Source of the DNA: a virus
Direction: 5' to 3' (one strand)
Length of the DNA stretch: 64,000 bases
IMG/VR virus record: IMGVR_UViG_3300029319_009496
Coordinates: 17,705-81,704 of that record
In this document: piece by piece, positions 1 through 64,000 of the stretch
How the letters are laid out: each line of letters starts with the position of its first letter
Position numbering within the stretch: the first letter of the stretch is position 1
Notes under the pieces: generated by a model
The model's database searches: none
Seen by the model: only the letters and a program-made list of their open reading frames with translations
What the model was told of the DNA's origin: nothing
Position numbers and translations under genes: made by a program

Positions 1-585
1 ACTATTGAAATGTTGAAAAACTATGATTCTAATTTTTCAATTAGATGGGTTGATACTTTAGAAACTAAAGATTATTGTTTAGCTAAAGCTAGAAATATGG
101 CAATGATAGAGTGTAAGGGAGAAGCAATAGTTATTTTAGATGATGATAGTTTTCCGGTTGAAGGCTTTATTCAAGCACATAAAAGTAGTGTTAAAAAAGG
201 AGTTTTAACTGGAGGCTATAGAAACTCACATGACCCAAGTGATTCTTTACATGCAAAAATGAAAAAAACACTATTAAAATATGGCATTCGAAAAGAAAAT
301 CCTATAGTTGAAAGAATAGTTGAGAACAATTGTTGTATGCTAACTAAAGACTGGATTGGATGTGGTATGTTTTCAGAAAGATTTGTAGGATACGGAGGTT
401 GTGGGCAAGAATTCATAGCAAGGCTGGCTTATCAGGGCTTTAAATATCAATTTAATCCAGATGCAATGATGTATCACCATAGAGAGTTTGAGGGTGATAA
501 CGGTCTTACTAGAGATATTAAAAATCAACAAGCATCAAAATCGATTGCAATGATTAATAAGCATTGTTGGAGTTATTATGCCTAG
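1..585 (+). CDS. GT2-family glycosyltransferase, probably 5'-truncated by the window edge
   Basis: LAKARN...GEAIVILDDD (GT-A DxD region) and GMFSERFVGYGG (Glyco_transf_7C-like). The frame is open back to base 1. Confidence 0.8.
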   Translation, partial: TIEMLKNYDSNFSIRWVDTLETKDYCLAKARNMAMIECKGEAIVILDDDSFPVEGFIQAHKSSVKKGVLTGGYRNSHDPSDSLHAKMKKTLLKYGIRKENPIVERIVENNCCMLTKDWIGCGMFSERFVGYGGCGQEFIARLAYQGFKYQFNPDAMMYHHREFEGDNGLTRDIKNQQASKSIAMINKHCWSYYA

Positions 586-1390
586 TGTCATTAGAGATAT
601 ATTTGAAGACTATGTCAAGAAAACTTATGATCTACAAGACTGTATCGCAGTTAATAATGGTACTAGTGCCTTAATAGCTCCGCTATGGTCAATGGATTTG
701 CAGCCTGGTGATGAGGTTATAACAACACCTTTTACTTTTATCGCCACTTCAAACGCTATTCTTATCGCCGGCGCAAAACCAGTTTTTGTTGATATTGATC
801 CTAATACTTTGTTGATCGATCCACAAAAAATTGAAAATGCGATAACTAAAAATACAAAAGCCATTATTCCAGTACATCTTTATGGAAGAGTTTGTGATAT
901 GGAAAAGATAAACAATATTGCAAAAAGACACAATCTTGTTGTAATTGAAGATACGGCACAAGCATTTGGGGCAACCTGCCACTGCGGTAATCATGCAGGT
1001 ATGATGTCAGATGTAGGAACTTTTAGTTTTTACAAAACCAAAAACATTTCTACTTTTGAGGGCGGAATGATATGTATACCAAAAAATTCTAAGCTAGATC
1101 ATGAAAAGATTAGGTCAATATGCGACCAGGGTCAAGTTGGAAAGTATAATCATGAATATATTGGATTTAACTTTAGACTAGCTGAGCCATTATGTTTAAT
1201 GGCATATGAACAAATGAAGCTTCATATGGAAGGAGTCAAAGCCGAGCTTGGTTTTAGAGGTCCAGAAAAAGGTCATTACCCAAATGTAGTTTATGAACAG
1301 CCAATTTATGTAAAGAAAGGTATATCAGGTGACTGCCCAATTGCAGAAAAAGTGGCTAAATCAATTAGAGAAAAAACTTATGACATATAA
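578..1390 (+). CDS. DegT/DnrJ/EryC1/StrS PLP-dependent sugar aminotransferase (shortened)
   Basis: AVNNGTSAL, PGDEVITTPFTFIAT, TKAIIPVHLYG, VIEDTAQA, FSFYKTKN(PLP Lys)...EGG, GFNFRL. Confidence 0.93.
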   Translation: MPSVIRDIFEDYVKKTYDLQDCIAVNNGTSALIAPLWSMDLQPGDEVITTPFTFIATSNAILIAGAKPVFVDIDPNTLLIDPQKIENAITKNTKAIIPVHLYGRVCDMEKINNIAKRHNLVVIEDTAQAFGATCHCGNHAGMMSDVGTFSFYKTKNISTFEGGMICIPKNSKLDHEKIRSICDQGQVGKYNHEYIGFNFRLAEPLCLMAYEQMKLHMEGVKAELGFRGPEKGHYPNVVYEQPIYVKKGISGDCPIAEKVAKSIREKTYDI

Positions 1391-2384
1391 TATAGGTGTT
1401 GTTGGGTGTGGAAAAATTTTTTCTCGTCATTTTGAAGCAATTAATCAAAATAAAAAATATAACCTAGTAAGTGTTTGTGATACAGACGAACTGACACTGT
1501 TAAATATTAGAGTGCCAAAAAATGTAAAAAAGTATAAAAATTATAGAAATATGATAGATAAAGAGGATATTAATTTTGTTGTAATTGCAAGCCCAAATGC
1601 TTTTCATTTTGATCATTGCATCTATGCACTTGAAAACGGATGTGACGCTCTTATAGAAAAGCCGGCAGTATTAAATCCAAAAAATTTAGATATTTTGCAG
1701 ACAGTTGCTAGTAATCATGAGCAAAAAATTTACGCTGTACTGCAAGTTAGACTTAATCCAGCCGTGCAAAATTTAAAATATTTAATCGATAATAATTTAA
1801 TAGGTGGAATAAGAGGTTTTAATCTAACACAAAGGTGGCAAAGACCAAAAGAATATTTTGATGATTGGCGAGGCAAGCCAAAAATTGGTGGAGGCATATT
1901 GCATGAGTGCGGTATTCATTATCTAGATATTCTTTGTTATTTACTTGGAAAGCCAAGTGTTGCCCATGCTAAAACGTATAATACTAAGCATAAAAATGTT
2001 GACATTGAAGATACGTTATATGCTAATTTAGATTTTGGTGAATATGGTGGCAATATAGAAATAACAATCGCTAGCGAGCCACATAATTTAGAATGTAGCC
2101 TTAGTTTACTAACGGATATAGGTTATATTAAATTAGGTGGAAAAGCAATGAATGTTGTAGAAGATATAAAATTTAATAGTGAAGAAAAAACTATACAGAT
2201 AAATAATTTTATGAATTTTAATAATAAAATTGTTAGCCCAAACTCTTATGGATCTTATGCAGGATCTTGTCCAAATCATCCAAATTTATATAATAATATT
2301 GAAAATTTTAATTTACAAGAAACAAAAAAAGTGTTACAGTTAATAACTGAAATATATGATTATTGTAAGATACAATATTTTTAG
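1380..2384 (+). CDS. Gfo/Idh/MocA NAD-dependent oxidoreductase, WbpB/WlbA-like nucleotide-sugar 3-dehydrogenase
   Basis: GVVGCGKI, ASPNAFH, LIEKP, VLQVRLNP, WQRPKEYF, WRG...GGG. The ATG at 1380 is more plausible than 1329. Confidence 0.88.
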   Translation: MTYNIGVVGCGKIFSRHFEAINQNKKYNLVSVCDTDELTLLNIRVPKNVKKYKNYRNMIDKEDINFVVIASPNAFHFDHCIYALENGCDALIEKPAVLNPKNLDILQTVASNHEQKIYAVLQVRLNPAVQNLKYLIDNNLIGGIRGFNLTQRWQRPKEYFDDWRGKPKIGGGILHECGIHYLDILCYLLGKPSVAHAKTYNTKHKNVDIEDTLYANLDFGEYGGNIEITIASEPHNLECSLSLLTDIGYIKLGGKAMNVVEDIKFNSEEKTIQINNFMNFNNKIVSPNSYGSYAGSCPNHPNLYNNIENFNLQETKKVLQLITEIYDYCKIQYF

Positions 2385-2393
2385 AGGCAAAAA

Positions 2394-3293
2394 ATGAGTA
2401 AGCTAAATGCTTGTATAGTTTATATTTCATCTAGAAATAGGTGTGTTGAGCATAGTTTAAAAAGTTTATGGGATATGTATAATAAGAATTATGATTATCC
2501 TGTTTATGTGCATTATTTCGATGATATATACGATTCTATAGATGTTCAAAAAAGAATTACAAGGCATAATAAACAAAAAGTTATATTTAAAAAAGTGCCC
2601 TATAGAACTCCATCTTTTATAGCAGAATCAGATTTATATTACAACAGAACAAATCTTTGGTATGTTGCAAGAAGTTTTCCCATACAAAGAAAAGGTTACT
2701 TACATATGTGTAACTTTACTAGTAATATGTATGGCTATGAAAATACAGAATTACATGAGTATGATTACATTATGACTCATGATGATGAGGCTGGATATGA
2801 AAAGCCTATACAAAAAGATCCATTTGAAATTATAGCCAATCAAAAAGAATACATTGGAGCTTATGACGTAGGACAAAGGTTAAAAAATGGCCACCCACAT
2901 CAAGGACATAAAGATACTAGAGTTGGTCTGTGGGAATTTACTAAAAATTTTTTGTTGCAAAATAATATAAAACCAAGCTCAAAAATATTACAAAGTCTAT
3001 TAGAAGATCCTGAAGCAGAAACAAGATATCATTATATTAAATGGTGCGATACATATGTAATTAAAACTGAGGTTTTTAAAACTAGCTTATGGAAAAAATG
3101 GATAAATGCTGTGAATGAGAGTGGTGGTATATATAAGCATAGGTGGGGCGATAATGAAATTATGACTTTTTTTGCTTATATTATACAACAAAAAATATAT
3201 AACTTAGACCTTGTTAAAACTGGCTTTCACAATCAAGGTATGTTTAGGCATATTCAAAACTATGCGCCGAGCGTAAAAAATTCAAATTTATAA
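2394..3293 (+). CDS. GT15 (Kre2/Mnt1-like) alpha-1,2-mannosyltransferase-like glycosyltransferase
   Basis: N-terminal NACIV...SL...NYDYP; GYLHMCNF (cf. SYRHMCRF); YDYI; SGGIYKHRWGD (cf. GGFYYERWGD). Confidence 0.8.
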   Translation: MSKLNACIVYISSRNRCVEHSLKSLWDMYNKNYDYPVYVHYFDDIYDSIDVQKRITRHNKQKVIFKKVPYRTPSFIAESDLYYNRTNLWYVARSFPIQRKGYLHMCNFTSNMYGYENTELHEYDYIMTHDDEAGYEKPIQKDPFEIIANQKEYIGAYDVGQRLKNGHPHQGHKDTRVGLWEFTKNFLLQNNIKPSSKILQSLLEDPEAETRYHYIKWCDTYVIKTEVFKTSLWKKWINAVNESGGIYKHRWGDNEIMTFFAYIIQQKIYNLDLVKTGFHNQGMFRHIQNYAPSVKNSNL

Positions 3294-3303
3294 AACAAAT
3301 TAT

Positions 3304-4287
3304 ATGAAAGTTTTAATTATCGATCCAAGAGTTCACACTTCCTTATCAAAAACATATAAGCATTATGATTATTTATATGATGAACTAAAAAAATATACCG
3401 ATTGTTTTCTATATCAGTCAATAAATTTTAACAATATTTATGAACCTTTGACACATGTTAGAGAGCAGGGCTTTAATCCAGATATAATATATTTTGGGAT
3501 GGGCTATTTTGCATTAAGTCCCCCTTATTTTTCGAAAAATTTAAAAACAGAAGATATTGATATACCATGTGTAGGGTTTTTATACAAGCCTCAAAATTTC
3601 TTATCAGAAAAATTAAATTTTTTAAAACAATTTACTGCAGCAATTTCATCCATACCAAATTGTAAAGAATATGAAAAAACAACTGGTATAGAATTTAAGG
3701 TTCTCTCCCAGGCAGGAGATGAAAAAGTTTTCTATGATAGAAAATTAGAAAAAATATATGACATTGGTTTTAGTGGAGCACTGCATGATAATAAGTTGTA
3801 TGTTGAAGGTGCTTTTAAATCATTTAATATACGATCACGAGCACAAGAAATATTGTTGAAAGAAAAAAATTTGTCTACTTTTTTAAACGGATCTGACGAC
3901 GCGTCGAAAAGACTACCAACTTATGAAGAGTATGCAAAAAAAATAAATCAATGTAGAATGTGGATAGCCACCCCAGCACCTTTTGAGGAAATAACTGGTA
4001 GATATTATGAAATAGGCATGTCAAACACTTTATTATTTTGTAGCGAAATACCTAAAATATATGAAACTATTTTGGTTGATGGAAAAAATTGTGTAACTTT
4101 TGATAATAATTTAAACAATTTTTTAGATAAGTTTTATTATTATTTAAATAATTGGCAAGAATCAGAAAAAATAATAAGCAATGCGTTTCAAGATTTTCAC
4201 AATAATCATACATGGGACAACAGAGCGCAGCAATTATATAGATATTTTAAAAAAATTTTAGAGAGGAAATATGAGAAACAACATTAG
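3304..4287 (+). CDS. CgeB-like / Glyco_trans_1_2 GT-B glycosyltransferase
   Basis: YDIGFSG, EEYAKKIN, RYYEI...TLLF, IISNA...HTWDNRA C-terminal pattern. Confidence 0.8.
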   Translation: MKVLIIDPRVHTSLSKTYKHYDYLYDELKKYTDCFLYQSINFNNIYEPLTHVREQGFNPDIIYFGMGYFALSPPYFSKNLKTEDIDIPCVGFLYKPQNFLSEKLNFLKQFTAAISSIPNCKEYEKTTGIEFKVLSQAGDEKVFYDRKLEKIYDIGFSGALHDNKLYVEGAFKSFNIRSRAQEILLKEKNLSTFLNGSDDASKRLPTYEEYAKKINQCRMWIATPAPFEEITGRYYEIGMSNTLLFCSEIPKIYETILVDGKNCVTFDNNLNNFLDKFYYYLNNWQESEKIISNAFQDFHNNHTWDNRAQQLYRYFKKILERKYEKQH

Positions 4288-5374
4288 CATTATTGGCATA
4301 GGTAAACTTGGTTTATGTTTTTCTTTAACTTTAGAAAAGTCTGGATATAATGTCTTAGGAGTTGATATATCAGAAGAATATGTTAACAAAATAAACGATA
4401 AGACTTTCAAGAGTGATGAAAAAAATGTAGAGCAGCTTTTACTAAAAAGCACAAATTTTAAAGCTACTACATCACTTGCAGCTGCGCTAAACCACTCAAA
4501 TAATATTTTTGTTTTTGTAGCAACACCTTCATTGAAAAATGGAAGATACGATCATTCTTCAGTAGATAAGCTTGTACAAGACCTCAAAAATTTTGGATTT
4601 CAAAAAAATAAAAAACATTTGATTATTGGATGTACAACAATGCCAGAATATTGTGATACAGTACAAGATCGTTTAAATAAATACAATTATGAGGTTAGTT
4701 ATAATCCAGAATTTATTGCGCAAGGAACTATTTTAAAAGACCAAGCAAATCCTGATATGGTTCTTATTGGCCAGGCCTCAGAAGAAGCTGGTGATATTTT
4801 AGAAGAAATATATATTAAGCACACTCTTAATAACCCACGTATTCATAGGATGACCAGAACAGAGGCTGAAATATGTAAAATATCTTTAAACTGTTTTTTA
4901 ACGACTAAAATAGCATACGCTAATATGATAGGTGATATAGCTTTATCTGCGAAATCAAGGCCAGAAAAAATATTGTCTGCGATTGGTAGTGATAGCAGGA
5001 TTGGCGGCAAGTATTTAAAATATGGATTTGGATATGGAGGCCCTTGTTTTCCTAGAGATAACCGCGCTTTAGCTATATTTGCTAAAGATAAAAATTCACA
5101 AGCATTGATAAGTATAGCTTCTGATGATAGTAATAAATTACATTTAAAAAATCAAGTAAATCATTTTTGTGAAAATCAAAAAATCTCAGAACCGGTTATA
5201 TTTGATAGTGTCACCTACAAACCAGAGTCGACTATGTTAGAAGAATCACAACAGCTTTTTTTTGCAGTTGAAATAGCAAAAAAAGGTTACAATGTTACGA
5301 TTAGAGAGAGAGAAGAAGTTATAAAACAAATTAAAAAAAATTATGGGGATTTGTTTAAATATGAATTACGATAA
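4271..5374 (+). CDS. UDP-glucose/GDP-mannose dehydrogenase family protein
   Basis: GIGKLG, VATPS, YNPEFIAQG, AEICK..LN, DSRIG, GYGGPCFPRD. Confidence 0.93.
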   Translation: MRNNISIIGIGKLGLCFSLTLEKSGYNVLGVDISEEYVNKINDKTFKSDEKNVEQLLLKSTNFKATTSLAAALNHSNNIFVFVATPSLKNGRYDHSSVDKLVQDLKNFGFQKNKKHLIIGCTTMPEYCDTVQDRLNKYNYEVSYNPEFIAQGTILKDQANPDMVLIGQASEEAGDILEEIYIKHTLNNPRIHRMTRTEAEICKISLNCFLTTKIAYANMIGDIALSAKSRPEKILSAIGSDSRIGGKYLKYGFGYGGPCFPRDNRALAIFAKDKNSQALISIASDDSNKLHLKNQVNHFCENQKISEPVIFDSVTYKPESTMLEESQQLFFAVEIAKKGYNVTIREREEVIKQIKKNYGDLFKYELR

Positions 5375-6116
5375 AGATAAAATAGTAGAGTGGCTATTAG
5401 AAAAATGTAACGACTCTAATTGCAATGGTTTTGTTGTTGGTGTTTCTGGCGGTGTTGATTCAGCTCTTACATCGACACTGTGTGCCCATACAAAAAAACC
5501 TGTTATTGTAGTTGGGATGCCTATTAACCAACAAATTGATCAACTTTCTAGATCACAAAAGCACATGGATTGGTTGTGTGATATTTTTCCTAATGTTAAA
5601 CAAAAAACATTTGATCTTTCTAAATCTTTTGAAATATTTTCGAAAGCAGTTGAGTGCAGATCTAAATTAGCACTAGCTAATTTTCAATCAAGAATGCGAA
5701 TGGCTGCTTTGTACTCAGTTGCAAATACAAATAATATGTTAGTTGTTGGCACTGGAAACAAAGTTGAAGATTATGGTATAGGTTTTTTCACTAAATATGG
5801 TGATGGTGGTGTTGATTTAAGTCCTATAGCAAATCTTTTAAAATCACAAGTTAAAAATTTAGCAGTGAAACTTGGTGTTATATCTGAAATAACTAATGCA
5901 ACACCTACAGATGGCCTTTGGGAAGATAATAGGAGCGATGAAGATCAAATTGGTGCTTCTTATGAAGAATTAGAATGGGCGTTGCAATATTATGATAAAC
6001 ATAAAAAACAAAATTTTAACTTAACTGATAGACAAAAGGATGTTCTTGAAATTTATTCTAAAAGACATTTAGCTAATAAACATAAATTAACAATGCCGCC
6101 CGTTTGTGAGTTGTAA
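5361..6116 (+). CDS. nadE: NH3-dependent NAD+ synthetase
   Basis: GVSGGVDS, NFQSRMRM, GTGNKVE, GFFTKYGDGGVD, PTDGLW, DEDQIG. Start placed at ATG 5361. Confidence 0.93.
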   Translation: MNYDKDKIVEWLLEKCNDSNCNGFVVGVSGGVDSALTSTLCAHTKKPVIVVGMPINQQIDQLSRSQKHMDWLCDIFPNVKQKTFDLSKSFEIFSKAVECRSKLALANFQSRMRMAALYSVANTNNMLVVGTGNKVEDYGIGFFTKYGDGGVDLSPIANLLKSQVKNLAVKLGVISEITNATPTDGLWEDNRSDEDQIGASYEELEWALQYYDKHKKQNFNLTDRQKDVLEIYSKRHLANKHKLTMPPVCEL

Positions 6117-6121
6117 AGCAT

Positions 6122-6811
6122 ATGAGTATTATGAAAAAATATAAAAAAAAGTTTCACATATTCAAAGATTTATTAGCAAAAGAAAATCCTGTTATAGTTG
6201 AAATTGGCGCTCATTTTGGTGAGGATTCAATGAGGTTTTGTGAAGTCTTTAAAGACCCTACAATTTATTGTATTGAGCCTGATCCCAGATGTATAAAAAT
6301 ATTTAAAAAGCATGTTAAAAATAAAAATATCAAACTTTATGAAGTAGCTTTTTCAGATAAAAATGGAGAAATGAATTTTTACCAAAGCTATAAGCCAAAT
6401 GAAATAAAAACTCCAGAAAAATATAATTGGATTAGTGACGATGATTATAAAAAATATAAACTCGGTAATTCTGGATCTTCATCATTAAAAAAAGGATATA
6501 AACATATTTTAGATGAAACAATAAAAGTGCAAGTTGTAAGATTTGATGATTGGGCAGAACAAAATAATATAGAAAAATTAGATTTAGCTTGGATAGATGT
6601 GCAAGGATCAGAAAAAAATGTATTGACAGGTATGGGTGATAGCATACATAAAATAAAATATATTTGGATTGAATATGGTGAAAAAGAATATGAAGGAGCA
6701 ATGTCTAGGCAAGAAACAATAAGCTATATGGCAGATAAAGGCTATCAAGTTATTAATTTTATGTCTAGTTTTTCTGATAGTGGTGACTTAATGTTTGAGA
6801 GCGTAAAATGA
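6122..6811 (+). CDS. FkbM-family methyltransferase
   Basis: VEIGAHFG, IEPDP, GSSS, WIDVQGSE..VL.G. Confidence 0.88.
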   Translation: MSIMKKYKKKFHIFKDLLAKENPVIVEIGAHFGEDSMRFCEVFKDPTIYCIEPDPRCIKIFKKHVKNKNIKLYEVAFSDKNGEMNFYQSYKPNEIKTPEKYNWISDDDYKKYKLGNSGSSSLKKGYKHILDETIKVQVVRFDDWAEQNNIEKLDLAWIDVQGSEKNVLTGMGDSIHKIKYIWIEYGEKEYEGAMSRQETISYMADKGYQVINFMSSFSDSGDLMFESVK

Positions 6812-7503
6812 AAATTTTGTATATACACATCCCGAAGACTGGTGGGACTAGTTTTGAAAATGTTTTATCAAATTTTAAAAATACAGTTATAACAGAAAAT
6901 CATCCTATGTATAAAAATCATATTGAATATCATCAAAATATTGGAAATGTTTTAAATTTTAACTTATCCAGAGCAGAACATTTTCGAAAAGTATTAGGTC
7001 CAGAATTTTACAATAATGTTTGGTCTATAGCGATAGTTAGAAATCCTTGGGACAGATATGTATCGAATTGGAAATGGCTAACTAGAGAATCATGTAAATA
7101 TAATAATTATACAAAAACTAATGGTGTAGTAACATTTGATACTTTTGTTAAAGAATCAGTTCAATGCTATAATAGAAATACCATGTATTATGATCATCAA
7201 AAGTGGCACATTAGAAATCAACTAGAACACATAACAGACAAATCAAAAAATATAATAGTATCACACGTTGGAAAGTTTGAAGATTTAGAAAATGAATTTA
7301 AAAACCTTTGCTGTAAGGCAAAAATAGATGCACAGTTACCTTATCTAAATTATGATGGCCATTATTCTGGTGAACAAAAAAAACACGAACCAAAAAAAAT
7401 TCACTACTCGCAGCACTATACACAAGAATTAGTTGATATTGTTGCAAGAAGATGTAAAGAAGATATTGAATTTTTTAAATATGATTATGAAGAGATTAAT
7501 TAA
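6808..7503 (+). CDS. Carbohydrate sulfotransferase (Sulfotransfer_2 family)
   Basis: 5'-PSB HIPKTGGTS, 3'-PB VRNPWDRYVS, GKFEDL, DIEFFKY. Confidence 0.9.
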   Translation: MKILYIHIPKTGGTSFENVLSNFKNTVITENHPMYKNHIEYHQNIGNVLNFNLSRAEHFRKVLGPEFYNNVWSIAIVRNPWDRYVSNWKWLTRESCKYNNYTKTNGVVTFDTFVKESVQCYNRNTMYYDHQKWHIRNQLEHITDKSKNIIVSHVGKFEDLENEFKNLCCKAKIDAQLPYLNYDGHYSGEQKKHEPKKIHYSQHYTQELVDIVARRCKEDIEFFKYDYEEIN

Positions 7504-8342
7504 TGGGAAATGTAACTGTACAATTAACAAACGGTTTTGGAAATAATATTTTTCAATATGTTGCAGCGCGCTTATTAGCTGAACACCATAATAGTGAGCT
7601 TTGTGCAATTCCACCACATGACAAATATTATGCAATTAATGACCTATCAACTTTAGGTATTAAATTTATTAATCATAAATATCAAAAGCAAAATTCATTT
7701 TTAATAAGTGAAAAAAATTATCTTGAAGCTTTTTCAAAAAATTATTCTGATGCCGATTTATTGTTGAATGGTTATTTTGAAGATTATACCTATTATTTTA
7801 AACATATAGAAAAAATAAAAAGTTGGTTTCCTAAGCAACAAGTAAGAAACAACAATGATCTTGTAATACATATGCGAACTGGCGATAGGCTTTTTATGAA
7901 AAATGAATTTTATTCAAAACCCAGAGCTATGAATTATTTACGAGCAATAAATAAATTTGAATTTAATCAACTACATATTGTAACTGATATGCCAGTTTGG
8001 GACTATGTTACAGAAAATGATTTAAAAAACTTTAAATTTCATGTTAATATAGCAGAAAATAAAAGAGTGCCTATTGCTGAATCAGTTAAATATTTTAATG
8101 AAATTGTTGAGGCGTTTTCTTTTTACTCCCCGATTATAAAAAAAAGAGGTATATTAGAAGATTTTAATCATATTAGGAGCTTTAAAAATATTTTATTTGA
8201 ACATGGAACATTGTCTTGGTGGGCAGCAGTTTTGAGTTCTGCAAAAAAAGTGGGCGTCTATGGTCCTTGGCGTCCTTGGAAGGCTGAAAAAAATAAAAAC
8301 TTAAGTGACATACCAATTGATACTTGGTTTAAGTGGGAATAA
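7503..8342 (+). CDS. GT11-like (alpha-1,2-fucosyltransferase-like) glycosyltransferase
   Basis: GFGNNIFQY, GYFE, HMRTGD (HxRxGD), TLSWWAA. Confidence 0.82.
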   Translation: MGNVTVQLTNGFGNNIFQYVAARLLAEHHNSELCAIPPHDKYYAINDLSTLGIKFINHKYQKQNSFLISEKNYLEAFSKNYSDADLLLNGYFEDYTYYFKHIEKIKSWFPKQQVRNNNDLVIHMRTGDRLFMKNEFYSKPRAMNYLRAINKFEFNQLHIVTDMPVWDYVTENDLKNFKFHVNIAENKRVPIAESVKYFNEIVEAFSFYSPIIKKRGILEDFNHIRSFKNILFEHGTLSWWAAVLSSAKKVGVYGPWRPWKAEKNKNLSDIPIDTWFKWE

Positions 8343-8343
8343 T

Positions 8344-8922
8344 ATGAAAAATAAACATCTAGATTTTTGGCAAGAGGACTGTACAATTGATAAATTTAAG
8401 TCTTGGTGTCATAAAGATACAGAGTGGAAAAATTATGTTTTACAACAAATATTAGAAGTAAACTCAACAAGTGTTTTAGATATTGGTTGCGGCACTGCAC
8501 ACATGGGAGAGAAATTAAAATCTATTAGTCCAAAAATAAAATACGTTGGAACAGAAATAACAAAAAAGTTTGTCGAATATAATAAAAAAAATAATTTTAA
8601 TTGCATCGAAAACGATATGGTTGTTTTACCATTTCAAGACAATGAGTTTGATACAACAATATGTTTAGATGTTTTAAATCACCAAATAGAATATGAAAAC
8701 AAAATTTTAGAAATGTTAAGAGTCACAAAAAAAAAGTTAATAATTAGTTTTTTCAAATCATGGGAGAGGCAAAATAGAATAGTAGAAAAGCATAAAAATT
8801 TAATCTATCATCATTTTTCTTTACAAAATTATGAAACTTTTTTAAGAAAAAATAATTTACAATACAAATTTTTAGATTTAAATTTAGCGGTAAATCCAAA
8901 AATATTAATCATAGAAAAATAG
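8344..8922 (+). CDS. Class I SAM-dependent methyltransferase
   Basis: VLDIGCGT, LPFQDNEFD, VLNH, EMLRV. Start placed at ATG 8344. Confidence 0.88.
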   Translation: MKNKHLDFWQEDCTIDKFKSWCHKDTEWKNYVLQQILEVNSTSVLDIGCGTAHMGEKLKSISPKIKYVGTEITKKFVEYNKKNNFNCIENDMVVLPFQDNEFDTTICLDVLNHQIEYENKILEMLRVTKKKLIISFFKSWERQNRIVEKHKNLIYHHFSLQNYETFLRKNNLQYKFLDLNLAVNPKILIIEK

Positions 8923-8930
8923 GATAAAAA

Positions 8931-9638
8931 ATGAATGAATTAAAAAAACTTGGTATTAAACATAGAACTGATAAAGCTTATCGTCATTTTTATATGGATG
9001 AAGTATATTTTCCACTTTTTAAAAATTTAAAACAATCTAAAATTAAAATACTAGAAATTGGCTGTGGTCGTTTTGGAGGCTCTGTTAAAACTTGGAAAGA
9101 TTTTTTTATAAATGGCAGTGTTTATCTTTTTGATCCGTTTTTTATAAGAGGACAAGATGAAATTGGTCCTTTTAATGGTGATAAACAAGACATTGAAAAA
9201 TATGGAATTACTGTAATACAAGGTAATCAATTAAGCAGGGAGGATCTTGCTAGCGCCTCTCAATATTGTGAGGATGGATTTGATTTTATAATTGATGATG
9301 GTGCTCATATGAACGATGCAATTCAAATTTCACTAGCATCTTTATTTCCTTTTTTAAAACCAAAAGGTTGTTATATTATTGAAGATTTGAATACTGCTAG
9401 AAGAAGAACTCCAGAAGATGTTAATCACTGGTTAAATAATTCTGAAAACGTTTTTTGTGATGAAAAAATATATCACAAAGATGAAATTCATATACTTGAT
9501 AGTATAAAGCAATATGAAGATGATAAAACTTGGAACTCTAAACTTCTATCACAAAAAGAAAAAAATTATTTAACAGATAATATTTCTAATATTTCAGTTC
9601 ATCCATCTGAAATGATATGTTTAATAAACAAAAAATAG
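8931..9638 (+). CDS. SAM-dependent (sugar) O-methyltransferase, MycE/Methyltransf_24-like
   Basis: TDK..RHFY, ILEIG, FDFIIDDGAH, LKPKGCYIIEDL. Confidence 0.82.
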   Translation: MNELKKLGIKHRTDKAYRHFYMDEVYFPLFKNLKQSKIKILEIGCGRFGGSVKTWKDFFINGSVYLFDPFFIRGQDEIGPFNGDKQDIEKYGITVIQGNQLSREDLASASQYCEDGFDFIIDDGAHMNDAIQISLASLFPFLKPKGCYIIEDLNTARRRTPEDVNHWLNNSENVFCDEKIYHKDEIHILDSIKQYEDDKTWNSKLLSQKEKNYLTDNISNISVHPSEMICLINKK

Positions 9639-9650
9639 TAAGGAACAAAA

Positions 9651-10658
9651 ATGAAAAAAGTATTAATATGTGGAGCCGGCGGCTTTATTGGTGGACATCT
9701 TGTTAATTATTTAATAAATAAAGGATTTTGGGTTAGAGGGGTTGATTTAAAATACAATGAATGGCAACCGGTGCATCAAAAAGCTAATGAATTTATAATA
9801 GGAGACCTGAGAGATCCTAATCTAGTTGAAAAAGTAGTCACTAGTGATATTGATGAAATTTACCAGCTAGCTGCTGACATGGGTGGAGCCGGCTTTGTTT
9901 TCACAGGTGAAAATGATGCAGATATAATGCATAATTCTGCTCTTGTTAATCTTAACATAGCACATGAAGCTTCGAAAAAGAATATAAAAAGAATTTTTTA
10001 TTCTTCATCAGCATGCATGTACCCCGAACATAATCAGCTAGATCCAGATAATCCAAACTGTGTAGAGGACTCTGCCTATCCTGCAAATCCTGATTCTGAG
10101 TATGGGTGGGAAAAGCTTTTTTCTGAGAGAATGTTTTTGTCTTTTTTAAGAAATAAAAATTTACAGGTGCGTATAGCGAGATATCATAATATTTTTGGAG
10201 AATATGGATCTTGGACTGGGGGAAGAGAAAAAGCGCCTGCTGCATTTTGTAGAAAAGTCGCTGAAACTCCAAATGGTGGAAAAATTGAAGTTTGGGGGCC
10301 AGGTAATCAAACTAGATCTTTCTTGCATGTTGACGAGTGTGTTGAAGCAACTTATCGTTTAATGCAGTCAGATTTTACAGGACCAGTTAATATTGGATCT
10401 GAAGAAATGATATCAATCAATGAATTTGCACAAATGGCAATAGACATATCTGGTAAAGATCTTTCAATCTACAATATTGATGGTGAAGATTTTTTTGCAA
10501 AATATGGTCATAAGTGTCCAGTTGGTGTTAATGGTCGTAACTCAGATAATAATCTTTTTAAAGAAAAAATAGGCTGGGTTGTTTCAGAGCCGCTAAGAAA
10601 AGGGATGGAAAGAACCTATGAGTGGATAGAGAGCCAAGTAAGGGGCAATAATGGCTAA
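9651..10658 (+). CDS. GDP-mannose 3,5-epimerase-like NAD-dependent epimerase
   Basis: GAGGFIG, LAADMGGAGF, YSSSACMYP, PDSEYGWEK, GGREKAPAAFCRK, QTRSF, GVNGRNSDN. Confidence 0.9.
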   Translation: MKKVLICGAGGFIGGHLVNYLINKGFWVRGVDLKYNEWQPVHQKANEFIIGDLRDPNLVEKVVTSDIDEIYQLAADMGGAGFVFTGENDADIMHNSALVNLNIAHEASKKNIKRIFYSSSACMYPEHNQLDPDNPNCVEDSAYPANPDSEYGWEKLFSERMFLSFLRNKNLQVRIARYHNIFGEYGSWTGGREKAPAAFCRKVAETPNGGKIEVWGPGNQTRSFLHVDECVEATYRLMQSDFTGPVNIGSEEMISINEFAQMAIDISGKDLSIYNIDGEDFFAKYGHKCPVGVNGRNSDNNLFKEKIGWVVSEPLRKGMERTYEWIESQVRGNNG

Positions 10659-11532
10659 ATGTTTAGTAACGGGCCATAAAGGTTATATTGGCACTAAACT
10701 TTTTAATAAATTAAAAAAAGATGGGCATGAAGTATTAGGAATTGATTTAAAAAGTAAAGAATCAATGGACATTCTTTATTATTTAAAAGAAGATTCAGAT
10801 GGAAAGTTTCATCCATTGTTTTGGAATTTTCAACCAGAATATATTTTTCATATGGCATGTTTTCCTCGGGTGGGCTTTTCTATAGAAAATCCAGTGTCTA
10901 CAATGAAAAATAATGTTTTAATAGGCTCATACGTATTAAATTTTGCCAGAAAATGTCCGTCTGTAAAAAGACTAATATATTCTAGCTCCTCATCAGTTGT
11001 TGGAAATGGAGAAGGACCAACTAGTCCGTATGCGCTTCACAAATATACAACTGAAGTTGAATGTAAAATATATTCAAGAATATATAATTTAGATACAGTT
11101 TCTCTTAGGTACTTTAACGTTTACTCAGAAGATCAAAAAACTAATGGTGCATATGCTACAGCTGTATCAAATTGGATGCATCATATAAAAACAAATCGCA
11201 AGCCTTTTATTACAGGTACAGGCGAGCAGAGAAGAGATATGATTCATGTCGACGATGTTATATCTGCTAACATTTTTTGCATGAATAGAAAACAAAATTT
11301 TCATGGGCATCATTTTGATGTTGGTACAGGTAAGAATATTTCTTTAAATGAAATAAAAAATATAGTTCAAAAATATCATAACGTAGAATTTAATTATATT
11401 GAATCTAGACCAGGTGATGTACAATTTACTAAAGCTGATATATCTAAGCTTAAAGAAATAGGTTGGTCCGCAAAAACATCTATTTGTGATGGCATTAATA
11501 ATTGTTTTAAAAATTTAGTAAGTGAAAAATGA
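10651..11532 (+). CDS. NAD-dependent nucleotide-sugar epimerase/dehydratase (extended SDR)
   Basis: TGHKGYIG, SSSSS, SPYALHK (YxxxK), LRYFNVY, GEQRRD, RPGDV. Confidence 0.9.
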   Translation: MAKCLVTGHKGYIGTKLFNKLKKDGHEVLGIDLKSKESMDILYYLKEDSDGKFHPLFWNFQPEYIFHMACFPRVGFSIENPVSTMKNNVLIGSYVLNFARKCPSVKRLIYSSSSSVVGNGEGPTSPYALHKYTTEVECKIYSRIYNLDTVSLRYFNVYSEDQKTNGAYATAVSNWMHHIKTNRKPFITGTGEQRRDMIHVDDVISANIFCMNRKQNFHGHHFDVGTGKNISLNEIKNIVQKYHNVEFNYIESRPGDVQFTKADISKLKEIGWSAKTSICDGINNCFKNLVSEK

Positions 11533-12260
11533 TTGATACTAGCAAAAGAAGCATTACAAAAGCTATAACATGGAAAAGTTTAGGATTTTTTATAATATCT
11601 TTGCTTTCTTATGCGGCGACTAAATCTGTAGAAAAAACTTTTTTTGTAGCGCTAACGTATCACTTTATAATGCTTTGCTTGTTCATTATACATGAAAAAT
11701 TATGGAATTTTATAAAGTGGGGAAAGACAAGTGGTTTGTTTATTCAAATGACAGGATTATCAGGAGCAGGCAAAACTACTTTGGCTAGCCTAGTTTCAAA
11801 AAGTTTGTCTAAAAAAGGAATTTTAGTTGAGGTCATCGATGGGGATGAATATAGAAAAGAATTGTGCGAGGATCTTGGTTTTTCTAAAAAAGACAGACAG
11901 GAAAACATTAAAAGACTATCGTTTGTTGGTAAGGTTCTCGGACGTAATAATGTTGTATGTATTATGTCTGCCATTAATCCTTATAATTCTACAAGAGATA
12001 AAATAAAAAAGTCTGTGCCTGATTCAAGATTGGTATATATAAAATGTAGTTTAGATGAGGTAATAAAAAGAGATGTAAAGGGGTTATACAAACGTGCACT
12101 CCTGCCAAAAAATCATGAGGACCATATACCTAATTTTACTGGCATATCTGATCCATTTGAAGAACCAACACAGTCAGATTTAGTTTTGCAGACTGACGAG
12201 TTATCATTAAAGCAGGCAGCTGCTAAGTTAGAGAAATATATTTTAAAACAAATTAAATAG
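11529..12260 (+). CDS. cysC: Adenylyl-sulfate (APS) kinase with N-terminal DUF2061-like membrane domain
   Basis: TGLSGAGKTT, IDGD, DLGFSKKDR.EN, RDVKGLY, FTGISDPFEEP; N-terminal RSITKAITW...HEKLW..IKWG. Confidence 0.92.
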   Translation: MIDTSKRSITKAITWKSLGFFIISLLSYAATKSVEKTFFVALTYHFIMLCLFIIHEKLWNFIKWGKTSGLFIQMTGLSGAGKTTLASLVSKSLSKKGILVEVIDGDEYRKELCEDLGFSKKDRQENIKRLSFVGKVLGRNNVVCIMSAINPYNSTRDKIKKSVPDSRLVYIKCSLDEVIKRDVKGLYKRALLPKNHEDHIPNFTGISDPFEEPTQSDLVLQTDELSLKQAAAKLEKYILKQIK

Positions 12261-12267
12261 GTGTAAT

Positions 12268-13098
12268 ATGAAATCAGTAGGAGTAGTAGGTCAAGGTTTT
12301 GTTGGCCAAGCAGTAAAAGAAGGGTTTGAATCTTTCTATAAGATAGAGACATATGATAAATTTAAACATTCTACTTGTGAGTCAATTCAAGATTTATGTG
12401 AAAAAACAAAAACTATCTTTGTATGTGTTCCAACACCAATGAGAAAAGATGGATCTTGCGATACTAGTATCGTAAAAGAAGTTGTTTACGAAATAAACAG
12501 ATTTGCAAAAAATCATATATTAGTTATAAAATCTACTGTGCCTCCTGGTACAACTGAGGTTTTAAATAAAGAATGTGAAAATCTACAGGTTGTTTTTAAT
12601 CCTGAATTTCTCACAGAAGCTAATTTTTTAAATGATTTTAAAAATCAAAATAGGATTATAATTGGTGGACCTAGGCCGGCATCAACAAAAATTAAAAATT
12701 TATATACTAAAGTATTTCCAAATGTGCCTGTAATAAAAACAGGATCATCTACCGCTGAAATGGTAAAATATTTTACAAATTGTTTTCTAGCGGTAAAAGT
12801 TAGTTTTGCAAATGAATTCAGACAATTTTGTGAACAAGTTGATGTTGATTATGATAAAGTAGTAGAATATGGATTACATGATCTAAGATTAGGAAAAACT
12901 CATTTTGCAAGCCCAGGGCCAGACTTAAAATATGGTTTTGGTGGATCATGTTTTCCAAAAGATATAAATGCTTTAATACAATTTGCAAAAAAATTAAATA
13001 TTAATCCTGTTGTATTAGAGGCTGCTTGGAAAAAAAATCTAGAAGTAAGACCTGAGAAAGATTGGGAACAATTAAAAGGTCGCGCTGTCAGTGAATAA
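12268..13098 (+). CDS. UDP-glucose 6-dehydrogenase-like protein (short form lacking the C-terminal domain)
   Basis: GQGFVG, CVPTP, IKSTVPPG, FNPEFL, AEMVKY..N, GFGGSCFPKD. Confidence 0.9.
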   Translation: MKSVGVVGQGFVGQAVKEGFESFYKIETYDKFKHSTCESIQDLCEKTKTIFVCVPTPMRKDGSCDTSIVKEVVYEINRFAKNHILVIKSTVPPGTTEVLNKECENLQVVFNPEFLTEANFLNDFKNQNRIIIGGPRPASTKIKNLYTKVFPNVPVIKTGSSTAEMVKYFTNCFLAVKVSFANEFRQFCEQVDVDYDKVVEYGLHDLRLGKTHFASPGPDLKYGFGGSCFPKDINALIQFAKKLNINPVVLEAAWKKNLEVRPEKDWEQLKGRAVSE

Positions 13099-13114
13099 AT
13101 TTAAAGGAGAAAAA

Positions 13115-13300
13115 ATGTATAATTTATCTGATGAAGCTTTAGGAGCCGTAATGATGGCTTTACAAAAATCATTATTAGAACAAAGCGATATAGTCCCTGT
13201 GTTAAAAGGTTTTAATTTTAAGGTAAATGAGGATAATGAGCTGTTAGTTATGAATCCTCCTTTAATTAAATTTTCAGAGACTCAAGAAGAAACAGCTTAA
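13115..13300 (+). CDS. Small hypothetical protein
   Basis: AGGAG RBS just before ATG 13115; TAATG coupling to the next gene. Confidence 0.7.
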   Translation: MYNLSDEALGAVMMALQKSLLEQSDIVPVLKGFNFKVNEDNELLVMNPPLIKFSETQEETA

Positions 13301-13560
13301 TGCCAAAGTATTCTTATAGGTGTTCAAATTGTGAGCATGTAATGGATGTGTACCATTCTTTTAAAGAACAATATAATACATGCGATAATTGTGGATCGAT
13401 AGATTGCTTAGAAAAATTACCATCAAAATTCTCTGTTTTAAAAAACAACACTGAAATGAAAATTGGTGATTTAGTTAAAAAAAGCATTAAAGATTTTAGT
13501 GAAGAGCTTTCTCTAGAAAAAGAAAAACTTAAAAATGAATTTTATAAACCAGATAAGTAA
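13300..13560 (+). CDS. FmdB-family zinc-ribbon protein
   Basis: MPKYSYRCSNCEH...CDNCGS...KLPS. Confidence 0.85.
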   Translation: MPKYSYRCSNCEHVMDVYHSFKEQYNTCDNCGSIDCLEKLPSKFSVLKNNTEMKIGDLVKKSIKDFSEELSLEKEKLKNEFYKPDK

Positions 13561-13936
13561 ATATGTATTATTAATATCAATTATTCTTAACGGAATATTG
13601 TTAGCAATTATATTTGGTATGATACCATTTCTATTGTATATAAGCGTTATAATAAACGTTATTATGATATGGTATACCAGTAAATGTTTACTAACAATAA
13701 ATAATTTAGAGAATGATATGGTGCAACTTTTAGAAAGCAATGAACAGTTTTTACAAAACCTAGAAGAAATATATTCATTGGAAATGTATTATGGAGATGA
13801 GCATATTCAAAATTTAATTGATGAATCTAGATTGCTTATTAATGAGTTTATTGATGTTCAAGAAAAATATTTTGATGTTGAAGTAACAGAAATGGAACAA
13901 GATGAAGAAGACGAGACGGCCCCGCAAGAAAAATAA
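13535..13936 (+). CDS. Hypothetical membrane protein with acidic C-terminal tail
   Basis: About 40-aa hydrophobic N-terminus (two TM segments); overlaps both neighbours. Confidence 0.65.
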   Translation: MNFINQISKYVLLISIILNGILLAIIFGMIPFLLYISVIINVIMIWYTSKCLLTINNLENDMVQLLESNEQFLQNLEEIYSLEMYYGDEHIQNLIDESRLLINEFIDVQEKYFDVEVTEMEQDEEDETAPQEK

Positions 13937-14594
13937 TTATTTTACAAAAGTTCATGAACAGGCAATCATTGATTATGCTCTTACTAATGATATAAAAATT
14001 AGAACAGAATTATATATTCAATTAATACAACCTGCCTTTAACGAAATGGTAGACAAAATTGTCTATACATATAAATTTAATAATTTACCAAACATTGATT
14101 ATCTTAAAGATGATTGCAAGCTATGGCTTATCACAATTTTAGACAAATATGACCCTAATAGAAAATCTAAAGCTTTTTCTTATTTTAGTGTTATAACTAA
14201 AAATTGGTTTATTCACAAAGTTAAACAAAACTCTAAAAAACTTAAAAGAGATTTACAATATGAAAATCTAAACAATGAAACTGAATTAGAAGAATTTATT
14301 GTAGAAAATACTTATGAGCAAGATAGAGAAAAAAAAGAGTTTTGGGAACATTTATTTTCTGAAATGGATAAATGGGAAAAAATGAAACTTCGTGAGTCAG
14401 AGAAAAAAGTATTAGATGCTATAAAGATACTTTTTAACAGCACTCAGGATATAGAAATTTTTAATAAAAAAGCTATTTATTTATACATGCGTGAAATTAC
14501 CGGTTTAAATACAAAACAAATTGTTAATAACTTAAATAGAATTAGAAAAAGATACAGGATTTTTAAAGTAGAATGGGAAAAAGGAAACATATAA
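13902..14594 (+). CDS. Phage late-transcription sigma factor, T4 gp55-like
   Basis: KKNNYF N-terminus; KYDPN..SKAFSYFSVITKNWFI resembles sigma region 2 of gp55 (NPFAYFTQI); C-terminal HTH-like MREITGLNTKQI. Confidence 0.75.
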   Translation: MKKTRRPRKKNNYFTKVHEQAIIDYALTNDIKIRTELYIQLIQPAFNEMVDKIVYTYKFNNLPNIDYLKDDCKLWLITILDKYDPNRKSKAFSYFSVITKNWFIHKVKQNSKKLKRDLQYENLNNETELEEFIVENTYEQDREKKEFWEHLFSEMDKWEKMKLRESEKKVLDAIKILFNSTQDIEIFNKKAIYLYMREITGLNTKQIVNNLNRIRKRYRIFKVEWEKGNI

Positions 14595-14875
14595 ACTCTC
14601 AAGAATTTATTGATGAAGCAATAAAAAATATTAGAGATGATAGAGCTATGGCATCAACATTGTTAGTCGAGTTAGTAAAAATATTAAAATCTGACGAGAC
14701 AAAACATCAAAATTCTGGCCCTGTAGCAGCAAAATATTTAGAAACTTTACAAAGATCAAATGAACAACTTGTAAAGCTTGCATCTTTGATATCAAAAAAA
14801 GAATCTAATTCTACTAATTTATCACAATTTGAAAAATCAGAAATTTACAATTTAATTAATGAAAGTGAGGATTAA
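14573..14875 (+). CDS. Hypothetical helical protein
   Basis: 100-aa ORF that fills the gap and overlaps the sigma gene. Confidence 0.65.
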   Translation: MGKRKHINSQEFIDEAIKNIRDDRAMASTLLVELVKILKSDETKHQNSGPVAAKYLETLQRSNEQLVKLASLISKKESNSTNLSQFEKSEIYNLINESED

Positions 14876-14878
14876 TGG

Positions 14879-17800
14879 TTGGCATACAAATTAAAAGGTT
14901 TTCTTCATGAAGGCTCTCGTGTAGCTGGTAATGATTTAGAATATATCCAAACAGCGCTAGATTATTTTTCTGCAAAAGAAGGTATTGAAGGCTATCAAAT
15001 GATGCGTCATTTGGTTGACAAAACTTTTGGTAGAGATCAGGAAGAAAGTTCAAGACCAAGATTATTAGAAGTTGTTGATATTTTAAGTGGCCCAAACAAA
15101 ACTGTTAGAGGCGGCGTTGGGCATGAAGCAGTTACAGCAGTATTAAGGCAGAAACTAGAGCATACTGATGCATTTCATGAGTCAATAAAAAATAAAATTG
15201 TGATTACTGCAAGGTGTGTAAGATCTGATTTTATAAGAACACCAAATAGATTTTCAAAAGAACAAGACTATCTTCGAAGAGGCACACTAGGTGTTTTTCT
15301 TTGTGCATCTACAGATTCTAAATTTAATAATTTGCGCCCCGGCGCTTATGTCTGGGGTAGTTTAAGAGGACAGACTGTTGCTGCGCTTGATGGTGGTTTT
15401 GCAGGAACTATTTTTGATGTTGCAACCAATGTTGGAAAAATAGCTGATGCAATTGAAGAGTATGTCTCATCAGTTAGATCTTTTAATAAAAAATGTAAAA
15501 CATTTCGTCAGTTTGAGGGCCCAACTGCAAAACTTTTTGTTGGCTCAACTTTAGCAGATCCAAATCCAAGATCTTCACCAATATCTAAATTTAAAACTGT
15601 AATAAAGACTGGGCTATATGGTAATGGTACACCACAAACAAAATATCATTTTAATCATTGTTTGTTGAAAAGTGAAAAATCTTATAATTTTGATATTGTA
15701 GGGCCAGCTCCTGCAAAAGAAAATGCATTTATATGGATTGGACATTTAAGAAATAATGGCTTTTTAGATGTATTGGATAGGCCAATTGGTCTAGGCAGAG
15801 AAACTATTATATATGCACCAATGACACTAAATATATCTGTTCCAATCGAAATTAAATATTATTTTCATGACAAAGCAGGCTTTGGTCATGCATGGATAAA
15901 CGGCCCTAACACTAGTGTTTCTGATTCAATAAATAATGTTCAGCGTGGTGGAAATGACTTTAAAGACGTTATCGGCCCAGCAATAAAAGATTTAATAAAA
16001 CAAAAAAGAAATTTTATACTTGTAATACCAGAAATGGCTTACTCTAGAGGCTTCTCTACAAATAATAAAAATATTTCTAGAATACAGACGTTAACCGATA
16101 ATAATTTAGCTAGATCAACTGATGCAGCTGGTAAACAAATTCTAAGAGTTGTTATTCCGCCAGAAACTGTCCCTGCAGTAAAAACTTATTTAAGAAAATT
16201 ACCTGCAGAAGCTGTGGTTGAATATGGTGTTACTACTGCAGCAGGTGGTGGCACTAATAACGTTGGAGGGCTTCAAAAAAAACAAGCCAGTTTATCTAAT
16301 TTAACACAAAAAACACATTTTAGAGAGCGGGAAACAGTTACTTTTGATGGCTCATACACTGGAGGTAATTTTGGTGATTTCCATGTAGAAGTTCTAGAAG
16401 TGCTTGATGAACATTTAGGAAGTCAGGTTTCACAAAACATTGATTTTGTTTCAATAGTCGCACATGGAATGGGAGCAATAAATTTAGCATCCATAGTTAA
16501 AAATATGCCTAATAGTTCTGTGCATCGCGACGCTGAGGTTGGATTTAAATCTGTGCCAATAAAAAGAATTGATTTTGTTGAAGATGGGACAGATTCAATT
16601 AGTTCATATCCTTTTGCAAAACATACTCCATCTTATACAGTATATGAGGATTATTTATTAGCAAAATCAGAGGAAGGGTCTTATTTTGAATTTAATTATA
16701 TAACAGAAGCAGGAACACAAGCAGGAACTGAGTTTTTTAATAAAATTGATGCTTCATTGCAGTTTACTAAAAATAATAAACCAGAATCATCCTTGGGAGA
16801 AGCATTTACTATTCCAATAAATGGTGATTTAAACTTGCAAAGTAATATTAGTATGCATGCTATAAGACCAACTAGGGGAGATATTTCAAAAGTATTGTAT
16901 GCCTTTCCCATGGAAACAACCGCAACTAATTCAATTCAAGGACAAAGCAATAAACCTTTGTATCCTAAGTTACCAGATACTACAATTGCTTTAAGGCCAG
17001 GAGATTCGCTTGTTCCAGATCACGCCGGCGCCATGGCGTCAACTCCTTCAGAGGGAAAACTTAATCAATATTCTTTGGAGCAAAATAATCTAAAAAATCT
17101 TATTGATAATTTTTCAGTTGTTTTAAATGATTGGAAAAATATGGACGAATCTGAGTTTTGTCAAGCAAACCCAACTTATTGTAAAATTTTAACTGAAGGG
17201 TCATCAGTAACTTCTGCCGGCGCCGGCACCACAATTAATGTTAATGTTGCGAGGCATTTTGAACTTTCAAAAATACAAAATAGTTTAAAAAAACATTATG
17301 AACATATTCAACGTTATTATCAATTAAAATATTTAATACAAGATGAGGAACAAATATTAGAATATATAAATGATAAATCTGCCCTCAGAGAATATCAGAA
17401 GCAAAGACGAAAAGATTTATCAGATCAAAATTTGAAATTAGTAACCGATTATGACGCATTCGACCCTCAAAGTATTATTAGGATACATTTTCTTCCACTA
17501 TCTGTTCTATCAGCCGTTGGTCCGCAAAGCGCAACTAGCGGTCAATTTTTAGGGCGCCCTGTCCCGATTGATTTTGCGACCGCAAAACAGTGCTTTACAG
17601 CTGAACCTTTGCTTATGCCGCAAAAGACACAAATTTATCCTTTTGGGGACGTTGAAAATAATCCTGGCATGGTTGAAAAAATTCTAGAGCAATTAGCTAT
17701 AGCCGATGCTCTGGACATAACAATCAATAGGCTTGACGATGCTATAGAGCGAGCTAGGCCTAGGCCAATAACACAAACACCAAATTGTGATGAGCAGCCA

Positions 17801-18916
17801 ATAGCAATTAGAGATTTAATAGTTCCATCATATGAGGTATCAAAATACAACACTAAGGATATATCCGCAACACAATCTCCATGTGCTGGAAAGACAATAA
17901 GAGTTGTTGGTGATTATGCTGCGTTAAAAACAATGATAAATTGGGCTCCGTCAAAAGTATCTCTAATTTCAGCAGCTGAAAGATTTTCTACTAGCAAAAC
18001 TGATCTTCAAGAAACTTTAGGGAAAACAAATCAATTTGACGTAGGTAGATTTTCTTATAAATGCCGAGGCCCTAATAATAAAATAAATCATAAAAAAAGT
18101 CCTGAGATTTGGAGCTGCATTACAGATATTATGAAAGAGTCTTGGGAGGCAGCATGTAATGTTTCTGGCTATGTTCCTTTTAAAATAACAACAGGCATTA
18201 AAGGATACCATGCATCTGACACTGGTGTTGTTGCATTACCTGGTGGATTATCTATTGACGCCTATGGACTTTCAATTAATGTGGATCCTCATTTAACAGG
18301 ATATAGTAACGATGGTGATCCCATATATAGTATTTTTACCGGCATGTGGACTCCTGGTTTTGTCGAGGCATATCAAGATCAATTATATGATTTAGGTATT
18401 TTAGATGACCAGCCTTTTTCAAGTTTTGGTGTTTCCGGAAGATATTTAGATAATGCGTATTCTGGCTTTACTGGCAGACAAAGAAGGTTGTCGCAAGATT
18501 GGAAATTTGCTACAGATTCTTACAGCGGCCCAGCAGGCGCCGAAGAAAAAGAGGAAGGATATCAAAAAATTATGCGAGCCGCAAAAAATAGTGTTATAGT
18601 GCCACCAAATGCTAATCCTTTGTTGTGGGTGTTAACATTTTGTGAAAGAAGTGGTATGAAATGGGGTAATGGTACTTTTATGAAAAAAAGACACAGAGGG
18701 ACAAAAAGAGGCTATAGCATTGCCGGATTTGATATAAGAAATCCGGCACCTGAATCTTGGTCTCTTGATGAACAAAATAAAATTGCTGCTATTTATGGTA
18801 TAGCAGATGTTGTAGCAAGAGTTAACGCAATTTCTTGGCCCTATGACATTGACAAACACATGCATTTTCAATACTATTCTGGACCTCCGGTAATACCGTG
18901 GGAAGATATTCAATAA
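14879..18916 (+). CDS. Large virion/baseplate-hub protein with degenerate alpha/beta-hydrolase-like and C-terminal M15 peptidase-like domains
   Basis: TTG start after GAGGA; YYFH...FILVIPE...IVAHGMG; SIDAYGLSINVD...GMKWG...DKHMHFQY. Confidence 0.55.
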   Translation: MAYKLKGFLHEGSRVAGNDLEYIQTALDYFSAKEGIEGYQMMRHLVDKTFGRDQEESSRPRLLEVVDILSGPNKTVRGGVGHEAVTAVLRQKLEHTDAFHESIKNKIVITARCVRSDFIRTPNRFSKEQDYLRRGTLGVFLCASTDSKFNNLRPGAYVWGSLRGQTVAALDGGFAGTIFDVATNVGKIADAIEEYVSSVRSFNKKCKTFRQFEGPTAKLFVGSTLADPNPRSSPISKFKTVIKTGLYGNGTPQTKYHFNHCLLKSEKSYNFDIVGPAPAKENAFIWIGHLRNNGFLDVLDRPIGLGRETIIYAPMTLNISVPIEIKYYFHDKAGFGHAWINGPNTSVSDSINNVQRGGNDFKDVIGPAIKDLIKQKRNFILVIPEMAYSRGFSTNNKNISRIQTLTDNNLARSTDAAGKQILRVVIPPETVPAVKTYLRKLPAEAVVEYGVTTAAGGGTNNVGGLQKKQASLSNLTQKTHFRERETVTFDGSYTGGNFGDFHVEVLEVLDEHLGSQVSQNIDFVSIVAHGMGAINLASIVKNMPNSSVHRDAEVGFKSVPIKRIDFVEDGTDSISSYPFAKHTPSYTVYEDYLLAKSEEGSYFEFNYITEAGTQAGTEFFNKIDASLQFTKNNKPESSLGEAFTIPINGDLNLQSNISMHAIRPTRGDISKVLYAFPMETTATNSIQGQSNKPLYPKLPDTTIALRPGDSLVPDHAGAMASTPSEGKLNQYSLEQNNLKNLIDNFSVVLNDWKNMDESEFCQANPTYCKILTEGSSVTSAGAGTTINVNVARHFELSKIQNSLKKHYEHIQRYYQLKYLIQDEEQILEYINDKSALREYQKQRRKDLSDQNLKLVTDYDAFDPQSIIRIHFLPLSVLSAVGPQSATSGQFLGRPVPIDFATAKQCFTAEPLLMPQKTQIYPFGDVENNPGMVEKILEQLAIADALDITINRLDDAIERARPRPITQTPNCDEQPIAIRDLIVPSYEVSKYNTKDISATQSPCAGKTIRVVGDYAALKTMINWAPSKVSLISAAERFSTSKTDLQETLGKTNQFDVGRFSYKCRGPNNKINHKKSPEIWSCITDIMKESWEAACNVSGYVPFKITTGIKGYHASDTGVVALPGGLSIDAYGLSINVDPHLTGYSNDGDPIYSIFTGMWTPGFVEAYQDQLYDLGILDDQPFSSFGVSGRYLDNAYSGFTGRQRRLSQDWKFATDSYSGPAGAEEKEEGYQKIMRAAKNSVIVPPNANPLLWVLTFCERSGMKWGNGTFMKKRHRGTKRGYSIAGFDIRNPAPESWSLDEQNKIAAIYGIADVVARVNAISWPYDIDKHMHFQYYSGPPVIPWEDIQ

Positions 18917-18929
18917 AAAAAAGGATAAA

Positions 18930-20444
18930 ATGGCATCAAATATTAAAATAAGCGCAACTTCAACTTATGTTGCTCCAGGAAAACCAACTCTATATACTTT
19001 TCATGTTATTAAAGATGGGCAAAATCAAGGCCCTCCATATATGACAGTAAGCCCAGAGGATGCAAAATCATGGTTTAATGATAAGAAAAAAGAAGTTTTA
19101 GCACAAGATCCTAATGCGCAATTAAATGATAGTCCGCTAAGCTCTAGTGATCCTTTCACTGATCAATCATTTATTGATACAGCTGAAGATGTTTCCGCCG
19201 GCGGATTTGAAGAAGTTGCTAGTAGAGATGCCCGAATGGCTGCAATGGACATCGATGGCGATGGTTTAGATGATATGGATTCTCCACCAGACCTAGAAGA
19301 GCGTGCCTTAACAGGACAGGAGTTATTAAAAAAATATCCTGAAGTAGCTAATGCTCCAGGCCCAAATGCATTATCATCTTTAGGTGGAAAAATTAGTCAA
19401 AAAGCACAAGATTACAATACTCTAGATAGAAACAAGAAAAAAGTAATTGATGGTGTAACTCACGCTGATAAACATAAATTAAATTTATGTGGTGTTTTTA
19501 ATGCACCCAGGGTACAGACACGAGTTATTCCAAAAAAATGTGGGTCTGAAAATTGGGCCTTAGAGGGTGTTGATAATAATGCTTTTATTGTTGTAGGGAA
19601 CGATCGTCCATTTTTACCTCATACTGGATATGGTGGAAAAGCTCATACGCAATGTGATAGTATTGATATTATTGTTGGTATGGGAGGCCACAACCCCATT
19701 AGAGAAATACAGGTTCCAGTTGAAGCAACTAGCGATACACAAACAACTTTTCAAACAAAAGAAATTGAAACAAATCCTAACTTTTTTCTTGACGCGGCAA
19801 GGATATACATATCTCAAAAAACTGACGTTGATAAAAATTTTGGTATAGGTGAATTTGGAAGATCTAGAGATTACCCTCCAAAGATAGATTATACAGATGA
19901 AGAAAATATAGGTAAATATGGTGGAAAATCAGCTGTTGCAGCAAAGGCTGACAACATTAGGCTAATAGGTAGAGAAAGCATAAGATTAGTTACGGGAACA
20001 GATGAAATTAATTCAAAAGGTGGTAGAGTTTTAGGTAAGCATGGCATTGAATTGGTAGCAATGAATAAAGTTGAAGATCTTCAGCCTTTAGTTTTAGGAA
20101 ATAATTTAGAATTAGCTTTAAATGCAATTGTTGATAATATCATAGCTTTAGCTAAAATATTTGAAGCTTTTGTGCATTATCAAATGAAATATAATAGAGC
20201 ATTACAAAAACACAAACATAAAACCCAATTTTATGGTTTAGATTCTTTGCCATCTTCTGAAGCAATTACTGGTGGGATTCAATGTGACGTAGAGACTGTT
20301 ATGAATACAGAAACATCTATTGTAAAACATATAACAAACTTACAAGGTTTGATAATAAATTTCTTGTCTCCTGCAAATGCTGGCGGAAAGAAACCTAGCC
20401 CACCCCCTACTTATATTTTAAGTAAACATAATAAAACTACATAA
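18930..20444 (+). CDS. Putative baseplate central spike (gp5/gpV-like)
   Basis: Beta-strand repeats (ARIYIS, KADNIRLIGRESIRLVTG), QPLVLG, HKH motif near the C-terminus, position upstream of gp25. Confidence 0.5.
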   Translation: MASNIKISATSTYVAPGKPTLYTFHVIKDGQNQGPPYMTVSPEDAKSWFNDKKKEVLAQDPNAQLNDSPLSSSDPFTDQSFIDTAEDVSAGGFEEVASRDARMAAMDIDGDGLDDMDSPPDLEERALTGQELLKKYPEVANAPGPNALSSLGGKISQKAQDYNTLDRNKKKVIDGVTHADKHKLNLCGVFNAPRVQTRVIPKKCGSENWALEGVDNNAFIVVGNDRPFLPHTGYGGKAHTQCDSIDIIVGMGGHNPIREIQVPVEATSDTQTTFQTKEIETNPNFFLDAARIYISQKTDVDKNFGIGEFGRSRDYPPKIDYTDEENIGKYGGKSAVAAKADNIRLIGRESIRLVTGTDEINSKGGRVLGKHGIELVAMNKVEDLQPLVLGNNLELALNAIVDNIIALAKIFEAFVHYQMKYNRALQKHKHKTQFYGLDSLPSSEAITGGIQCDVETVMNTETSIVKHITNLQGLIINFLSPANAGGKKPSPPPTYILSKHNKTT

Positions 20445-20455
20445 GCAGAAATAAT

Positions 20456-23400
20456 ATGTCTAAAAAACAAAAATGGGAAATATTTCAAGAAAAATGTTCT
20501 GATTTATATGATCGTCTTATCTTGTATGATAATTGGTTTGCCGTCAATTGGTATCCAGTTTTTGGTATTGATAATTTTGGATCTATTATCGCCGCGACGC
20601 CACCTCCTCTACCGTCAAATCCATCAAACTTAGACTTAGTGCAACAAAGCTATTATAATGAAGCAGAGGTTTTAGCTAAAAGACTAAATTTTTTGGTTAC
20701 AAACTATTTTCATGTTACTTATGACGCTGCAGGACAAAATATTAGTCCTCCAGGGTGGGAGTCAATTATCTATTCTGACAACTGGATAGAAGAAGACTTC
20801 TTTTTAAACTACCAAGATACTGGGGGTCGTTTTTTCTGGACGAAAGATAAATTTCCAATTGAAGCAGATGGTAATCAAAATTATGAAGATATTTTAGGAG
20901 ATGATAGTGTATGGCATACAGAAGTTGGAGGGCCAATCGCAAATAGTTTATTAGAAGATATAAAGGTAATATTAGAAAATAAACTTGTAGATGCTCCACA
21001 AGAGTTTTATGAGAAATTTTTTGTTGGTTCAGATTGGTGGCCAGGCACAGAATCAGATTTTTTAAATTTTTCTAATCAGCCTCCGCCTGATATATCTTTG
21101 CGCTTGGAAGATGTTTTAACAGCATCAGCACAATATTTAGCAGAACTTGGTCAATATGGCTTTACAACTAAAATTGATATAGAGCCTGCGTCTGATACAA
21201 CTGGCTTAGGTCCTGCAATAATTCCAGCAGATTCAAAATTAGAAGCGCAAATATCTTCTACTCTAACAGCTAATTCGACTCATTATATTGGTTTTGCGCT
21301 CGATCCTGGTAGAGGTGTGCAGAAAGATCAATATTTTGTACCTATCAGGTACTCGCCATTTGATGATCCTAATATTCAAGACGTAACACAAATGACTTGG
21401 GACAATGAAGACTATTCATTAATAAATGGTCGAGGAGAAGTTGAGGATGTCGCTACAACTGATCAATATGATTACGGTGGTGTGCAGCTTCCTTTTGGCT
21501 TAGGAGTTATTGTAACAGAAATAGTTCAAGGAAAATCTGGTGTGTGGGTAGGTTTTGTTGTTGATCAACAAGATCAAAGATTAAACGAGAATCCTGTTAT
21601 TGGAAATGTTCGAACTTATGAAGACAGAATTCAAGATGCTACAGATAATTACACTAAAATTTTATATACTAGACCTGAATTTCTAAGAGCAAAAGAAAGC
21701 ACTGTAAGAAATAATCCAGACCCATACATTTCTTATGTTGAAGATTTATCAGCCGAAAGCGATGCAAGTGTATCACATTCTGCAGCACTTAGTTTAATAA
21801 AAGCCAATTTGCCGCCCGGGCTAGAGCCGATAGATCCTGCTAATAATAGAAATTGGCTAAAGATGATTCCTGGTGAAGTCATAATGGATATTTTTGATTT
21901 TCAAGCTTATAATCAAGGTCTTAAAGAGATAGAAAGTCGACCTGAAAATCAAAAAATAGATTATGCAACAATAATTGACACACCAAATTTAAGATATTCT
22001 ACTGGTTATTTTTATTTTATAGTTGGTGAATCTTCAGTTAGTACCAGCGAGCCAGGCGTAGAAAGTGATGCTTCAGCAGGAATACCGCCGGCCAGTCAAG
22101 AATCTATAACAGAGGCTAAAGATAAAGCCTGGGAATCTTTAATAAGATACTTTAATAAAGACACAGATCTTGCAAATAAAAAATTATATGAAAAACTTTA
22201 TAAGGATTATTTTGTTGTTGTTGATGTGCGTGTAAATACTGAAAGCACCAGCCCCAACAATCAAAAAGTGTTGTTTGCCATAAGATCAGATTATATTGAC
22301 GCGCTTCCAGATTCAAAAAAACATTATTTGCAAAATTTTGATTCAGATAGTGAATTTGCAAATGGAAGAGATTATATGGTTACTTTCTATGCAGAAGAAT
22401 TTGCAACGTCAATGACTGAAATTGCAGATTATTTGTACACCATAAAAGAGATATTTGATGAGGCTGGAACAGATTTAATTGTTAAAGATGCTAATGATAA
22501 TGAATTTAATATGGACATAATCAATGGATTTTTTAATGCAAATGATACCTCTTCTGTAAGCGTTGGTGATTTTACAACACTAATATCAGATTTTCTTAGA
22601 AAGCAAACATTCCCTAGATCATCACAAAACAATATCTTATCAAAACTAATAAAACAAGCAGCTGACGCTATGGTGGCTCAAGATACTGGCGATGATGAAG
22701 CTACACCTGGCGGAGGGCCAGGATCTAGACACTTAATACAAATAGGCATTAGAGATAATGGTAAAATTGGCGCTGGAGTAAGAAAAACTATTTCTTATAT
22801 ATTATTTTCACCAGACCCTCTAGCATTGATTGATGCAGAGGATAAATCACAAGTCTTTGATCAAATGTTTTATTTTGATCCGTATGTGTCAAATGAGGAG
22901 CTGCAAAATAAAGATCAGGGAGGAGTTCGACGTAGTGCCATACCATTGGTAATTGGCATTGATAATCTCAGAGAAAATTTTTCTGGTGTGTATGGTTCCA
23001 TGGCTTTACATTATTTATATTCTTATTCAGGTATGATAGAATTTTTTGAGCGCGTCGGGCTTGATGGAGTTGGCTTAGGTGCTAAATTTGCAGACGATAC
23101 CTTAACTGAAGAATTTGAGTCCGTCGATCCTAGCTCTTATGATAGCACACGAAAACGTGTTGATATGGTAGAGTTACAGAAAATTTTATCATTTTCTGTT
23201 CCTCCTTTAAGAGTTCATATATCTAAACAGCCAGAAACAGAAAAAACAGAACAAATTAATTGTCAAGAAATTATTGATCAATTAAACAGTTCTAGCAATG
23301 TGTCTGGTATTGAAGAACTTGAGTTGATGGAAAGGCTATACAATAGTCCAAAATGCAGAGAGTTTTATTTTAATAAATTCAGTAGAACAACACCCGCCAC

Positions 23401-26400
23401 AGATCCAGAAGCAACAAAAAGATCATTAGAGAACAAAGCTAGAAAATCTGATGAGGCTGCATTTTTGTCTGATGATGTTTTTCTAGGTTTCAAAAATTTC
23501 TATCAACAAGTTTTATTTAATATGGATATGGACGCAATTATAGCTTTGCTATTAGCGTGTATACAAAGTAAATTAGGTATACCATTAACAGCTGAAGCTA
23601 TTTGTGAAGCAGCTATACTAGAACTTATTAAAAACATAGGTATTGATAAAGCCATGGCTATATTAATAACTAATGCACAACAAGATCCGGAAAGATACGC
23701 CGCCTTATTAAATGAACTAGAAGAAAATAATGACAACATATATTCCTCATTAAACCAATCGGCATCAAATGTTAGGCCTAGTTATGCGAGCGCACCGATC
23801 GCGACATGGATGGCTATTGATGGTAGTTATGAAGCTAGCACAATCGCTGCTGTTAGACAATTAGAATTGGGTGGCACAACGATTCAACTTGAACCTGGCC
23901 TGCGACCAGCTGGCGCTTCGGCCCCAACGACTTTATATTCTTCTGGAACAGATGAATTGTATGCATCAGATGGTATTGTAAATCCAATACTAGAAGCAGC
24001 TTACCCTAGTGGTCAATTTTCCTCTGGAGAAACCTATACATATTCTGAAATCGAAGCAGAAAGAGAAAGATTAAAACAATTAGGTTATTCGTCATCAGAA
24101 ATTGACGCACTTCTAGTAAACAGAGGATTTTTACGTCCTGTCGCTACTCAATATGAAAGTGTTTTATATGGAGGTGGCGTACTTGATCCGCTAATAGATG
24201 CTACAAATAGTATTACAGATGGTAGGTTTGGTAATGCTGTCGCCGGCGCTAATCAGTTACGAAATATCGGCGCCACCTTAAAAGATGCTAAAAGTTGGCT
24301 TAACTATATAAAAGGCATAATTAACTTACAAGAAATATGTGAATTGTTGGTGGGTTCACTTCTAGATGGCTTAGAAGATTTATTAAAAGATCCAGCTGCA
24401 TTTTTAACTGGAGGACTAGACGACTGGTTTGATGATTTTATTGAAAATTTAAAAAGAAGATTTTCTTTTCCCGAGCCTTCTTTTAAATTTCCAGATAAAT
24501 TAAAAACTGATGATCATATTGGTGATTATGGTAAAAAATTACTTCAATTAGTTTTATCAATGATAGCAACAATTTTAGGTCAGATATTAAATTTATTAAT
24601 AAAAAGAGCGTTAGAAAATTGTATAGAAGAAGCCGATGAAAATCAAGGGGCTGCTAATGATCCAGTCACAGTTAATTCTTTACCAACTATTGAAATTCCT
24701 AATTTACGCTCAATGGCTCCGGTCGCAGGCTTAGACTTTCCAATTTTAAAAGATATGATAGATGACTTACTTGATAATTTAAAATTAGGTCAATTGTGTG
24801 CTCTTTTAAGAGGAGAAGCATCAAAGCAAACTTTGTATAATATTTTTGAAAGAATTAAAACTCATCAAGAAAATAAAACACAAAAAACGTATGAGTCACT
24901 TCTAGCACAAGGATTAAGCGAAGATGAAGCGTATGAAAACGCGAGACAGCATGCTAGATCAACAATAGAATCTTGGACAGATGTTCAAGCTATGTTTATA
25001 CAGATCGGTTCGAACATGGATTTAGATTTTTGTAATTTTCTTACACCTACAACTTCATTTTTTACTGATATATGTAATATTTTTTATGATGCAGATGGAA
25101 AAGTTTCAGCCTTGGAAGATCAAGGAATTCCAAAAGAACAAGCACAAGACCAAGTCAATAAAGATTTGCAATCTTTAAAGAATGAAATAATTGACTTGGC
25201 CCCAGCTCTTTTTCCTGGTAACGGCGGACTTTCAAATATTCTTAGTGCTGTTCCTGATATATGTGAAATACCTGGAGCTTTTCAGGTACCTCCCGGTGTA
25301 GAAAATTCTATGAATCTCATAACCGATAATATTTTGGACGTTGCAAAAATTGCCTTAGTGCAGGATATGAGTTCTTTGAAATTTTTCTCTGTACCGCCAC
25401 GTGCAGTTTTAACAGCAACAGATCCTATGAAAATGAGAGAGGCTACAGAGTTATTTCAAGAAGCAATTAGACGACCGTATCAAAAACAATGCATTGCTTG
25501 GATTGGACCTCATCGAGCTGGCTATTTTAACAGCACACCAAATTCAATCAAAGAGCATATAAAGTCCTATAAACTAACTTATGGCGCAAAACCAGAAGTA
25601 CCAACTTTAGAGATGGATCAAAGAGTAGCGTATGGTGGCTTTTTAAAAGACGCTAAAACACAAACACCAAATAATGAAGCTAAATTAATAAAAGATTATT
25701 ATCTTAACGATAACGAATTACATGATTATTTGCAAGACTTTACTAGCACTGAAAGAGAAAATAACTTTTTTAAGCCTCTAACTATCTCTGTCGCTATAAA
25801 TGATCCACAATTATATACTTTTAATCCAGAAATTTTTAATCTTGCTAGAGAAATTTTTATAGCAGCTAATCCAGATTTATCTCCACCTGAGTCTGTTGAA
25901 GAGCTTATTAGTGAGCCTTTTTCAAACAATGATAATCTAATTAATTCTATTATTGCACAATCACGAAGAGACATAAAACCACCTTATGCTCACTTATTAG
26001 TTTATGATATTAATCAATTATTTAAAAGATCAAAAACCTATAATCAAGGCTTGGCTTGGCCAAGATTAGATATTGCTGATGATGAAAATGTTTCTAGTGG
26101 GGAATATGTAGATCAGAATTCATATGATGACGGCGCCGTCGAAACCAAGCGTTTTGGTTATTTGCGAAAAGATTATTCACTGGATACTGTATTAAAAGAC
26201 ATAACTCCAAAAGAAGATCGTTGGAAAGCGATGTTTGAATATTATACTGGTTTCGACGCTGACGAAATTACTTTTAAAGTCAGAGATAATCCAGGTATTG
26301 GTACTGGAGACAGATTACATGGTGATATTGAAGATATTAGTGGCCTGATAGAGAACACATATCCCTATGAAGAAAAAGACTTTGTTGTTGCAATTAATGA

Positions 26401-29400
26401 TGTCATTTCATCTAATTTAGCTATCATTGAAAATGAAGGCGGGGCGCTGCAGGGTGAAGATATTAGTATTACGGAGCAAGTACAAGAACAAATTGGAGAA
26501 AATGAAGATACTGGAGAACCAATATTTCAAACTGTGACGGTAACAAAGGCACAATTGTCAAATTCAGATTTACATAACTTAGCTTTATTTTCTAGATCGC
26601 CAGGGCTATATTCACTGCGTAATATAATGAACAGAATACTTCGTGCAAGTGATTCTGATGCTAATTTAAATATGTTTGAAACAAATGCTAATGACACAAA
26701 TATTCATTTAAGAGCTTTTATGGAATTAACAGTCGGTGAGGCAATAGGTTTAACTCAGGAAAGATTAAATATTTTAACACCAAATTGGACCACGCCAATT
26801 GAAGCAATTGATGGTGTTATTTTTCAAAATGTACAAGGTCGTTTATATCCTGCTTATGTTGTATACAAAGAAACATTTATAGATCCTGCAGGCCCACTAT
26901 CTTTAGATAATCCACAAAAAATGATAGAATATTTTTCTGGAGATGAAGATCCTGTCAATGATGCGTTAGTAAATTATTTATCTGATACATCTAATTTTCC
27001 ACAATCTTTAGGCTTTGAAGATGCATCCTCGCCATATTCAAACGACGAACAAGAGTTTGATAAATTAGAACAGTATATAAATTATAACCCTAACACTCTA
27101 AGATACGAAATACCTAAATCTATGACTGTGGGTCCATCACTGGGCGCTAGCGCTACTAATCCTGCCTTAAGTCCTCATACTGCAGAATTATTAAATAGTT
27201 CTGTTGGAATATCAGCTGTATATGATTATTTTAGTCCAGCTAACTTAGAATATGGTGGTAGCGAGTCAGTTAATTCATTAATAACAAGCTTGGTATTAGA
27301 AAACAAATCAGATAGTTTAATATATCAAAACATTCCTGAAATTGATAGAAGAAATTATTTAGATCAATTAGACTCTTTTAAAGACACATATAGAGTGCTT
27401 AAAGGAAAATTGACTGAAAGAGAAGGCTTTAATGTACCACCTGGAATTTTAAAAGATGATACATCAGTTGAATTAGAGCAGTTTGATTTTAATTTTTTGA
27501 CTGAGGCTAGTGATGAAATACAAAATTTATTATCAGTAATTTATGGATATGATGAAAATAATCAACAGGAAGATTTTAATATAGCAAGAGCAGTTCAAAA
27601 AGATCTTGGTAGATTAAAATATCTTACCGAAGGTAAAAATGCGGTTGATATACCTCAAGAAATTAAAGATGAGCTATATGCTGTTCCCGACGTCGGATAT
27701 AAAAAATTAAAATTTAATAGATTTAATAACCCTGAACTTGGCAGTAAGTCGACCTACAAACTTGATCCTTATAATTTTAAAGCTTTGGTTTTTGGCAAAT
27801 TTTTGACTTATAAATTTAAGCAAATGTTTGACAGGTATAAATCATTTGAAAATACTACCGATTCTAGTGGAGGACATCTTCCAAAAACTCTACTACATAA
27901 TGATGAAAAACTTCAATATATTTTAACAACTTATGGATTTTCATCTTTACAGTTTGCATATAGTAATCAAATGTTTGCAAAATTAAGAAGATCTAGACTT
28001 CAAGATAGAAGTTTTATGAAAAAATTGTGGGATAAAGTACTTCAGTCCCCGCTTGGCTCTTCTGTTAACCCCGCCTGTAGAGATATAATAGAACAAATAG
28101 GCGTACAAAGCAGAGATGATATTGAAAATTTAGAGACTGATTTTTTTGATCTTGATGAAGTAAAAAGAGAAATATTAGATTATTATAAAAAATCTTTGTG
28201 CAGAGATGTCTATGAGGGTGTGCCTGAAGATCAAAATGCAACCAGAATCGCTTTATTACACGGTGTAATAAAATTATTAATAAAAATCTACACCTTAGAA
28301 ATGTGTTTTGCAAGTATAATAGCATGGGATAGTTTTGATATCGAAGATATTTTTAAGACTGATTTGATGACTAATATTATTATTAATAATATGGCTAAAG
28401 AAGCGAGAAAAGAACGAATTTCTAGTTTTGCCACCGAAATATTGAAAAGAGATTTAAATATTAAAACTGATAATCAATTAGCAGATATGCTAAAAAATAA
28501 AAGTGCACTTGCATATCTTGTTTCAGATGCATCACGAAAAATATCATCAATAGTTAAAAACATGTTCAACAATAGTAATCCTTTACGTACTGGATTACAA
28601 TTAGATATTTTAAAAAATTCTGATGAAGAATTTATTACTGAATACGGAAAAAAGATCGCTCCCGTACAAGTAATTCATAATTCATCAATAACTTCATCCC
28701 AAGATCCTCTACTTTATAATTCTATTTATTTAAATTCAGGATATGAATATGTTGTCGATGCTAGATTAAAAGATAATATTTACACAATGAATTATGGTGC
28801 TGGAGAAAGACAAGATCTTATTAGACCAAGAGGTTATCGATATAATATATATAATATATCCGATAATGGTGCAGGCGACATAGCGTCAAAGCATCTTAAC
28901 GTTTATGGATTTAATGAATCAGCAAATGAAAAAGGATATAATTCAAAACACTTCTTACACTCTTTACCATATAATTATTTTGAAGCTGGCGCTCATTGGA
29001 GCATAAGCTCTCCAGAACTTGAAAATGAGGATACAGTTGTAATACTAAATGACGAAAATTATTTTAATCCTGACATTCCAGTTGTGACCACACTCGGATT
29101 AGAGCCGGCAAGAATTTATTCCTACTCATATAGTTTTATTTATGGCACACATCCTCTCCATTTGCACGCTGACCAGACTGGAAGTGCTCCTGAACTACCA
29201 TATAGTACAAAAGTAAAACATTATGCTTATAGGGCCCTGTCAGGCTTAACACCAGAAGATACTCCTGATTTAGCAGAAGATTATGAATCTTTTATAAAAA
29301 CAAATGATCTAATGGCAAGCTATCTTGGAAGGGCAGACGCATTTAATAAAGAAAATTATCAACATACACAATTTGGAAATGCCTATAATGGCGCTCTAGG

Positions 29401-32275
29401 TAATATGATTTTTCAACCTTATGTTTTTATAGAGGATTGGGAAGAGGAAGTCATGACCTCAGATACGTTTCAAGATAAATATACAACGCTAGTCTACAAA
29501 GAAACGCCTTTAGGTTCTTTTCAATTAGATCCCTGTGATGATGCTTATCAAATTGAAGAGCTGAAGTATGGCGACTTCATAGAAGCATTTTTTGAAGAAA
29601 TAAATGAATATAGAATGGAAAACAATGTTTTCAAATCATATATTTTTGGATATATTCCGCTTCCGGTTTGGAGTCATTTTTATAATCAAATGTTCTTAAA
29701 AACACTCAATAAAGAGGAGTATGAAGGTTTAAAGCTTATTTTTGATAAATTTGGACTAGAGCCTTTCTTTAAAAAAATATCATTTGGTATGAGAATGAGC
29801 TATTTAACAGCTGCTCCATTTAATCTAGAACATGCATCTTCTTTTGATTTAAAATTACACTTTAAAAGACATTTTGGCAAGGGAAAAGTCGACGCAATAG
29901 GCACAAAAGATTTTCCAGCGCATGGTTTGAAGTTATCGAAAACTCTTCTAACCCATCGTCCATATTATGTTGATGCTAGCCAGCCCACCCAGGGCGCCCT
30001 TCCTGAAGGCTTAAGACCAGAGTTTAGTAAAAGATTTAAAATTTGTGACGAACTAAGTATACCAATTGTTGATGTTGAAAAACAATTAATTTTTGTAAAA
30101 GATGCCCGTGCATTTGTGATAGAAGGCACTAATGAACTAATTTCTTTAGATAAGCTAGGAGAATACTCTAGTGATACTTTAAATCTTTTTGGCACTGTGG
30201 AGCAAGATGTTGATGATATTATTTATGTTGAACCCACAGTTGAAGTTATAACACCAAACAATGAATTTTGTAACGAAGAAGAACAAGCCGGCTGCGGCCA
30301 AGTATGTAAAGAATACTTAGCAGCTTGGGAGGTATATGATCTGCTGCTTGCTGAAAAAATTCCACCCACGCTTGATGATTTTAATCAGCGCCGTATTGGA
30401 GCCATTGATCAATTCACAGGTACAGGGAAACTTACTCAGGCTATGGATCTTATTAATGACGTTGCAAACATAATGTCTTACAAAATCGATAGTGCTATTT
30501 ATCCTGAAAACCCACCGGTTCATTTGTATCCAGATTATGGCCCGGATTTTGTACCTACACCCGGCGGTGGCGTTCCGCACACTTTTCTGCCAAATTCTGC
30601 AGGTCAGGGATTTATTATCGATGGTGAGAGCACACCCTCGGATTCATCCTATGTATCAGCAGGAGCATCATATCAGTTTGTTGCAAATGTTCTTTTTGGC
30701 GACACCTATGCCAATAGCCCAGCTCCACCCACCGAAGTGGGAGAGCCGATAGGCGTAGGTGTTCCTATTCTTGTTGCTTTGGCTAGCCCAGGAGAATATA
30801 CTAATTCTTACGGTCAGCAAGCCCAGGTTGATCTTACAAAATTACCAACGTTAGAAAAAGTAGTAGAAAATTGGGCTCGTCTGCAGAATGAAATATTACA
30901 GGCGCATCCAGAAGATAATGTTCTGGCGACACCCAACGTAGCAGCTGTGAATCCTTGTCCATATACCATAAGAGGCTATACCGGAGATGATGGCTCTGTA
31001 ACTATTGAAACACCTGGCTATACTCTTGGCATAGATGAGGAGACAATTATTCCTCCACAGCTAGACAGTACTCAATCTTATCAGCTAAAAACTCTTTTAG
31101 AAAATGAAGACTCTTTAAGATCTTTAATAAATAATCCACATCAATTTTACTATGGCAGATTAGCTCAGACTTTGTTATTAGAACTTCAAGAAACTGCAGA
31201 GTTTAAACTTATTTTTGATCATCTATTACCTATGAGAAGATATATGGCTTTGGCATTTACTTATTCTGGAGATAGTTTGTCAAAGTTTGTACCGGAACCA
31301 ACTGATATTTTAGATATTACAAAAGATAGACTTTCTGTGGCATATGATAGCATCTATAACGGATTGGATTACCAATTCATAGATCCATCATTACGACAAG
31401 CAGTTAGAGACGAAATTGTGGCTGGTCAATTTGATTCTAGAGGCCAAAACCCAGACCTTACAAAACAAATTTTAGAAATTATACTTAAAACGCCATTAAG
31501 AATATTGAAAGGGTTTGTTGAGGTAACTGATCCAGCAATTATTTTTGCTAAAGCTATTATTGATGCAGCAAATGCTGTACAGCAAGCTGTTGTTGCTGGA
31601 ATAGAAAGTGGCATAAGAATAACAAAGCAAACCACTCAAGCATTAAAAGATACCGCTTATTCTACTATGAGAAATATAGAAATAACTGCAGCTACTACAG
31701 CTGGTATATTACCGGCAACAATTGATTCAACTTTAGGCGCTATACCAGATCCTGAATTTCCACAAGATAATCAAAAATCACTAGCCGATTATATAACAAT
31801 AGATATTGAAGATAAAGAATTTGTACAATGGGTTTTAGATGTCAGATCATTGCCACAACCACAGGCTAATGAGCTTTTAACACCTGAACAATTACAGTCT
31901 TGGGAAGATCTTAAACAAAGTGTTACTGATCTAAAATCAGCGCAAACTGAATATGTTGCTGCGAAAAAAACTTTTGATGATTTAGATACTGAATTAAAAA
32001 CTGTTATTGCAGAATTAGAAATAAATTTAGCTGCAGCTAAAAAAGAATTGAAAAAGGTTTTTCAATCGCCATATTTGCTACCGGGCATGTGGTCAGCAAT
32101 GCTGCCTTCAATGATGCCCCTAGGGGGCGGTTTAGTTCCCCCACCATTTCCAAGTTGGATATCAAGTACCATTCCGGGCATGATATATTTAATGATTTTG
32201 TTTTTGGATACATGGGAAGAACAACAGCATAATTTATCTCAAGAAGAAGAGCTTGATTGTTCAGATGAACTTTAG
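20456..32275 (+). CDS. Giant (3939 aa) acidic putative virion protein, function unknown
   Basis: Uninterrupted 11.8-kb ORF inside the baseplate module; D/E-rich; no recognisable family motif. Confidence 0.75.
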   Translation: MSKKQKWEIFQEKCSDLYDRLILYDNWFAVNWYPVFGIDNFGSIIAATPPPLPSNPSNLDLVQQSYYNEAEVLAKRLNFLVTNYFHVTYDAAGQNISPPGWESIIYSDNWIEEDFFLNYQDTGGRFFWTKDKFPIEADGNQNYEDILGDDSVWHTEVGGPIANSLLEDIKVILENKLVDAPQEFYEKFFVGSDWWPGTESDFLNFSNQPPPDISLRLEDVLTASAQYLAELGQYGFTTKIDIEPASDTTGLGPAIIPADSKLEAQISSTLTANSTHYIGFALDPGRGVQKDQYFVPIRYSPFDDPNIQDVTQMTWDNEDYSLINGRGEVEDVATTDQYDYGGVQLPFGLGVIVTEIVQGKSGVWVGFVVDQQDQRLNENPVIGNVRTYEDRIQDATDNYTKILYTRPEFLRAKESTVRNNPDPYISYVEDLSAESDASVSHSAALSLIKANLPPGLEPIDPANNRNWLKMIPGEVIMDIFDFQAYNQGLKEIESRPENQKIDYATIIDTPNLRYSTGYFYFIVGESSVSTSEPGVESDASAGIPPASQESITEAKDKAWESLIRYFNKDTDLANKKLYEKLYKDYFVVVDVRVNTESTSPNNQKVLFAIRSDYIDALPDSKKHYLQNFDSDSEFANGRDYMVTFYAEEFATSMTEIADYLYTIKEIFDEAGTDLIVKDANDNEFNMDIINGFFNANDTSSVSVGDFTTLISDFLRKQTFPRSSQNNILSKLIKQAADAMVAQDTGDDEATPGGGPGSRHLIQIGIRDNGKIGAGVRKTISYILFSPDPLALIDAEDKSQVFDQMFYFDPYVSNEELQNKDQGGVRRSAIPLVIGIDNLRENFSGVYGSMALHYLYSYSGMIEFFERVGLDGVGLGAKFADDTLTEEFESVDPSSYDSTRKRVDMVELQKILSFSVPPLRVHISKQPETEKTEQINCQEIIDQLNSSSNVSGIEELELMERLYNSPKCREFYFNKFSRTTPATDPEATKRSLENKARKSDEAAFLSDDVFLGFKNFYQQVLFNMDMDAIIALLLACIQSKLGIPLTAEAICEAAILELIKNIGIDKAMAILITNAQQDPERYAALLNELEENNDNIYSSLNQSASNVRPSYASAPIATWMAIDGSYEASTIAAVRQLELGGTTIQLEPGLRPAGASAPTTLYSSGTDELYASDGIVNPILEAAYPSGQFSSGETYTYSEIEAERERLKQLGYSSSEIDALLVNRGFLRPVATQYESVLYGGGVLDPLIDATNSITDGRFGNAVAGANQLRNIGATLKDAKSWLNYIKGIINLQEICELLVGSLLDGLEDLLKDPAAFLTGGLDDWFDDFIENLKRRFSFPEPSFKFPDKLKTDDHIGDYGKKLLQLVLSMIATILGQILNLLIKRALENCIEEADENQGAANDPVTVNSLPTIEIPNLRSMAPVAGLDFPILKDMIDDLLDNLKLGQLCALLRGEASKQTLYNIFERIKTHQENKTQKTYESLLAQGLSEDEAYENARQHARSTIESWTDVQAMFIQIGSNMDLDFCNFLTPTTSFFTDICNIFYDADGKVSALEDQGIPKEQAQDQVNKDLQSLKNEIIDLAPALFPGNGGLSNILSAVPDICEIPGAFQVPPGVENSMNLITDNILDVAKIALVQDMSSLKFFSVPPRAVLTATDPMKMREATELFQEAIRRPYQKQCIAWIGPHRAGYFNSTPNSIKEHIKSYKLTYGAKPEVPTLEMDQRVAYGGFLKDAKTQTPNNEAKLIKDYYLNDNELHDYLQDFTSTERENNFFKPLTISVAINDPQLYTFNPEIFNLAREIFIAANPDLSPPESVEELISEPFSNNDNLINSIIAQSRRDIKPPYAHLLVYDINQLFKRSKTYNQGLAWPRLDIADDENVSSGEYVDQNSYDDGAVETKRFGYLRKDYSLDTVLKDITPKEDRWKAMFEYYTGFDADEITFKVRDNPGIGTGDRLHGDIEDISGLIENTYPYEEKDFVVAINDVISSNLAIIENEGGALQGEDISITEQVQEQIGENEDTGEPIFQTVTVTKAQLSNSDLHNLALFSRSPGLYSLRNIMNRILRASDSDANLNMFETNANDTNIHLRAFMELTVGEAIGLTQERLNILTPNWTTPIEAIDGVIFQNVQGRLYPAYVVYKETFIDPAGPLSLDNPQKMIEYFSGDEDPVNDALVNYLSDTSNFPQSLGFEDASSPYSNDEQEFDKLEQYINYNPNTLRYEIPKSMTVGPSLGASATNPALSPHTAELLNSSVGISAVYDYFSPANLEYGGSESVNSLITSLVLENKSDSLIYQNIPEIDRRNYLDQLDSFKDTYRVLKGKLTEREGFNVPPGILKDDTSVELEQFDFNFLTEASDEIQNLLSVIYGYDENNQQEDFNIARAVQKDLGRLKYLTEGKNAVDIPQEIKDELYAVPDVGYKKLKFNRFNNPELGSKSTYKLDPYNFKALVFGKFLTYKFKQMFDRYKSFENTTDSSGGHLPKTLLHNDEKLQYILTTYGFSSLQFAYSNQMFAKLRRSRLQDRSFMKKLWDKVLQSPLGSSVNPACRDIIEQIGVQSRDDIENLETDFFDLDEVKREILDYYKKSLCRDVYEGVPEDQNATRIALLHGVIKLLIKIYTLEMCFASIIAWDSFDIEDIFKTDLMTNIIINNMAKEARKERISSFATEILKRDLNIKTDNQLADMLKNKSALAYLVSDASRKISSIVKNMFNNSNPLRTGLQLDILKNSDEEFITEYGKKIAPVQVIHNSSITSSQDPLLYNSIYLNSGYEYVVDARLKDNIYTMNYGAGERQDLIRPRGYRYNIYNISDNGAGDIASKHLNVYGFNESANEKGYNSKHFLHSLPYNYFEAGAHWSISSPELENEDTVVILNDENYFNPDIPVVTTLGLEPARIYSYSYSFIYGTHPLHLHADQTGSAPELPYSTKVKHYAYRALSGLTPEDTPDLAEDYESFIKTNDLMASYLGRADAFNKENYQHTQFGNAYNGALGNMIFQPYVFIEDWEEEVMTSDTFQDKYTTLVYKETPLGSFQLDPCDDAYQIEELKYGDFIEAFFEEINEYRMENNVFKSYIFGYIPLPVWSHFYNQMFLKTLNKEEYEGLKLIFDKFGLEPFFKKISFGMRMSYLTAAPFNLEHASSFDLKLHFKRHFGKGKVDAIGTKDFPAHGLKLSKTLLTHRPYYVDASQPTQGALPEGLRPEFSKRFKICDELSIPIVDVEKQLIFVKDARAFVIEGTNELISLDKLGEYSSDTLNLFGTVEQDVDDIIYVEPTVEVITPNNEFCNEEEQAGCGQVCKEYLAAWEVYDLLLAEKIPPTLDDFNQRRIGAIDQFTGTGKLTQAMDLINDVANIMSYKIDSAIYPENPPVHLYPDYGPDFVPTPGGGVPHTFLPNSAGQGFIIDGESTPSDSSYVSAGASYQFVANVLFGDTYANSPAPPTEVGEPIGVGVPILVALASPGEYTNSYGQQAQVDLTKLPTLEKVVENWARLQNEILQAHPEDNVLATPNVAAVNPCPYTIRGYTGDDGSVTIETPGYTLGIDEETIIPPQLDSTQSYQLKTLLENEDSLRSLINNPHQFYYGRLAQTLLLELQETAEFKLIFDHLLPMRRYMALAFTYSGDSLSKFVPEPTDILDITKDRLSVAYDSIYNGLDYQFIDPSLRQAVRDEIVAGQFDSRGQNPDLTKQILEIILKTPLRILKGFVEVTDPAIIFAKAIIDAANAVQQAVVAGIESGIRITKQTTQALKDTAYSTMRNIEITAATTAGILPATIDSTLGAIPDPEFPQDNQKSLADYITIDIEDKEFVQWVLDVRSLPQPQANELLTPEQLQSWEDLKQSVTDLKSAQTEYVAAKKTFDDLDTELKTVIAELEINLAAAKKELKKVFQSPYLLPGMWSAMLPSMMPLGGGLVPPPFPSWISSTIPGMIYLMILFLDTWEEQQHNLSQEEELDCSDEL

Positions 32276-32303
32276 CTTAATAGCGGCACGATTTTAATGA
32301 ATT

Positions 32304-32314
32304 AACTAATTATA
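32304..32314 (+). promoter_or_regulatory. Putative phage late promoter (AACTAATTATA)
   Basis: Intergenic copy of CTAWTTAT, about 40 nt upstream of the gp25 start; AGGAG RBS follows. Confidence 0.55.
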
Positions 32315-32355
32315 AATGCATTCATATATTTTATAAGTGCTAGCAGGAGAAAAAA

Positions 32356-32751
32356 ATGAGTTCAATAGGCCCTAAGCTTCCTTTGATGAGAGATACAACT
32401 TACGGATTTTTTCTTCCAGTGCAAACTTATGCTGAAGAAATACAGCAAAATTTAAAAAATCTTTTATTAACTGGCCCGGGCGAAAGAATGATGAACCCTG
32501 ACTTTGGTGTTGGCTTAAGGCATTTTTTATTTGAGCCTAGGCAGCATAGTGTTTCTTTAATAAGACAAAAGATTGATGAACAAATGAAAAGATATATGCC
32601 ATTTATAAGAGCTTATTCAGTTCGCTTTAATCCAGGTACTTCTGCTATTGATCTGGAGGATTCAAATATTCTCTCAATAACAATCGCGTATGATGTTCCA
32701 TCATTAAATTTATCATCAGAAATAGTTTTGTCTAGAGAGGATATAAATTAA
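32356..32751 (+). CDS. Baseplate wedge protein gp25-like (GPW/gp25)
   Basis: QNLKNLLLT.PGERMMNPDFG..L..FLFE, YMPFI. Confidence 0.92.
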   Translation: MSSIGPKLPLMRDTTYGFFLPVQTYAEEIQQNLKNLLLTGPGERMMNPDFGVGLRHFLFEPRQHSVSLIRQKIDEQMKRYMPFIRAYSVRFNPGTSAIDLEDSNILSITIAYDVPSLNLSSEIVLSREDIN

Positions 32752-32753
32752 CC

Positions 32754-34550
32754 ATGTCAAAAAAACAAAAAAAATTAATAAGGTATACAGATAGAGACTT
32801 TAATAATATAAAAGAAAGTTTAGTAAATTATTCAAAAAGATATTACCCAACAATATTTCAAGATTTTTCAGAAGCCTCTTTTGGCTCATTAATGCTTGAC
32901 ACTGTATCGTATGTTGGTGATGTATTATCGTTTTATTTAGACTATCAAGTCAATGAGTCTTTTCTAGACACATCAATTGAATATAATAATGTTTTGAGGC
33001 AAGGAGAACAAGTAGGCTATAAAGAGCCTCTAAAATCAAATTCATTTGGTGTCTCAACTTTTTTTATTCTTGTTCCAACTGCTCCCAATTCTACACAGCC
33101 AGATACTAACTATTTACCAACTTTAGCAAAAAATTCAAAACTTTCATCACAGTCAGGTCAGATATTTACTTTAGTTGATGACGTTGATTTTTCTCATCCA
33201 GATAATGAAATTTTAACTGCTACATCAAGAGCTAATGATGGTCAGGTCACCTCTTATGTTGTTAAAGCTTACGGAAAAGTCATCTCTGGAGAACTTAGGG
33301 AAGAATTGGTGACAGTTGGTGAGTTTAGAAGATTTTTTACTGCTACTTTATCAGACCCAAATATTACTGAAATTGTTTCTGTTGTTGACACCGAGGGGCA
33401 CGAGTATTTTGAAGTAGATTATTTATCGCAGGATACAATTTTTAGATCCGTTGTTAACAAAGATACACAAAGTAGTCGCTATGCTCCCGAAAAAATAGTT
33501 ACAACTTCTGTACCAAGAAGATTTGTTGTGTTTAATAAGTTTGGCCAAACAACATTAAAGTTTGGATATGGTTCTGAGAGCACTTTAAAAACAGAAAATA
33601 TTTCACATCCCTCAAATGTTGTTTTAAAAATGCATGGTAGGGAATATGAAAAAGATGATAGTTTTGATCCTTCAAAGCTTTTAACAACAGATAAATTTGG
33701 TATTGCACCTGCAAACACAACATTAACTGTAACTTATAGAACAAATACAATTGATAATGTTAATGTTGCTTCACAGGCACTTAATCAAGTTATACAACCA
33801 TTTTTTATTTTTGGACCAAATGCAGATAATACTGATAAAATTACTTTAGTAAAAAATAGCATTGAAACAGTAAATGAAAAATCAATCATGGGAGATGTTT
33901 CAGTACCAACTATTAATGAGCTTAAACAAAGAGTAAATGATATTTTTGCTTCACAAAATAGAGCTGTTACAATTAATGATTATGAAGCATTAGTATACAG
34001 ATTACCAACAAAGTTTGGAAGTATTAAAAGATGTAAAGTATTAAGAGATCAAGATTCATTCAAAAGAAATTTAAATCTTTATGTTTTATCGGAAGATAAC
34101 AATGGAAACTATATTACGACAAATCAAATTGTTAAAAATAATTTAAAAGTATGGCTTAATCATTATCGCATGATAAATGATACAATCGATATTTTAGACC
34201 CAAGAATTATAAACATAGGAGTTAATTTTACTGCAGTAGTTGATTATTCACAAAATAAGTTTGATGCGCTAAACGCTGGCATCACCGAAATACAACAAAT
34301 GTTTGATCAAAAAATGGATATTGCAGAGCCAATTTACATAACAGAAATTTATGATCGTTTAAATAATTTAGATGAAATTGTTGACGTGACTGATGTTGTA
34401 ATACTAAATCTAAGTGGAGATAGATATTCAGACGAAACTTTAAATACTTCTGAATTTATATCAGCTGACGGTAGAATTTTATATGCTCCTGAAAACGCAG
34501 TTTATGAACTTAAATTTTCAAATTTAGATATTGTAGGAACTATTAAATAA
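32754..34550 (+). CDS. Baseplate wedge protein, T4 gp6 / Baseplate_J-like
   Basis: DRDFNNIKESL, DFSEASFG, LSFYLD...NESFLDT, QNRAVTINDYE. Confidence 0.88.
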   Translation: MSKKQKKLIRYTDRDFNNIKESLVNYSKRYYPTIFQDFSEASFGSLMLDTVSYVGDVLSFYLDYQVNESFLDTSIEYNNVLRQGEQVGYKEPLKSNSFGVSTFFILVPTAPNSTQPDTNYLPTLAKNSKLSSQSGQIFTLVDDVDFSHPDNEILTATSRANDGQVTSYVVKAYGKVISGELREELVTVGEFRRFFTATLSDPNITEIVSVVDTEGHEYFEVDYLSQDTIFRSVVNKDTQSSRYAPEKIVTTSVPRRFVVFNKFGQTTLKFGYGSESTLKTENISHPSNVVLKMHGREYEKDDSFDPSKLLTTDKFGIAPANTTLTVTYRTNTIDNVNVASQALNQVIQPFFIFGPNADNTDKITLVKNSIETVNEKSIMGDVSVPTINELKQRVNDIFASQNRAVTINDYEALVYRLPTKFGSIKRCKVLRDQDSFKRNLNLYVLSEDNNGNYITTNQIVKNNLKVWLNHYRMINDTIDILDPRIINIGVNFTAVVDYSQNKFDALNAGITEIQQMFDQKMDIAEPIYITEIYDRLNNLDEIVDVTDVVILNLSGDRYSDETLNTSEFISADGRILYAPENAVYELKFSNLDIVGTIK

Positions 34551-36517
34551 TGGCTATAAAAAAATATTTAGCAACAAAAGATAATACAATTACGAATGCA
34601 TTTGAACTAAATCGTAATGTTAGAGCTACAGGTTCAAATATGGGTGCTTCTGACATATTAGAAGTTTTTTCTATATATGGTCAATCAACTACATCATCAG
34701 TTGAGTTGTCTCGTGTATTAGTAGAGTTTCCTATATCCAGTGTTTCTGCCGATCGCGCAGCTGGAAAATTACCAGCCTCAGGAAGTGCAAGGTTTTATTT
34801 AAGAATGTTCAATGCAAGGCACTCAGAGCAACTTCCAAGAGACTATACTTTCAATGTTTTAGCTGTATCACAGTCTTGGCAAGAGGGCTACGGCTTAGAT
34901 ATGGAGTCTTACAGTGATAAAACAAAAGATCGAATACAAGGTTCAAATTGGTTTAATGCTAATAATAATCTTGTAGCAGCAAAGTTGATTAATGCTATTG
35001 ACTGTTCAGGTGTTAGCAATGACCATACATTTACGTTAACATCTCCTACAGCCATGGGAGGCGACGGAGTTACTTACACGTTTAAATTTGTACACGATGT
35101 AACAGCTGTTAATGCAGGCGCCGCAGGAAATATATATTATATTGCCCGCGATGGACTGACAGACGCCCAACGTGCCGCTGCCTGCGCTGATGCAATTAAC
35201 GGAACTGCAAATGTAAATGTTGCTTTTAGCAATGGCGATGCAAGTTCTGTAAACACCACTGATCTTAAAATTAAAGCAACTGCGCCAGGAACTGGTGGTG
35301 GAGCAACTATAGATTTAGAATTTGATAATCCGGGTATAATAGGAAATGGCCATGCAAATGTACTAGCAGCTACAAACGGGTTTACTGGAACTAAAATTCT
35401 TGAAGATGCATTCACAGGCGGTGATGGTAGGTGGGCAAACATTGGTGGCGATTATCATATCTCTGGCCCTTATGTGTCTGGCTCCACAATGCCAAAGAAA
35501 ACTTTTACATTTAATGACGGAGATGAAGACTTGATTGTTGATGTTACTCCTTTTGTTGAGGAATGGATTGATGGTAATAAATCAAATTATGGCTTTGGTG
35601 TGTTCCTAACATCTAGTTTTGAAGGATTTGTTTCTAACTCATCTGGTCTTGATGGTGATGAAATACCACACAATCCTGATGGTGCCAAAAAAAGTTTTTA
35701 TACAAAAAGATTTTTTTCTAGAACAAGTGAGTTCTTTTTTAAAAGACCGGTGCTTGAAGCTAGATGGGACTCAAGAATAAGTGATGATAGGGGATATTTT
35801 TTCTCAAGCTCTTCTCTTGCTCCAGCATCAGATAATTTAAATAACTTGTATCTTTACAATTACATAAGAGGAAATTTGGTGGATATACCACGTTCTGAAA
35901 CAATAACTGTTAGTTTATATTCATCAAGTTTAGCAGGTTCTCCTACAGGAGATGCATTAGCCACTGCTACAGCTAGTAAAATTAGCACTGGAGTATATAA
36001 GGCACAAATATCTATAAATACTACCTCTTCAGTATTAAATGATGTTTGGTCTGGGAGTATTGGTGGTGAATATAAAACAGGCTCAATTAAAGTAAATAAT
36101 TTTAATAATTCTAGTGTTTTAATGTCTGATGATTTTACAACATTTAATACAAAAATAACTAATTTACGCTCTAAATATTCTTCAGATGAACAAGCTAGAT
36201 TTAGAGTTTTTACTAGGCCAAGAAATTTTTCACCTACAATATATACTGTGGCCAATACTGAGCTACAAAAATTAATTGTTCCAAGTGCTTCTTTCGAAAT
36301 ATTTAGATCTGTTGATAATCATACTGTGATTAACAATTCTACTGGTAGCTCGACTAAACATACATATTTGTCTTATGATAATTCTGGTAGTTATTTTGAT
36401 CTTGACATGTCACTTTTAGAGCCCGGTTATATGTATGGAATACGTCTTTATTACCACTCATCTGGTGAGTGGAGAAGACAAAGACAAGAATTTAAATTTA
36501 GAGTAGAAGATATATAA
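34550..36517 (+). CDS. Virion protein with DNRLRE/CBM96-like domain split by an inserted module
   Basis: SRVLVEF, VSQSWQEG, W...GGD, DVTPFVEEW, NYGF, FFSR...RPVLE. Confidence 0.65.
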   Translation: MAIKKYLATKDNTITNAFELNRNVRATGSNMGASDILEVFSIYGQSTTSSVELSRVLVEFPISSVSADRAAGKLPASGSARFYLRMFNARHSEQLPRDYTFNVLAVSQSWQEGYGLDMESYSDKTKDRIQGSNWFNANNNLVAAKLINAIDCSGVSNDHTFTLTSPTAMGGDGVTYTFKFVHDVTAVNAGAAGNIYYIARDGLTDAQRAAACADAINGTANVNVAFSNGDASSVNTTDLKIKATAPGTGGGATIDLEFDNPGIIGNGHANVLAATNGFTGTKILEDAFTGGDGRWANIGGDYHISGPYVSGSTMPKKTFTFNDGDEDLIVDVTPFVEEWIDGNKSNYGFGVFLTSSFEGFVSNSSGLDGDEIPHNPDGAKKSFYTKRFFSRTSEFFFKRPVLEARWDSRISDDRGYFFSSSSLAPASDNLNNLYLYNYIRGNLVDIPRSETITVSLYSSSLAGSPTGDALATATASKISTGVYKAQISINTTSSVLNDVWSGSIGGEYKTGSIKVNNFNNSSVLMSDDFTTFNTKITNLRSKYSSDEQARFRVFTRPRNFSPTIYTVANTELQKLIVPSASFEIFRSVDNHTVINNSTGSSTKHTYLSYDNSGSYFDLDMSLLEPGYMYGIRLYYHSSGEWRRQRQEFKFRVEDI

Positions 36518-36535
36518 TGTATAGTTGGAATATTT

Positions 36536-39500
36536 ATGAGCATAAAAGATTTATTTAATAAAGGTTACTCTTTAAAATTTCTTAAAAGTAAAAATCAAGA
36601 CAATCTTAGAGAAGATTTAGAATCTAACAGGTTTATTGAGGCTTACTCAAAAAGAAGTCAAAGATTTTTTCCAGATGTTGATTTTACAACAGCTTCAAAT
36701 TTCGCTCGCTTTGGTTTAGCCGAGGAATATTATGACACTGCTATAAAAAGGATATATCAAACATATCCATATGATGGCTCTGCTGCAGAAAGAATTGAAT
36801 GGGAAAATGAAAGCACTTATTTAGATTTATTTATTTTTGAAAATGAATACCCAAGAACAAATGGCTTTGTTACTGTTAATAGTGCATCTCATACATACAC
36901 CAGTACTCGTCAAAATAATATTTATAGTAGTAGCTTGCCACAATATATCTCATTCAAAGGAGCACCAAAAGTTGACCCAAGAGGTGATTACAAAAGTCCT
37001 TTAGGGGCAGGCACAGCTCGGTCTGGAATATCCAAAGCTAATATATACGATACAGGCTCTCAAAGAACTAGCAACTTAGAATTTGATTTAGAAAAAGGTG
37101 TTACTGTAGAGTGCTGGATGAAAAAAGATGCTTGGGCAGGCCAAACCCCAAATGCTTGGGAAGTTATATTTAGTAATATTACAACTGGGTCAGTAGCAAG
37201 CGATAATTATATGATTATGTATGTTGCTGATTCATCAAAATCGACAGTATATGTAGAAATTAATTCAGGTTCAGTTAATCATACTTTTTCGCATAACACA
37301 GGCTTAACAGATATAGCTGACGGTTTATGGCATCATTACGCCTTGACTGCTAAAAAAACATCGACAGGAACTAAAACAGAATTATTTGTTGATGGTACAC
37401 ATATTTCTGAAATAGATACAAACAAATCATTTACCGCGTTTGACAATACTTTAGTTGGAGCAATAGGCGCCTTGGCCGCTCCGATAAAGCTCGGCCCGGG
37501 CAAGGTGCAGCTGACCCGAGCCGGCTGGGGAAATATTGTTCGTACATCATTTGATGAATTTAGATATTGGAAAACAGAAAGAAATGCAAAGCAAATTGGT
37601 AGATTTTGGAGAGATCAAATTGCAGGAGGTACCAACACTGACAATATAAAATATGATGACATTACAAACAAAGTTGATTTAGGTATATATTATAAATTTA
37701 ATGAAGGGATTGCAGCGATTCCAAGTACTGATTCTATCATTTTAGACTACTCTGGTAGAATATCCAATGGAATTTATGAAAACTACTCGGCAGCAAATTC
37801 TAGAAGCACTGAATCTGCAATGGTTTTAGCAGGAGCAGCAACTAAAGAATTTAAAGATCCAATATTATATGCCACACACCCAGCTGTTGCATCACTTATA
37901 GTAAATAAGAAAAAACTTGGTAAGATGCATGATTATTCTAATGCCGCTTCTTTGTATAAATCTTTACCTGGCTGGATAGCTGAAGAGGACGAAAAAGAGT
38001 CAAATCATTTAAAATACCTAACACAAATAATGGCTAGTTTTTTAGATGATTTGTATTTGCAAATTAAAAAAATACCAGAATTAAAAAACATAAATTATCC
38101 TGATGATAATTTATATGAAAAGCCACTTCCTTTTGCAGATAGATTGCTAGAAACTAGAGGATATGACGCCCCAGAGCTTTTTTCTCATGCCTCCGCTCTA
38201 GCACAGTTTTTGCAAAGAGATGAAAAAATTCTTTTTGAAAAAAAATTACAAGAAATAAAAAATATAATATATCAAAACATTTACAATAATTTATCTTATA
38301 TACAAAAATCTAAAGGAACTTTTAAATCTTTAAGAAACTTTTTAAGGTGTTTTGGAGTTGATGAAGAGCTGATAAAGCTTAATTTATATGCTAATAATGA
38401 TGAGTATGAATTTAAAGATAATTTTACCAACACTGCATTATCAAAAAAATATGTTGATTTTGATGATCTAGAAACAAGATTTAAATCTAATGGTAATTAT
38501 AATAATTCATTTACAGCGACTGCATATCAGTTTAAGTATGCATCAGTGAATAATTCAATATCATATATACCTGCTATAACAGAAACACAAATGAGCGGCG
38601 CCGCCCTCACAATCGAAGCAGAAATTATTTTTCCAAAAAGAAAATTAGCTGTTGATACTAATTTTGAAGTTTTTCCTTCCCTAACATCATCATTATTTGG
38701 ATTACATGCTGTTCCAGCATCAGATACAAATATTGCTTTTGCATCGGATGATACAATCAATTTTAATATTGTGGCCTTAAAGAACAGCGTCAATGAAAAG
38801 GACGCATCAATAGCGCTTATAACTTCTGGATCATCAAACATACTATCTGATTTAAAATCTACTTTATATACGAGTATATATGATAATCAAAAATGGAATT
38901 TAGCTTTTAGGTTAAGGCCAAAAAATATCTCAGTACCAAACTTTGTTGACGGCGCTGTTGGAAATTTAAATTCTGGCTACATATACGAATTATATGGAAA
39001 TAACTTTCTGTCAAATGAACTTCAAAATGAGTTTATTATTACTGGCTCATTAAATACAGCACAAGCAGCTAAATTTTTTACAAACCCTAAAAGAATATTT
39101 ATTGGATCGGCAAGAAAACATTTTACTGGAAGTGTCGAACTTTATTCAGACGTAAAAATATCATCTGTACGCGCATGGTACAATTATATTGATAATGAAA
39201 CTATGAGATTTCATGGTAAAAATTCTAAAACCTATGGCGCTAAAGATCCTTTTAAAAGTAGTGATTTAAACTATCAAAATAGTAATATTAAAATTCCTGA
39301 AATAAAAACTCTATTTCTTAACTGGACTATTGATAATGTTACAGGCTCTGATGCAAACGGTCAATTTTTAATAAATGATTTTTCATCTGGCTCTAATAGT
39401 ACAACAGATTATGGATATATATCTTCTCTTATAAATAAAAATTACACTGGTAGAGGAGATTTTTTTACTTCTGGTGCTGCATTTAGAGAAGAAGCTGTTG

Positions 39501-42385
39501 ATGTTGAGTTTGTACAAACAGCAAAACAAAAATTACCTGAAGTTGTTAATAGCGACGATATGATCAAAATTTTAAATAAGCAAGATGATGTTGTTTTCAC
39601 AAGAGACACAACTTACGTTCAACACCTCTTATCAGTTGAAAAAAGCATGTATCAGATTATATCTGAAGAGATGTTAAGATTTTTTGCATCAATCACAAGC
39701 TTTAACAATTTAATTGGGGAGCCAGTCAATAGATATAGGCCTAGATACAAAACGTTAGAAAAACTTAAACAATTATTTTTTGAAAGAGTTGAGACTGGCA
39801 TAGATCTAGAAAAGTTTATAGAATTTTATAAATGGATTGATGATGCTGTAACAATGATGATTGGTCAGTTGATTCCAGCTTCAGCAAATACAGTAGAACT
39901 ATTAAGAAATATGGTTGAAAGTCATATCTTAGAAAGAAATAAATATTTTACAAAATTTCCCACTTTAGAATTGTCAGATAAAAATATTATAGGATCAGCT
40001 AAGGCAATAGATGAATTAAAGTACAATTGGAAATTTGGCCATGCACCTTTAAATCAAAATCAAAATTCTAATCAGAATACAAATTGTTTATGGTGGAAAG
40101 AGCGCGCTGAGCGTGATGATGCTTTATCATCAGGTGTTACAGCAGTCGATAATGATAAAAATACAATACTAAAAGTTTATAATACTGATACCTCAGGCGC
40201 TTTTCTGCCGGTGCTTAAAACACAAGCTGGCGAAAAATATTTAAAATCCTATTATCATGATCGTTCTTTAACAAAACTACATGATTTAGTTTCTGATAGG
40301 AGCTTAAAATTAAAATCTGGCGCAAACTCACAACAACAAAACAGACACGATTTTTATAAAGGTATTATTAAGTGGGGAAGTGATGACGATTTTATTTATA
40401 TTGATGCCGACAATGAATTACCAAAAGTGGATTGCAATGATAAACATATTCCTGATGAAATAAACAAAAAACGTTTTTTAAGCACTGTGCTTACAATGCC
40501 AGCAACTGAATTGTCTGGCTCTAACTCATTGGGAACAGGCATCGCAGATAAAAAACCAACTGATGGTAAATCAACCTTACTGCTTCCGTTTAGTATGTAT
40601 TCATCCTCGATAAGCACTGGCTATAGATCTTCATACGTTGGCGGTACAATGCCAAAAATTGAATTTGCTAACATCCATGAAGACAAATATGGACTTGATG
40701 CAGAAATACCAATGCAGGGGCCATTCACAGAAAAATATGTTGGAGGCATGCAACATCGCCACATCAAACTGAATCAGGGCTCTGATAATGACTTAAATAG
40801 GGCAGAAGGATGGCATATAGAGCCGTTTTTAGATTTAAGCGCCGATAAAGATATTTTAGATCAAACATTTGATACTGCTACTACAACACCATCGGAAGAC
40901 ACACATTTTCTTCCATTGCCAGCTGGCTCTGCAACTGGCGACCCAAGTCCTTTTGAGTATTGGAAAAATGGTGTAGGCGCAGATAATCAATGGTCGTTTA
41001 TATCAGGCCCTACGCCCTCTGCTGGAACTGGGCCCTCTGGCGGTTCTTTTGGGTCAAATGGCTATGCATATTGCGAAGTTCTGCCATCTAGGGTTGGTCA
41101 AACATTCTCGTTAGTGTCACCTCTGATAGACTTTTTAGATATTTCAGCTGAATCTAGAATATTATTCACTTTCCTTTATCATATGCATGGTGTACACATA
41201 GGAAATTTAGTTGTTCAAGCTAGCGAAGATTCTAGTTTTACTACTGGTGTAAAAAATTTGAATGTAAGGTGGTACGATTCATCTGGCCTTAACTTTACAA
41301 CTTCAAATGTTATCTCCGGGCAACAACAAACTTCACCAACTGAGGCTTTCCGTGTCGCTGCAGCTGGCGTAAATATGAGTTCGCCCGCAGCACTTGGGCC
41401 TGATGATGGTTTAAATAGTTTTATTGGAAAGCGTTTTTATATAAGGTTTTTATACACAGCGGGAATATCTCATTTAGGTGATCTTGCTATCGATCGCGTA
41501 AGAATTTATAAGGCCGGCACTACTACAGAATCATTATATGGAGATGTATTTCAAAATTCATTCAAGCTTCTACACCCAACTTATGATGATCACAATCGAC
41601 CATATGCAACTTTAAGCAGAGATAACCTAGCTAAAAGCCCAATTAATATTAAGAATATTCATATGACAGGAAGTTCACCTACAGTAGCAGGAAACTTTCT
41701 TAATAGATATGAATACATCAACACAGTAAGTCCGGAAGCTAACGACCCATTTTTTGTTAAAAATATTGGCAGTATAACACAAACTCATCCTGAAATTCCC
41801 TTAATTAATAAAATAGAAACAATATTATTAACTCCTGCATCCGAGACTACGGGCAGAACTAGCCTATCAGCTTTTCGTAATTTTACTTTACCCGATAGAT
41901 CTTTCATATCTGGAAGCACTATAAAAAATAGAACTAGAATAATGAGTAGATTTAGTTCACCCGGTGGTTTTGAAACAACAACTAGAGGATTTTTAGATCC
42001 GGCCCATGAGACTTATTCAGTTTATAATGCATTAAATTATAAAAATTTATCACCAAGAATAGTTTTTAATACACAGCTCCAAGCCCACTGTGGCCAGTTT
42101 GGTGCCAGCACACATGGCACTGGCTCAACATCAGCTAGAATTTTTGGAAATACATTATTAGAAAAAACTGGTACAATAAATGCCCTGGATTATCAATTAG
42201 CAGGCGATGCTGCAAAGCACAAATATCATAGAAATAATATTGAAAGATTAAAACTAACTGGCGCGTCATCTGATTTTTCGAAAATGACAGCAATTACTGC
42301 TTCCTCTTTCGATAACGCTTTTGTGTCTCATATGATTCCAAGAACTGATAAACAAACAAGATGGATAACAGCGTCGTTAATTTAA
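36536..42385 (+). CDS. Baseplate wedge (gp7-like) protein with LamG/ConA-like and MAM domains
   Basis: TVECWMK...DGLWHHYALT...LFVDG...FDEFRYW (LamG); KSKGTFKSLRNFLRCFG (wedge/P2 gpI-like); SGPTPSAGTGP...YHMHG..IGNL...GDLAIDRV (MAM). Confidence 0.75.
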   Translation: MSIKDLFNKGYSLKFLKSKNQDNLREDLESNRFIEAYSKRSQRFFPDVDFTTASNFARFGLAEEYYDTAIKRIYQTYPYDGSAAERIEWENESTYLDLFIFENEYPRTNGFVTVNSASHTYTSTRQNNIYSSSLPQYISFKGAPKVDPRGDYKSPLGAGTARSGISKANIYDTGSQRTSNLEFDLEKGVTVECWMKKDAWAGQTPNAWEVIFSNITTGSVASDNYMIMYVADSSKSTVYVEINSGSVNHTFSHNTGLTDIADGLWHHYALTAKKTSTGTKTELFVDGTHISEIDTNKSFTAFDNTLVGAIGALAAPIKLGPGKVQLTRAGWGNIVRTSFDEFRYWKTERNAKQIGRFWRDQIAGGTNTDNIKYDDITNKVDLGIYYKFNEGIAAIPSTDSIILDYSGRISNGIYENYSAANSRSTESAMVLAGAATKEFKDPILYATHPAVASLIVNKKKLGKMHDYSNAASLYKSLPGWIAEEDEKESNHLKYLTQIMASFLDDLYLQIKKIPELKNINYPDDNLYEKPLPFADRLLETRGYDAPELFSHASALAQFLQRDEKILFEKKLQEIKNIIYQNIYNNLSYIQKSKGTFKSLRNFLRCFGVDEELIKLNLYANNDEYEFKDNFTNTALSKKYVDFDDLETRFKSNGNYNNSFTATAYQFKYASVNNSISYIPAITETQMSGAALTIEAEIIFPKRKLAVDTNFEVFPSLTSSLFGLHAVPASDTNIAFASDDTINFNIVALKNSVNEKDASIALITSGSSNILSDLKSTLYTSIYDNQKWNLAFRLRPKNISVPNFVDGAVGNLNSGYIYELYGNNFLSNELQNEFIITGSLNTAQAAKFFTNPKRIFIGSARKHFTGSVELYSDVKISSVRAWYNYIDNETMRFHGKNSKTYGAKDPFKSSDLNYQNSNIKIPEIKTLFLNWTIDNVTGSDANGQFLINDFSSGSNSTTDYGYISSLINKNYTGRGDFFTSGAAFREEAVDVEFVQTAKQKLPEVVNSDDMIKILNKQDDVVFTRDTTYVQHLLSVEKSMYQIISEEMLRFFASITSFNNLIGEPVNRYRPRYKTLEKLKQLFFERVETGIDLEKFIEFYKWIDDAVTMMIGQLIPASANTVELLRNMVESHILERNKYFTKFPTLELSDKNIIGSAKAIDELKYNWKFGHAPLNQNQNSNQNTNCLWWKERAERDDALSSGVTAVDNDKNTILKVYNTDTSGAFLPVLKTQAGEKYLKSYYHDRSLTKLHDLVSDRSLKLKSGANSQQQNRHDFYKGIIKWGSDDDFIYIDADNELPKVDCNDKHIPDEINKKRFLSTVLTMPATELSGSNSLGTGIADKKPTDGKSTLLLPFSMYSSSISTGYRSSYVGGTMPKIEFANIHEDKYGLDAEIPMQGPFTEKYVGGMQHRHIKLNQGSDNDLNRAEGWHIEPFLDLSADKDILDQTFDTATTTPSEDTHFLPLPAGSATGDPSPFEYWKNGVGADNQWSFISGPTPSAGTGPSGGSFGSNGYAYCEVLPSRVGQTFSLVSPLIDFLDISAESRILFTFLYHMHGVHIGNLVVQASEDSSFTTGVKNLNVRWYDSSGLNFTTSNVISGQQQTSPTEAFRVAAAGVNMSSPAALGPDDGLNSFIGKRFYIRFLYTAGISHLGDLAIDRVRIYKAGTTTESLYGDVFQNSFKLLHPTYDDHNRPYATLSRDNLAKSPINIKNIHMTGSSPTVAGNFLNRYEYINTVSPEANDPFFVKNIGSITQTHPEIPLINKIETILLTPASETTGRTSLSAFRNFTLPDRSFISGSTIKNRTRIMSRFSSPGGFETTTRGFLDPAHETYSVYNALNYKNLSPRIVFNTQLQAHCGQFGASTHGTGSTSARIFGNTLLEKTGTINALDYQLAGDAAKHKYHRNNIERLKLTGASSDFSKMTAITASSFDNAFVSHMIPRTDKQTRWITASLI

Positions 42386-42391
42386 TATATA

Positions 42392-42402
42392 ATCTAATTA
42401 TA
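42392..42402 (+). promoter_or_regulatory. Putative phage late promoter (ATCTAATTATA)
   Basis: CTAWTTAT copy in a 36-nt intergenic gap, followed by AGGA. Confidence 0.45.
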
Positions 42403-42421
42403 CAATAGGAAAAGGTTTAAA

Positions 42422-45400
42422 ATGGCAATAAGCGGATCATTAAATTTTATAAGCGCCAGCTCTACAGGCTCTAATAACATTAAAGTGGATTTTGTAGGCT
42501 TAAACACTTTAGTAGTCGACCCAGTTTCTGCTTCTACAAATCAATTAGGGTACAATCAAGAAAAAACAGCAGGCATATATTTTAATAATAGTATTGAATC
42601 AATTTACCCTGCTGAAGGTGGTGAATTAAATAGCATACTTTTAAATCGAAACGGACCATATCAACACCCCTCTTGGAAGCAATATCGAAACGCTAATCAT
42701 CCTGTCGCTAGAAGTTTGCGCTTAGCTAACACAATGTCGTTTGAAACTAAAGAGCCTAATCCTTTAAAATTAGAAGAAAGGAAAAAAAACTTAAGAGATT
42801 CTATCGATAATGATAAATATTATTCACATTATGAGCTTTTTGGCAAAAATGTTTTTGATGTTATAAACGAGACGATTATAGAGGGAGCTGGTGACGTTAT
42901 TGATAAAGGGACACCTGTGTTGGCACAATTTTATGAGCCAGTTATAACAACAAAGCATTCACCTTTTATATATGAAAGAGGACTTCTTGTAGGAAGACTA
43001 TCTTTAATGAATCAAATTGCTGATTTCTCTAATCAAAATATTAATAGCCTTTTAAAATTAGCTTCTGGTAATCCTAAGACAGGTTCTCAAATATCACCAC
43101 ACACTCTCAGTAATGATGAAGTATATAAACTATTTCATTTAATTAAAAAACACCAAGGTCGTAATTTTGTTTATTCAGAAACTTTATATCCAAAAGACAT
43201 TAACTCGTATAGAGGGTTCAAACTACAAAAAGGTGATTATGAACAAGTGCCTGGACTTGGAAAAAATGGCTATGATGCCGCAACACATAGATTATTTTGG
43301 AAAAATTCACAACCTAGTAGGGCAAGAAATTTAACATCTGATGGTACCACACGCGTAAGAACTGACGGAGTGGCTTTAAATACCATAGAAACTTTGCAAA
43401 CACTTAAGCCTGACAAAGAATATAGCTTTGCAAATTCAACTTCTAGACAATTAATATCTTCATCTCTTTGGCAACTGAGTGGTTCTAATCCAAATTCATT
43501 TCCTAGTTATGGAACAAAAATATTAACTTCGAGTATTTTAGCTAATGTAGCTAAAGGTACTAATCCTAGCGCCAACCCTACTTTTATTGTGCCTTCAATA
43601 TCTACTCACCTGGTAGAATATACAACAAATGGTATTGTTGTTAATCCAGTAGCTGCTGGTTATAGCTCTGGAGCCTTCTTTCAAAGAACTGCGTACCAGC
43701 CTTATCCCATATCTTTATTAAGTGCTTGGCCACTAGATACTAGAGATGATGTATATGATTTTAGCAATGTGTACTTATCATCTGATTTAGGTGGGCAAGG
43801 TCGACATATTGGTTTGACACCCTTTAACGGTGCAGGCTCTAATATTCTAATTGAATCAGGTGCCAGTGGAATTAAAGCTTTTAACACTGGTACCTTTGCT
43901 GGAAAATTATCCGTTATGGCAACTGCCTCAGCAGGAGAATTAGTATATAGCACCAAACCAACCATATTTTTCTGGAGAAACTCCACAGCCGCAGCACAAT
44001 CAGAATTAATTTTGTCAGGCACCACCATGGGCAAGCTTAATTGTCACAGTGGAACTTTTGAACTTCAAGATGCTCAAGGAAATCGTGTTCCATATATGTT
44101 TGATAAAAATCTTTCTGTTGCAGATGGAACTCGAAGAATTAGAACCGTCGACGGTAAAGAAGTTCTTGTTATTATTGTTGGACTTGATGGCATCACTACC
44201 ACTGGTCAAAGTCATCATCAAATCATGGTAAGAGCAGCTAGCACTATTAATGGCACTACTGCTACAGGCAATGGCTTTACTTTAAATATTACAGCCACTG
44301 CAAGTGCGAACACAGTTACATTTAAACAAACAACACCAGGCACCGGAAAATCAATTAAAGTTGGAAAATATGTATTTCCTACAGCCTCAGGTTTAACTTT
44401 TCTCCGGGGCCCAGCCGGCTCAACTACAGCAGGTGATTTTTTTGCTGCAACAGAAAACGGAAGCACTGGATCTTTAGATAATGATGCATTTCAAGGCTAT
44501 CGATATCCTACTGCATCAATGCAATACAATAGGCATACTTTCCCCTACAACACTCCTTTTTATGTAACTAATCGTGTTAGAGAAAGAGATCCTTTTTATA
44601 ATTCTTATTCTGATTATTCAACTCATTTTGATCTTTTAGGTAAAGATCATTCTATTCTGCCAGAATTTAAATTTTCAGATCATGCAGATTTTTATACTAA
44701 TTTATATCAATTTTCGATTATTAATAATGATAATTTGTTTATTAAGGAACAAGTTGGAAATAAATACAAATTTGTTAGAAATGTACAATTAGGTTCTCTT
44801 AAGGCAGATACACAAAAATTTATTCACAAGCCTAATTTTCTTAGAATTGATGGTGCAGAAGTCACCTCAAGCGCTAGCGGAAGCACTCCTGAAAAATCTA
44901 CAAACAGATATGAATATGATGATATTTCAGGAGCTAAACTGATATCTACAAACGAAGAAGATAAGTTTACTTATAAAAACAATCAAATTAACGTTGCTTT
45001 TGATGGTAAATTTGCAAACACTGATACGTTGATTAATTTTTCTAGCGTTATGACACAACAGGGCTTAGGCTTTGAAGATGATGTAAGAACAATTCCTGAA
45101 CAAATTAATTTTGAAGCTACAGCAATTAAAAAACTATTGCCTTACAATGGATTCTATCCAGTTTTACGTACTTTGCAAATTGGTAATGCATTTAAAAAAG
45201 ATTGGACTGGTGCTGAAGGATATGAAGGTGCTATGGATCAGATACCAGTTGGCCAAGGATCACAAGCACAAGCTCACCTTCAAGCGTTACTTGAGCCCTT
45301 TATGGCGCCTGGTATTTTATATAATTCTATTAAATCTGGCATAGCTGTTAATTATCCAATTTATACTGGATCAGTTAAATATTATTATCCAAATGATTTT

Positions 45401-48046
45401 GTTACCAATAATACATCATCTGCTACACAGAAAAAAGAATTTGGTATGCAGCCAGAGGCGATATCATCTTCTTTTCATGGCGGTTTATACATGATGGGTA
45501 GCTCTAGGTGTATACCATCCATTTTAACTTCAAAACCTCATTTAAAACTTCCATTTAAGGCTTTATACGATTCTAAAGAAGACACTGTAAGAAATATTTT
45601 AGCTGGTGCAGGAACTCAGGGTGAAAGACCATTTATTCACTTACCTTCTGATTTTGTAGATTTAGATAGAGCACATTCTAGACACAATGATATATATGAA
45701 GGCAAGCCATCGTACACACAAGGTGAATATTTAATAGGTGAGCCAAAAGTTAAAATTCCAAATAGCGAAACGGGTATGGCTAGAGTCGAAGCTGGAACGT
45801 ACTATCAAAAAATAAATAATTTCTTATCTGAAACAATGGAATTTTTCTTGGCAGATGTTAATGGATCAAAACTTCCTGTAGCGCTTTCTAATTTAACTGA
45901 AACAAGCGCCAATACTTTTTATAAGAATGGCGCTAACTTTTTTATGAACTTGTCTTTAAGGATGGGCAAACATCAAGTTTCTTGTGAAGGTCCACGTCGA
46001 GCCGGAATTGGTAACCCACAATCTGCATTTGATCAGCTAGCAACTGACAAAGGGTATTTCCTAAGAAACTCAACTATGAGAGGCTACATATATGGACCTC
46101 CAATTGAAATAGTTCCTAGAATTTCTGGCACTATAACCTGGACACCAGATATAGGAAAATCAAAAAAAGATGCAGGAATTGCAAAGCATGATTATGCATC
46201 ATATTTTGCTGCTAACTTACAAGATCCAGCTTACCACGCTTACACTCCGCCATATTTCTATGGTAAAAGCAATTTTATTTATAAATATACTGGTGTCGGA
46301 TCACCAAAAAATCTATCAGAGGTCGTTGCTAGTTTAAATAATTCTTTTTATCTAGATGAGTATTCAAATCAAACTTTAACTGGCAGTACTATCAATAATT
46401 ACATTTTACATACAGACTCACTTTGCCTTACTACGCCAAGCACAGGTTCAGTTTCGAGTGGGTCTTTAGTTAGAATGAAAACAGATGCAAGTATTGAAAT
46501 TTTATCTTCACCTGTTGAAATACAAACAAGTCAATTTTTAAGTGTTGGAAACGATTCTTTTGCTTCAGAAAAAACACATCATGTTTGGTACGTCGCGCCA
46601 CATTGGGTTTGCCCAGTATTAGATTTTTCTTCTTCTATTTCTTTCGTTGATGAAAAAACAAAAAATAATTTACCTGGAGAAAACGCTCAATTTTCAGTAA
46701 CGCCAAAAAGAATTAGCAACTCTTTTCATGATTTTAAAACAGGCCGCGGCTTATGGGGTGGTTATGGAATAGACCCATATGATTCAGATAAAGTTACAAA
46801 ATCAATGACAGGATTAGGTTATTCTGAGGAAAAACAAATAGATATTGCATCTGGAAAAGGCATATACATGGAAATAAGTGATTTTTCCTTGAATGGTAGC
46901 GGAGAAAATATTGTACCTCAAAGTGTTATTTTTCAAGACGCAACAGATGATTCAAAATATTTTGAAAATATAGAATCCTCATTCTTTGCACAAAGCGATT
47001 CTCTAACTGATAAATTAGGATTTGAAAAAAAATCATACCCAATTGGAAAAATTGCAGAGCAAAAAAATGTTAAAGAAGGGATTGTTTTAATACCTTATCT
47101 TGAGGAACAAATTATTATACATTTGCAGGAAGAGTATTTTACTGAAGGTATATATGATAGAAGATCTCTTTATACAACTCGTGAATTAATTCCTGGTAAA
47201 CACTTTTTACCAATTCATGATGCTTTGCTGGAAAATATATTAAATTTACACATGGTTGAAAAACTTCAACAAATTTCTAAAGGCGCTTTAAATAGTTTCA
47301 TTGGTGAAGGTGATGGCAACGAAGCTGCTCGTCACGAAATGCTTGAAGAAACAGATGTTGGAAGATTAATTTCTAAGCTATCAGTTTTTTCTGATCATGG
47401 TGGCTATTCTTTACCTCCGGAATTTGATTTTGTGCATAATAAATCTGTACCTCCATTTCAAATGATTTTGATAGAAATGAATCATACATTTGACAAGCAA
47501 GATCTATTGGATATATATCAGGGTATAATGCCACATAGTGCTAAAAATGCTGAAAAAATAAAAATTTCTGATTTTATTAGACCAGGATATTCACCAGCAA
47601 ACACTTCCTTTATCCCAAAACATGGATTTGAAGATGTTTTTGAAGGGTCAGCTTTAGAAAATTTTGGTATTACAAACTTTTTATCCCCATTATTAGCGAC
47701 AACATCAGAAACTTTAGCACAGCCATTTTTTAACGTTGTGCACCCAGGAACTTTTAAAGTACCTTTTAAAAATCATGCCGAGTTTTATAAAAATTTGAAA
47801 TTTATGGTATTTAAAGTTAAGCAGAGAGCAAAAAAAGATTATGGTAATTATAGAAAAGAACAAATTAACAGAACAATACTTAAGCAAAAAAGTGATATAT
47901 TAGCTGATCAAAACATAGTTGGTGAATTTTTTGATTTCTTTAAAAACAAACAAGTTAAAGATGTATATGGTTCGAATTGGCCATATGATTTCTTTTCAAT
48001 GATGGAAACAGCAAAAATAGATATTCAATTTGAGGTAAAAAAATAA
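42422..48046 (+). CDS. Large virion structural protein (1874 aa), Ser/Thr/Gly-rich
   Basis: Long ORF in the structural module; many TGS/SGS/TAS motifs; shares a module with 34550..36517. Confidence 0.7.
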   Translation: MAISGSLNFISASSTGSNNIKVDFVGLNTLVVDPVSASTNQLGYNQEKTAGIYFNNSIESIYPAEGGELNSILLNRNGPYQHPSWKQYRNANHPVARSLRLANTMSFETKEPNPLKLEERKKNLRDSIDNDKYYSHYELFGKNVFDVINETIIEGAGDVIDKGTPVLAQFYEPVITTKHSPFIYERGLLVGRLSLMNQIADFSNQNINSLLKLASGNPKTGSQISPHTLSNDEVYKLFHLIKKHQGRNFVYSETLYPKDINSYRGFKLQKGDYEQVPGLGKNGYDAATHRLFWKNSQPSRARNLTSDGTTRVRTDGVALNTIETLQTLKPDKEYSFANSTSRQLISSSLWQLSGSNPNSFPSYGTKILTSSILANVAKGTNPSANPTFIVPSISTHLVEYTTNGIVVNPVAAGYSSGAFFQRTAYQPYPISLLSAWPLDTRDDVYDFSNVYLSSDLGGQGRHIGLTPFNGAGSNILIESGASGIKAFNTGTFAGKLSVMATASAGELVYSTKPTIFFWRNSTAAAQSELILSGTTMGKLNCHSGTFELQDAQGNRVPYMFDKNLSVADGTRRIRTVDGKEVLVIIVGLDGITTTGQSHHQIMVRAASTINGTTATGNGFTLNITATASANTVTFKQTTPGTGKSIKVGKYVFPTASGLTFLRGPAGSTTAGDFFAATENGSTGSLDNDAFQGYRYPTASMQYNRHTFPYNTPFYVTNRVRERDPFYNSYSDYSTHFDLLGKDHSILPEFKFSDHADFYTNLYQFSIINNDNLFIKEQVGNKYKFVRNVQLGSLKADTQKFIHKPNFLRIDGAEVTSSASGSTPEKSTNRYEYDDISGAKLISTNEEDKFTYKNNQINVAFDGKFANTDTLINFSSVMTQQGLGFEDDVRTIPEQINFEATAIKKLLPYNGFYPVLRTLQIGNAFKKDWTGAEGYEGAMDQIPVGQGSQAQAHLQALLEPFMAPGILYNSIKSGIAVNYPIYTGSVKYYYPNDFVTNNTSSATQKKEFGMQPEAISSSFHGGLYMMGSSRCIPSILTSKPHLKLPFKALYDSKEDTVRNILAGAGTQGERPFIHLPSDFVDLDRAHSRHNDIYEGKPSYTQGEYLIGEPKVKIPNSETGMARVEAGTYYQKINNFLSETMEFFLADVNGSKLPVALSNLTETSANTFYKNGANFFMNLSLRMGKHQVSCEGPRRAGIGNPQSAFDQLATDKGYFLRNSTMRGYIYGPPIEIVPRISGTITWTPDIGKSKKDAGIAKHDYASYFAANLQDPAYHAYTPPYFYGKSNFIYKYTGVGSPKNLSEVVASLNNSFYLDEYSNQTLTGSTINNYILHTDSLCLTTPSTGSVSSGSLVRMKTDASIEILSSPVEIQTSQFLSVGNDSFASEKTHHVWYVAPHWVCPVLDFSSSISFVDEKTKNNLPGENAQFSVTPKRISNSFHDFKTGRGLWGGYGIDPYDSDKVTKSMTGLGYSEEKQIDIASGKGIYMEISDFSLNGSGENIVPQSVIFQDATDDSKYFENIESSFFAQSDSLTDKLGFEKKSYPIGKIAEQKNVKEGIVLIPYLEEQIIIHLQEEYFTEGIYDRRSLYTTRELIPGKHFLPIHDALLENILNLHMVEKLQQISKGALNSFIGEGDGNEAARHEMLEETDVGRLISKLSVFSDHGGYSLPPEFDFVHNKSVPPFQMILIEMNHTFDKQDLLDIYQGIMPHSAKNAEKIKISDFIRPGYSPANTSFIPKHGFEDVFEGSALENFGITNFLSPLLATTSETLAQPFFNVVHPGTFKVPFKNHAEFYKNLKFMVFKVKQRAKKDYGNYRKEQINRTILKQKSDILADQNIVGEFFDFFKNKQVKDVYGSNWPYDFFSMMETAKIDIQFEVKK

Positions 48047-49041
48047 TGGAATTTTTTGATAAAAAAGAAGATGTAATTGATTTAGAGCTTACTCAATTTG
48101 GTAGGCACTTATTATCAAAAGGGCAGTTTCAGCCAGTATATTATTCTTTTTTTGATGACAATGTAATGTATGACTCTAATAAAGCCGGCGTGTCTGAAAA
48201 TCAAAACTTTTCTGAAGATAGAATCAAAGAAACACCAATAATAAAGCCACCTGCAGCTTATTCATCTTTAGAAAAAGAGTTTAACAGTTCTTATGAAGCT
48301 TATTTAACAGAGCACGCTGAAGGTGATTTTGTAACTTTACAAAAAACAGCAGAAAAAAATTATTTATTACCGCGCTCTCTTGGCACTTCTGATATAAATA
48401 AGGAATACTCTCCATCGTGGACAGTTAGGTTTTTGAAAGGACACATATCTAGCTCTATTAAACATCTTACTTTAGAGGAAAAATCTGGTGGTAAAAATAC
48501 TTTATTAATACCTCAGCTAGAAACAAGATCAAAAGCAAAAATGCAAGAAATGACAGCAGATCAAGCATCAGCAGCTCAAGAGCTTTTAGATGCTCCTTCT
48601 TTTGCAAATTATATTATCGCACCTGGTTCATCAAAAGAAGATTTTACAATAATCTTGAAGCTAATTGAAAATAATGCACCATTTCAAAAAGAAAATTTTG
48701 ATATAGAGATTTTTGAAATAATTGATCAGAAGGAAGGAAATAAAACAATTCAAGCTTTAAGGCCCCTACGTTTTTCTAATTCTTTAGAGTTGAATAATGC
48801 AGATGACTATTATAGCTCTGAAGTACCACAAGAAGATATAAATTATGCTTCACATTATTTTGACATTCTTGTTGATGATGAAATTGATTCAAATGTGCTT
48901 TGTGAATTAGATCCAGAAAACACAAAAATGGGTGTCTTTGCCGATAGAAGATCTATTATTTGTCAAGATGTTTTAAACAAACATAAAAAGGTTCCGTTTA
49001 ATATTTATGATACGGAAGATGTACCAGGGGAAATTTGCTAA
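48046..49041 (+). CDS. Putative baseplate/tail-collar protein
   Basis: N-terminus IDLELTQFGRHLLSKG.F...YYSFFDDNVMY is paralogous to the 56624 N-terminus. Confidence 0.55.
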   Translation: MEFFDKKEDVIDLELTQFGRHLLSKGQFQPVYYSFFDDNVMYDSNKAGVSENQNFSEDRIKETPIIKPPAAYSSLEKEFNSSYEAYLTEHAEGDFVTLQKTAEKNYLLPRSLGTSDINKEYSPSWTVRFLKGHISSSIKHLTLEEKSGGKNTLLIPQLETRSKAKMQEMTADQASAAQELLDAPSFANYIIAPGSSKEDFTIILKLIENNAPFQKENFDIEIFEIIDQKEGNKTIQALRPLRFSNSLELNNADDYYSSEVPQEDINYASHYFDILVDDEIDSNVLCELDPENTKMGVFADRRSIICQDVLNKHKKVPFNIYDTEDVPGEIC

Positions 49042-52000
49042 TGAGCGTAACTACACAATTTCTTGATTCAGTAACAGGAGGAGGTTTTTTGCCTTATGTA
49101 TATTGCAAGAAAGTTGTAATAGAAAATCATCCAGATTTTACTGATGCTTATAAAATTATTGTGCATATAGAAATATTGCAAGAAAAAAATAAACTTTTGC
49201 AAAATCCATTTTTTAATCCTACAGCGCAAGACGTGCTCGGGGTTCGTCTTACTGATTATATTTATATACAGTTCGTGCCTTTTAGTGGGGTAAATAATGT
49301 AAAAAAACTATATCCTGGATCAGCAAACGATATAGAAAAAACATATGTTTCAAATGTTGCGCAGCCTATAAGTCCATGGGCTATGGATCATCCTGATATA
49401 CAAGGCATTCTTCTTAACACACACCTACCAGGAGCCTCGAAGAAGCTTTATTCACCTTTACCCCATGGACCGGTACCAATTAAAAACTTCGCTTCGGGCG
49501 AGGCTGAGAAAATACAAGCGCCGGGCCTAAACACTATTTTTGGAAATGATCCGCTATTGCAGGGCTTTTATTTTGACACCTGGCCTCCACCTCCTTATAG
49601 ATTATCTATTGATTCAGCACTAGGTGACATTTTCAATAAGACTTTGAATCTTGATAATTTTATCGGCGTGGGCGGCATTATGGAGAATGCAGCTTTTCAA
49701 GTTTTTGGAAATACTAGACAAGAAATAATAAATGGTAAAATTTATTATGCAATTCCATTTCAAATTCCGTTTAATCACTTTTTTAATGAACATCAAAATT
49801 TAGGTTTTCTTTTTTATACGTTTTTTAATACTCCGTTATTTGTTGATGATTTAAAAAATAGTTATGAAGAAGTTTTTAATTATGGCGGTTCGGATCCTTT
49901 TATAGATTACGGAAATTTGTTTTCTCTGGGCCCAGTTAATACAGAGGTTATTTTTCTCAATGGCAAGACTACAAAAACAAGAGATCAATTTCATTTAGAT
50001 GATGGGGAGGCTTGGAATGGTCCCGCACATGTGCATATAGATAGTTCGGCTTTTTCAGGTGAAATTATTGGACCAGATCCATCTGGTTATGCAGGTAATG
50101 GAGGTTATGGTCCAAATCAAGGCTGGATGGTGGGTCAGAGGCATTCAGGGCCAGAAAACGAAAGATTGCGGCTTTTAAAAGTTCCAAATACAAAAATACA
50201 AAACTTTACTTTTGATAAAAACTTAGATCTTGATGGTTTTTTAACTGTGGCGCAAGTATATTCCCAACAATTCTTTGGCGCTGGCGATTTTATGAACAAA
50301 AGTATTCTTAAGAATATAATAAGCCCTTTTGAAAAACAAAATAAAAAATATCTAGATAAGCTTGATGCGTCATCACATTATGATAATGACAGTGAATTTT
50401 CAAAATTATATATTTCTAGAGATCATGATAATAATGCCCGAGGGATGTTTTTTATTGATTTTAAATCTCTTTTAACAAATAATTCGTTATTTTTTAGCTC
50501 TTTTAATGAATATGGAAAAAAGACACTTTTAAAATCTTGTCTAGAGTTTTCTAGCATACAAAGATTAACAGTTTTAAGAGACAGAGTGCATAAAAAATTA
50601 AAAGGAAAAATTTATGAAAAATTTCAAAATGACACTTATCTAGAGGAGCCTTCCCAGGTTATAGCAAGAGGAAGCGATAATTATAATTTTTATTCATCTC
50701 TTGGAATTCAAGGCGGCGGTAGTCTTCAAGAGACTAATGTAGATTTTTTAAATAGTGTAAAGCCCACGGGAGTTCCAGGAATTAAAGGCACAACGGGCCA
50801 TATAAGAAATTTTGGCTTTACAGATAAAGACGTATCAAATAAATCAGCAGGACATTATCAGTATAAAATTAATTTAGATTTTATAGACGGATCATATCAA
50901 TACATTAGAAATTTTTTAAATGACATGCTAAACGCATCCAAAAGAATGGAACTATATTATGAAATAGCTAGCACAGGCGTTCTTTTAAAGTCTATAGATG
51001 GACAAGTTGTAACAACTGAATATATTCAAGCTAATTCGCCAGCTGGCCCTGGTCAACTTGTAGGTAGCGTAGCCTACAGTTATTTAGAAAAGCCTAATAT
51101 CACAGCAAAAAGAGTGAAATATTATCAAGATGGAGCTTTTACCTCAGGCTTTGAGCATGCAGCTAATTATCAATTTCCTGATAAACCATGGAATTTAGAT
51201 CCCATCGACGGCGCTGATCTTGTAAATTTAATAGTTCATTATACAAAAATTTTTGAAAATGAAGATAACGTAAATGAAACAAATATACAAGAGGCTGCAA
51301 ATTACATGCGAGCTATGGTAAATCCAACTACCGGCTCACCAGAGGGTATTCTTTATATTTTAAAGATTGCAAAAAAAATGTGCGAAAGATTGACAAAAGT
51401 TTTATCAAAGACACCAGTCTCTAAAAAAGGGTGCGAACTTTCAAAAGTTGCTGGAGGTAATTATAATATTAGTAATTTTTCCAATATTCACGGTAAAGCA
51501 GCCACGATAATACAAGAAGAACACGTTTTTAATGATCCAAAAGAAATTTTTACAGCAGTTAACAGTAAAAATATATATATAGATTATTTGTCAATAGGCA
51601 CTCCCACCTCCCCCGGCCCCTTACCTGGGCTCGCTTCCTATCATTATTTACACTATCAAAATAGATGTCGTTTAGACGCTTTAAAAATATCTGAGGCTGC
51701 TGTCGATGATGAAAGATTTAATGATCAAGTTTTTGTTCTAAATGTCGAACCTCCTACTGGCGATAATACATTAGCTGGAACTGGATATTCCTACTTATCT
51801 CCTTCGATTATAGAGATGGAGACAAACAAAAATGGCTATGGCTTTATGTATAGCGCCTTCGTTCCGGGTGCCGACATCGCAGGCACGGATCCTTTAACAC
51901 CTAACCAAACTGATTTAACAGAAAGAGTTGTGTTGTCAATTTTAGATTATGTGTACAATAAAGAGGAAATTAATGATGCTGATATAACAACAAATTATTT

Positions 52001-52892
52001 TGTACCAAATAAAATTGGTCCTGATCCATCAGATATTGCACCTGCAGGCCTTGAGCCTGTAAAAAAAGAATTTTATAAAAATTTATTTGGTAGTTTTGGC
52101 TTGACATTGCATACCCAAGTTGGTTATAATCAAACATTTAATAAATTCGCAGGTGCTATATCTGAAGATTTAACACCTGTTGAGGTGGGCTCCAATGAAT
52201 TGGTCGCACAATACCCTAATGATTTTTCAGACCAAAGCTATGATACTTCACTGTATTTCAAAGATATATATTATGATGAACAAAATACAATTAGGTTTAT
52301 AAATTCTCCAGACGTCCGGGAAATACCTCCACCTAAAGCTAGCCTACCAAATATAATTAAAATTAACAGCTTAATTAATGATACGGATCCTGGCGATAAT
52401 TTATTTCAATTAAATCAAGATTATATAAATTTTTCAGACTCATACGCATTTTTAAACATGAACCTATTAATGAGAGTGGAATATTATACCGGCCCTACAG
52501 CATACACTGCAGAAGCTGGAGAAGCACTCCCACTTAAGGGTCCTGATGATGTTTTTGTGCCTGGAGATTATGAGACATATTATAAGCCTATAAAAGACGA
52601 TGATGAATCTTGGCAGTTATTAACTCGACAAATTTATGAACAAAACGCGAGCGGCCTACCCTCAAGCCCCGCCTCCGCGACATTATTTTGTAGGCTAGTT
52701 TACTATGATGAATCGGCAACTAAACAATATAAACTGCCAGTTGTAAATAGATATTTTTTACTGGTCGGCGGCCAGTATGATTTTTCCGGTGAGGGTGTGA
52801 TTCAAGACAACAATCCAGCCACGTCCATCACCGCCGACATAGATACCATGTCGCTTAATATAACCGCGCAGGGCCCTGAATTCGGGCTTTGA
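49041..52892 (+). CDS. Large hypothetical virion protein (about 1283 aa)
   Basis: TAATG coupling at 49041; structural context. Confidence 0.65.
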   Translation: MSVTTQFLDSVTGGGFLPYVYCKKVVIENHPDFTDAYKIIVHIEILQEKNKLLQNPFFNPTAQDVLGVRLTDYIYIQFVPFSGVNNVKKLYPGSANDIEKTYVSNVAQPISPWAMDHPDIQGILLNTHLPGASKKLYSPLPHGPVPIKNFASGEAEKIQAPGLNTIFGNDPLLQGFYFDTWPPPPYRLSIDSALGDIFNKTLNLDNFIGVGGIMENAAFQVFGNTRQEIINGKIYYAIPFQIPFNHFFNEHQNLGFLFYTFFNTPLFVDDLKNSYEEVFNYGGSDPFIDYGNLFSLGPVNTEVIFLNGKTTKTRDQFHLDDGEAWNGPAHVHIDSSAFSGEIIGPDPSGYAGNGGYGPNQGWMVGQRHSGPENERLRLLKVPNTKIQNFTFDKNLDLDGFLTVAQVYSQQFFGAGDFMNKSILKNIISPFEKQNKKYLDKLDASSHYDNDSEFSKLYISRDHDNNARGMFFIDFKSLLTNNSLFFSSFNEYGKKTLLKSCLEFSSIQRLTVLRDRVHKKLKGKIYEKFQNDTYLEEPSQVIARGSDNYNFYSSLGIQGGGSLQETNVDFLNSVKPTGVPGIKGTTGHIRNFGFTDKDVSNKSAGHYQYKINLDFIDGSYQYIRNFLNDMLNASKRMELYYEIASTGVLLKSIDGQVVTTEYIQANSPAGPGQLVGSVAYSYLEKPNITAKRVKYYQDGAFTSGFEHAANYQFPDKPWNLDPIDGADLVNLIVHYTKIFENEDNVNETNIQEAANYMRAMVNPTTGSPEGILYILKIAKKMCERLTKVLSKTPVSKKGCELSKVAGGNYNISNFSNIHGKAATIIQEEHVFNDPKEIFTAVNSKNIYIDYLSIGTPTSPGPLPGLASYHYLHYQNRCRLDALKISEAAVDDERFNDQVFVLNVEPPTGDNTLAGTGYSYLSPSIIEMETNKNGYGFMYSAFVPGADIAGTDPLTPNQTDLTERVVLSILDYVYNKEEINDADITTNYFVPNKIGPDPSDIAPAGLEPVKKEFYKNLFGSFGLTLHTQVGYNQTFNKFAGAISEDLTPVEVGSNELVAQYPNDFSDQSYDTSLYFKDIYYDEQNTIRFINSPDVREIPPPKASLPNIIKINSLINDTDPGDNLFQLNQDYINFSDSYAFLNMNLLMRVEYYTGPTAYTAEAGEALPLKGPDDVFVPGDYETYYKPIKDDDESWQLLTRQIYEQNASGLPSSPASATLFCRLVYYDESATKQYKLPVVNRYFLLVGGQYDFSGEGVIQDNNPATSITADIDTMSLNITAQGPEFGL

Positions 52893-52963
52893 TCCAGAAA
52901 CCGATGATTTGCCAGAAAATATATATCCATAAGATTTACTATTATTTTTAAAATATATTTTTT

Positions 52964-52973
52964 AACTATTTAT
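52964..52973 (+). promoter_or_regulatory. Putative phage late promoter (AACTATTTAT)
   Basis: Intergenic, 25 nt upstream of ATG 52999; AAGGA RBS between. Confidence 0.6.
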
Positions 52974-52998
52974 TATATTCGCATAAAGGAAAAAAAAC

Positions 52999-53313
52999 AT
53001 GCCTCCTCAAAAATATCCAATTTACGATTCTTCTACATCTAAATATTTAAAAAAACAACGTGATATTAAAGCAAGAAAAAGAGATCGACGCGCAAATACT
53101 AGAGATGCCAATCTTGATCTTCCTGCAGGACGAAGTAGGCGACCCGGACCAACAGCTGGACCTGCCCCATCTCAACAAGCGCCATCTACTAGCCAACAAT
53201 CTATTTCACCTCCAGCGGCGGCCCCTGCTGTCAGTATACCAACAGGTGGTGGTGGAGGCGGCACCGGAGGTGGTGGCGGCGGAGGCGGCGGCGGCGGTGG
53301 TGGAGGATATTAA
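52999..53313 (+). CDS. Small disordered protein: basic N-terminus, P/S/A linker, poly-Gly-Tyr C-terminus
   Basis: Own promoter motif and RBS; TAATG coupling to the next gene; mixed GGN codons. Confidence 0.7.
   Translation: MPPQKYPIYDSSTSKYLKKQRDIKARKRDRRANTRDANLDLPAGRSRRPGPTAGPAPSQQAPSTSQQSISPPAAAPAVSIPTGGGGGGTGGGGGGGGGGGGGGY
53245..53307 (+). repeat. GGN trinucleotide tract encoding G6-T-G14
   Basis: ggtggtggtggaggcggcaccggaggtggtggcggcggaggcggcggcggcggtggtggagga. Confidence 0.9.
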
Positions 53314-56300
53314 TGTCATCAAAACAACTATTAGGTAAAAAAAGATTAATTGTTGATAACGCCGTCTTTTTAGACTTGCAAGAAAGCGCAGACGGCACAA
53401 CATTTGGTCAAAATTATGTTGATTATCTTGGTACAACATTTTTATCTTATGAAGGTAAAGATACTGTAAGGGCTGCAGTTGGCAAACACTGGGATTATCA
53501 TACAAATTTACCAGAAACTACTGATTCTTTTTTTACAAATAATAATCCAAAGCCAACTCTTTTTTTCAATCAGCCAGTTCATCTTGTCGAGTGTGATGAC
53601 CCAGAGGAGCTTGTGGACGTTCCATTTACTCAGGATATTTCACAGCCTGATGGCGAACTCACGCAAGAAGAAATTGACATGCTTACAGCGGCAGGTATTT
53701 TTAATCTTCCTTTCGGCATATATAGAAAAAAAATGATGTTGCGCTGTAATGTGCCATTGAGTGAATTACAAAATTATGACGATGTAAATGAGCAAAAACT
53801 ACAAATGTTTTGGACTTATTTAACAAAATATGGAATTGTTAGAGAAAATGGTCAATTATTAAGACCAATTATAAGATCAGGCGAACAATTTTTAGACCAT
53901 GTACATGAGGCCGATGATCCTTTTACACCTGAGGAACTAGAGAGCACCGATCCGGTAGGTCCTGCTTTTTATGCAGATTATAAAACATATTATAATAATA
54001 GTTATTTTTCAGAAAGATACGATGATCTCACATCAGATTCTCGTTTGCAAAATGCTTTGCCAAACGTGTATTCAATAATAAGTATTTTAAATAACCATGC
54101 ATTAACGGAAAAAACATCTTTTTCATTGACCGAAATTATAAACGGTGGGGATGATGGAATAAACAGTTTTTTCCCTAGCGGCTTTACAGTTGGTGGATCT
54201 CCGAAAAGTTTAACTTTGCAAAACTTTTTATTATATGGTTTTTATCTGCCTTCAGGCTTGCCGGTAACCCGACGCGCACCGCCAGAAACTTTTAATTCAA
54301 TTTTAAAGTATTATCCACTGGAAGCCTCTATTAGTCTTTATGGCAATCACCGTTTAACAGATCTAAGTTCTGGCGAAACATTAATTAAGATGATCCGCGC
54401 AAACAAATCGAAAGAAGACACTGACATGTCTTCTTTGTATCATGACTACATTATTAGATTTTTAGAAGAAATAGGCGGCGCCGATCCAACTTCGTATTAT
54501 ACAATTCAAGATGCTCAGGCTATTCATGATTCTTATATAGAAGGTATAGAACCAACAACAAAACTGGGAGCACTAGAGTATATAAATTCAAATTTAATTT
54601 TTAGCCCAAGATCCATTGAAACACTAAACGCTGTAAACAAATATAAAGATTATTTTCCAATGTATTTTGAGATGAATTTTTCATCAAAAAAGAAAGCAGG
54701 ATTAGGAGATATATTAAGAGAAGCACATTTTTCTAATCCAGTAGCAACAGAAATTGTAGGTTCACAAAATATATTTGGTGCTCGTCAAACAGAAGGAAGT
54801 GGCCCTTATCAGTTTCGCAATAATAAATCTGTTAATTATTCTTTTGTTGAGCATGTAGAGGCGAAAGAATATTTAAACGCTACTAATATTAGTGAAAAAA
54901 TTATTTTACCTTTATATAATCCAGACAATATAGCTTATACAGAAACAACAAAAAAAACTATCGATTTTATTAGTCTTTTATATGATAAAGTTAGTTTTTC
55001 AAATGATATACAGGACCTGCCTCAAGAGGACATTTTATATGATTCAAACGGCAATCCTATGAATTGGATAAGTCAAGAAGATCCAATACCGGGTGCTCCT
55101 CTCCCCTATTCTCTTGGGACTGATGCTAGAAATTATATAACATATTTCAAAAATTCAGATGAATATGACATATATGAGGCTGAATGGCTTAATGGAGTAT
55201 TCGCTCAAGCTATAAAAAGTGAAGTGGTAGGTATTTATGGATCTAGCAGAAGAAAATACATTGATATAGTCGCTGGAACTCAAGCAAATAATGAAGATTT
55301 ATTTTATTTAATTAAAAAATTTGAAATAAAATCGGGTGTGGAAAAAGAAATAAAAAATATTATCTTTCCAAATAATTCACAAGTTAAGGATATACAATTT
55401 GTCGACACACAAGTTAAGTACGCTAGTAATGCAACTTATCGATATGAAGTTTATGCTTGTCGCCTCGTTTACGGTGAAAGTTATAGCTATTATTTTGAAG
55501 ATGACGTCGGCGCAAAATATACCTATAGTGATGCGGATGCAATTAATTCTTTTGGAAACACTGAAAATTTAATAAACCCTAATACTTTACCTGGTGAATT
55601 TTATGGTGGCACAACTTCGCATTTAGAAGGAGATTCTGTGATGCTTCATACAACTTTCTATGCTGAAACTAGACCATCTATACAATTAATACAAGATTTA
55701 CTTTTTTCAACACCAGAAATAAAAATTGTTGATTCGCCGCCAGTTCCGCCTGATGTAAATATTGTGCCCTACAGAGCTAAAAGCGACAGGATAAAAATAA
55801 TATTGCAGGCTTCTTCTGATATGTTTAGAGAAAAGATGGTCAGACTTACAAATAGTGATATTAATCAAGAAAATTTAATGATAGAAGCTCAGCTTTCGGC
55901 TGATAGAAAAATATTATTTTCATCTGATGACAGAGTTTCTGGTTTTGAAATGTTCAAAATAGATAAGAGACCAACATCATATCAAGATTTTTTTCTAGAT
56001 GTTGCAAATCCTGTGATTCAAGGATCAACTGTTATGTTTGATGATTTAGTACAGCCTAATAGAAAATATTATTATACTTTTAGAACAGTAGATATACACG
56101 GTCATTTTTCTAACCCCTCTGCTGTATACGAGGTTGAACTAATAGATGAAAAAGGTGCAGTAAAGCCAATAATAAAAACAATTTCTTTAGATCCACCACA
56201 AGATTATCAACAAGTAAAGGAGTGTCAAAAATATTTAATGATTAAGCCCACTGATAAACAAATATTTTTTTCAGATTCAGAAGCAATCGATTCTATTTTT

Positions 56301-56552
56301 TCCTCTAAGAAGCCAGTTGATCAACGCCGCCGTTTTAAAGTTAGGCTAACATCAAAAAGCACTGGTAAAAAAGTTGATATTAATATTTCTTTTGGAAGAG
56401 AAATGTTACCTAAAGAAATTGAACTTACTTCGACTCAAGCAAACGCGCTCGTCGACGCCTTGGCTGGCATCTCTTCAGCGAAGACGCCGCCAAGCGGTAT
56501 GACTCTCGCGCCTTTAGGGAAAAAAACGCTTAGTGATCTTATAAATGAATAA
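53313..56552 (+). CDS. Large virion protein with C-terminal FN3/Ig-like repeats
   Basis: FVDTQVKY...YRYEVYA and FDDLVQPNRKYYYTFRTVDIHGHFSNPS (FN3 F-G strands). Confidence 0.6.
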   Translation: MSSKQLLGKKRLIVDNAVFLDLQESADGTTFGQNYVDYLGTTFLSYEGKDTVRAAVGKHWDYHTNLPETTDSFFTNNNPKPTLFFNQPVHLVECDDPEELVDVPFTQDISQPDGELTQEEIDMLTAAGIFNLPFGIYRKKMMLRCNVPLSELQNYDDVNEQKLQMFWTYLTKYGIVRENGQLLRPIIRSGEQFLDHVHEADDPFTPEELESTDPVGPAFYADYKTYYNNSYFSERYDDLTSDSRLQNALPNVYSIISILNNHALTEKTSFSLTEIINGGDDGINSFFPSGFTVGGSPKSLTLQNFLLYGFYLPSGLPVTRRAPPETFNSILKYYPLEASISLYGNHRLTDLSSGETLIKMIRANKSKEDTDMSSLYHDYIIRFLEEIGGADPTSYYTIQDAQAIHDSYIEGIEPTTKLGALEYINSNLIFSPRSIETLNAVNKYKDYFPMYFEMNFSSKKKAGLGDILREAHFSNPVATEIVGSQNIFGARQTEGSGPYQFRNNKSVNYSFVEHVEAKEYLNATNISEKIILPLYNPDNIAYTETTKKTIDFISLLYDKVSFSNDIQDLPQEDILYDSNGNPMNWISQEDPIPGAPLPYSLGTDARNYITYFKNSDEYDIYEAEWLNGVFAQAIKSEVVGIYGSSRRKYIDIVAGTQANNEDLFYLIKKFEIKSGVEKEIKNIIFPNNSQVKDIQFVDTQVKYASNATYRYEVYACRLVYGESYSYYFEDDVGAKYTYSDADAINSFGNTENLINPNTLPGEFYGGTTSHLEGDSVMLHTTFYAETRPSIQLIQDLLFSTPEIKIVDSPPVPPDVNIVPYRAKSDRIKIILQASSDMFREKMVRLTNSDINQENLMIEAQLSADRKILFSSDDRVSGFEMFKIDKRPTSYQDFFLDVANPVIQGSTVMFDDLVQPNRKYYYTFRTVDIHGHFSNPSAVYEVELIDEKGAVKPIIKTISLDPPQDYQQVKECQKYLMIKPTDKQIFFSDSEAIDSIFSSKKPVDQRRRFKVRLTSKSTGKKVDINISFGREMLPKEIELTSTQANALVDALAGISSAKTPPSGMTLAPLGKKTLSDLINE

Positions 56553-56594
56553 AATACACATTTTTTCTAAACATTTATCATAAACAAAAACAAT

Positions 56595-56605
56595 AACTAT
56601 TTATA
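56595..56605 (+). promoter_or_regulatory. Putative phage late promoter (AACTATTTATA)
   Basis: Intergenic, 18 nt upstream of ATG 56624; GAGGAG RBS between. Confidence 0.6.
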
Positions 56606-56623
56606 CATTAGAGGAGCATAGAA

Positions 56624-57763
56624 ATGGCATTTTTAGATAACTCAGGTGATATTATTCTCGACGCAGTGTTAACTGATACTGGTCGACTTAGATTAGCTCA
56701 AGGCGATGGTTCGTTTAAAATAAGTAAGTTTGCATTAGGCGACGATGAAATTAATTATGCAAATTATAATAAACTTCACCCATCAGGCAGCGCTTACTAC
56801 GATTTGGAAGTTCTGCAAACACCTTTATTGGAGGCTTTTGCTAATAACTCTTCTAATTTAAAAAGTAAATTGGTGTCAATGAACCGAACTAATATTCTTT
56901 ATATGCCAATTTTACAATTAAATAAAAACGATAAAGCTCATAATCAAGATCCAAAAATTCAACACTATCCGTCGAAAACTTTTAAAAGATATGGTGCTGA
57001 ATATGGAGGTAATGGCGCAGATAAGCTTGATAACAAATTTTATATAGCTGTTGATAAAGATACTTTTCGATTTTTAAACCAAAAAAAGGTTGGTAGTAGT
57101 GATGAGTCAGGCTTTGACAGCCAACTTGAAGGTGTAATACAGGGCTTCGTCGCGTCAACAGGTCAAGTTGGAATTGATAATCCGGGAGCGCCCGGAGGAA
57201 GCTTGATAAGAGTAGATCATGGCTTAAATTCATCAGAGGTGAGCCCGGGCTTAGGTTTAGATACTGATTTACAAGAGACCGCTTTTATTGTTGAATTAGA
57301 TTACAGATTAGGCAGAGTAAAATTTGATTCACAAGATATTCCAGCACCAACTAATTTTATTGATGATGACAATATTGCTACTTATTATCTATCAAGTGGT
57401 TTTGTTAATCCAAAAGGGGCTAATAATGCTCCTTCTGCTACTAACATATTGGAAGATCCTACAATATCGAACCTTGCTTCTTCAAATCCACAAGTTTTTG
57501 CAGGCCCTAGAGGCTCAACTTTTCATTTTAGAATTCATGCCTCACAAGAACTTCAGCAATCAACTTATTTGTTTAACCAGATGGGTTCTTCAGAGGATAC
57601 AGATAAAACTAGTAACATATTAGGTTTTCCATCTTCAGGGTCCGAAATGGACACTCGTGTTACCGATAAGATTACTTATTATATAGACAGCACAGTGCGC
57701 GTTATTGGTGTCAATACTGGGTTTAGATTGGATATACCAATACGTTTTATTAAAATAACATAG
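56624..57763 (+). CDS. Virion structural protein with tail-collar-fibre (DUF3751 N-half)-like start
   Basis: DAVLTDTGRLRLAQG...ISKFALGDDEINY; strong RBS. Confidence 0.6.
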   Translation: MAFLDNSGDIILDAVLTDTGRLRLAQGDGSFKISKFALGDDEINYANYNKLHPSGSAYYDLEVLQTPLLEAFANNSSNLKSKLVSMNRTNILYMPILQLNKNDKAHNQDPKIQHYPSKTFKRYGAEYGGNGADKLDNKFYIAVDKDTFRFLNQKKVGSSDESGFDSQLEGVIQGFVASTGQVGIDNPGAPGGSLIRVDHGLNSSEVSPGLGLDTDLQETAFIVELDYRLGRVKFDSQDIPAPTNFIDDDNIATYYLSSGFVNPKGANNAPSATNILEDPTISNLASSNPQVFAGPRGSTFHFRIHASQELQQSTYLFNQMGSSEDTDKTSNILGFPSSGSEMDTRVTDKITYYIDSTVRVIGVNTGFRLDIPIRFIKIT

Positions 57764-57786
57764 TATAAAATACAAGGTGAAAAAAA

Positions 57787-58845
57787 ATGGCAAAATCATT
57801 TAAAAATTTGTTAGGGGATGATCAAAAAACAACGAGAACGTTACTTCACGAAGCAATCCCGATTACAGGCAGTATTGTCTCCGGCACGTATACACTGCAC
57901 AGCAATGTTAAAACTTTTTCTCATGGCATGTTCCAGTCTATATATGACTATCCTTTCTTAAGTTCATCCGCTAATCATATTTTTGATTTGACTTACGGTC
58001 ATAGTTCTGCAGCGTCTTCGTCTGCAACTGTACAAAACGCTAAAAAGTTAAATATTTATAATCAAATGGCACAAGTGCTTATGGGCTATACAACTGATAG
58101 CCAAATAAGAAAATTTGATGCAGATGGCGAATTAGATGATTCATTAAATATTATGAATCATTGTTTCTTTGTTAACTTTTCTAGACTTTTAGTTAAAGAT
58201 GAAATTAAAAAAGGATCATTTAGACTTAATTTATATACAGGTAATGATTTTCATGGTGTTAATGCCGATGTTCTAGGAGCACAAAGATTAATCGGCGATT
58301 ATGATGCATCTAATGAATTTAGAGTTTCACCAGCTGGCGATTATGGTCTTTTATTTAAATCATCCACTAGTTCGTCCGCAAACTCTAATAGTGTTGGATT
58401 AATTTTTTATCAAGCAGGTATTGCTGTTCTAACTGCGTCAATCTTTACCAATGAATTTGGAGCTACTGGATTTACAACTGGTGGCACTACTTCTGGCACT
58501 GGTTCTATGACTGGAGCTAGAATTGGAATGACGATTGATCAACTAGCAAATGGCTTTAGAAAAACAATTGAGGACATAGATTTTAATAATACTATTGAAC
58601 TTAACTCATCAATATATTTTTGCAGAGTCAACCATAATGAATTTAATTACAGTGCAAACCCAACTTACTTAAATTCTAGTAAATTAGTTGTAAAAAATCA
58701 AGCTACAGACTTACCAGTTAGCTATATAACAACCATCGGCCTATATTCTCCCGATAATGAATTAATGGCAGTTGCTAAATTATCAGAACCTATTAGGAAG
58801 GATCCAAATACTGAATTGACTTTAAGGGTTAGATTAGATTACTAA
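57787..58845 (+). CDS. Virion structural protein, paralogue A (DUF3751 C-half-like end)
   Basis: IKKGSF, GLIFYQAG, FNYSANPT, YITTIGLY...ELMAVAKLSEPIRK. Confidence 0.6.
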   Translation: MAKSFKNLLGDDQKTTRTLLHEAIPITGSIVSGTYTLHSNVKTFSHGMFQSIYDYPFLSSSANHIFDLTYGHSSAASSSATVQNAKKLNIYNQMAQVLMGYTTDSQIRKFDADGELDDSLNIMNHCFFVNFSRLLVKDEIKKGSFRLNLYTGNDFHGVNADVLGAQRLIGDYDASNEFRVSPAGDYGLLFKSSTSSSANSNSVGLIFYQAGIAVLTASIFTNEFGATGFTTGGTTSGTGSMTGARIGMTIDQLANGFRKTIEDIDFNNTIELNSSIYFCRVNHNEFNYSANPTYLNSSKLVVKNQATDLPVSYITTIGLYSPDNELMAVAKLSEPIRKDPNTELTLRVRLDY

Positions 58846-58859
58846 TAAGAGGTAATATC

Positions 58860-60026
58860 ATGCCCGGGCATACAACTCAGTACGGAAACTTTTTTGAATT
58901 TCATAAAGAAGATATTTTTAGAAATCGTATAAAGACTTATCCTAAGTATGAGATTTTTATTTATAGTGGCACTCATTATTTAAATGATGAAAATCAAAGC
59001 AAAGAAAACGCTAATACTCCTTCCGGTCATATAAATTTACATGATTTGAACGTCAACAGAGCTGCACACGCTAGCGCTGGCGATAGTCAGCTAATTCATC
59101 CTTTTATTACCAAGCAAGGATCGTTTATAAATTTCAAAACGATATCTACCGATAAATTTAATTTAGATTTTAGTCTAGGTAGCACTCTCACTGGAACATA
59201 CCCAATGACTTCAGCTATACATATTGAAAGATTTGGAACTGCTTTTTCTGGACGAAAAAAAAGAGTCTTAAACTCTCTTCGTAGTACGCTAGATTTTTAT
59301 ACACCACTTAGCCCTAGATATGCTTTTTCTTCTTCTTTTGGGGAGAAAGCTAGCGGCTCTCTTAATTTAATAAGTGTTCCATCAATTTTTTATGGCTCAA
59401 GTATAAAAAAGGGAAGTGTATTTTTAAAATATTATGTAACAGGGACGCTCCTTGCAGAAGCTTCTGATATAAACAGAAACGGTGATTTAATACAAACCAC
59501 AGGGTCAACCACAGGTCACGTTATAGGTAGTGTATTATATAACGAGGGCTTTTTATTATTGACGTCAAGTGCAGCGCTAAGCTCACACACCGAGCAATAT
59601 GTTTCAGGAAATGTTAATTTTTTCACAGCTTCATGGCAGCACTTTGCACCAAGTGCATCCTATAATTCAACAGCTTCAAGTTACTCAGTTGCGTTTAATG
59701 GTACAAATTATATTGATACAATTACAATGTTCGCGCAAGCTAAAGAAAATTTTTTAAATTTTTCAACAAACCCAACTTTCCTGAGTGGCTCAAAGTTTGC
59801 TTTTACATCAAGTGACATATATCATGAAGATTCGCAATTAAAAATAAAAAACATTGTATCAAGTAGTTATAAAAATTATACCTCAAGTTTTAAGCCTGTA
59901 ACTTACATTTCTAAAATTGGCATATATGATAAAGATAAAAATTTAATTGCAGTCGCTGGGTTAGCGAATCCAGTTAGAAAATTAGAAGAGCGTAGTTATA
60001 CATTTAAACTTAAATTAGATATATAG
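58860..60026 (+). CDS. Virion structural protein, paralogue B
   Basis: IKKGSV, GSVLYNEG, NFSTNPT, YISKIGIYD...LIAVAGLANPVRK. Confidence 0.6.
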   Translation: MPGHTTQYGNFFEFHKEDIFRNRIKTYPKYEIFIYSGTHYLNDENQSKENANTPSGHINLHDLNVNRAAHASAGDSQLIHPFITKQGSFINFKTISTDKFNLDFSLGSTLTGTYPMTSAIHIERFGTAFSGRKKRVLNSLRSTLDFYTPLSPRYAFSSSFGEKASGSLNLISVPSIFYGSSIKKGSVFLKYYVTGTLLAEASDINRNGDLIQTTGSTTGHVIGSVLYNEGFLLLTSSAALSSHTEQYVSGNVNFFTASWQHFAPSASYNSTASSYSVAFNGTNYIDTITMFAQAKENFLNFSTNPTFLSGSKFAFTSSDIYHEDSQLKIKNIVSSSYKNYTSSFKPVTYISKIGIYDKDKNLIAVAGLANPVRKLEERSYTFKLKLDI

Positions 60027-60038
60027 TATAATATTTAA

Positions 60039-60563
60039 ATGATTTTAGGTTTAGATATTAGCACAAGTATAACTGGTGTGACAATTATTGATGAGAGCGG
60101 CAGTGTTATTCACAACGATGCCTGGGATTTGAGAAAATATAAAGATTTTTTTGAAAAATCAAAAATTGTTAAAGATAAAATTTGGGAATTGAGTGATATT
60201 TTCTTGATAAAAAAAGTTTACATTGAACAATCCCTGCAAAGCTTTAGAAGTGGATTCTCATCAGCCAAAACATTATCCACATTATCTCGTTTTAATGGTG
60301 TTGTTTCGTGGCTATGTTATAATATATTAGAAGTAACACCTGAATATATTGCTGCTACCTCTGCAAGAAAAAAATGTGGTATAAAAGTACCCAAGGGAGT
60401 AAAAGCAAAACAAGTTGTTATACAGTATGTAATTGACAATGTACCAGATGTTCTTATAGCTTATACTAAGCATGGAAACCCTAAGCCACAATGTTTTGAT
60501 ATGGCTGACAGTTGGGTCATTGCTCAAGCTGGTTGGATAGATTGTCAGAGCAAGAAAAAATAA
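60039..60563 (+). CDS. RuvC-like Holliday junction resolvase
   Basis: ILGLDIS..ITG, VYIEQ, DMADS acidic catalytic residues. Confidence 0.82.
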   Translation: MILGLDISTSITGVTIIDESGSVIHNDAWDLRKYKDFFEKSKIVKDKIWELSDIFLIKKVYIEQSLQSFRSGFSSAKTLSTLSRFNGVVSWLCYNILEVTPEYIAATSARKKCGIKVPKGVKAKQVVIQYVIDNVPDVLIAYTKHGNPKPQCFDMADSWVIAQAGWIDCQSKKK

Positions 60564-61486
60564 AAATACTAAAAGATACTCTAGGATCTTATTTTTTTGA
60601 AGGTCAAAATCAATTAATGTTTCATTGTCCAAAATGTGAACATAGAAAAAAAAAGCTTTCAGTTAATGTCTCAAAAAACATGTTTAAGTGTTGGGTATGT
60701 AATTTTTCTGGAAGAAATATTTTTAGAATCATTAAAACATATGGAACAAATTTAAATAAAAAAAATTGGCTAAAGTTAACACAGCAAGTTGAAATACAAG
60801 ATTTTTCGAAAAAGCTATTTGAAAAAGAAAAGCAAGAAGTAAATAATGTAACATTACCAAAAGAATTTATATCATTAGCGAATAAAAATTTACCACCAAC
60901 ATCTCTTTATGCCTTAAATTATTTACGTTTTAGAGGTATTACAAAAAGTGATATTATTAAATGGAAGATAGGATATTGTAGTACAGGCAAGTATGAAGGT
61001 CGAGTTATTTTCCCATCATTTAATTTAGATGGCACTTTAAATTATTTTGTGGCTAGAACTTATAATAGAGATTGGAGGCGGTATTTAAATCCATCTCTAT
61101 CTAGTGATATGATCTTTAATCACCTGTACCTAGATTTTTTAAAGCCTATAACAATTGTTGAGGGTGTATTTGACGCTGTAAAAGCAGGAGATAATTCCGT
61201 GCCATTATTAGGCTCAACTTTATCTGAAAAATCTTATTTATTGTCTGAGATTGTTAGAAACGATACAACCGTATGCCTTGCTTTAGATTCAGATGCTGAT
61301 AAGAAAATATCTGAATTACTATCTTTATTTTTAAAGTATGACATCGAGGCCTACAAAATAGATCTTAAAAAAACAAAGTATGAAGACATTGGTGAAATGT
61401 CTAAAGAAGAATTTAAAAAACTTAAATCAACAATGCAAAAAATTAATTTTGATAATTTATTAGTTAATAAAATTATGAATATTTAA
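60542..61486 (+). CDS. DNA primase (zinc-binding domain plus TOPRIM)
   Basis: CPKC.H...FKCWVC, YLRFRGI, GRVIFP, VEGVFDA, LDSDA, DIGEM. Start uncertain (TTG 60542 or 60512). Confidence 0.88.
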   Translation: MSEQEKIKILKDTLGSYFFEGQNQLMFHCPKCEHRKKKLSVNVSKNMFKCWVCNFSGRNIFRIIKTYGTNLNKKNWLKLTQQVEIQDFSKKLFEKEKQEVNNVTLPKEFISLANKNLPPTSLYALNYLRFRGITKSDIIKWKIGYCSTGKYEGRVIFPSFNLDGTLNYFVARTYNRDWRRYLNPSLSSDMIFNHLYLDFLKPITIVEGVFDAVKAGDNSVPLLGSTLSEKSYLLSEIVRNDTTVCLALDSDADKKISELLSLFLKYDIEAYKIDLKKTKYEDIGEMSKEEFKKLKSTMQKINFDNLLVNKIMNI

Positions 61487-61521
61487 ATATTGTTGTTATA
61501 TTAATAAACATAGGAACGTAT

Positions 61522-64000
61522 ATGAAGTTTGCTCACTTAGCCGATACTCACATTAGAAATTTAAAGTATCATAAAGAATATAGAGCAGTTTTTGAAGAGC
61601 TGTATGCAAAACTAACAAAAGAAAAGCCTGATTATATTATTCATTGTGGCGATATTGCACATACAAAAACGCAAATTAGTCCAGAGTTTGTTGATATGTG
61701 TTCTAATTTTCTATCAAGCCTGGCAAATATTGCACCAACATACGTGATATTAGGTAATCATGACGGAAATCTTAAAAATTCTAGTCGTCAGGATGCACTG
61801 ACTCCGATTGTTGATGCATTAAACCATCCAAACTTATATTTACTTAAGAACTCAGGAGAAACTAAACTAGATGATGAATTTACTATTAACGTCCTTTCAG
61901 TTTTTGATCGAGACAATTGGCAGAATCCCACCTGCAACGAGGGAATTAATATTGCTTTGTATCATGGCTCGATTAGCGGCGTAAAAACTGATACTGGCTG
62001 GACAATGGAGCACGGCGAAGATGATATTAACATTTTTAATAATTTTGATTATGGTTTTCTTGGAGACATACACAAAACCAATCAAGCCCTCGACAAAGCG
62101 GGAAAAATACGTTATCCGGGCTCGACGGTACAACAAAACCACGGGGAAAGTAACGACAAGGGTTTTCTAATTTGGGATATCCAAGATAAAAATACTTTTG
62201 AATGTAGGCATATAATTCTACGTAATCCTAAGCCTTTTATTACTATTAGGTTGACGCCTAAGGGAAGGTTGCCTAACAAGCTTGAAGTGCAAAAAAATGC
62301 AAGATTGCGGCTTATTTCTGAGAATAATCTACCTTTAGATGTCGTTCGCCGCGCCGTCGATGTAGCTAAAGTGCGATTTAAGCCTGAAGCAATCACTTAT
62401 TTAAATAAATCTGCCGGTGATAGAGGATCTGTTGAGGAACTAACAAATGGATTAATTCAGGAAGATCTTCGTGATATTGCTGTGCAGGAAGAATTTATCG
62501 ATGAGTATTTAAAAGACTACCAACCCAGTGATGATGCACTTAAACAAGTGTTTGACATGAATAGAAAGTTTAATGCTATCGTTGAGGATGAAGAAGACGT
62601 AAGGCGTAATATTAGCTGGAAGCTTAAGAAAGTTGAATGGGACAATCTTTTTAATTATGGAGAGTCAAACTGCATTGACTTTTCTAAAATGGAGGGAATT
62701 GTTGGTATTCTAGGAAAGAACTTTTCTGGTAAATCAAGCATCATTGATAGTATTTTATATACAGTATACAACACAACATCTAAAAACAACAGAAAAAACT
62801 TTAACCTTATCAACCAAAATGAAGATTGGTGTCGTGGTTACGTTGAGATTGATATTGGCACCAAGACCTACAACATTGAAAGAAAAAGCACCAAATATGT
62901 TAAAAAGCTGAAGGGTAAAGAAACGGACGAAGCAAAGACCGATGTAGAGTTTAATGTATACGATAATGCAACCGGTGTTAGCACCAGTCTTAATGGTATT
63001 ACCAGAATGCAGACTGATAAAAATATTCGCAAGATTTTTGGCACTATTGAAGATTTTCTTACAACATCAATGGCTAGCCAGCTAGAATCTTTATCTTACA
63101 TTAATGAAGGTTCAACGAGAAGAAAAGAAATTTTAGCAAAGTTTCTTGATTTGGAGATTTTCGAGAGAAAGTTTAAGCTAGCAAAAGATGAATCTGGAGA
63201 CCTCAAAGGCGCGATTAGAAAGATGTCTGATCGTAATTTTGAAGAGGAAATAAAAGAATCCAACGCTGAGTTAGCTAGAGTTCAAACAAAGCTTTTAAAT
63301 AGACAAAGATTAAATGAAGAAAGCGTTATGGCTCTGCAAGGCCACAAAGATTCTTTAAATACCATACATGATCAAATTAGATCTATTCCAGAAGAGATGA
63401 TTGATATTAGGCAAGTGTTAGGAAGGCTTAAAACTGTTAAAAGTGAAGCTGCAAAAATAGAAATCAATCTTGAAAAGAAAAAAGAGAGGATGATTGGTGA
63501 AAGAGAACTTTTACAGAAAATTGAAAACTTTGTTGATGGCTTCGACATTGAAGACATTAATAGTAAAAAACAAATTGCAAGTGAATTTGCACAGAGGCTG
63601 CAGGAAATTGAAGACAAAATTACAGAGCATGAGTCCAAAAAGCAAATAATTGAGAAAAAAATTGAATTGTTAAAGTCTGCTCCGTGCAGTCACAAACTTC
63701 AAGAAAAATGTCATTTTGTTTCTGATGCTAGATACGCGATGGATGACACAAATAGAGTTAAGATTGCATTAAATCAGCTTAGCTTGAACAAAATCACAAT
63801 TGCAAAAAAGCTAGATGAAATGAATGTTAATAAATTAGACGAATATTCCAACAAGTACTTGCTTTTACAAGAAAGAGGCATTGCAATTAGGAATGAAGTA
63901 TCAAGCTTGAAAATTGACATTGAAAAAGACAAGATGAAGCTGCTCAAGGCTAACTCTCTTCTAGAAAATCTAGAGGAAAAAGAGAAGCTGTATGAAGATA
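61522..64000 (+). CDS. Fused Mre11/SbcD nuclease - Rad50/SbcC ATPase (3'-truncated by window; absent from ORF track)
   Basis: My translation: MKFAHLADTH, CGDIAH, LGNHD, YHG, LGDIH, YPGS; then in the same frame NLFNYG and Walker A GKNFSGKS (62713-62736), followed by coiled coil. Confidence 0.9.
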   Translation, partial: MKFAHLADTHIRNLKYHKEYRAVFEELYAKLTKEKPDYIIHCGDIAHTKTQISPEFVDMCSNFLSSLANIAPTYVILGNHDGNLKNSSRQDALTPIVDALNHPNLYLLKNSGETKLDDEFTINVLSVFDRDNWQNPTCNEGINIALYHGSISGVKTDTGWTMEHGEDDINIFNNFDYGFLGDIHKTNQALDKAGKIRYPGSTVQQNHGESNDKGFLIWDIQDKNTFECRHIILRNPKPFITIRLTPKGRLPNKLEVQKNARLRLISENNLPLDVVRRAVDVAKVRFKPEAITYLNKSAGDRGSVEELTNGLIQEDLRDIAVQEEFIDEYLKDYQPSDDALKQVFDMNRKFNAIVEDEEDVRRNISWKLKKVEWDNLFNYGESNCIDFSKMEGIVGILGKNFSGKSSIIDSILYTVYNTTSKNNRKNFNLINQNEDWCRGYVEIDIGTKTYNIERKSTKYVKKLKGKETDEAKTDVEFNVYDNATGVSTSLNGITRMQTDKNIRKIFGTIEDFLTTSMASQLESLSYINEGSTRRKEILAKFLDLEIFERKFKLAKDESGDLKGAIRKMSDRNFEEEIKESNAELARVQTKLLNRQRLNEESVMALQGHKDSLNTIHDQIRSIPEEMIDIRQVLGRLKTVKSEAAKIEINLEKKKERMIGERELLQKIENFVDGFDIEDINSKKQIASEFAQRLQEIEDKITEHESKKQIIEKKIELLKSAPCSHKLQEKCHFVSDARYAMDDTNRVKIALNQLSLNKITIAKKLDEMNVNKLDEYSNKYLLLQERGIAIRNEVSSLKIDIEKDKMKLLKANSLLENLEEKEKLYED

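What the first reader, a model, noticed from the sequence alone, without database searches (positions are those of the whole stretch)
34550..60026. Candidate virion O-glycosylation sequon: [S/T]-[G/A/S]-S confined to a subset of structural proteins
Seen: approximate hand counts of TGS/SGS/TAS/SAS/TSS/SSS are 14 in 655 aa (34550), 19 in 1949 aa (36536), 22 in 1874 aa (42422), 6 in 352 aa (57787) and 11 in 388 aa (58860). That is about 1 per 70 aa, often after a hydrophobic residue (ITGS, LSGS, FTAS). Five neighbouring structural proteins (14879, 20456, 32754, 49041, 53313; about 8200 aa) have only about 7 in total. The motifs are dispersed through unrelated folds rather than tandem, as expected for a modification site. 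Inference: they are acceptor sites for the glycan made by the 1-13 kb cluster, marking exposed virion proteins for a sugar coat.
Basis: partly seen in the sequence, partly recalled or inferred. Interest (0 to 1): 0.85.

Follow-up and report, generated by a model that had tools for sequence, protein, structure and literature searches.

The report
Recurrent serine tripeptide in phage tail proteins
A short hydroxyl-small-serine tripeptide really is three to five times too frequent at fixed loop positions in the outer tail proteins of this uncultured marine phage and its relatives, and it may mark where the phage's own sugar-adding enzymes act, although a purely structural role is nearly as likely.

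Summary
[ST][GAS]S occurs 75 times in the five named proteins, against 22.7 expected. It survives whole-protein and local shuffles. It is a protein-level, directional motif: TGS 19 against 2.9 expected, GTS 0, SGT 6. The five comparison proteins hold 8 against 16.2 expected.

The excess is a family trait. All 80 fetched homologues of the 58860 protein show it. It sits at about 17-24 recurrent alignment columns where TGS, SGS, TAS, SAS, TSS and SSS interchange and position 3 is Ser far more often than Thr. Outside those columns the motif is at expectation.

T4 fibre and baseplate proteins do not show it. The distant cultured phages Mel-JY01 and immuto do, and they share the baseplate module and a conserved tandem GT4 pair.

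That GT4 pair lies just upstream of the window, heads a variable island of soluble sugar enzymes, and is predicted to form a heterodimer.

O-glycosylation acceptor sites are my best reading (about 0.4). A structural strand-cap or turn motif is close behind (about 0.35). No call shows a sugar on any protein, and shared ancestry confounds the link between the GT4 pair and the motif.

Earlier notes of this scan describe similar glycan islands on other DNA, but not this motif.

The parts
1..13098 (+). Window part of a glycan island. It holds a DegT aminotransferase, a GFO/IDH oxidoreductase, a GT15-like, a GT1-like and a weak GT11-like transferase, two UDP-glucose dehydrogenase-like genes, NAD synthase, an FkbM and other methyltransferases, a sulfotransferase, two SDR epimerase/dehydratases and an APS kinase. 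The island starts 4.9 kb upstream of the window (contig C1 12796-17704) with the tandem GT4a and GT4b genes, an ORF with no Pfam match (16031), a Nucleotid_trans ORF and a GT2.
   Evidence: Pfam scans; NCBIfam scan. Of the 21 island ORFs only the N-terminus of the APS kinase ORF is TM-like. GT4a was found in 9 of 10 related contigs. Of this island's genes, only GT4a, GT4b and the 16031-like segment find clear counterparts (36-67% identity) in three relatives' islands; the other matches are an SDR epimerase and an aminotransferase at 21-30% identity over part of their length.
34550..36517 (+). Motif-rich protein (655 aa) directly after the baseplate wedge gene. It has 15 [ST][GAS]S sites.
   Evidence: 15 observed, 4.18 expected, z 5.44; local shuffles give z 5.1-6.0; three homologues hold 45 observed against 9.1 expected. 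No Pfam or PHROG family at the default cut-off.
36536..42385 (+). Motif-rich protein (1949 aa) with a ConA-like lectin domain at residues 177-314. It has 19 sites.
   Evidence: 19 observed, 7.11 expected, z 4.46. Laminin_G_3, E 1.5e-7; homologues hold 67 against 20.0.
42422..48046 (+). Motif-rich protein (1874 aa) with 23 sites, three of them in the first 17 residues and none after residue 1405.
   Evidence: 23 observed, 6.61 expected, z 6.36. Positions are listed; homologues hold 37 against 16.2.
48046..49041 (+). A 331-aa protein with only 1 site here, but its family is motif-rich in relatives.
   Evidence: 1 observed, 0.67 expected; 39 homologues hold 72 against 20.0.
57787..58845 (+). Motif-rich protein (352 aa) with 7 sites. 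It is a paralogue of 58860 in its C-terminal half.
   Evidence: 7 observed, 1.80 expected, z 4.05; paralogy, E 1e-11; 67 homologues hold 470 against 137.9; recurrent columns; model with pLDDT 67.
58860..60026 (+). Motif-rich protein (388 aa) with 11 sites. It belongs to a very large viral family.
   Evidence: 11 observed, 3.00 expected, z 4.69; 80 of 80 homologues lie above expectation (717 against 166); 2859 representative clusters at E <= 0.001; the 150 listed representatives hold 1473 against 359; model with pLDDT 74; no clear fold match.
14879..18916 (+). Comparison protein (1345 aa) without the motif.
   Evidence: 0 observed, 3.18 expected. No family found.
20456..32275 (+). Comparison protein (3939 aa) with the motif at expectation.
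   Evidence: 7 observed, 7.18 expected.
32754..34550 (+). Baseplate wedge protein (598 aa) without the motif.
   Evidence: phrog_219, E 3.6e-16; 0 observed, 1.30 expected. Its homologues in immuto and Mel-JY01 hold 1 against 1.3 and 1 against 1.1.
49035..52892 (+). Comparison protein (1285 aa), motif-poor.
   Evidence: 1 observed, 2.09 expected; 18 homologues hold 34 against 56.9.
53313..56552 (+). Comparison protein (1079 aa) depleted in the motif.
   Evidence: 0 observed, 2.48 expected; 58 homologues hold 41 against 105.0.

Best explanation
The [S/T]-[G/A/S]-S tripeptides are acceptor sites for cytoplasmic O-glycosylation of the outer baseplate and fibre proteins. In this model a conserved pair of soluble GT4 glycosyltransferases (GT4a and GT4b, just upstream of the window) works as a heterodimer. 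It puts a first sugar on the invariant Ser at position 3, or on both hydroxyls, at loops that follow or precede beta strands. The variable enzymes of the island (here GT2, GT15-like and GT1-like transferases, methyltransferases, and a sulfotransferase supplied with PAPS) then extend that sugar into a strain-specific glycan.

Shown: the motif statistics, the conservation of its positions, its loop or strand-end context in two models, the gene content of the island, the conservation of the GT4 pair, and a predicted GT4a-GT4b interface.

Inferred: that any protein is glycosylated, that the GT4 pair primes it, which residue is the acceptor, and what the glycan is.
For: (1) The excess is large and specific: 75 observed against 22.4 expected (z 10.8). 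Variants that lose the position-1 hydroxyl or the position-3 Ser are not enriched: [GA][GAS]S 23 against 17.2, [DN][GAS]S 15 against 16.3, [ST][GAS]T 25 against 17.5.
(2) It is a protein-level signal. The 75 instances use many codon combinations, and the commonest 9-mer occurs 3 times.
(3) At recurrent columns of the 58860 and 57787 families the six tripeptides replace each other. Position 1 is S 298 / T 236 and S 193 / T 153. Position 2 is G, S or A. Position 3 is S 473 against T 57, and S 324 against T 17. In some lineages the same columns hold ordinary turn formers (DGK, KSP, NPK, GPV, GAN), so the motif is not needed for the fold there.
(4) It occurs in proteins with no detectable homology to each other. 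It is absent or depleted in neighbouring large proteins. That points to a factor acting in trans.
(5) It is not generic to myovirus fibres. Twenty-eight T4 structural proteins hold 38 against 38.6 expected, and gp34, gp37, gp12, gp10 and gp7 are all near expectation.
(6) Genome-wide TGS:SGT, which has identical composition on both sides, is 22:8 here, 40:12 in Mel-JY01 and 21:9 in RM378 (all with GT4a). It is 20:36, 23:29, 43:61 and 2:6 in HTVC008M, Syn9, P-SSM2 and the T4 parts (no GT4a at E <= 0.001 in the first three).
(7) GT4a is 59-67% identical in 5 of 5 large relatives and is found in 9 of 10 in all, while the rest of the island differs. Of 21 island ORFs, 20 lack a TM-like segment, and no Pfam hit to a priming phosphoglycosyltransferase, flippase or polymerase appeared.
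(8) The complex prediction for GT4a with GT4b scored 0.88, with the best of 3 controls at 0.00. That mark was reached by 58 of 80 solved complexes and 2 of 110 mismatched pairs. The runs agree in at least 97% of contacts and the partner's pLDDT is at least 90. The model supports binding but does not show it, and solved GT4 pairs may be remembered.
(9) Of 18 sites in the two models none is in mid-strand, 6 directly follow a strand, and 5 lie in segments with pLDDT below 50.
Against: No call gives any direct sign of a sugar on a protein. The excess is wholly position-specific: outside recurrent columns the motif is at expectation (44 against 39.6 and 42 against 47.0 at the 5% threshold). That suits a structural element as well as a site-specific modification.

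Hydrophobic residues flank the motif. In the immuto 'tail spike' it forms hexapeptide repeats [ST][AG]S[YF]xx, which look like a fibre repeat.

Sheath orthologues are enriched about twofold with the GT4 pair (65 against 27.5) and without it (21 against 10.5).

The link to GT4a rests on 8 genomes and is confounded. The window phage, Mel-JY01 and immuto share the wedge and several motif-rich proteins, and the GT4a-negative phages have no homologues of them. Immuto is 47:42 for TGS:SGT genome-wide. RM378 has GT4a, but its homologue of the 57787/58860 C-terminal domain holds 1 against 1.2.

Non-structural ORFs of the clade do not avoid the motif (279 against 279.4), which one might expect if the tripeptide alone sufficed for a soluble enzyme. 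GT4a and GT4b are generic GT4s: GtfA (TIGR02918) scores 19.4 bits against a cut-off of 574.6, and no DUF1975 was found.

The published reading of such islands in pelagimyophages is modification of the host O-chain (PMC7029224, passages read).
Confidence: 0.4

Rival explanations
1. The motif is a purely structural element. It is a strand cap or tight turn (hydroxyl, small residue, Ser) that recurs in the beta-rich baseplate and fibre domains of this phage lineage. The two hydroxyls satisfy backbone hydrogen bonds or subunit contacts, and the small middle residue allows close packing. Nothing is attached to it.
For: The enrichment comes only from recurrent, conserved alignment columns. Hydrophobic residues flank the motif (37 of 75 at -1, 36 of 75 at +1). 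Six of 18 modelled sites directly follow a strand and 3 precede one. At some columns S/T-G-S alternates with D-G-K, the classical turn sequence. The immuto tail spike has periodic [ST][AG]S[YF]xx repeats. Sheath proteins of phages without GT4a also show about twofold enrichment. All phages with strong enrichment share homologous baseplate proteins.
Against: A fold-specific motif should not spread over proteins with no detectable homology in one virion while being absent from T4 fibres and baseplate proteins and from the directionality of HTVC008M fibres. G, A and S interchange at position 2 at the same column, which does not fit a turn that needs a positive phi angle. Position 3 is Ser about 8- to 19-fold more often than Thr, whereas position 1 takes either. 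Several columns tolerate unrelated turn sequences, so the motif is not structurally required there.
Confidence: 0.35
2. The motif is recognised in trans by something other than a glycosyltransferase. Candidates are another modification of Ser (for example phosphorylation, acylation or direct sulfation), a fibre assembly chaperone, or a docking contact between baseplate proteins.
For: The argument for a factor in trans is the same: a lineage-wide, directional motif in unrelated virion proteins. '[ST]GSLN' stands at or near the N-terminus of two fibre-like proteins here and in immuto, and inside two more window proteins (contexts), which could be a docking strand. The island also holds a sulfotransferase with a PAPS supply and several methyltransferases.
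Against: No kinase, acyltransferase or recognisable fibre chaperone was identified next to these genes. The sulfotransferase belongs to Pfam Sulfotransfer_2; that this family is known for carbohydrate acceptors is my recollection. The only strongly conserved enzymes of the island are the two GT4s.
Confidence: 0.1
3. The pattern is a by-product of composition, low complexity, a DNA-level signal, or post hoc choice of the pattern.
For: In Syn9 and P-SSM2 single ORFs score high only because of a poly-Ser run or a Gly/Ser-rich tail.
Against: Whole-protein and local shuffles. TGS alone passes a correction for 8000 tripeptides. Codon diversity. Replication in 80 of 80 homologues and in 149 of 150 family representatives at a ratio of 2 or more. 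The window's sites are dispersed, not runs.
Confidence: 0.03

Closest known systems
Serine-rich repeat protein glycosylation by the GtfA/GtfB pair (Gram-positive accessory Sec loci)
   Same: In that system a conserved two-protein priming glycosyltransferase acts in the cytoplasm on Ser/Thr of sequences in which serines alternate with small residues, and a variable set of further GTs extends the glycan (PMC6973325, passages read). That GtfA belongs to GT4 and that priming takes place in the cytoplasm are my recollection. Here there is a conserved tandem GT4 pair with a predicted interface, a variable downstream GT set and a hydroxyl-small-Ser motif.
   Different: GT4a and GT4b are not GtfA/GtfB by sequence: TIGR02918 scores 19.4 bits against a cut-off of 574.6, and there is no DUF1975. 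The window's sites are single tripeptides at fixed loops of folded proteins, not long low-complexity repeats. Only the immuto tail spike has repeat arrays. There is no accessory Sec export, and the target would be a virion.
Virion glycosylation of mycobacteriophages (Freeman et al. 2023, Cell Host Microbe)
   Same: Phage-encoded glycosyltransferases decorate structural proteins of the phage's own particle. I know this only through a citing passage in PMC12619734. The paper itself is not held.
   Different: There the glycans are reported at the C-termini of the capsid and tail tube subunits (the citing passage). Here the candidate sites are internal, dispersed and concentrated in baseplate and fibre proteins. 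The host, the phage lineage and the enzymes differ, and nothing is shown experimentally here.
[quoted passage not shown]
   Same: The proven bacterial O-glycosylation sequon is made of the same Ser-small-Ser units (PMC5796085, passage read).
   Different: It is one low-complexity stretch in a secreted protein, not many fixed sites. The enzyme is not compared here.
Host recognition cluster of pelagimyophages and cyanomyophages, with 'LPS-related' glycosyltransferases
   Same: These are marine T4-like phages with a variable region that mixes tail fibre genes and many GT and sugar genes (PMC7029224; PMC12801897).
   Different: The authors read the GTs as modifying the host O-chain or DNA, and no acceptor motif is proposed. 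HTVC008M, Syn9 and P-SSM2 lack GT4a, lack homologues of the motif-rich proteins and lack the TGS-over-SGT bias. This window therefore belongs to a different lineage, nearer to phages immuto and Mel-JY01.
Virus-encoded glycosylation of giant viruses (chlorovirus capsid, mimivirus fibrils)
   Same: The best solved relative of GT4a is the chlorovirus NY-2A glycosyltransferase B736L (3oy2, E 6.7e-9). That these viruses use soluble virus-encoded enzymes and clade-specific sugar clusters to build glycans on virion proteins without host export machinery is recalled; I saw only the search listing of PMC4691112.
   Different: The hosts are eukaryotic, and the sequons recalled for chloroviruses are N-linked and different. 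The similarity to B736L is at the generic GT4 level.

Membership tests
GtfA/GtfB-type SRRP priming glycosyltransferase pair | GtfA equivalog (TIGR02918) with the DUF1975 domain | tested here: not met
   GT4a scores 19.4 bits against a cut-off of 574.6. Pfam reports only generic GT4 families and no DUF1975.
GtfA/GtfB-type SRRP priming glycosyltransferase pair | A second GT4-like subunit that binds the catalytic one | tested here: inconclusive
   GT4b is a divergent GT4 encoded next to GT4a. The predicted complex scored 0.88 with the best control at 0.00. This is a model only, and it may reflect solved GT4 dimers.
GtfA/GtfB-type SRRP priming glycosyltransferase pair | The acceptor is a long serine-rich repeat domain | tested here: not met
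   The window's sites are dispersed single tripeptides. Repeat arrays are seen only in the immuto tail spike.
Phage virion glycosylation (mycobacteriophage type) | Glycan mass on structural proteins shown by mass spectrometry | not testable with these tools
   It needs virions. Cultured candidates are phages immuto and Mel-JY01.
Phage virion glycosylation (mycobacteriophage type) | Sites at the C-termini of the capsid and tail tube subunits | not tested
   The capsid and tube genes are not on this 81.7-kb contig. In Mel-JY01 the capsid protein holds 5 against 1.9 expected.
Bacteroidetes general O-glycosylation | Sequon D-[ST]-[AILVMT] (recalled) | tested here: not met
   12 observed against 18.6 expected in the five motif-rich proteins.
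N-glycosylation (NGT or OST type) | Sequon N-x-[ST] enriched in the targets | tested here: not met
   66 observed against 64.9 expected.
Classical beta-turn motif (type I' or II', Asx/ST turn) | Gly or Asn/Asp required at the positive-phi position; S/T interchangeable with D/N at the capping position | tested here: inconclusive
   DGK and DSK replace SGS/TGS at two columns, but G, A and S interchange at position 2 of most columns, and [DN][GAS]S is not enriched. No coordinates were available to measure angles or burial.
Lipid-linked surface polysaccharide pathway (O-antigen or capsule type) | Priming phosphoglycosyltransferase, flippase or ABC exporter, polymerase or ligase | tested here: not met
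   No such Pfam family appeared among the island ORFs scanned; the 192-aa ORF I took for island ORF 16 was scanned from window 8305, 38 codons upstream of its ATG. 20 of 21 ORFs have no TM-like segment. Host enzymes could still supply these steps.

The most novel reading that the evidence does not exclude
A widespread lineage of aquatic myoviruses (this marine clade, Microcystis phage Mel-JY01 and Flavobacterium phage immuto) uses a dedicated protein O-glycosylation code. A GT4a/GT4b heterodimer primes the Ser of [S/T]-[G/A/S]-S at exposed loops of the outer tail proteins. A hypervariable island of soluble enzymes then builds strain-specific glycans on them, here methylated and sulfated. The tail fibres would thus carry a variable sugar coat that tunes host recognition or shields the particle. 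This would reassign many 'LPS auxiliary genes' of marine phages to virion decoration.
Probability: 0.3. Interest if true: 0.85.

Novelty: new variant of a known kind. Interest (0 to 1): 0.62.

Why it matters
Large glycan islands are common in uncultured marine T4-like phages. Look-alikes of GT4a occur in 199 windows of 144 genomes of this scan, and the 58860 family has 2859 representative clusters. Their target is unknown, and the published readings are host O-chain or DNA modification. A defined, conserved candidate acceptor tripeptide turns that open question into a direct experiment. It predicts which peptides of which virion proteins should carry extra mass. Two cultured phages (immuto, Mel-JY01) carry both the GT4 pair and the motif, so the test does not need the uncultured phage. 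If confirmed, it would be, as far as my searches show, the first sequon described for phage particle glycosylation. If refuted, the motif remains an unusually clean lineage-specific structural signature that is useful for recognising outer tail proteins in viral dark matter.

Tried and rejected
DNA-level cause: rejected. The 75 instances use diverse codons.

Regional composition or low complexity: rejected for the window by local shuffles. It does explain single high-scoring ORFs in Syn9 (a poly-Ser run) and P-SSM2 (a Gly/Ser tail).

Generic property of myovirus fibres: rejected by T4, with 28 proteins at 38 against 38.6 and a highest z of 2.39 for gp48.

Known sequons (D-[ST]-[AILVMT], N-x-[ST], Ser-Gly): not enriched, or only weakly (SG 49 against 37.7).

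Naming the motif-rich proteins: PHROGs and Pfam gave nothing beyond a Laminin_G_3 domain in 36536. PDB sequence searches gave nothing for 34550 and 57787. Foldseek against the PDB gave no match at E <= 0.001 for the 58860 model. VIA-align wide gave no Z of 5 or more, only Ig-like and phage-part resemblances at Z 3-5. The Atlas gave only unnamed viral clusters. I did not run a fold search on the 57787 model.

Surface mapping: the tools return secondary structure but no coordinates, so I could not compute solvent exposure. Only the strand and loop context is reported.

Same-fold test with sheath and capsid orthologues: there is no difference between phages with and without GT4a (sheath 65 against 27.5 versus 21 against 10.5; capsid counts are all small).

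Independent replication in Mel-JY01 and immuto: weakened. Their baseplate modules are homologous to the window's, although some of their motif-rich proteins found no BLAST match among the window's proteins (Mel-JY01 3065-4591; immuto 135075-136196 and 97658-100819).

Turnover test: there is no excess outside recurrent columns, which argues against selection for sheer site density.

The profile search of 1.84 billion proteins lists only the best 150 hits, all close (E < 1e-119), so distant family members could not be examined.

GT15-like gene: absent from 5 of 5 relatives, so it cannot be the conserved priming enzyme.

Literature: searches found no paper on this motif or on glycosylated tail proteins in these phages. 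Freeman et al. 2023 is not held. I did not ask for supplementary files. The supplementary tables of PMC7029224 and PMC12801897 may list GT families that bear on the comparison.

I did not use the search for homologous proteins, the look-up of sequencing runs or read laying.

Full report
**What the window is.** All ORFs of at least 150 aa lie on the + strand, and GC is 0.29-0.36. The window is bases 17705-81704 of an 81.7-kb viral contig. Genes in order:
- sugar-nucleotide and glycan-tailoring genes at 1-13098;
- large proteins without a family (14879, 18930, 20456);
- a baseplate wedge protein (32754; phrog_219);
- a run of large and medium proteins without a family (34550 to 58860);
- RuvC-like, primase and SbcC-like genes.

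No close cultured relative exists. The 58860 protein finds only a 35% match over about 100 residues in Microcystis phage Mel-JY01. IMG/VR holds 162 relatives, of which 80 loci were kept, on contigs up to 186 kb.

**The observation.** Exact counts are 15, 19, 23, 7 and 11 sites in the five named proteins, i.e. 75 against 22.7 expected, with z of 4.05 to 6.36. The five comparison proteins hold 8 against 16.2. Shuffling within windows of 20 to 160 residues keeps the excess (z 2.5-6.1). The signal is directional:

| Tripeptide | Observed | Expected |
|---|---|---|
| TGS | 19 | 2.9 |
| SGS | 15 | 3.8 |
| TAS | 11 | 2.7 |
| TSS | 11 | 4.2 |
| SSS | 13 | 5.6 |
| SAS | 6 | 3.6 |
| GTS | 0 | 2.9 |
| GGS | 1 | 2.7 |
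| NGS | 3 | 2.7 |
| SGT | 6 | 2.9 |

(All.) Both ends of the pattern matter: [GA][GAS]S holds 23 against 17.2, [DN][GAS]S 15 against 16.3, and [ST][GAS]T 25 against 17.5. The codons are diverse, so the signal is at the protein level. Hydrophobic residues flank the motif more often than background (37 and 36 of 75 against 0.318).

**It is a family trait at fixed positions.**
- All 80 fetched homologues of 58860 exceed expectation (717 against 166).
- The 150 listed representatives of the family hold 1473 against 359, and 149 of 150 have a ratio of 2 or more.
- Over the loci, the families of 34550, 36536, 42422, 48046, 57787 and 58860 have ratios of 2.3 to 4.9.
- The families of 53313, 49035 and the SbcC-like protein have ratios of 0.37 to 0.60.
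- The 421 unassigned ORFs have a ratio of 1.00.

In an alignment of 67 non-identical 58860 homologues, 353 of 598 instances lie in columns occupied in at least half of the sequences. At those columns the six tripeptides replace each other, while position 3 stays Ser (473 against 57 Thr). The 57787 family behaves alike (324 against 17). Some lineages carry DGK, KSP, NPK, GPV or GAN at the same columns. Outside recurrent columns the motif is at expectation (44 against 39.6 and 42 against 47.0). The excess is therefore site-specific, not a general density.

**Structure.**

| Model | Mean pLDDT | Sites | Sites in segments below pLDDT 50 |
|---|---|---|---|
| 58860 | 74 (core 120-300 near 90) | 11 | 2 |
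| 57787 | 67 | 7 | 3 |

Both models are mainly beta. Of the 18 sites none is in mid-strand, 6 follow a strand directly, 3 precede one, and 2 overlapping ones lie in a short helix. Position 2 is coil in 14 of 18 and position 3 in 13 of 18. No coordinates are returned, so I could not measure exposure. No solved fold matches clearly. The five proteins are not one family: only 57787 and 58860 are paralogues, and the 58860 profile finds nothing in 34550, 36536 or 42422.

**The glycan island and its conserved head.** The island begins upstream of the window at contig position 12796. It starts with two tandem GT4 genes: GT4a, 417 aa, whose best solved relative is chlorovirus B736L at 6.7e-9, and GT4b, 420 aa, with no PDB sequence match. 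Then follow an ORF without a family, a Nucleotid_trans ORF and a GT2, and then the window's genes.
- Twenty of 21 ORFs lack a TM-like segment.
- No priming transferase, flippase or polymerase family was hit.
- In three relatives, GT4a (57-67% identity), GT4b (39-64%) and part of the 16031 ORF are the only clear counterparts of this island's genes; an SDR epimerase and an aminotransferase match at 21-30% over part of their length.
- The GT15-like gene is absent from 5 of 5 relatives, whereas GT1, GT2 and epimerase families are present in 5 of 5.
- GT4a is found in 9 of 10 large relatives. The miss is a 66%-complete contig on which the island would lie beyond the contig end if gene order is kept.
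- The complex prediction supports a GT4a-GT4b interface: score 0.88, best of 3 controls 0.00. That mark was reached by 58 of 80 solved complexes and 2 of 110 mismatched pairs. The runs agree in at least 97% of contacts and the partner's pLDDT is at least 90. It does not show binding, and solved GT4 pairs may be remembered.

**Controls in other phages.** T4's 28 structural proteins hold 38 against 38.6, and none of gp34, gp37, gp12, gp10 or gp7 stands out.

Among cultured phages, GT4a homologues occur in Flavobacterium phage immuto, Mel-JY01, RM378 and an uncultured 484-kb record, with weaker matches in four smaller phages. In immuto and Mel-JY01 the tandem pair follows a PD-(D/E)XK nuclease gene, directly or with one gene between, as it does here; in RM378 the pair follows a DNA polymerase I-like gene.

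In Mel-JY01 (150 of 190 kb examined, 115 ORFs) the highest scores are outer tail proteins at 165-181 kb, an annotated structural protein (24 against 7.3) and the tail sheath (11 against 3.0). Two large proteins after the tube gene are poor (3 against 4.7; 1 against 6.4). Within that set SGS is 35 against 5.3 and TGS 25 against 3.0, but SGT is 2 against 3.0 and TGT 3 against 1.9. The set was chosen by the motif itself, so only this internal asymmetry counts.

Immuto has three ORFs with z of 4 or more, one of them a 'tail spike' with hexapeptide repeats [ST][AG]S[YF]xx. RM378 is weak. HTVC008M, Syn9 and P-SSM2 lack GT4a. Their few high-scoring ORFs are non-directional, a poly-Ser run, or a Gly/Ser tail.

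Genome-wide TGS:SGT:

| Phage | GT4a | TGS:SGT |
|---|---|---|
| window contig | yes | 22:8 |
| Mel-JY01 | yes | 40:12 |
| immuto | yes | 47:42 |
| RM378 | yes | 21:9 |
| HTVC008M | no | 20:36 |
| Syn9 | no | 23:29 |
| P-SSM2 | no | 43:61 |
| T4 (parts) | not searched | 2:6 |

**Limits of that association.** The window phage, Mel-JY01 and immuto share the wedge (31% identity) and homologues of 34550, 36536, 56624 and 57787/58860. The GT4a-negative phages have none of these. The GT4 pair and the motif-rich proteins are therefore inherited together, and the comparison is not independent. Sheath orthologues show about twofold enrichment in both groups. RM378 has GT4a, but its C-terminal-domain homologue is not enriched.

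**Reading.** A directional, Ser-specific tripeptide is kept at loop positions of several unrelated outer tail proteins of one lineage, and is replaceable there by ordinary turn sequences. That is most simply explained by a factor acting in trans. The only strongly conserved enzymes next to these genes are two soluble GT4s that head a variable island without export functions. This resembles the logic of SRRP glycosylation: a conserved priming pair, variable extension, and Ser-small-Ser acceptors (PMC6973325). It also resembles the Ser-Ser-Ala sequon of the L. buchneri S-layer (PMC5796085). The GT4s are not members of the GtfA/GtfB family.

I put O-glycosylation acceptor sites at about 0.4, a purely structural strand-cap or turn motif at about 0.35, another factor in trans at about 0.1, and artefact at about 0.03. 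The published reading of such islands, host O-chain modification (PMC7029224; PMC12801897), is not excluded.

**Earlier notes of this scan.** One search lists follow-up notes on related islands in other genomes. These describe GT4-headed islands without export genes and guess at virion decoration. None mentions an acceptor motif.

Noticed in passing
contig C1 12017-15313 (upstream of the window; locus L087): A cassette of PD-(D/E)XK nuclease, GT4a and GT4b heads the glycan island here. It recurs, directly or with one gene between, in Flavobacterium phage immuto and Microcystis phage Mel-JY01; in Rhodothermus phage RM378 the tandem pair follows a DNA polymerase I-like gene. In Mel-JY01 the GT4a homologue is annotated as two CDS (record 83441-84013 and 84024-84932). 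In one relative (G007) it carries an insertion (875-aa frame).
   Followed up: partly
window 5343-6116: An NAD synthase gene lies inside the glycan island. In phage immuto an NAD synthetase gene follows the motif-rich tail spike gene directly.
   Followed up: no
window 57787-60026, with Mel-JY01 172-181 kb and RM378: The last 100 or so residues of 57787 and 58860 form a domain shared by at least five Mel-JY01 ORFs, two immuto ORFs and one RM378 ORF. It may be a common attachment domain of a paralogous set of outer baseplate proteins. 48046 and 56624 share their first 75 or so residues (E 0.02).
   Followed up: partly
window 42422-48046: The last 470 residues (after 1405) of this 1874-aa protein hold no motif site, although the rest holds 23. 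That suggests a differently built distal domain.
   Followed up: no
window 2394-3293: The GT15-like (Kre2/Mnt1-type) glycosyltransferase (Pfam E 9.3e-13) has no homologue in 5 of 5 large relatives. It belongs to the variable part of the island.
   Followed up: partly
window 53313-56552 and 61522-63999: The families of these two proteins hold the motif at only 0.39 and 0.37 of expectation over 58 and 50 homologues. I did not test whether this is avoidance or simply a helical composition.
   Followed up: no
L150 14659-17820 (immuto record 97658-100819): The annotated tail spike has long arrays of hexapeptides [ST][AG]S[YF]xx and repeats of the type SGSF-SGSF-x-GDGS-x-LTG. No Pfam repeat family matches.
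   Followed up: partly
contig C1 5861-5871: A run of 10 N lies in the contig upstream of the window.
   Followed up: no
window 11529-12260: The APS kinase ORF carries an N-terminal DUF2061 segment that is the only TM-like stretch of the island.
   Followed up: no
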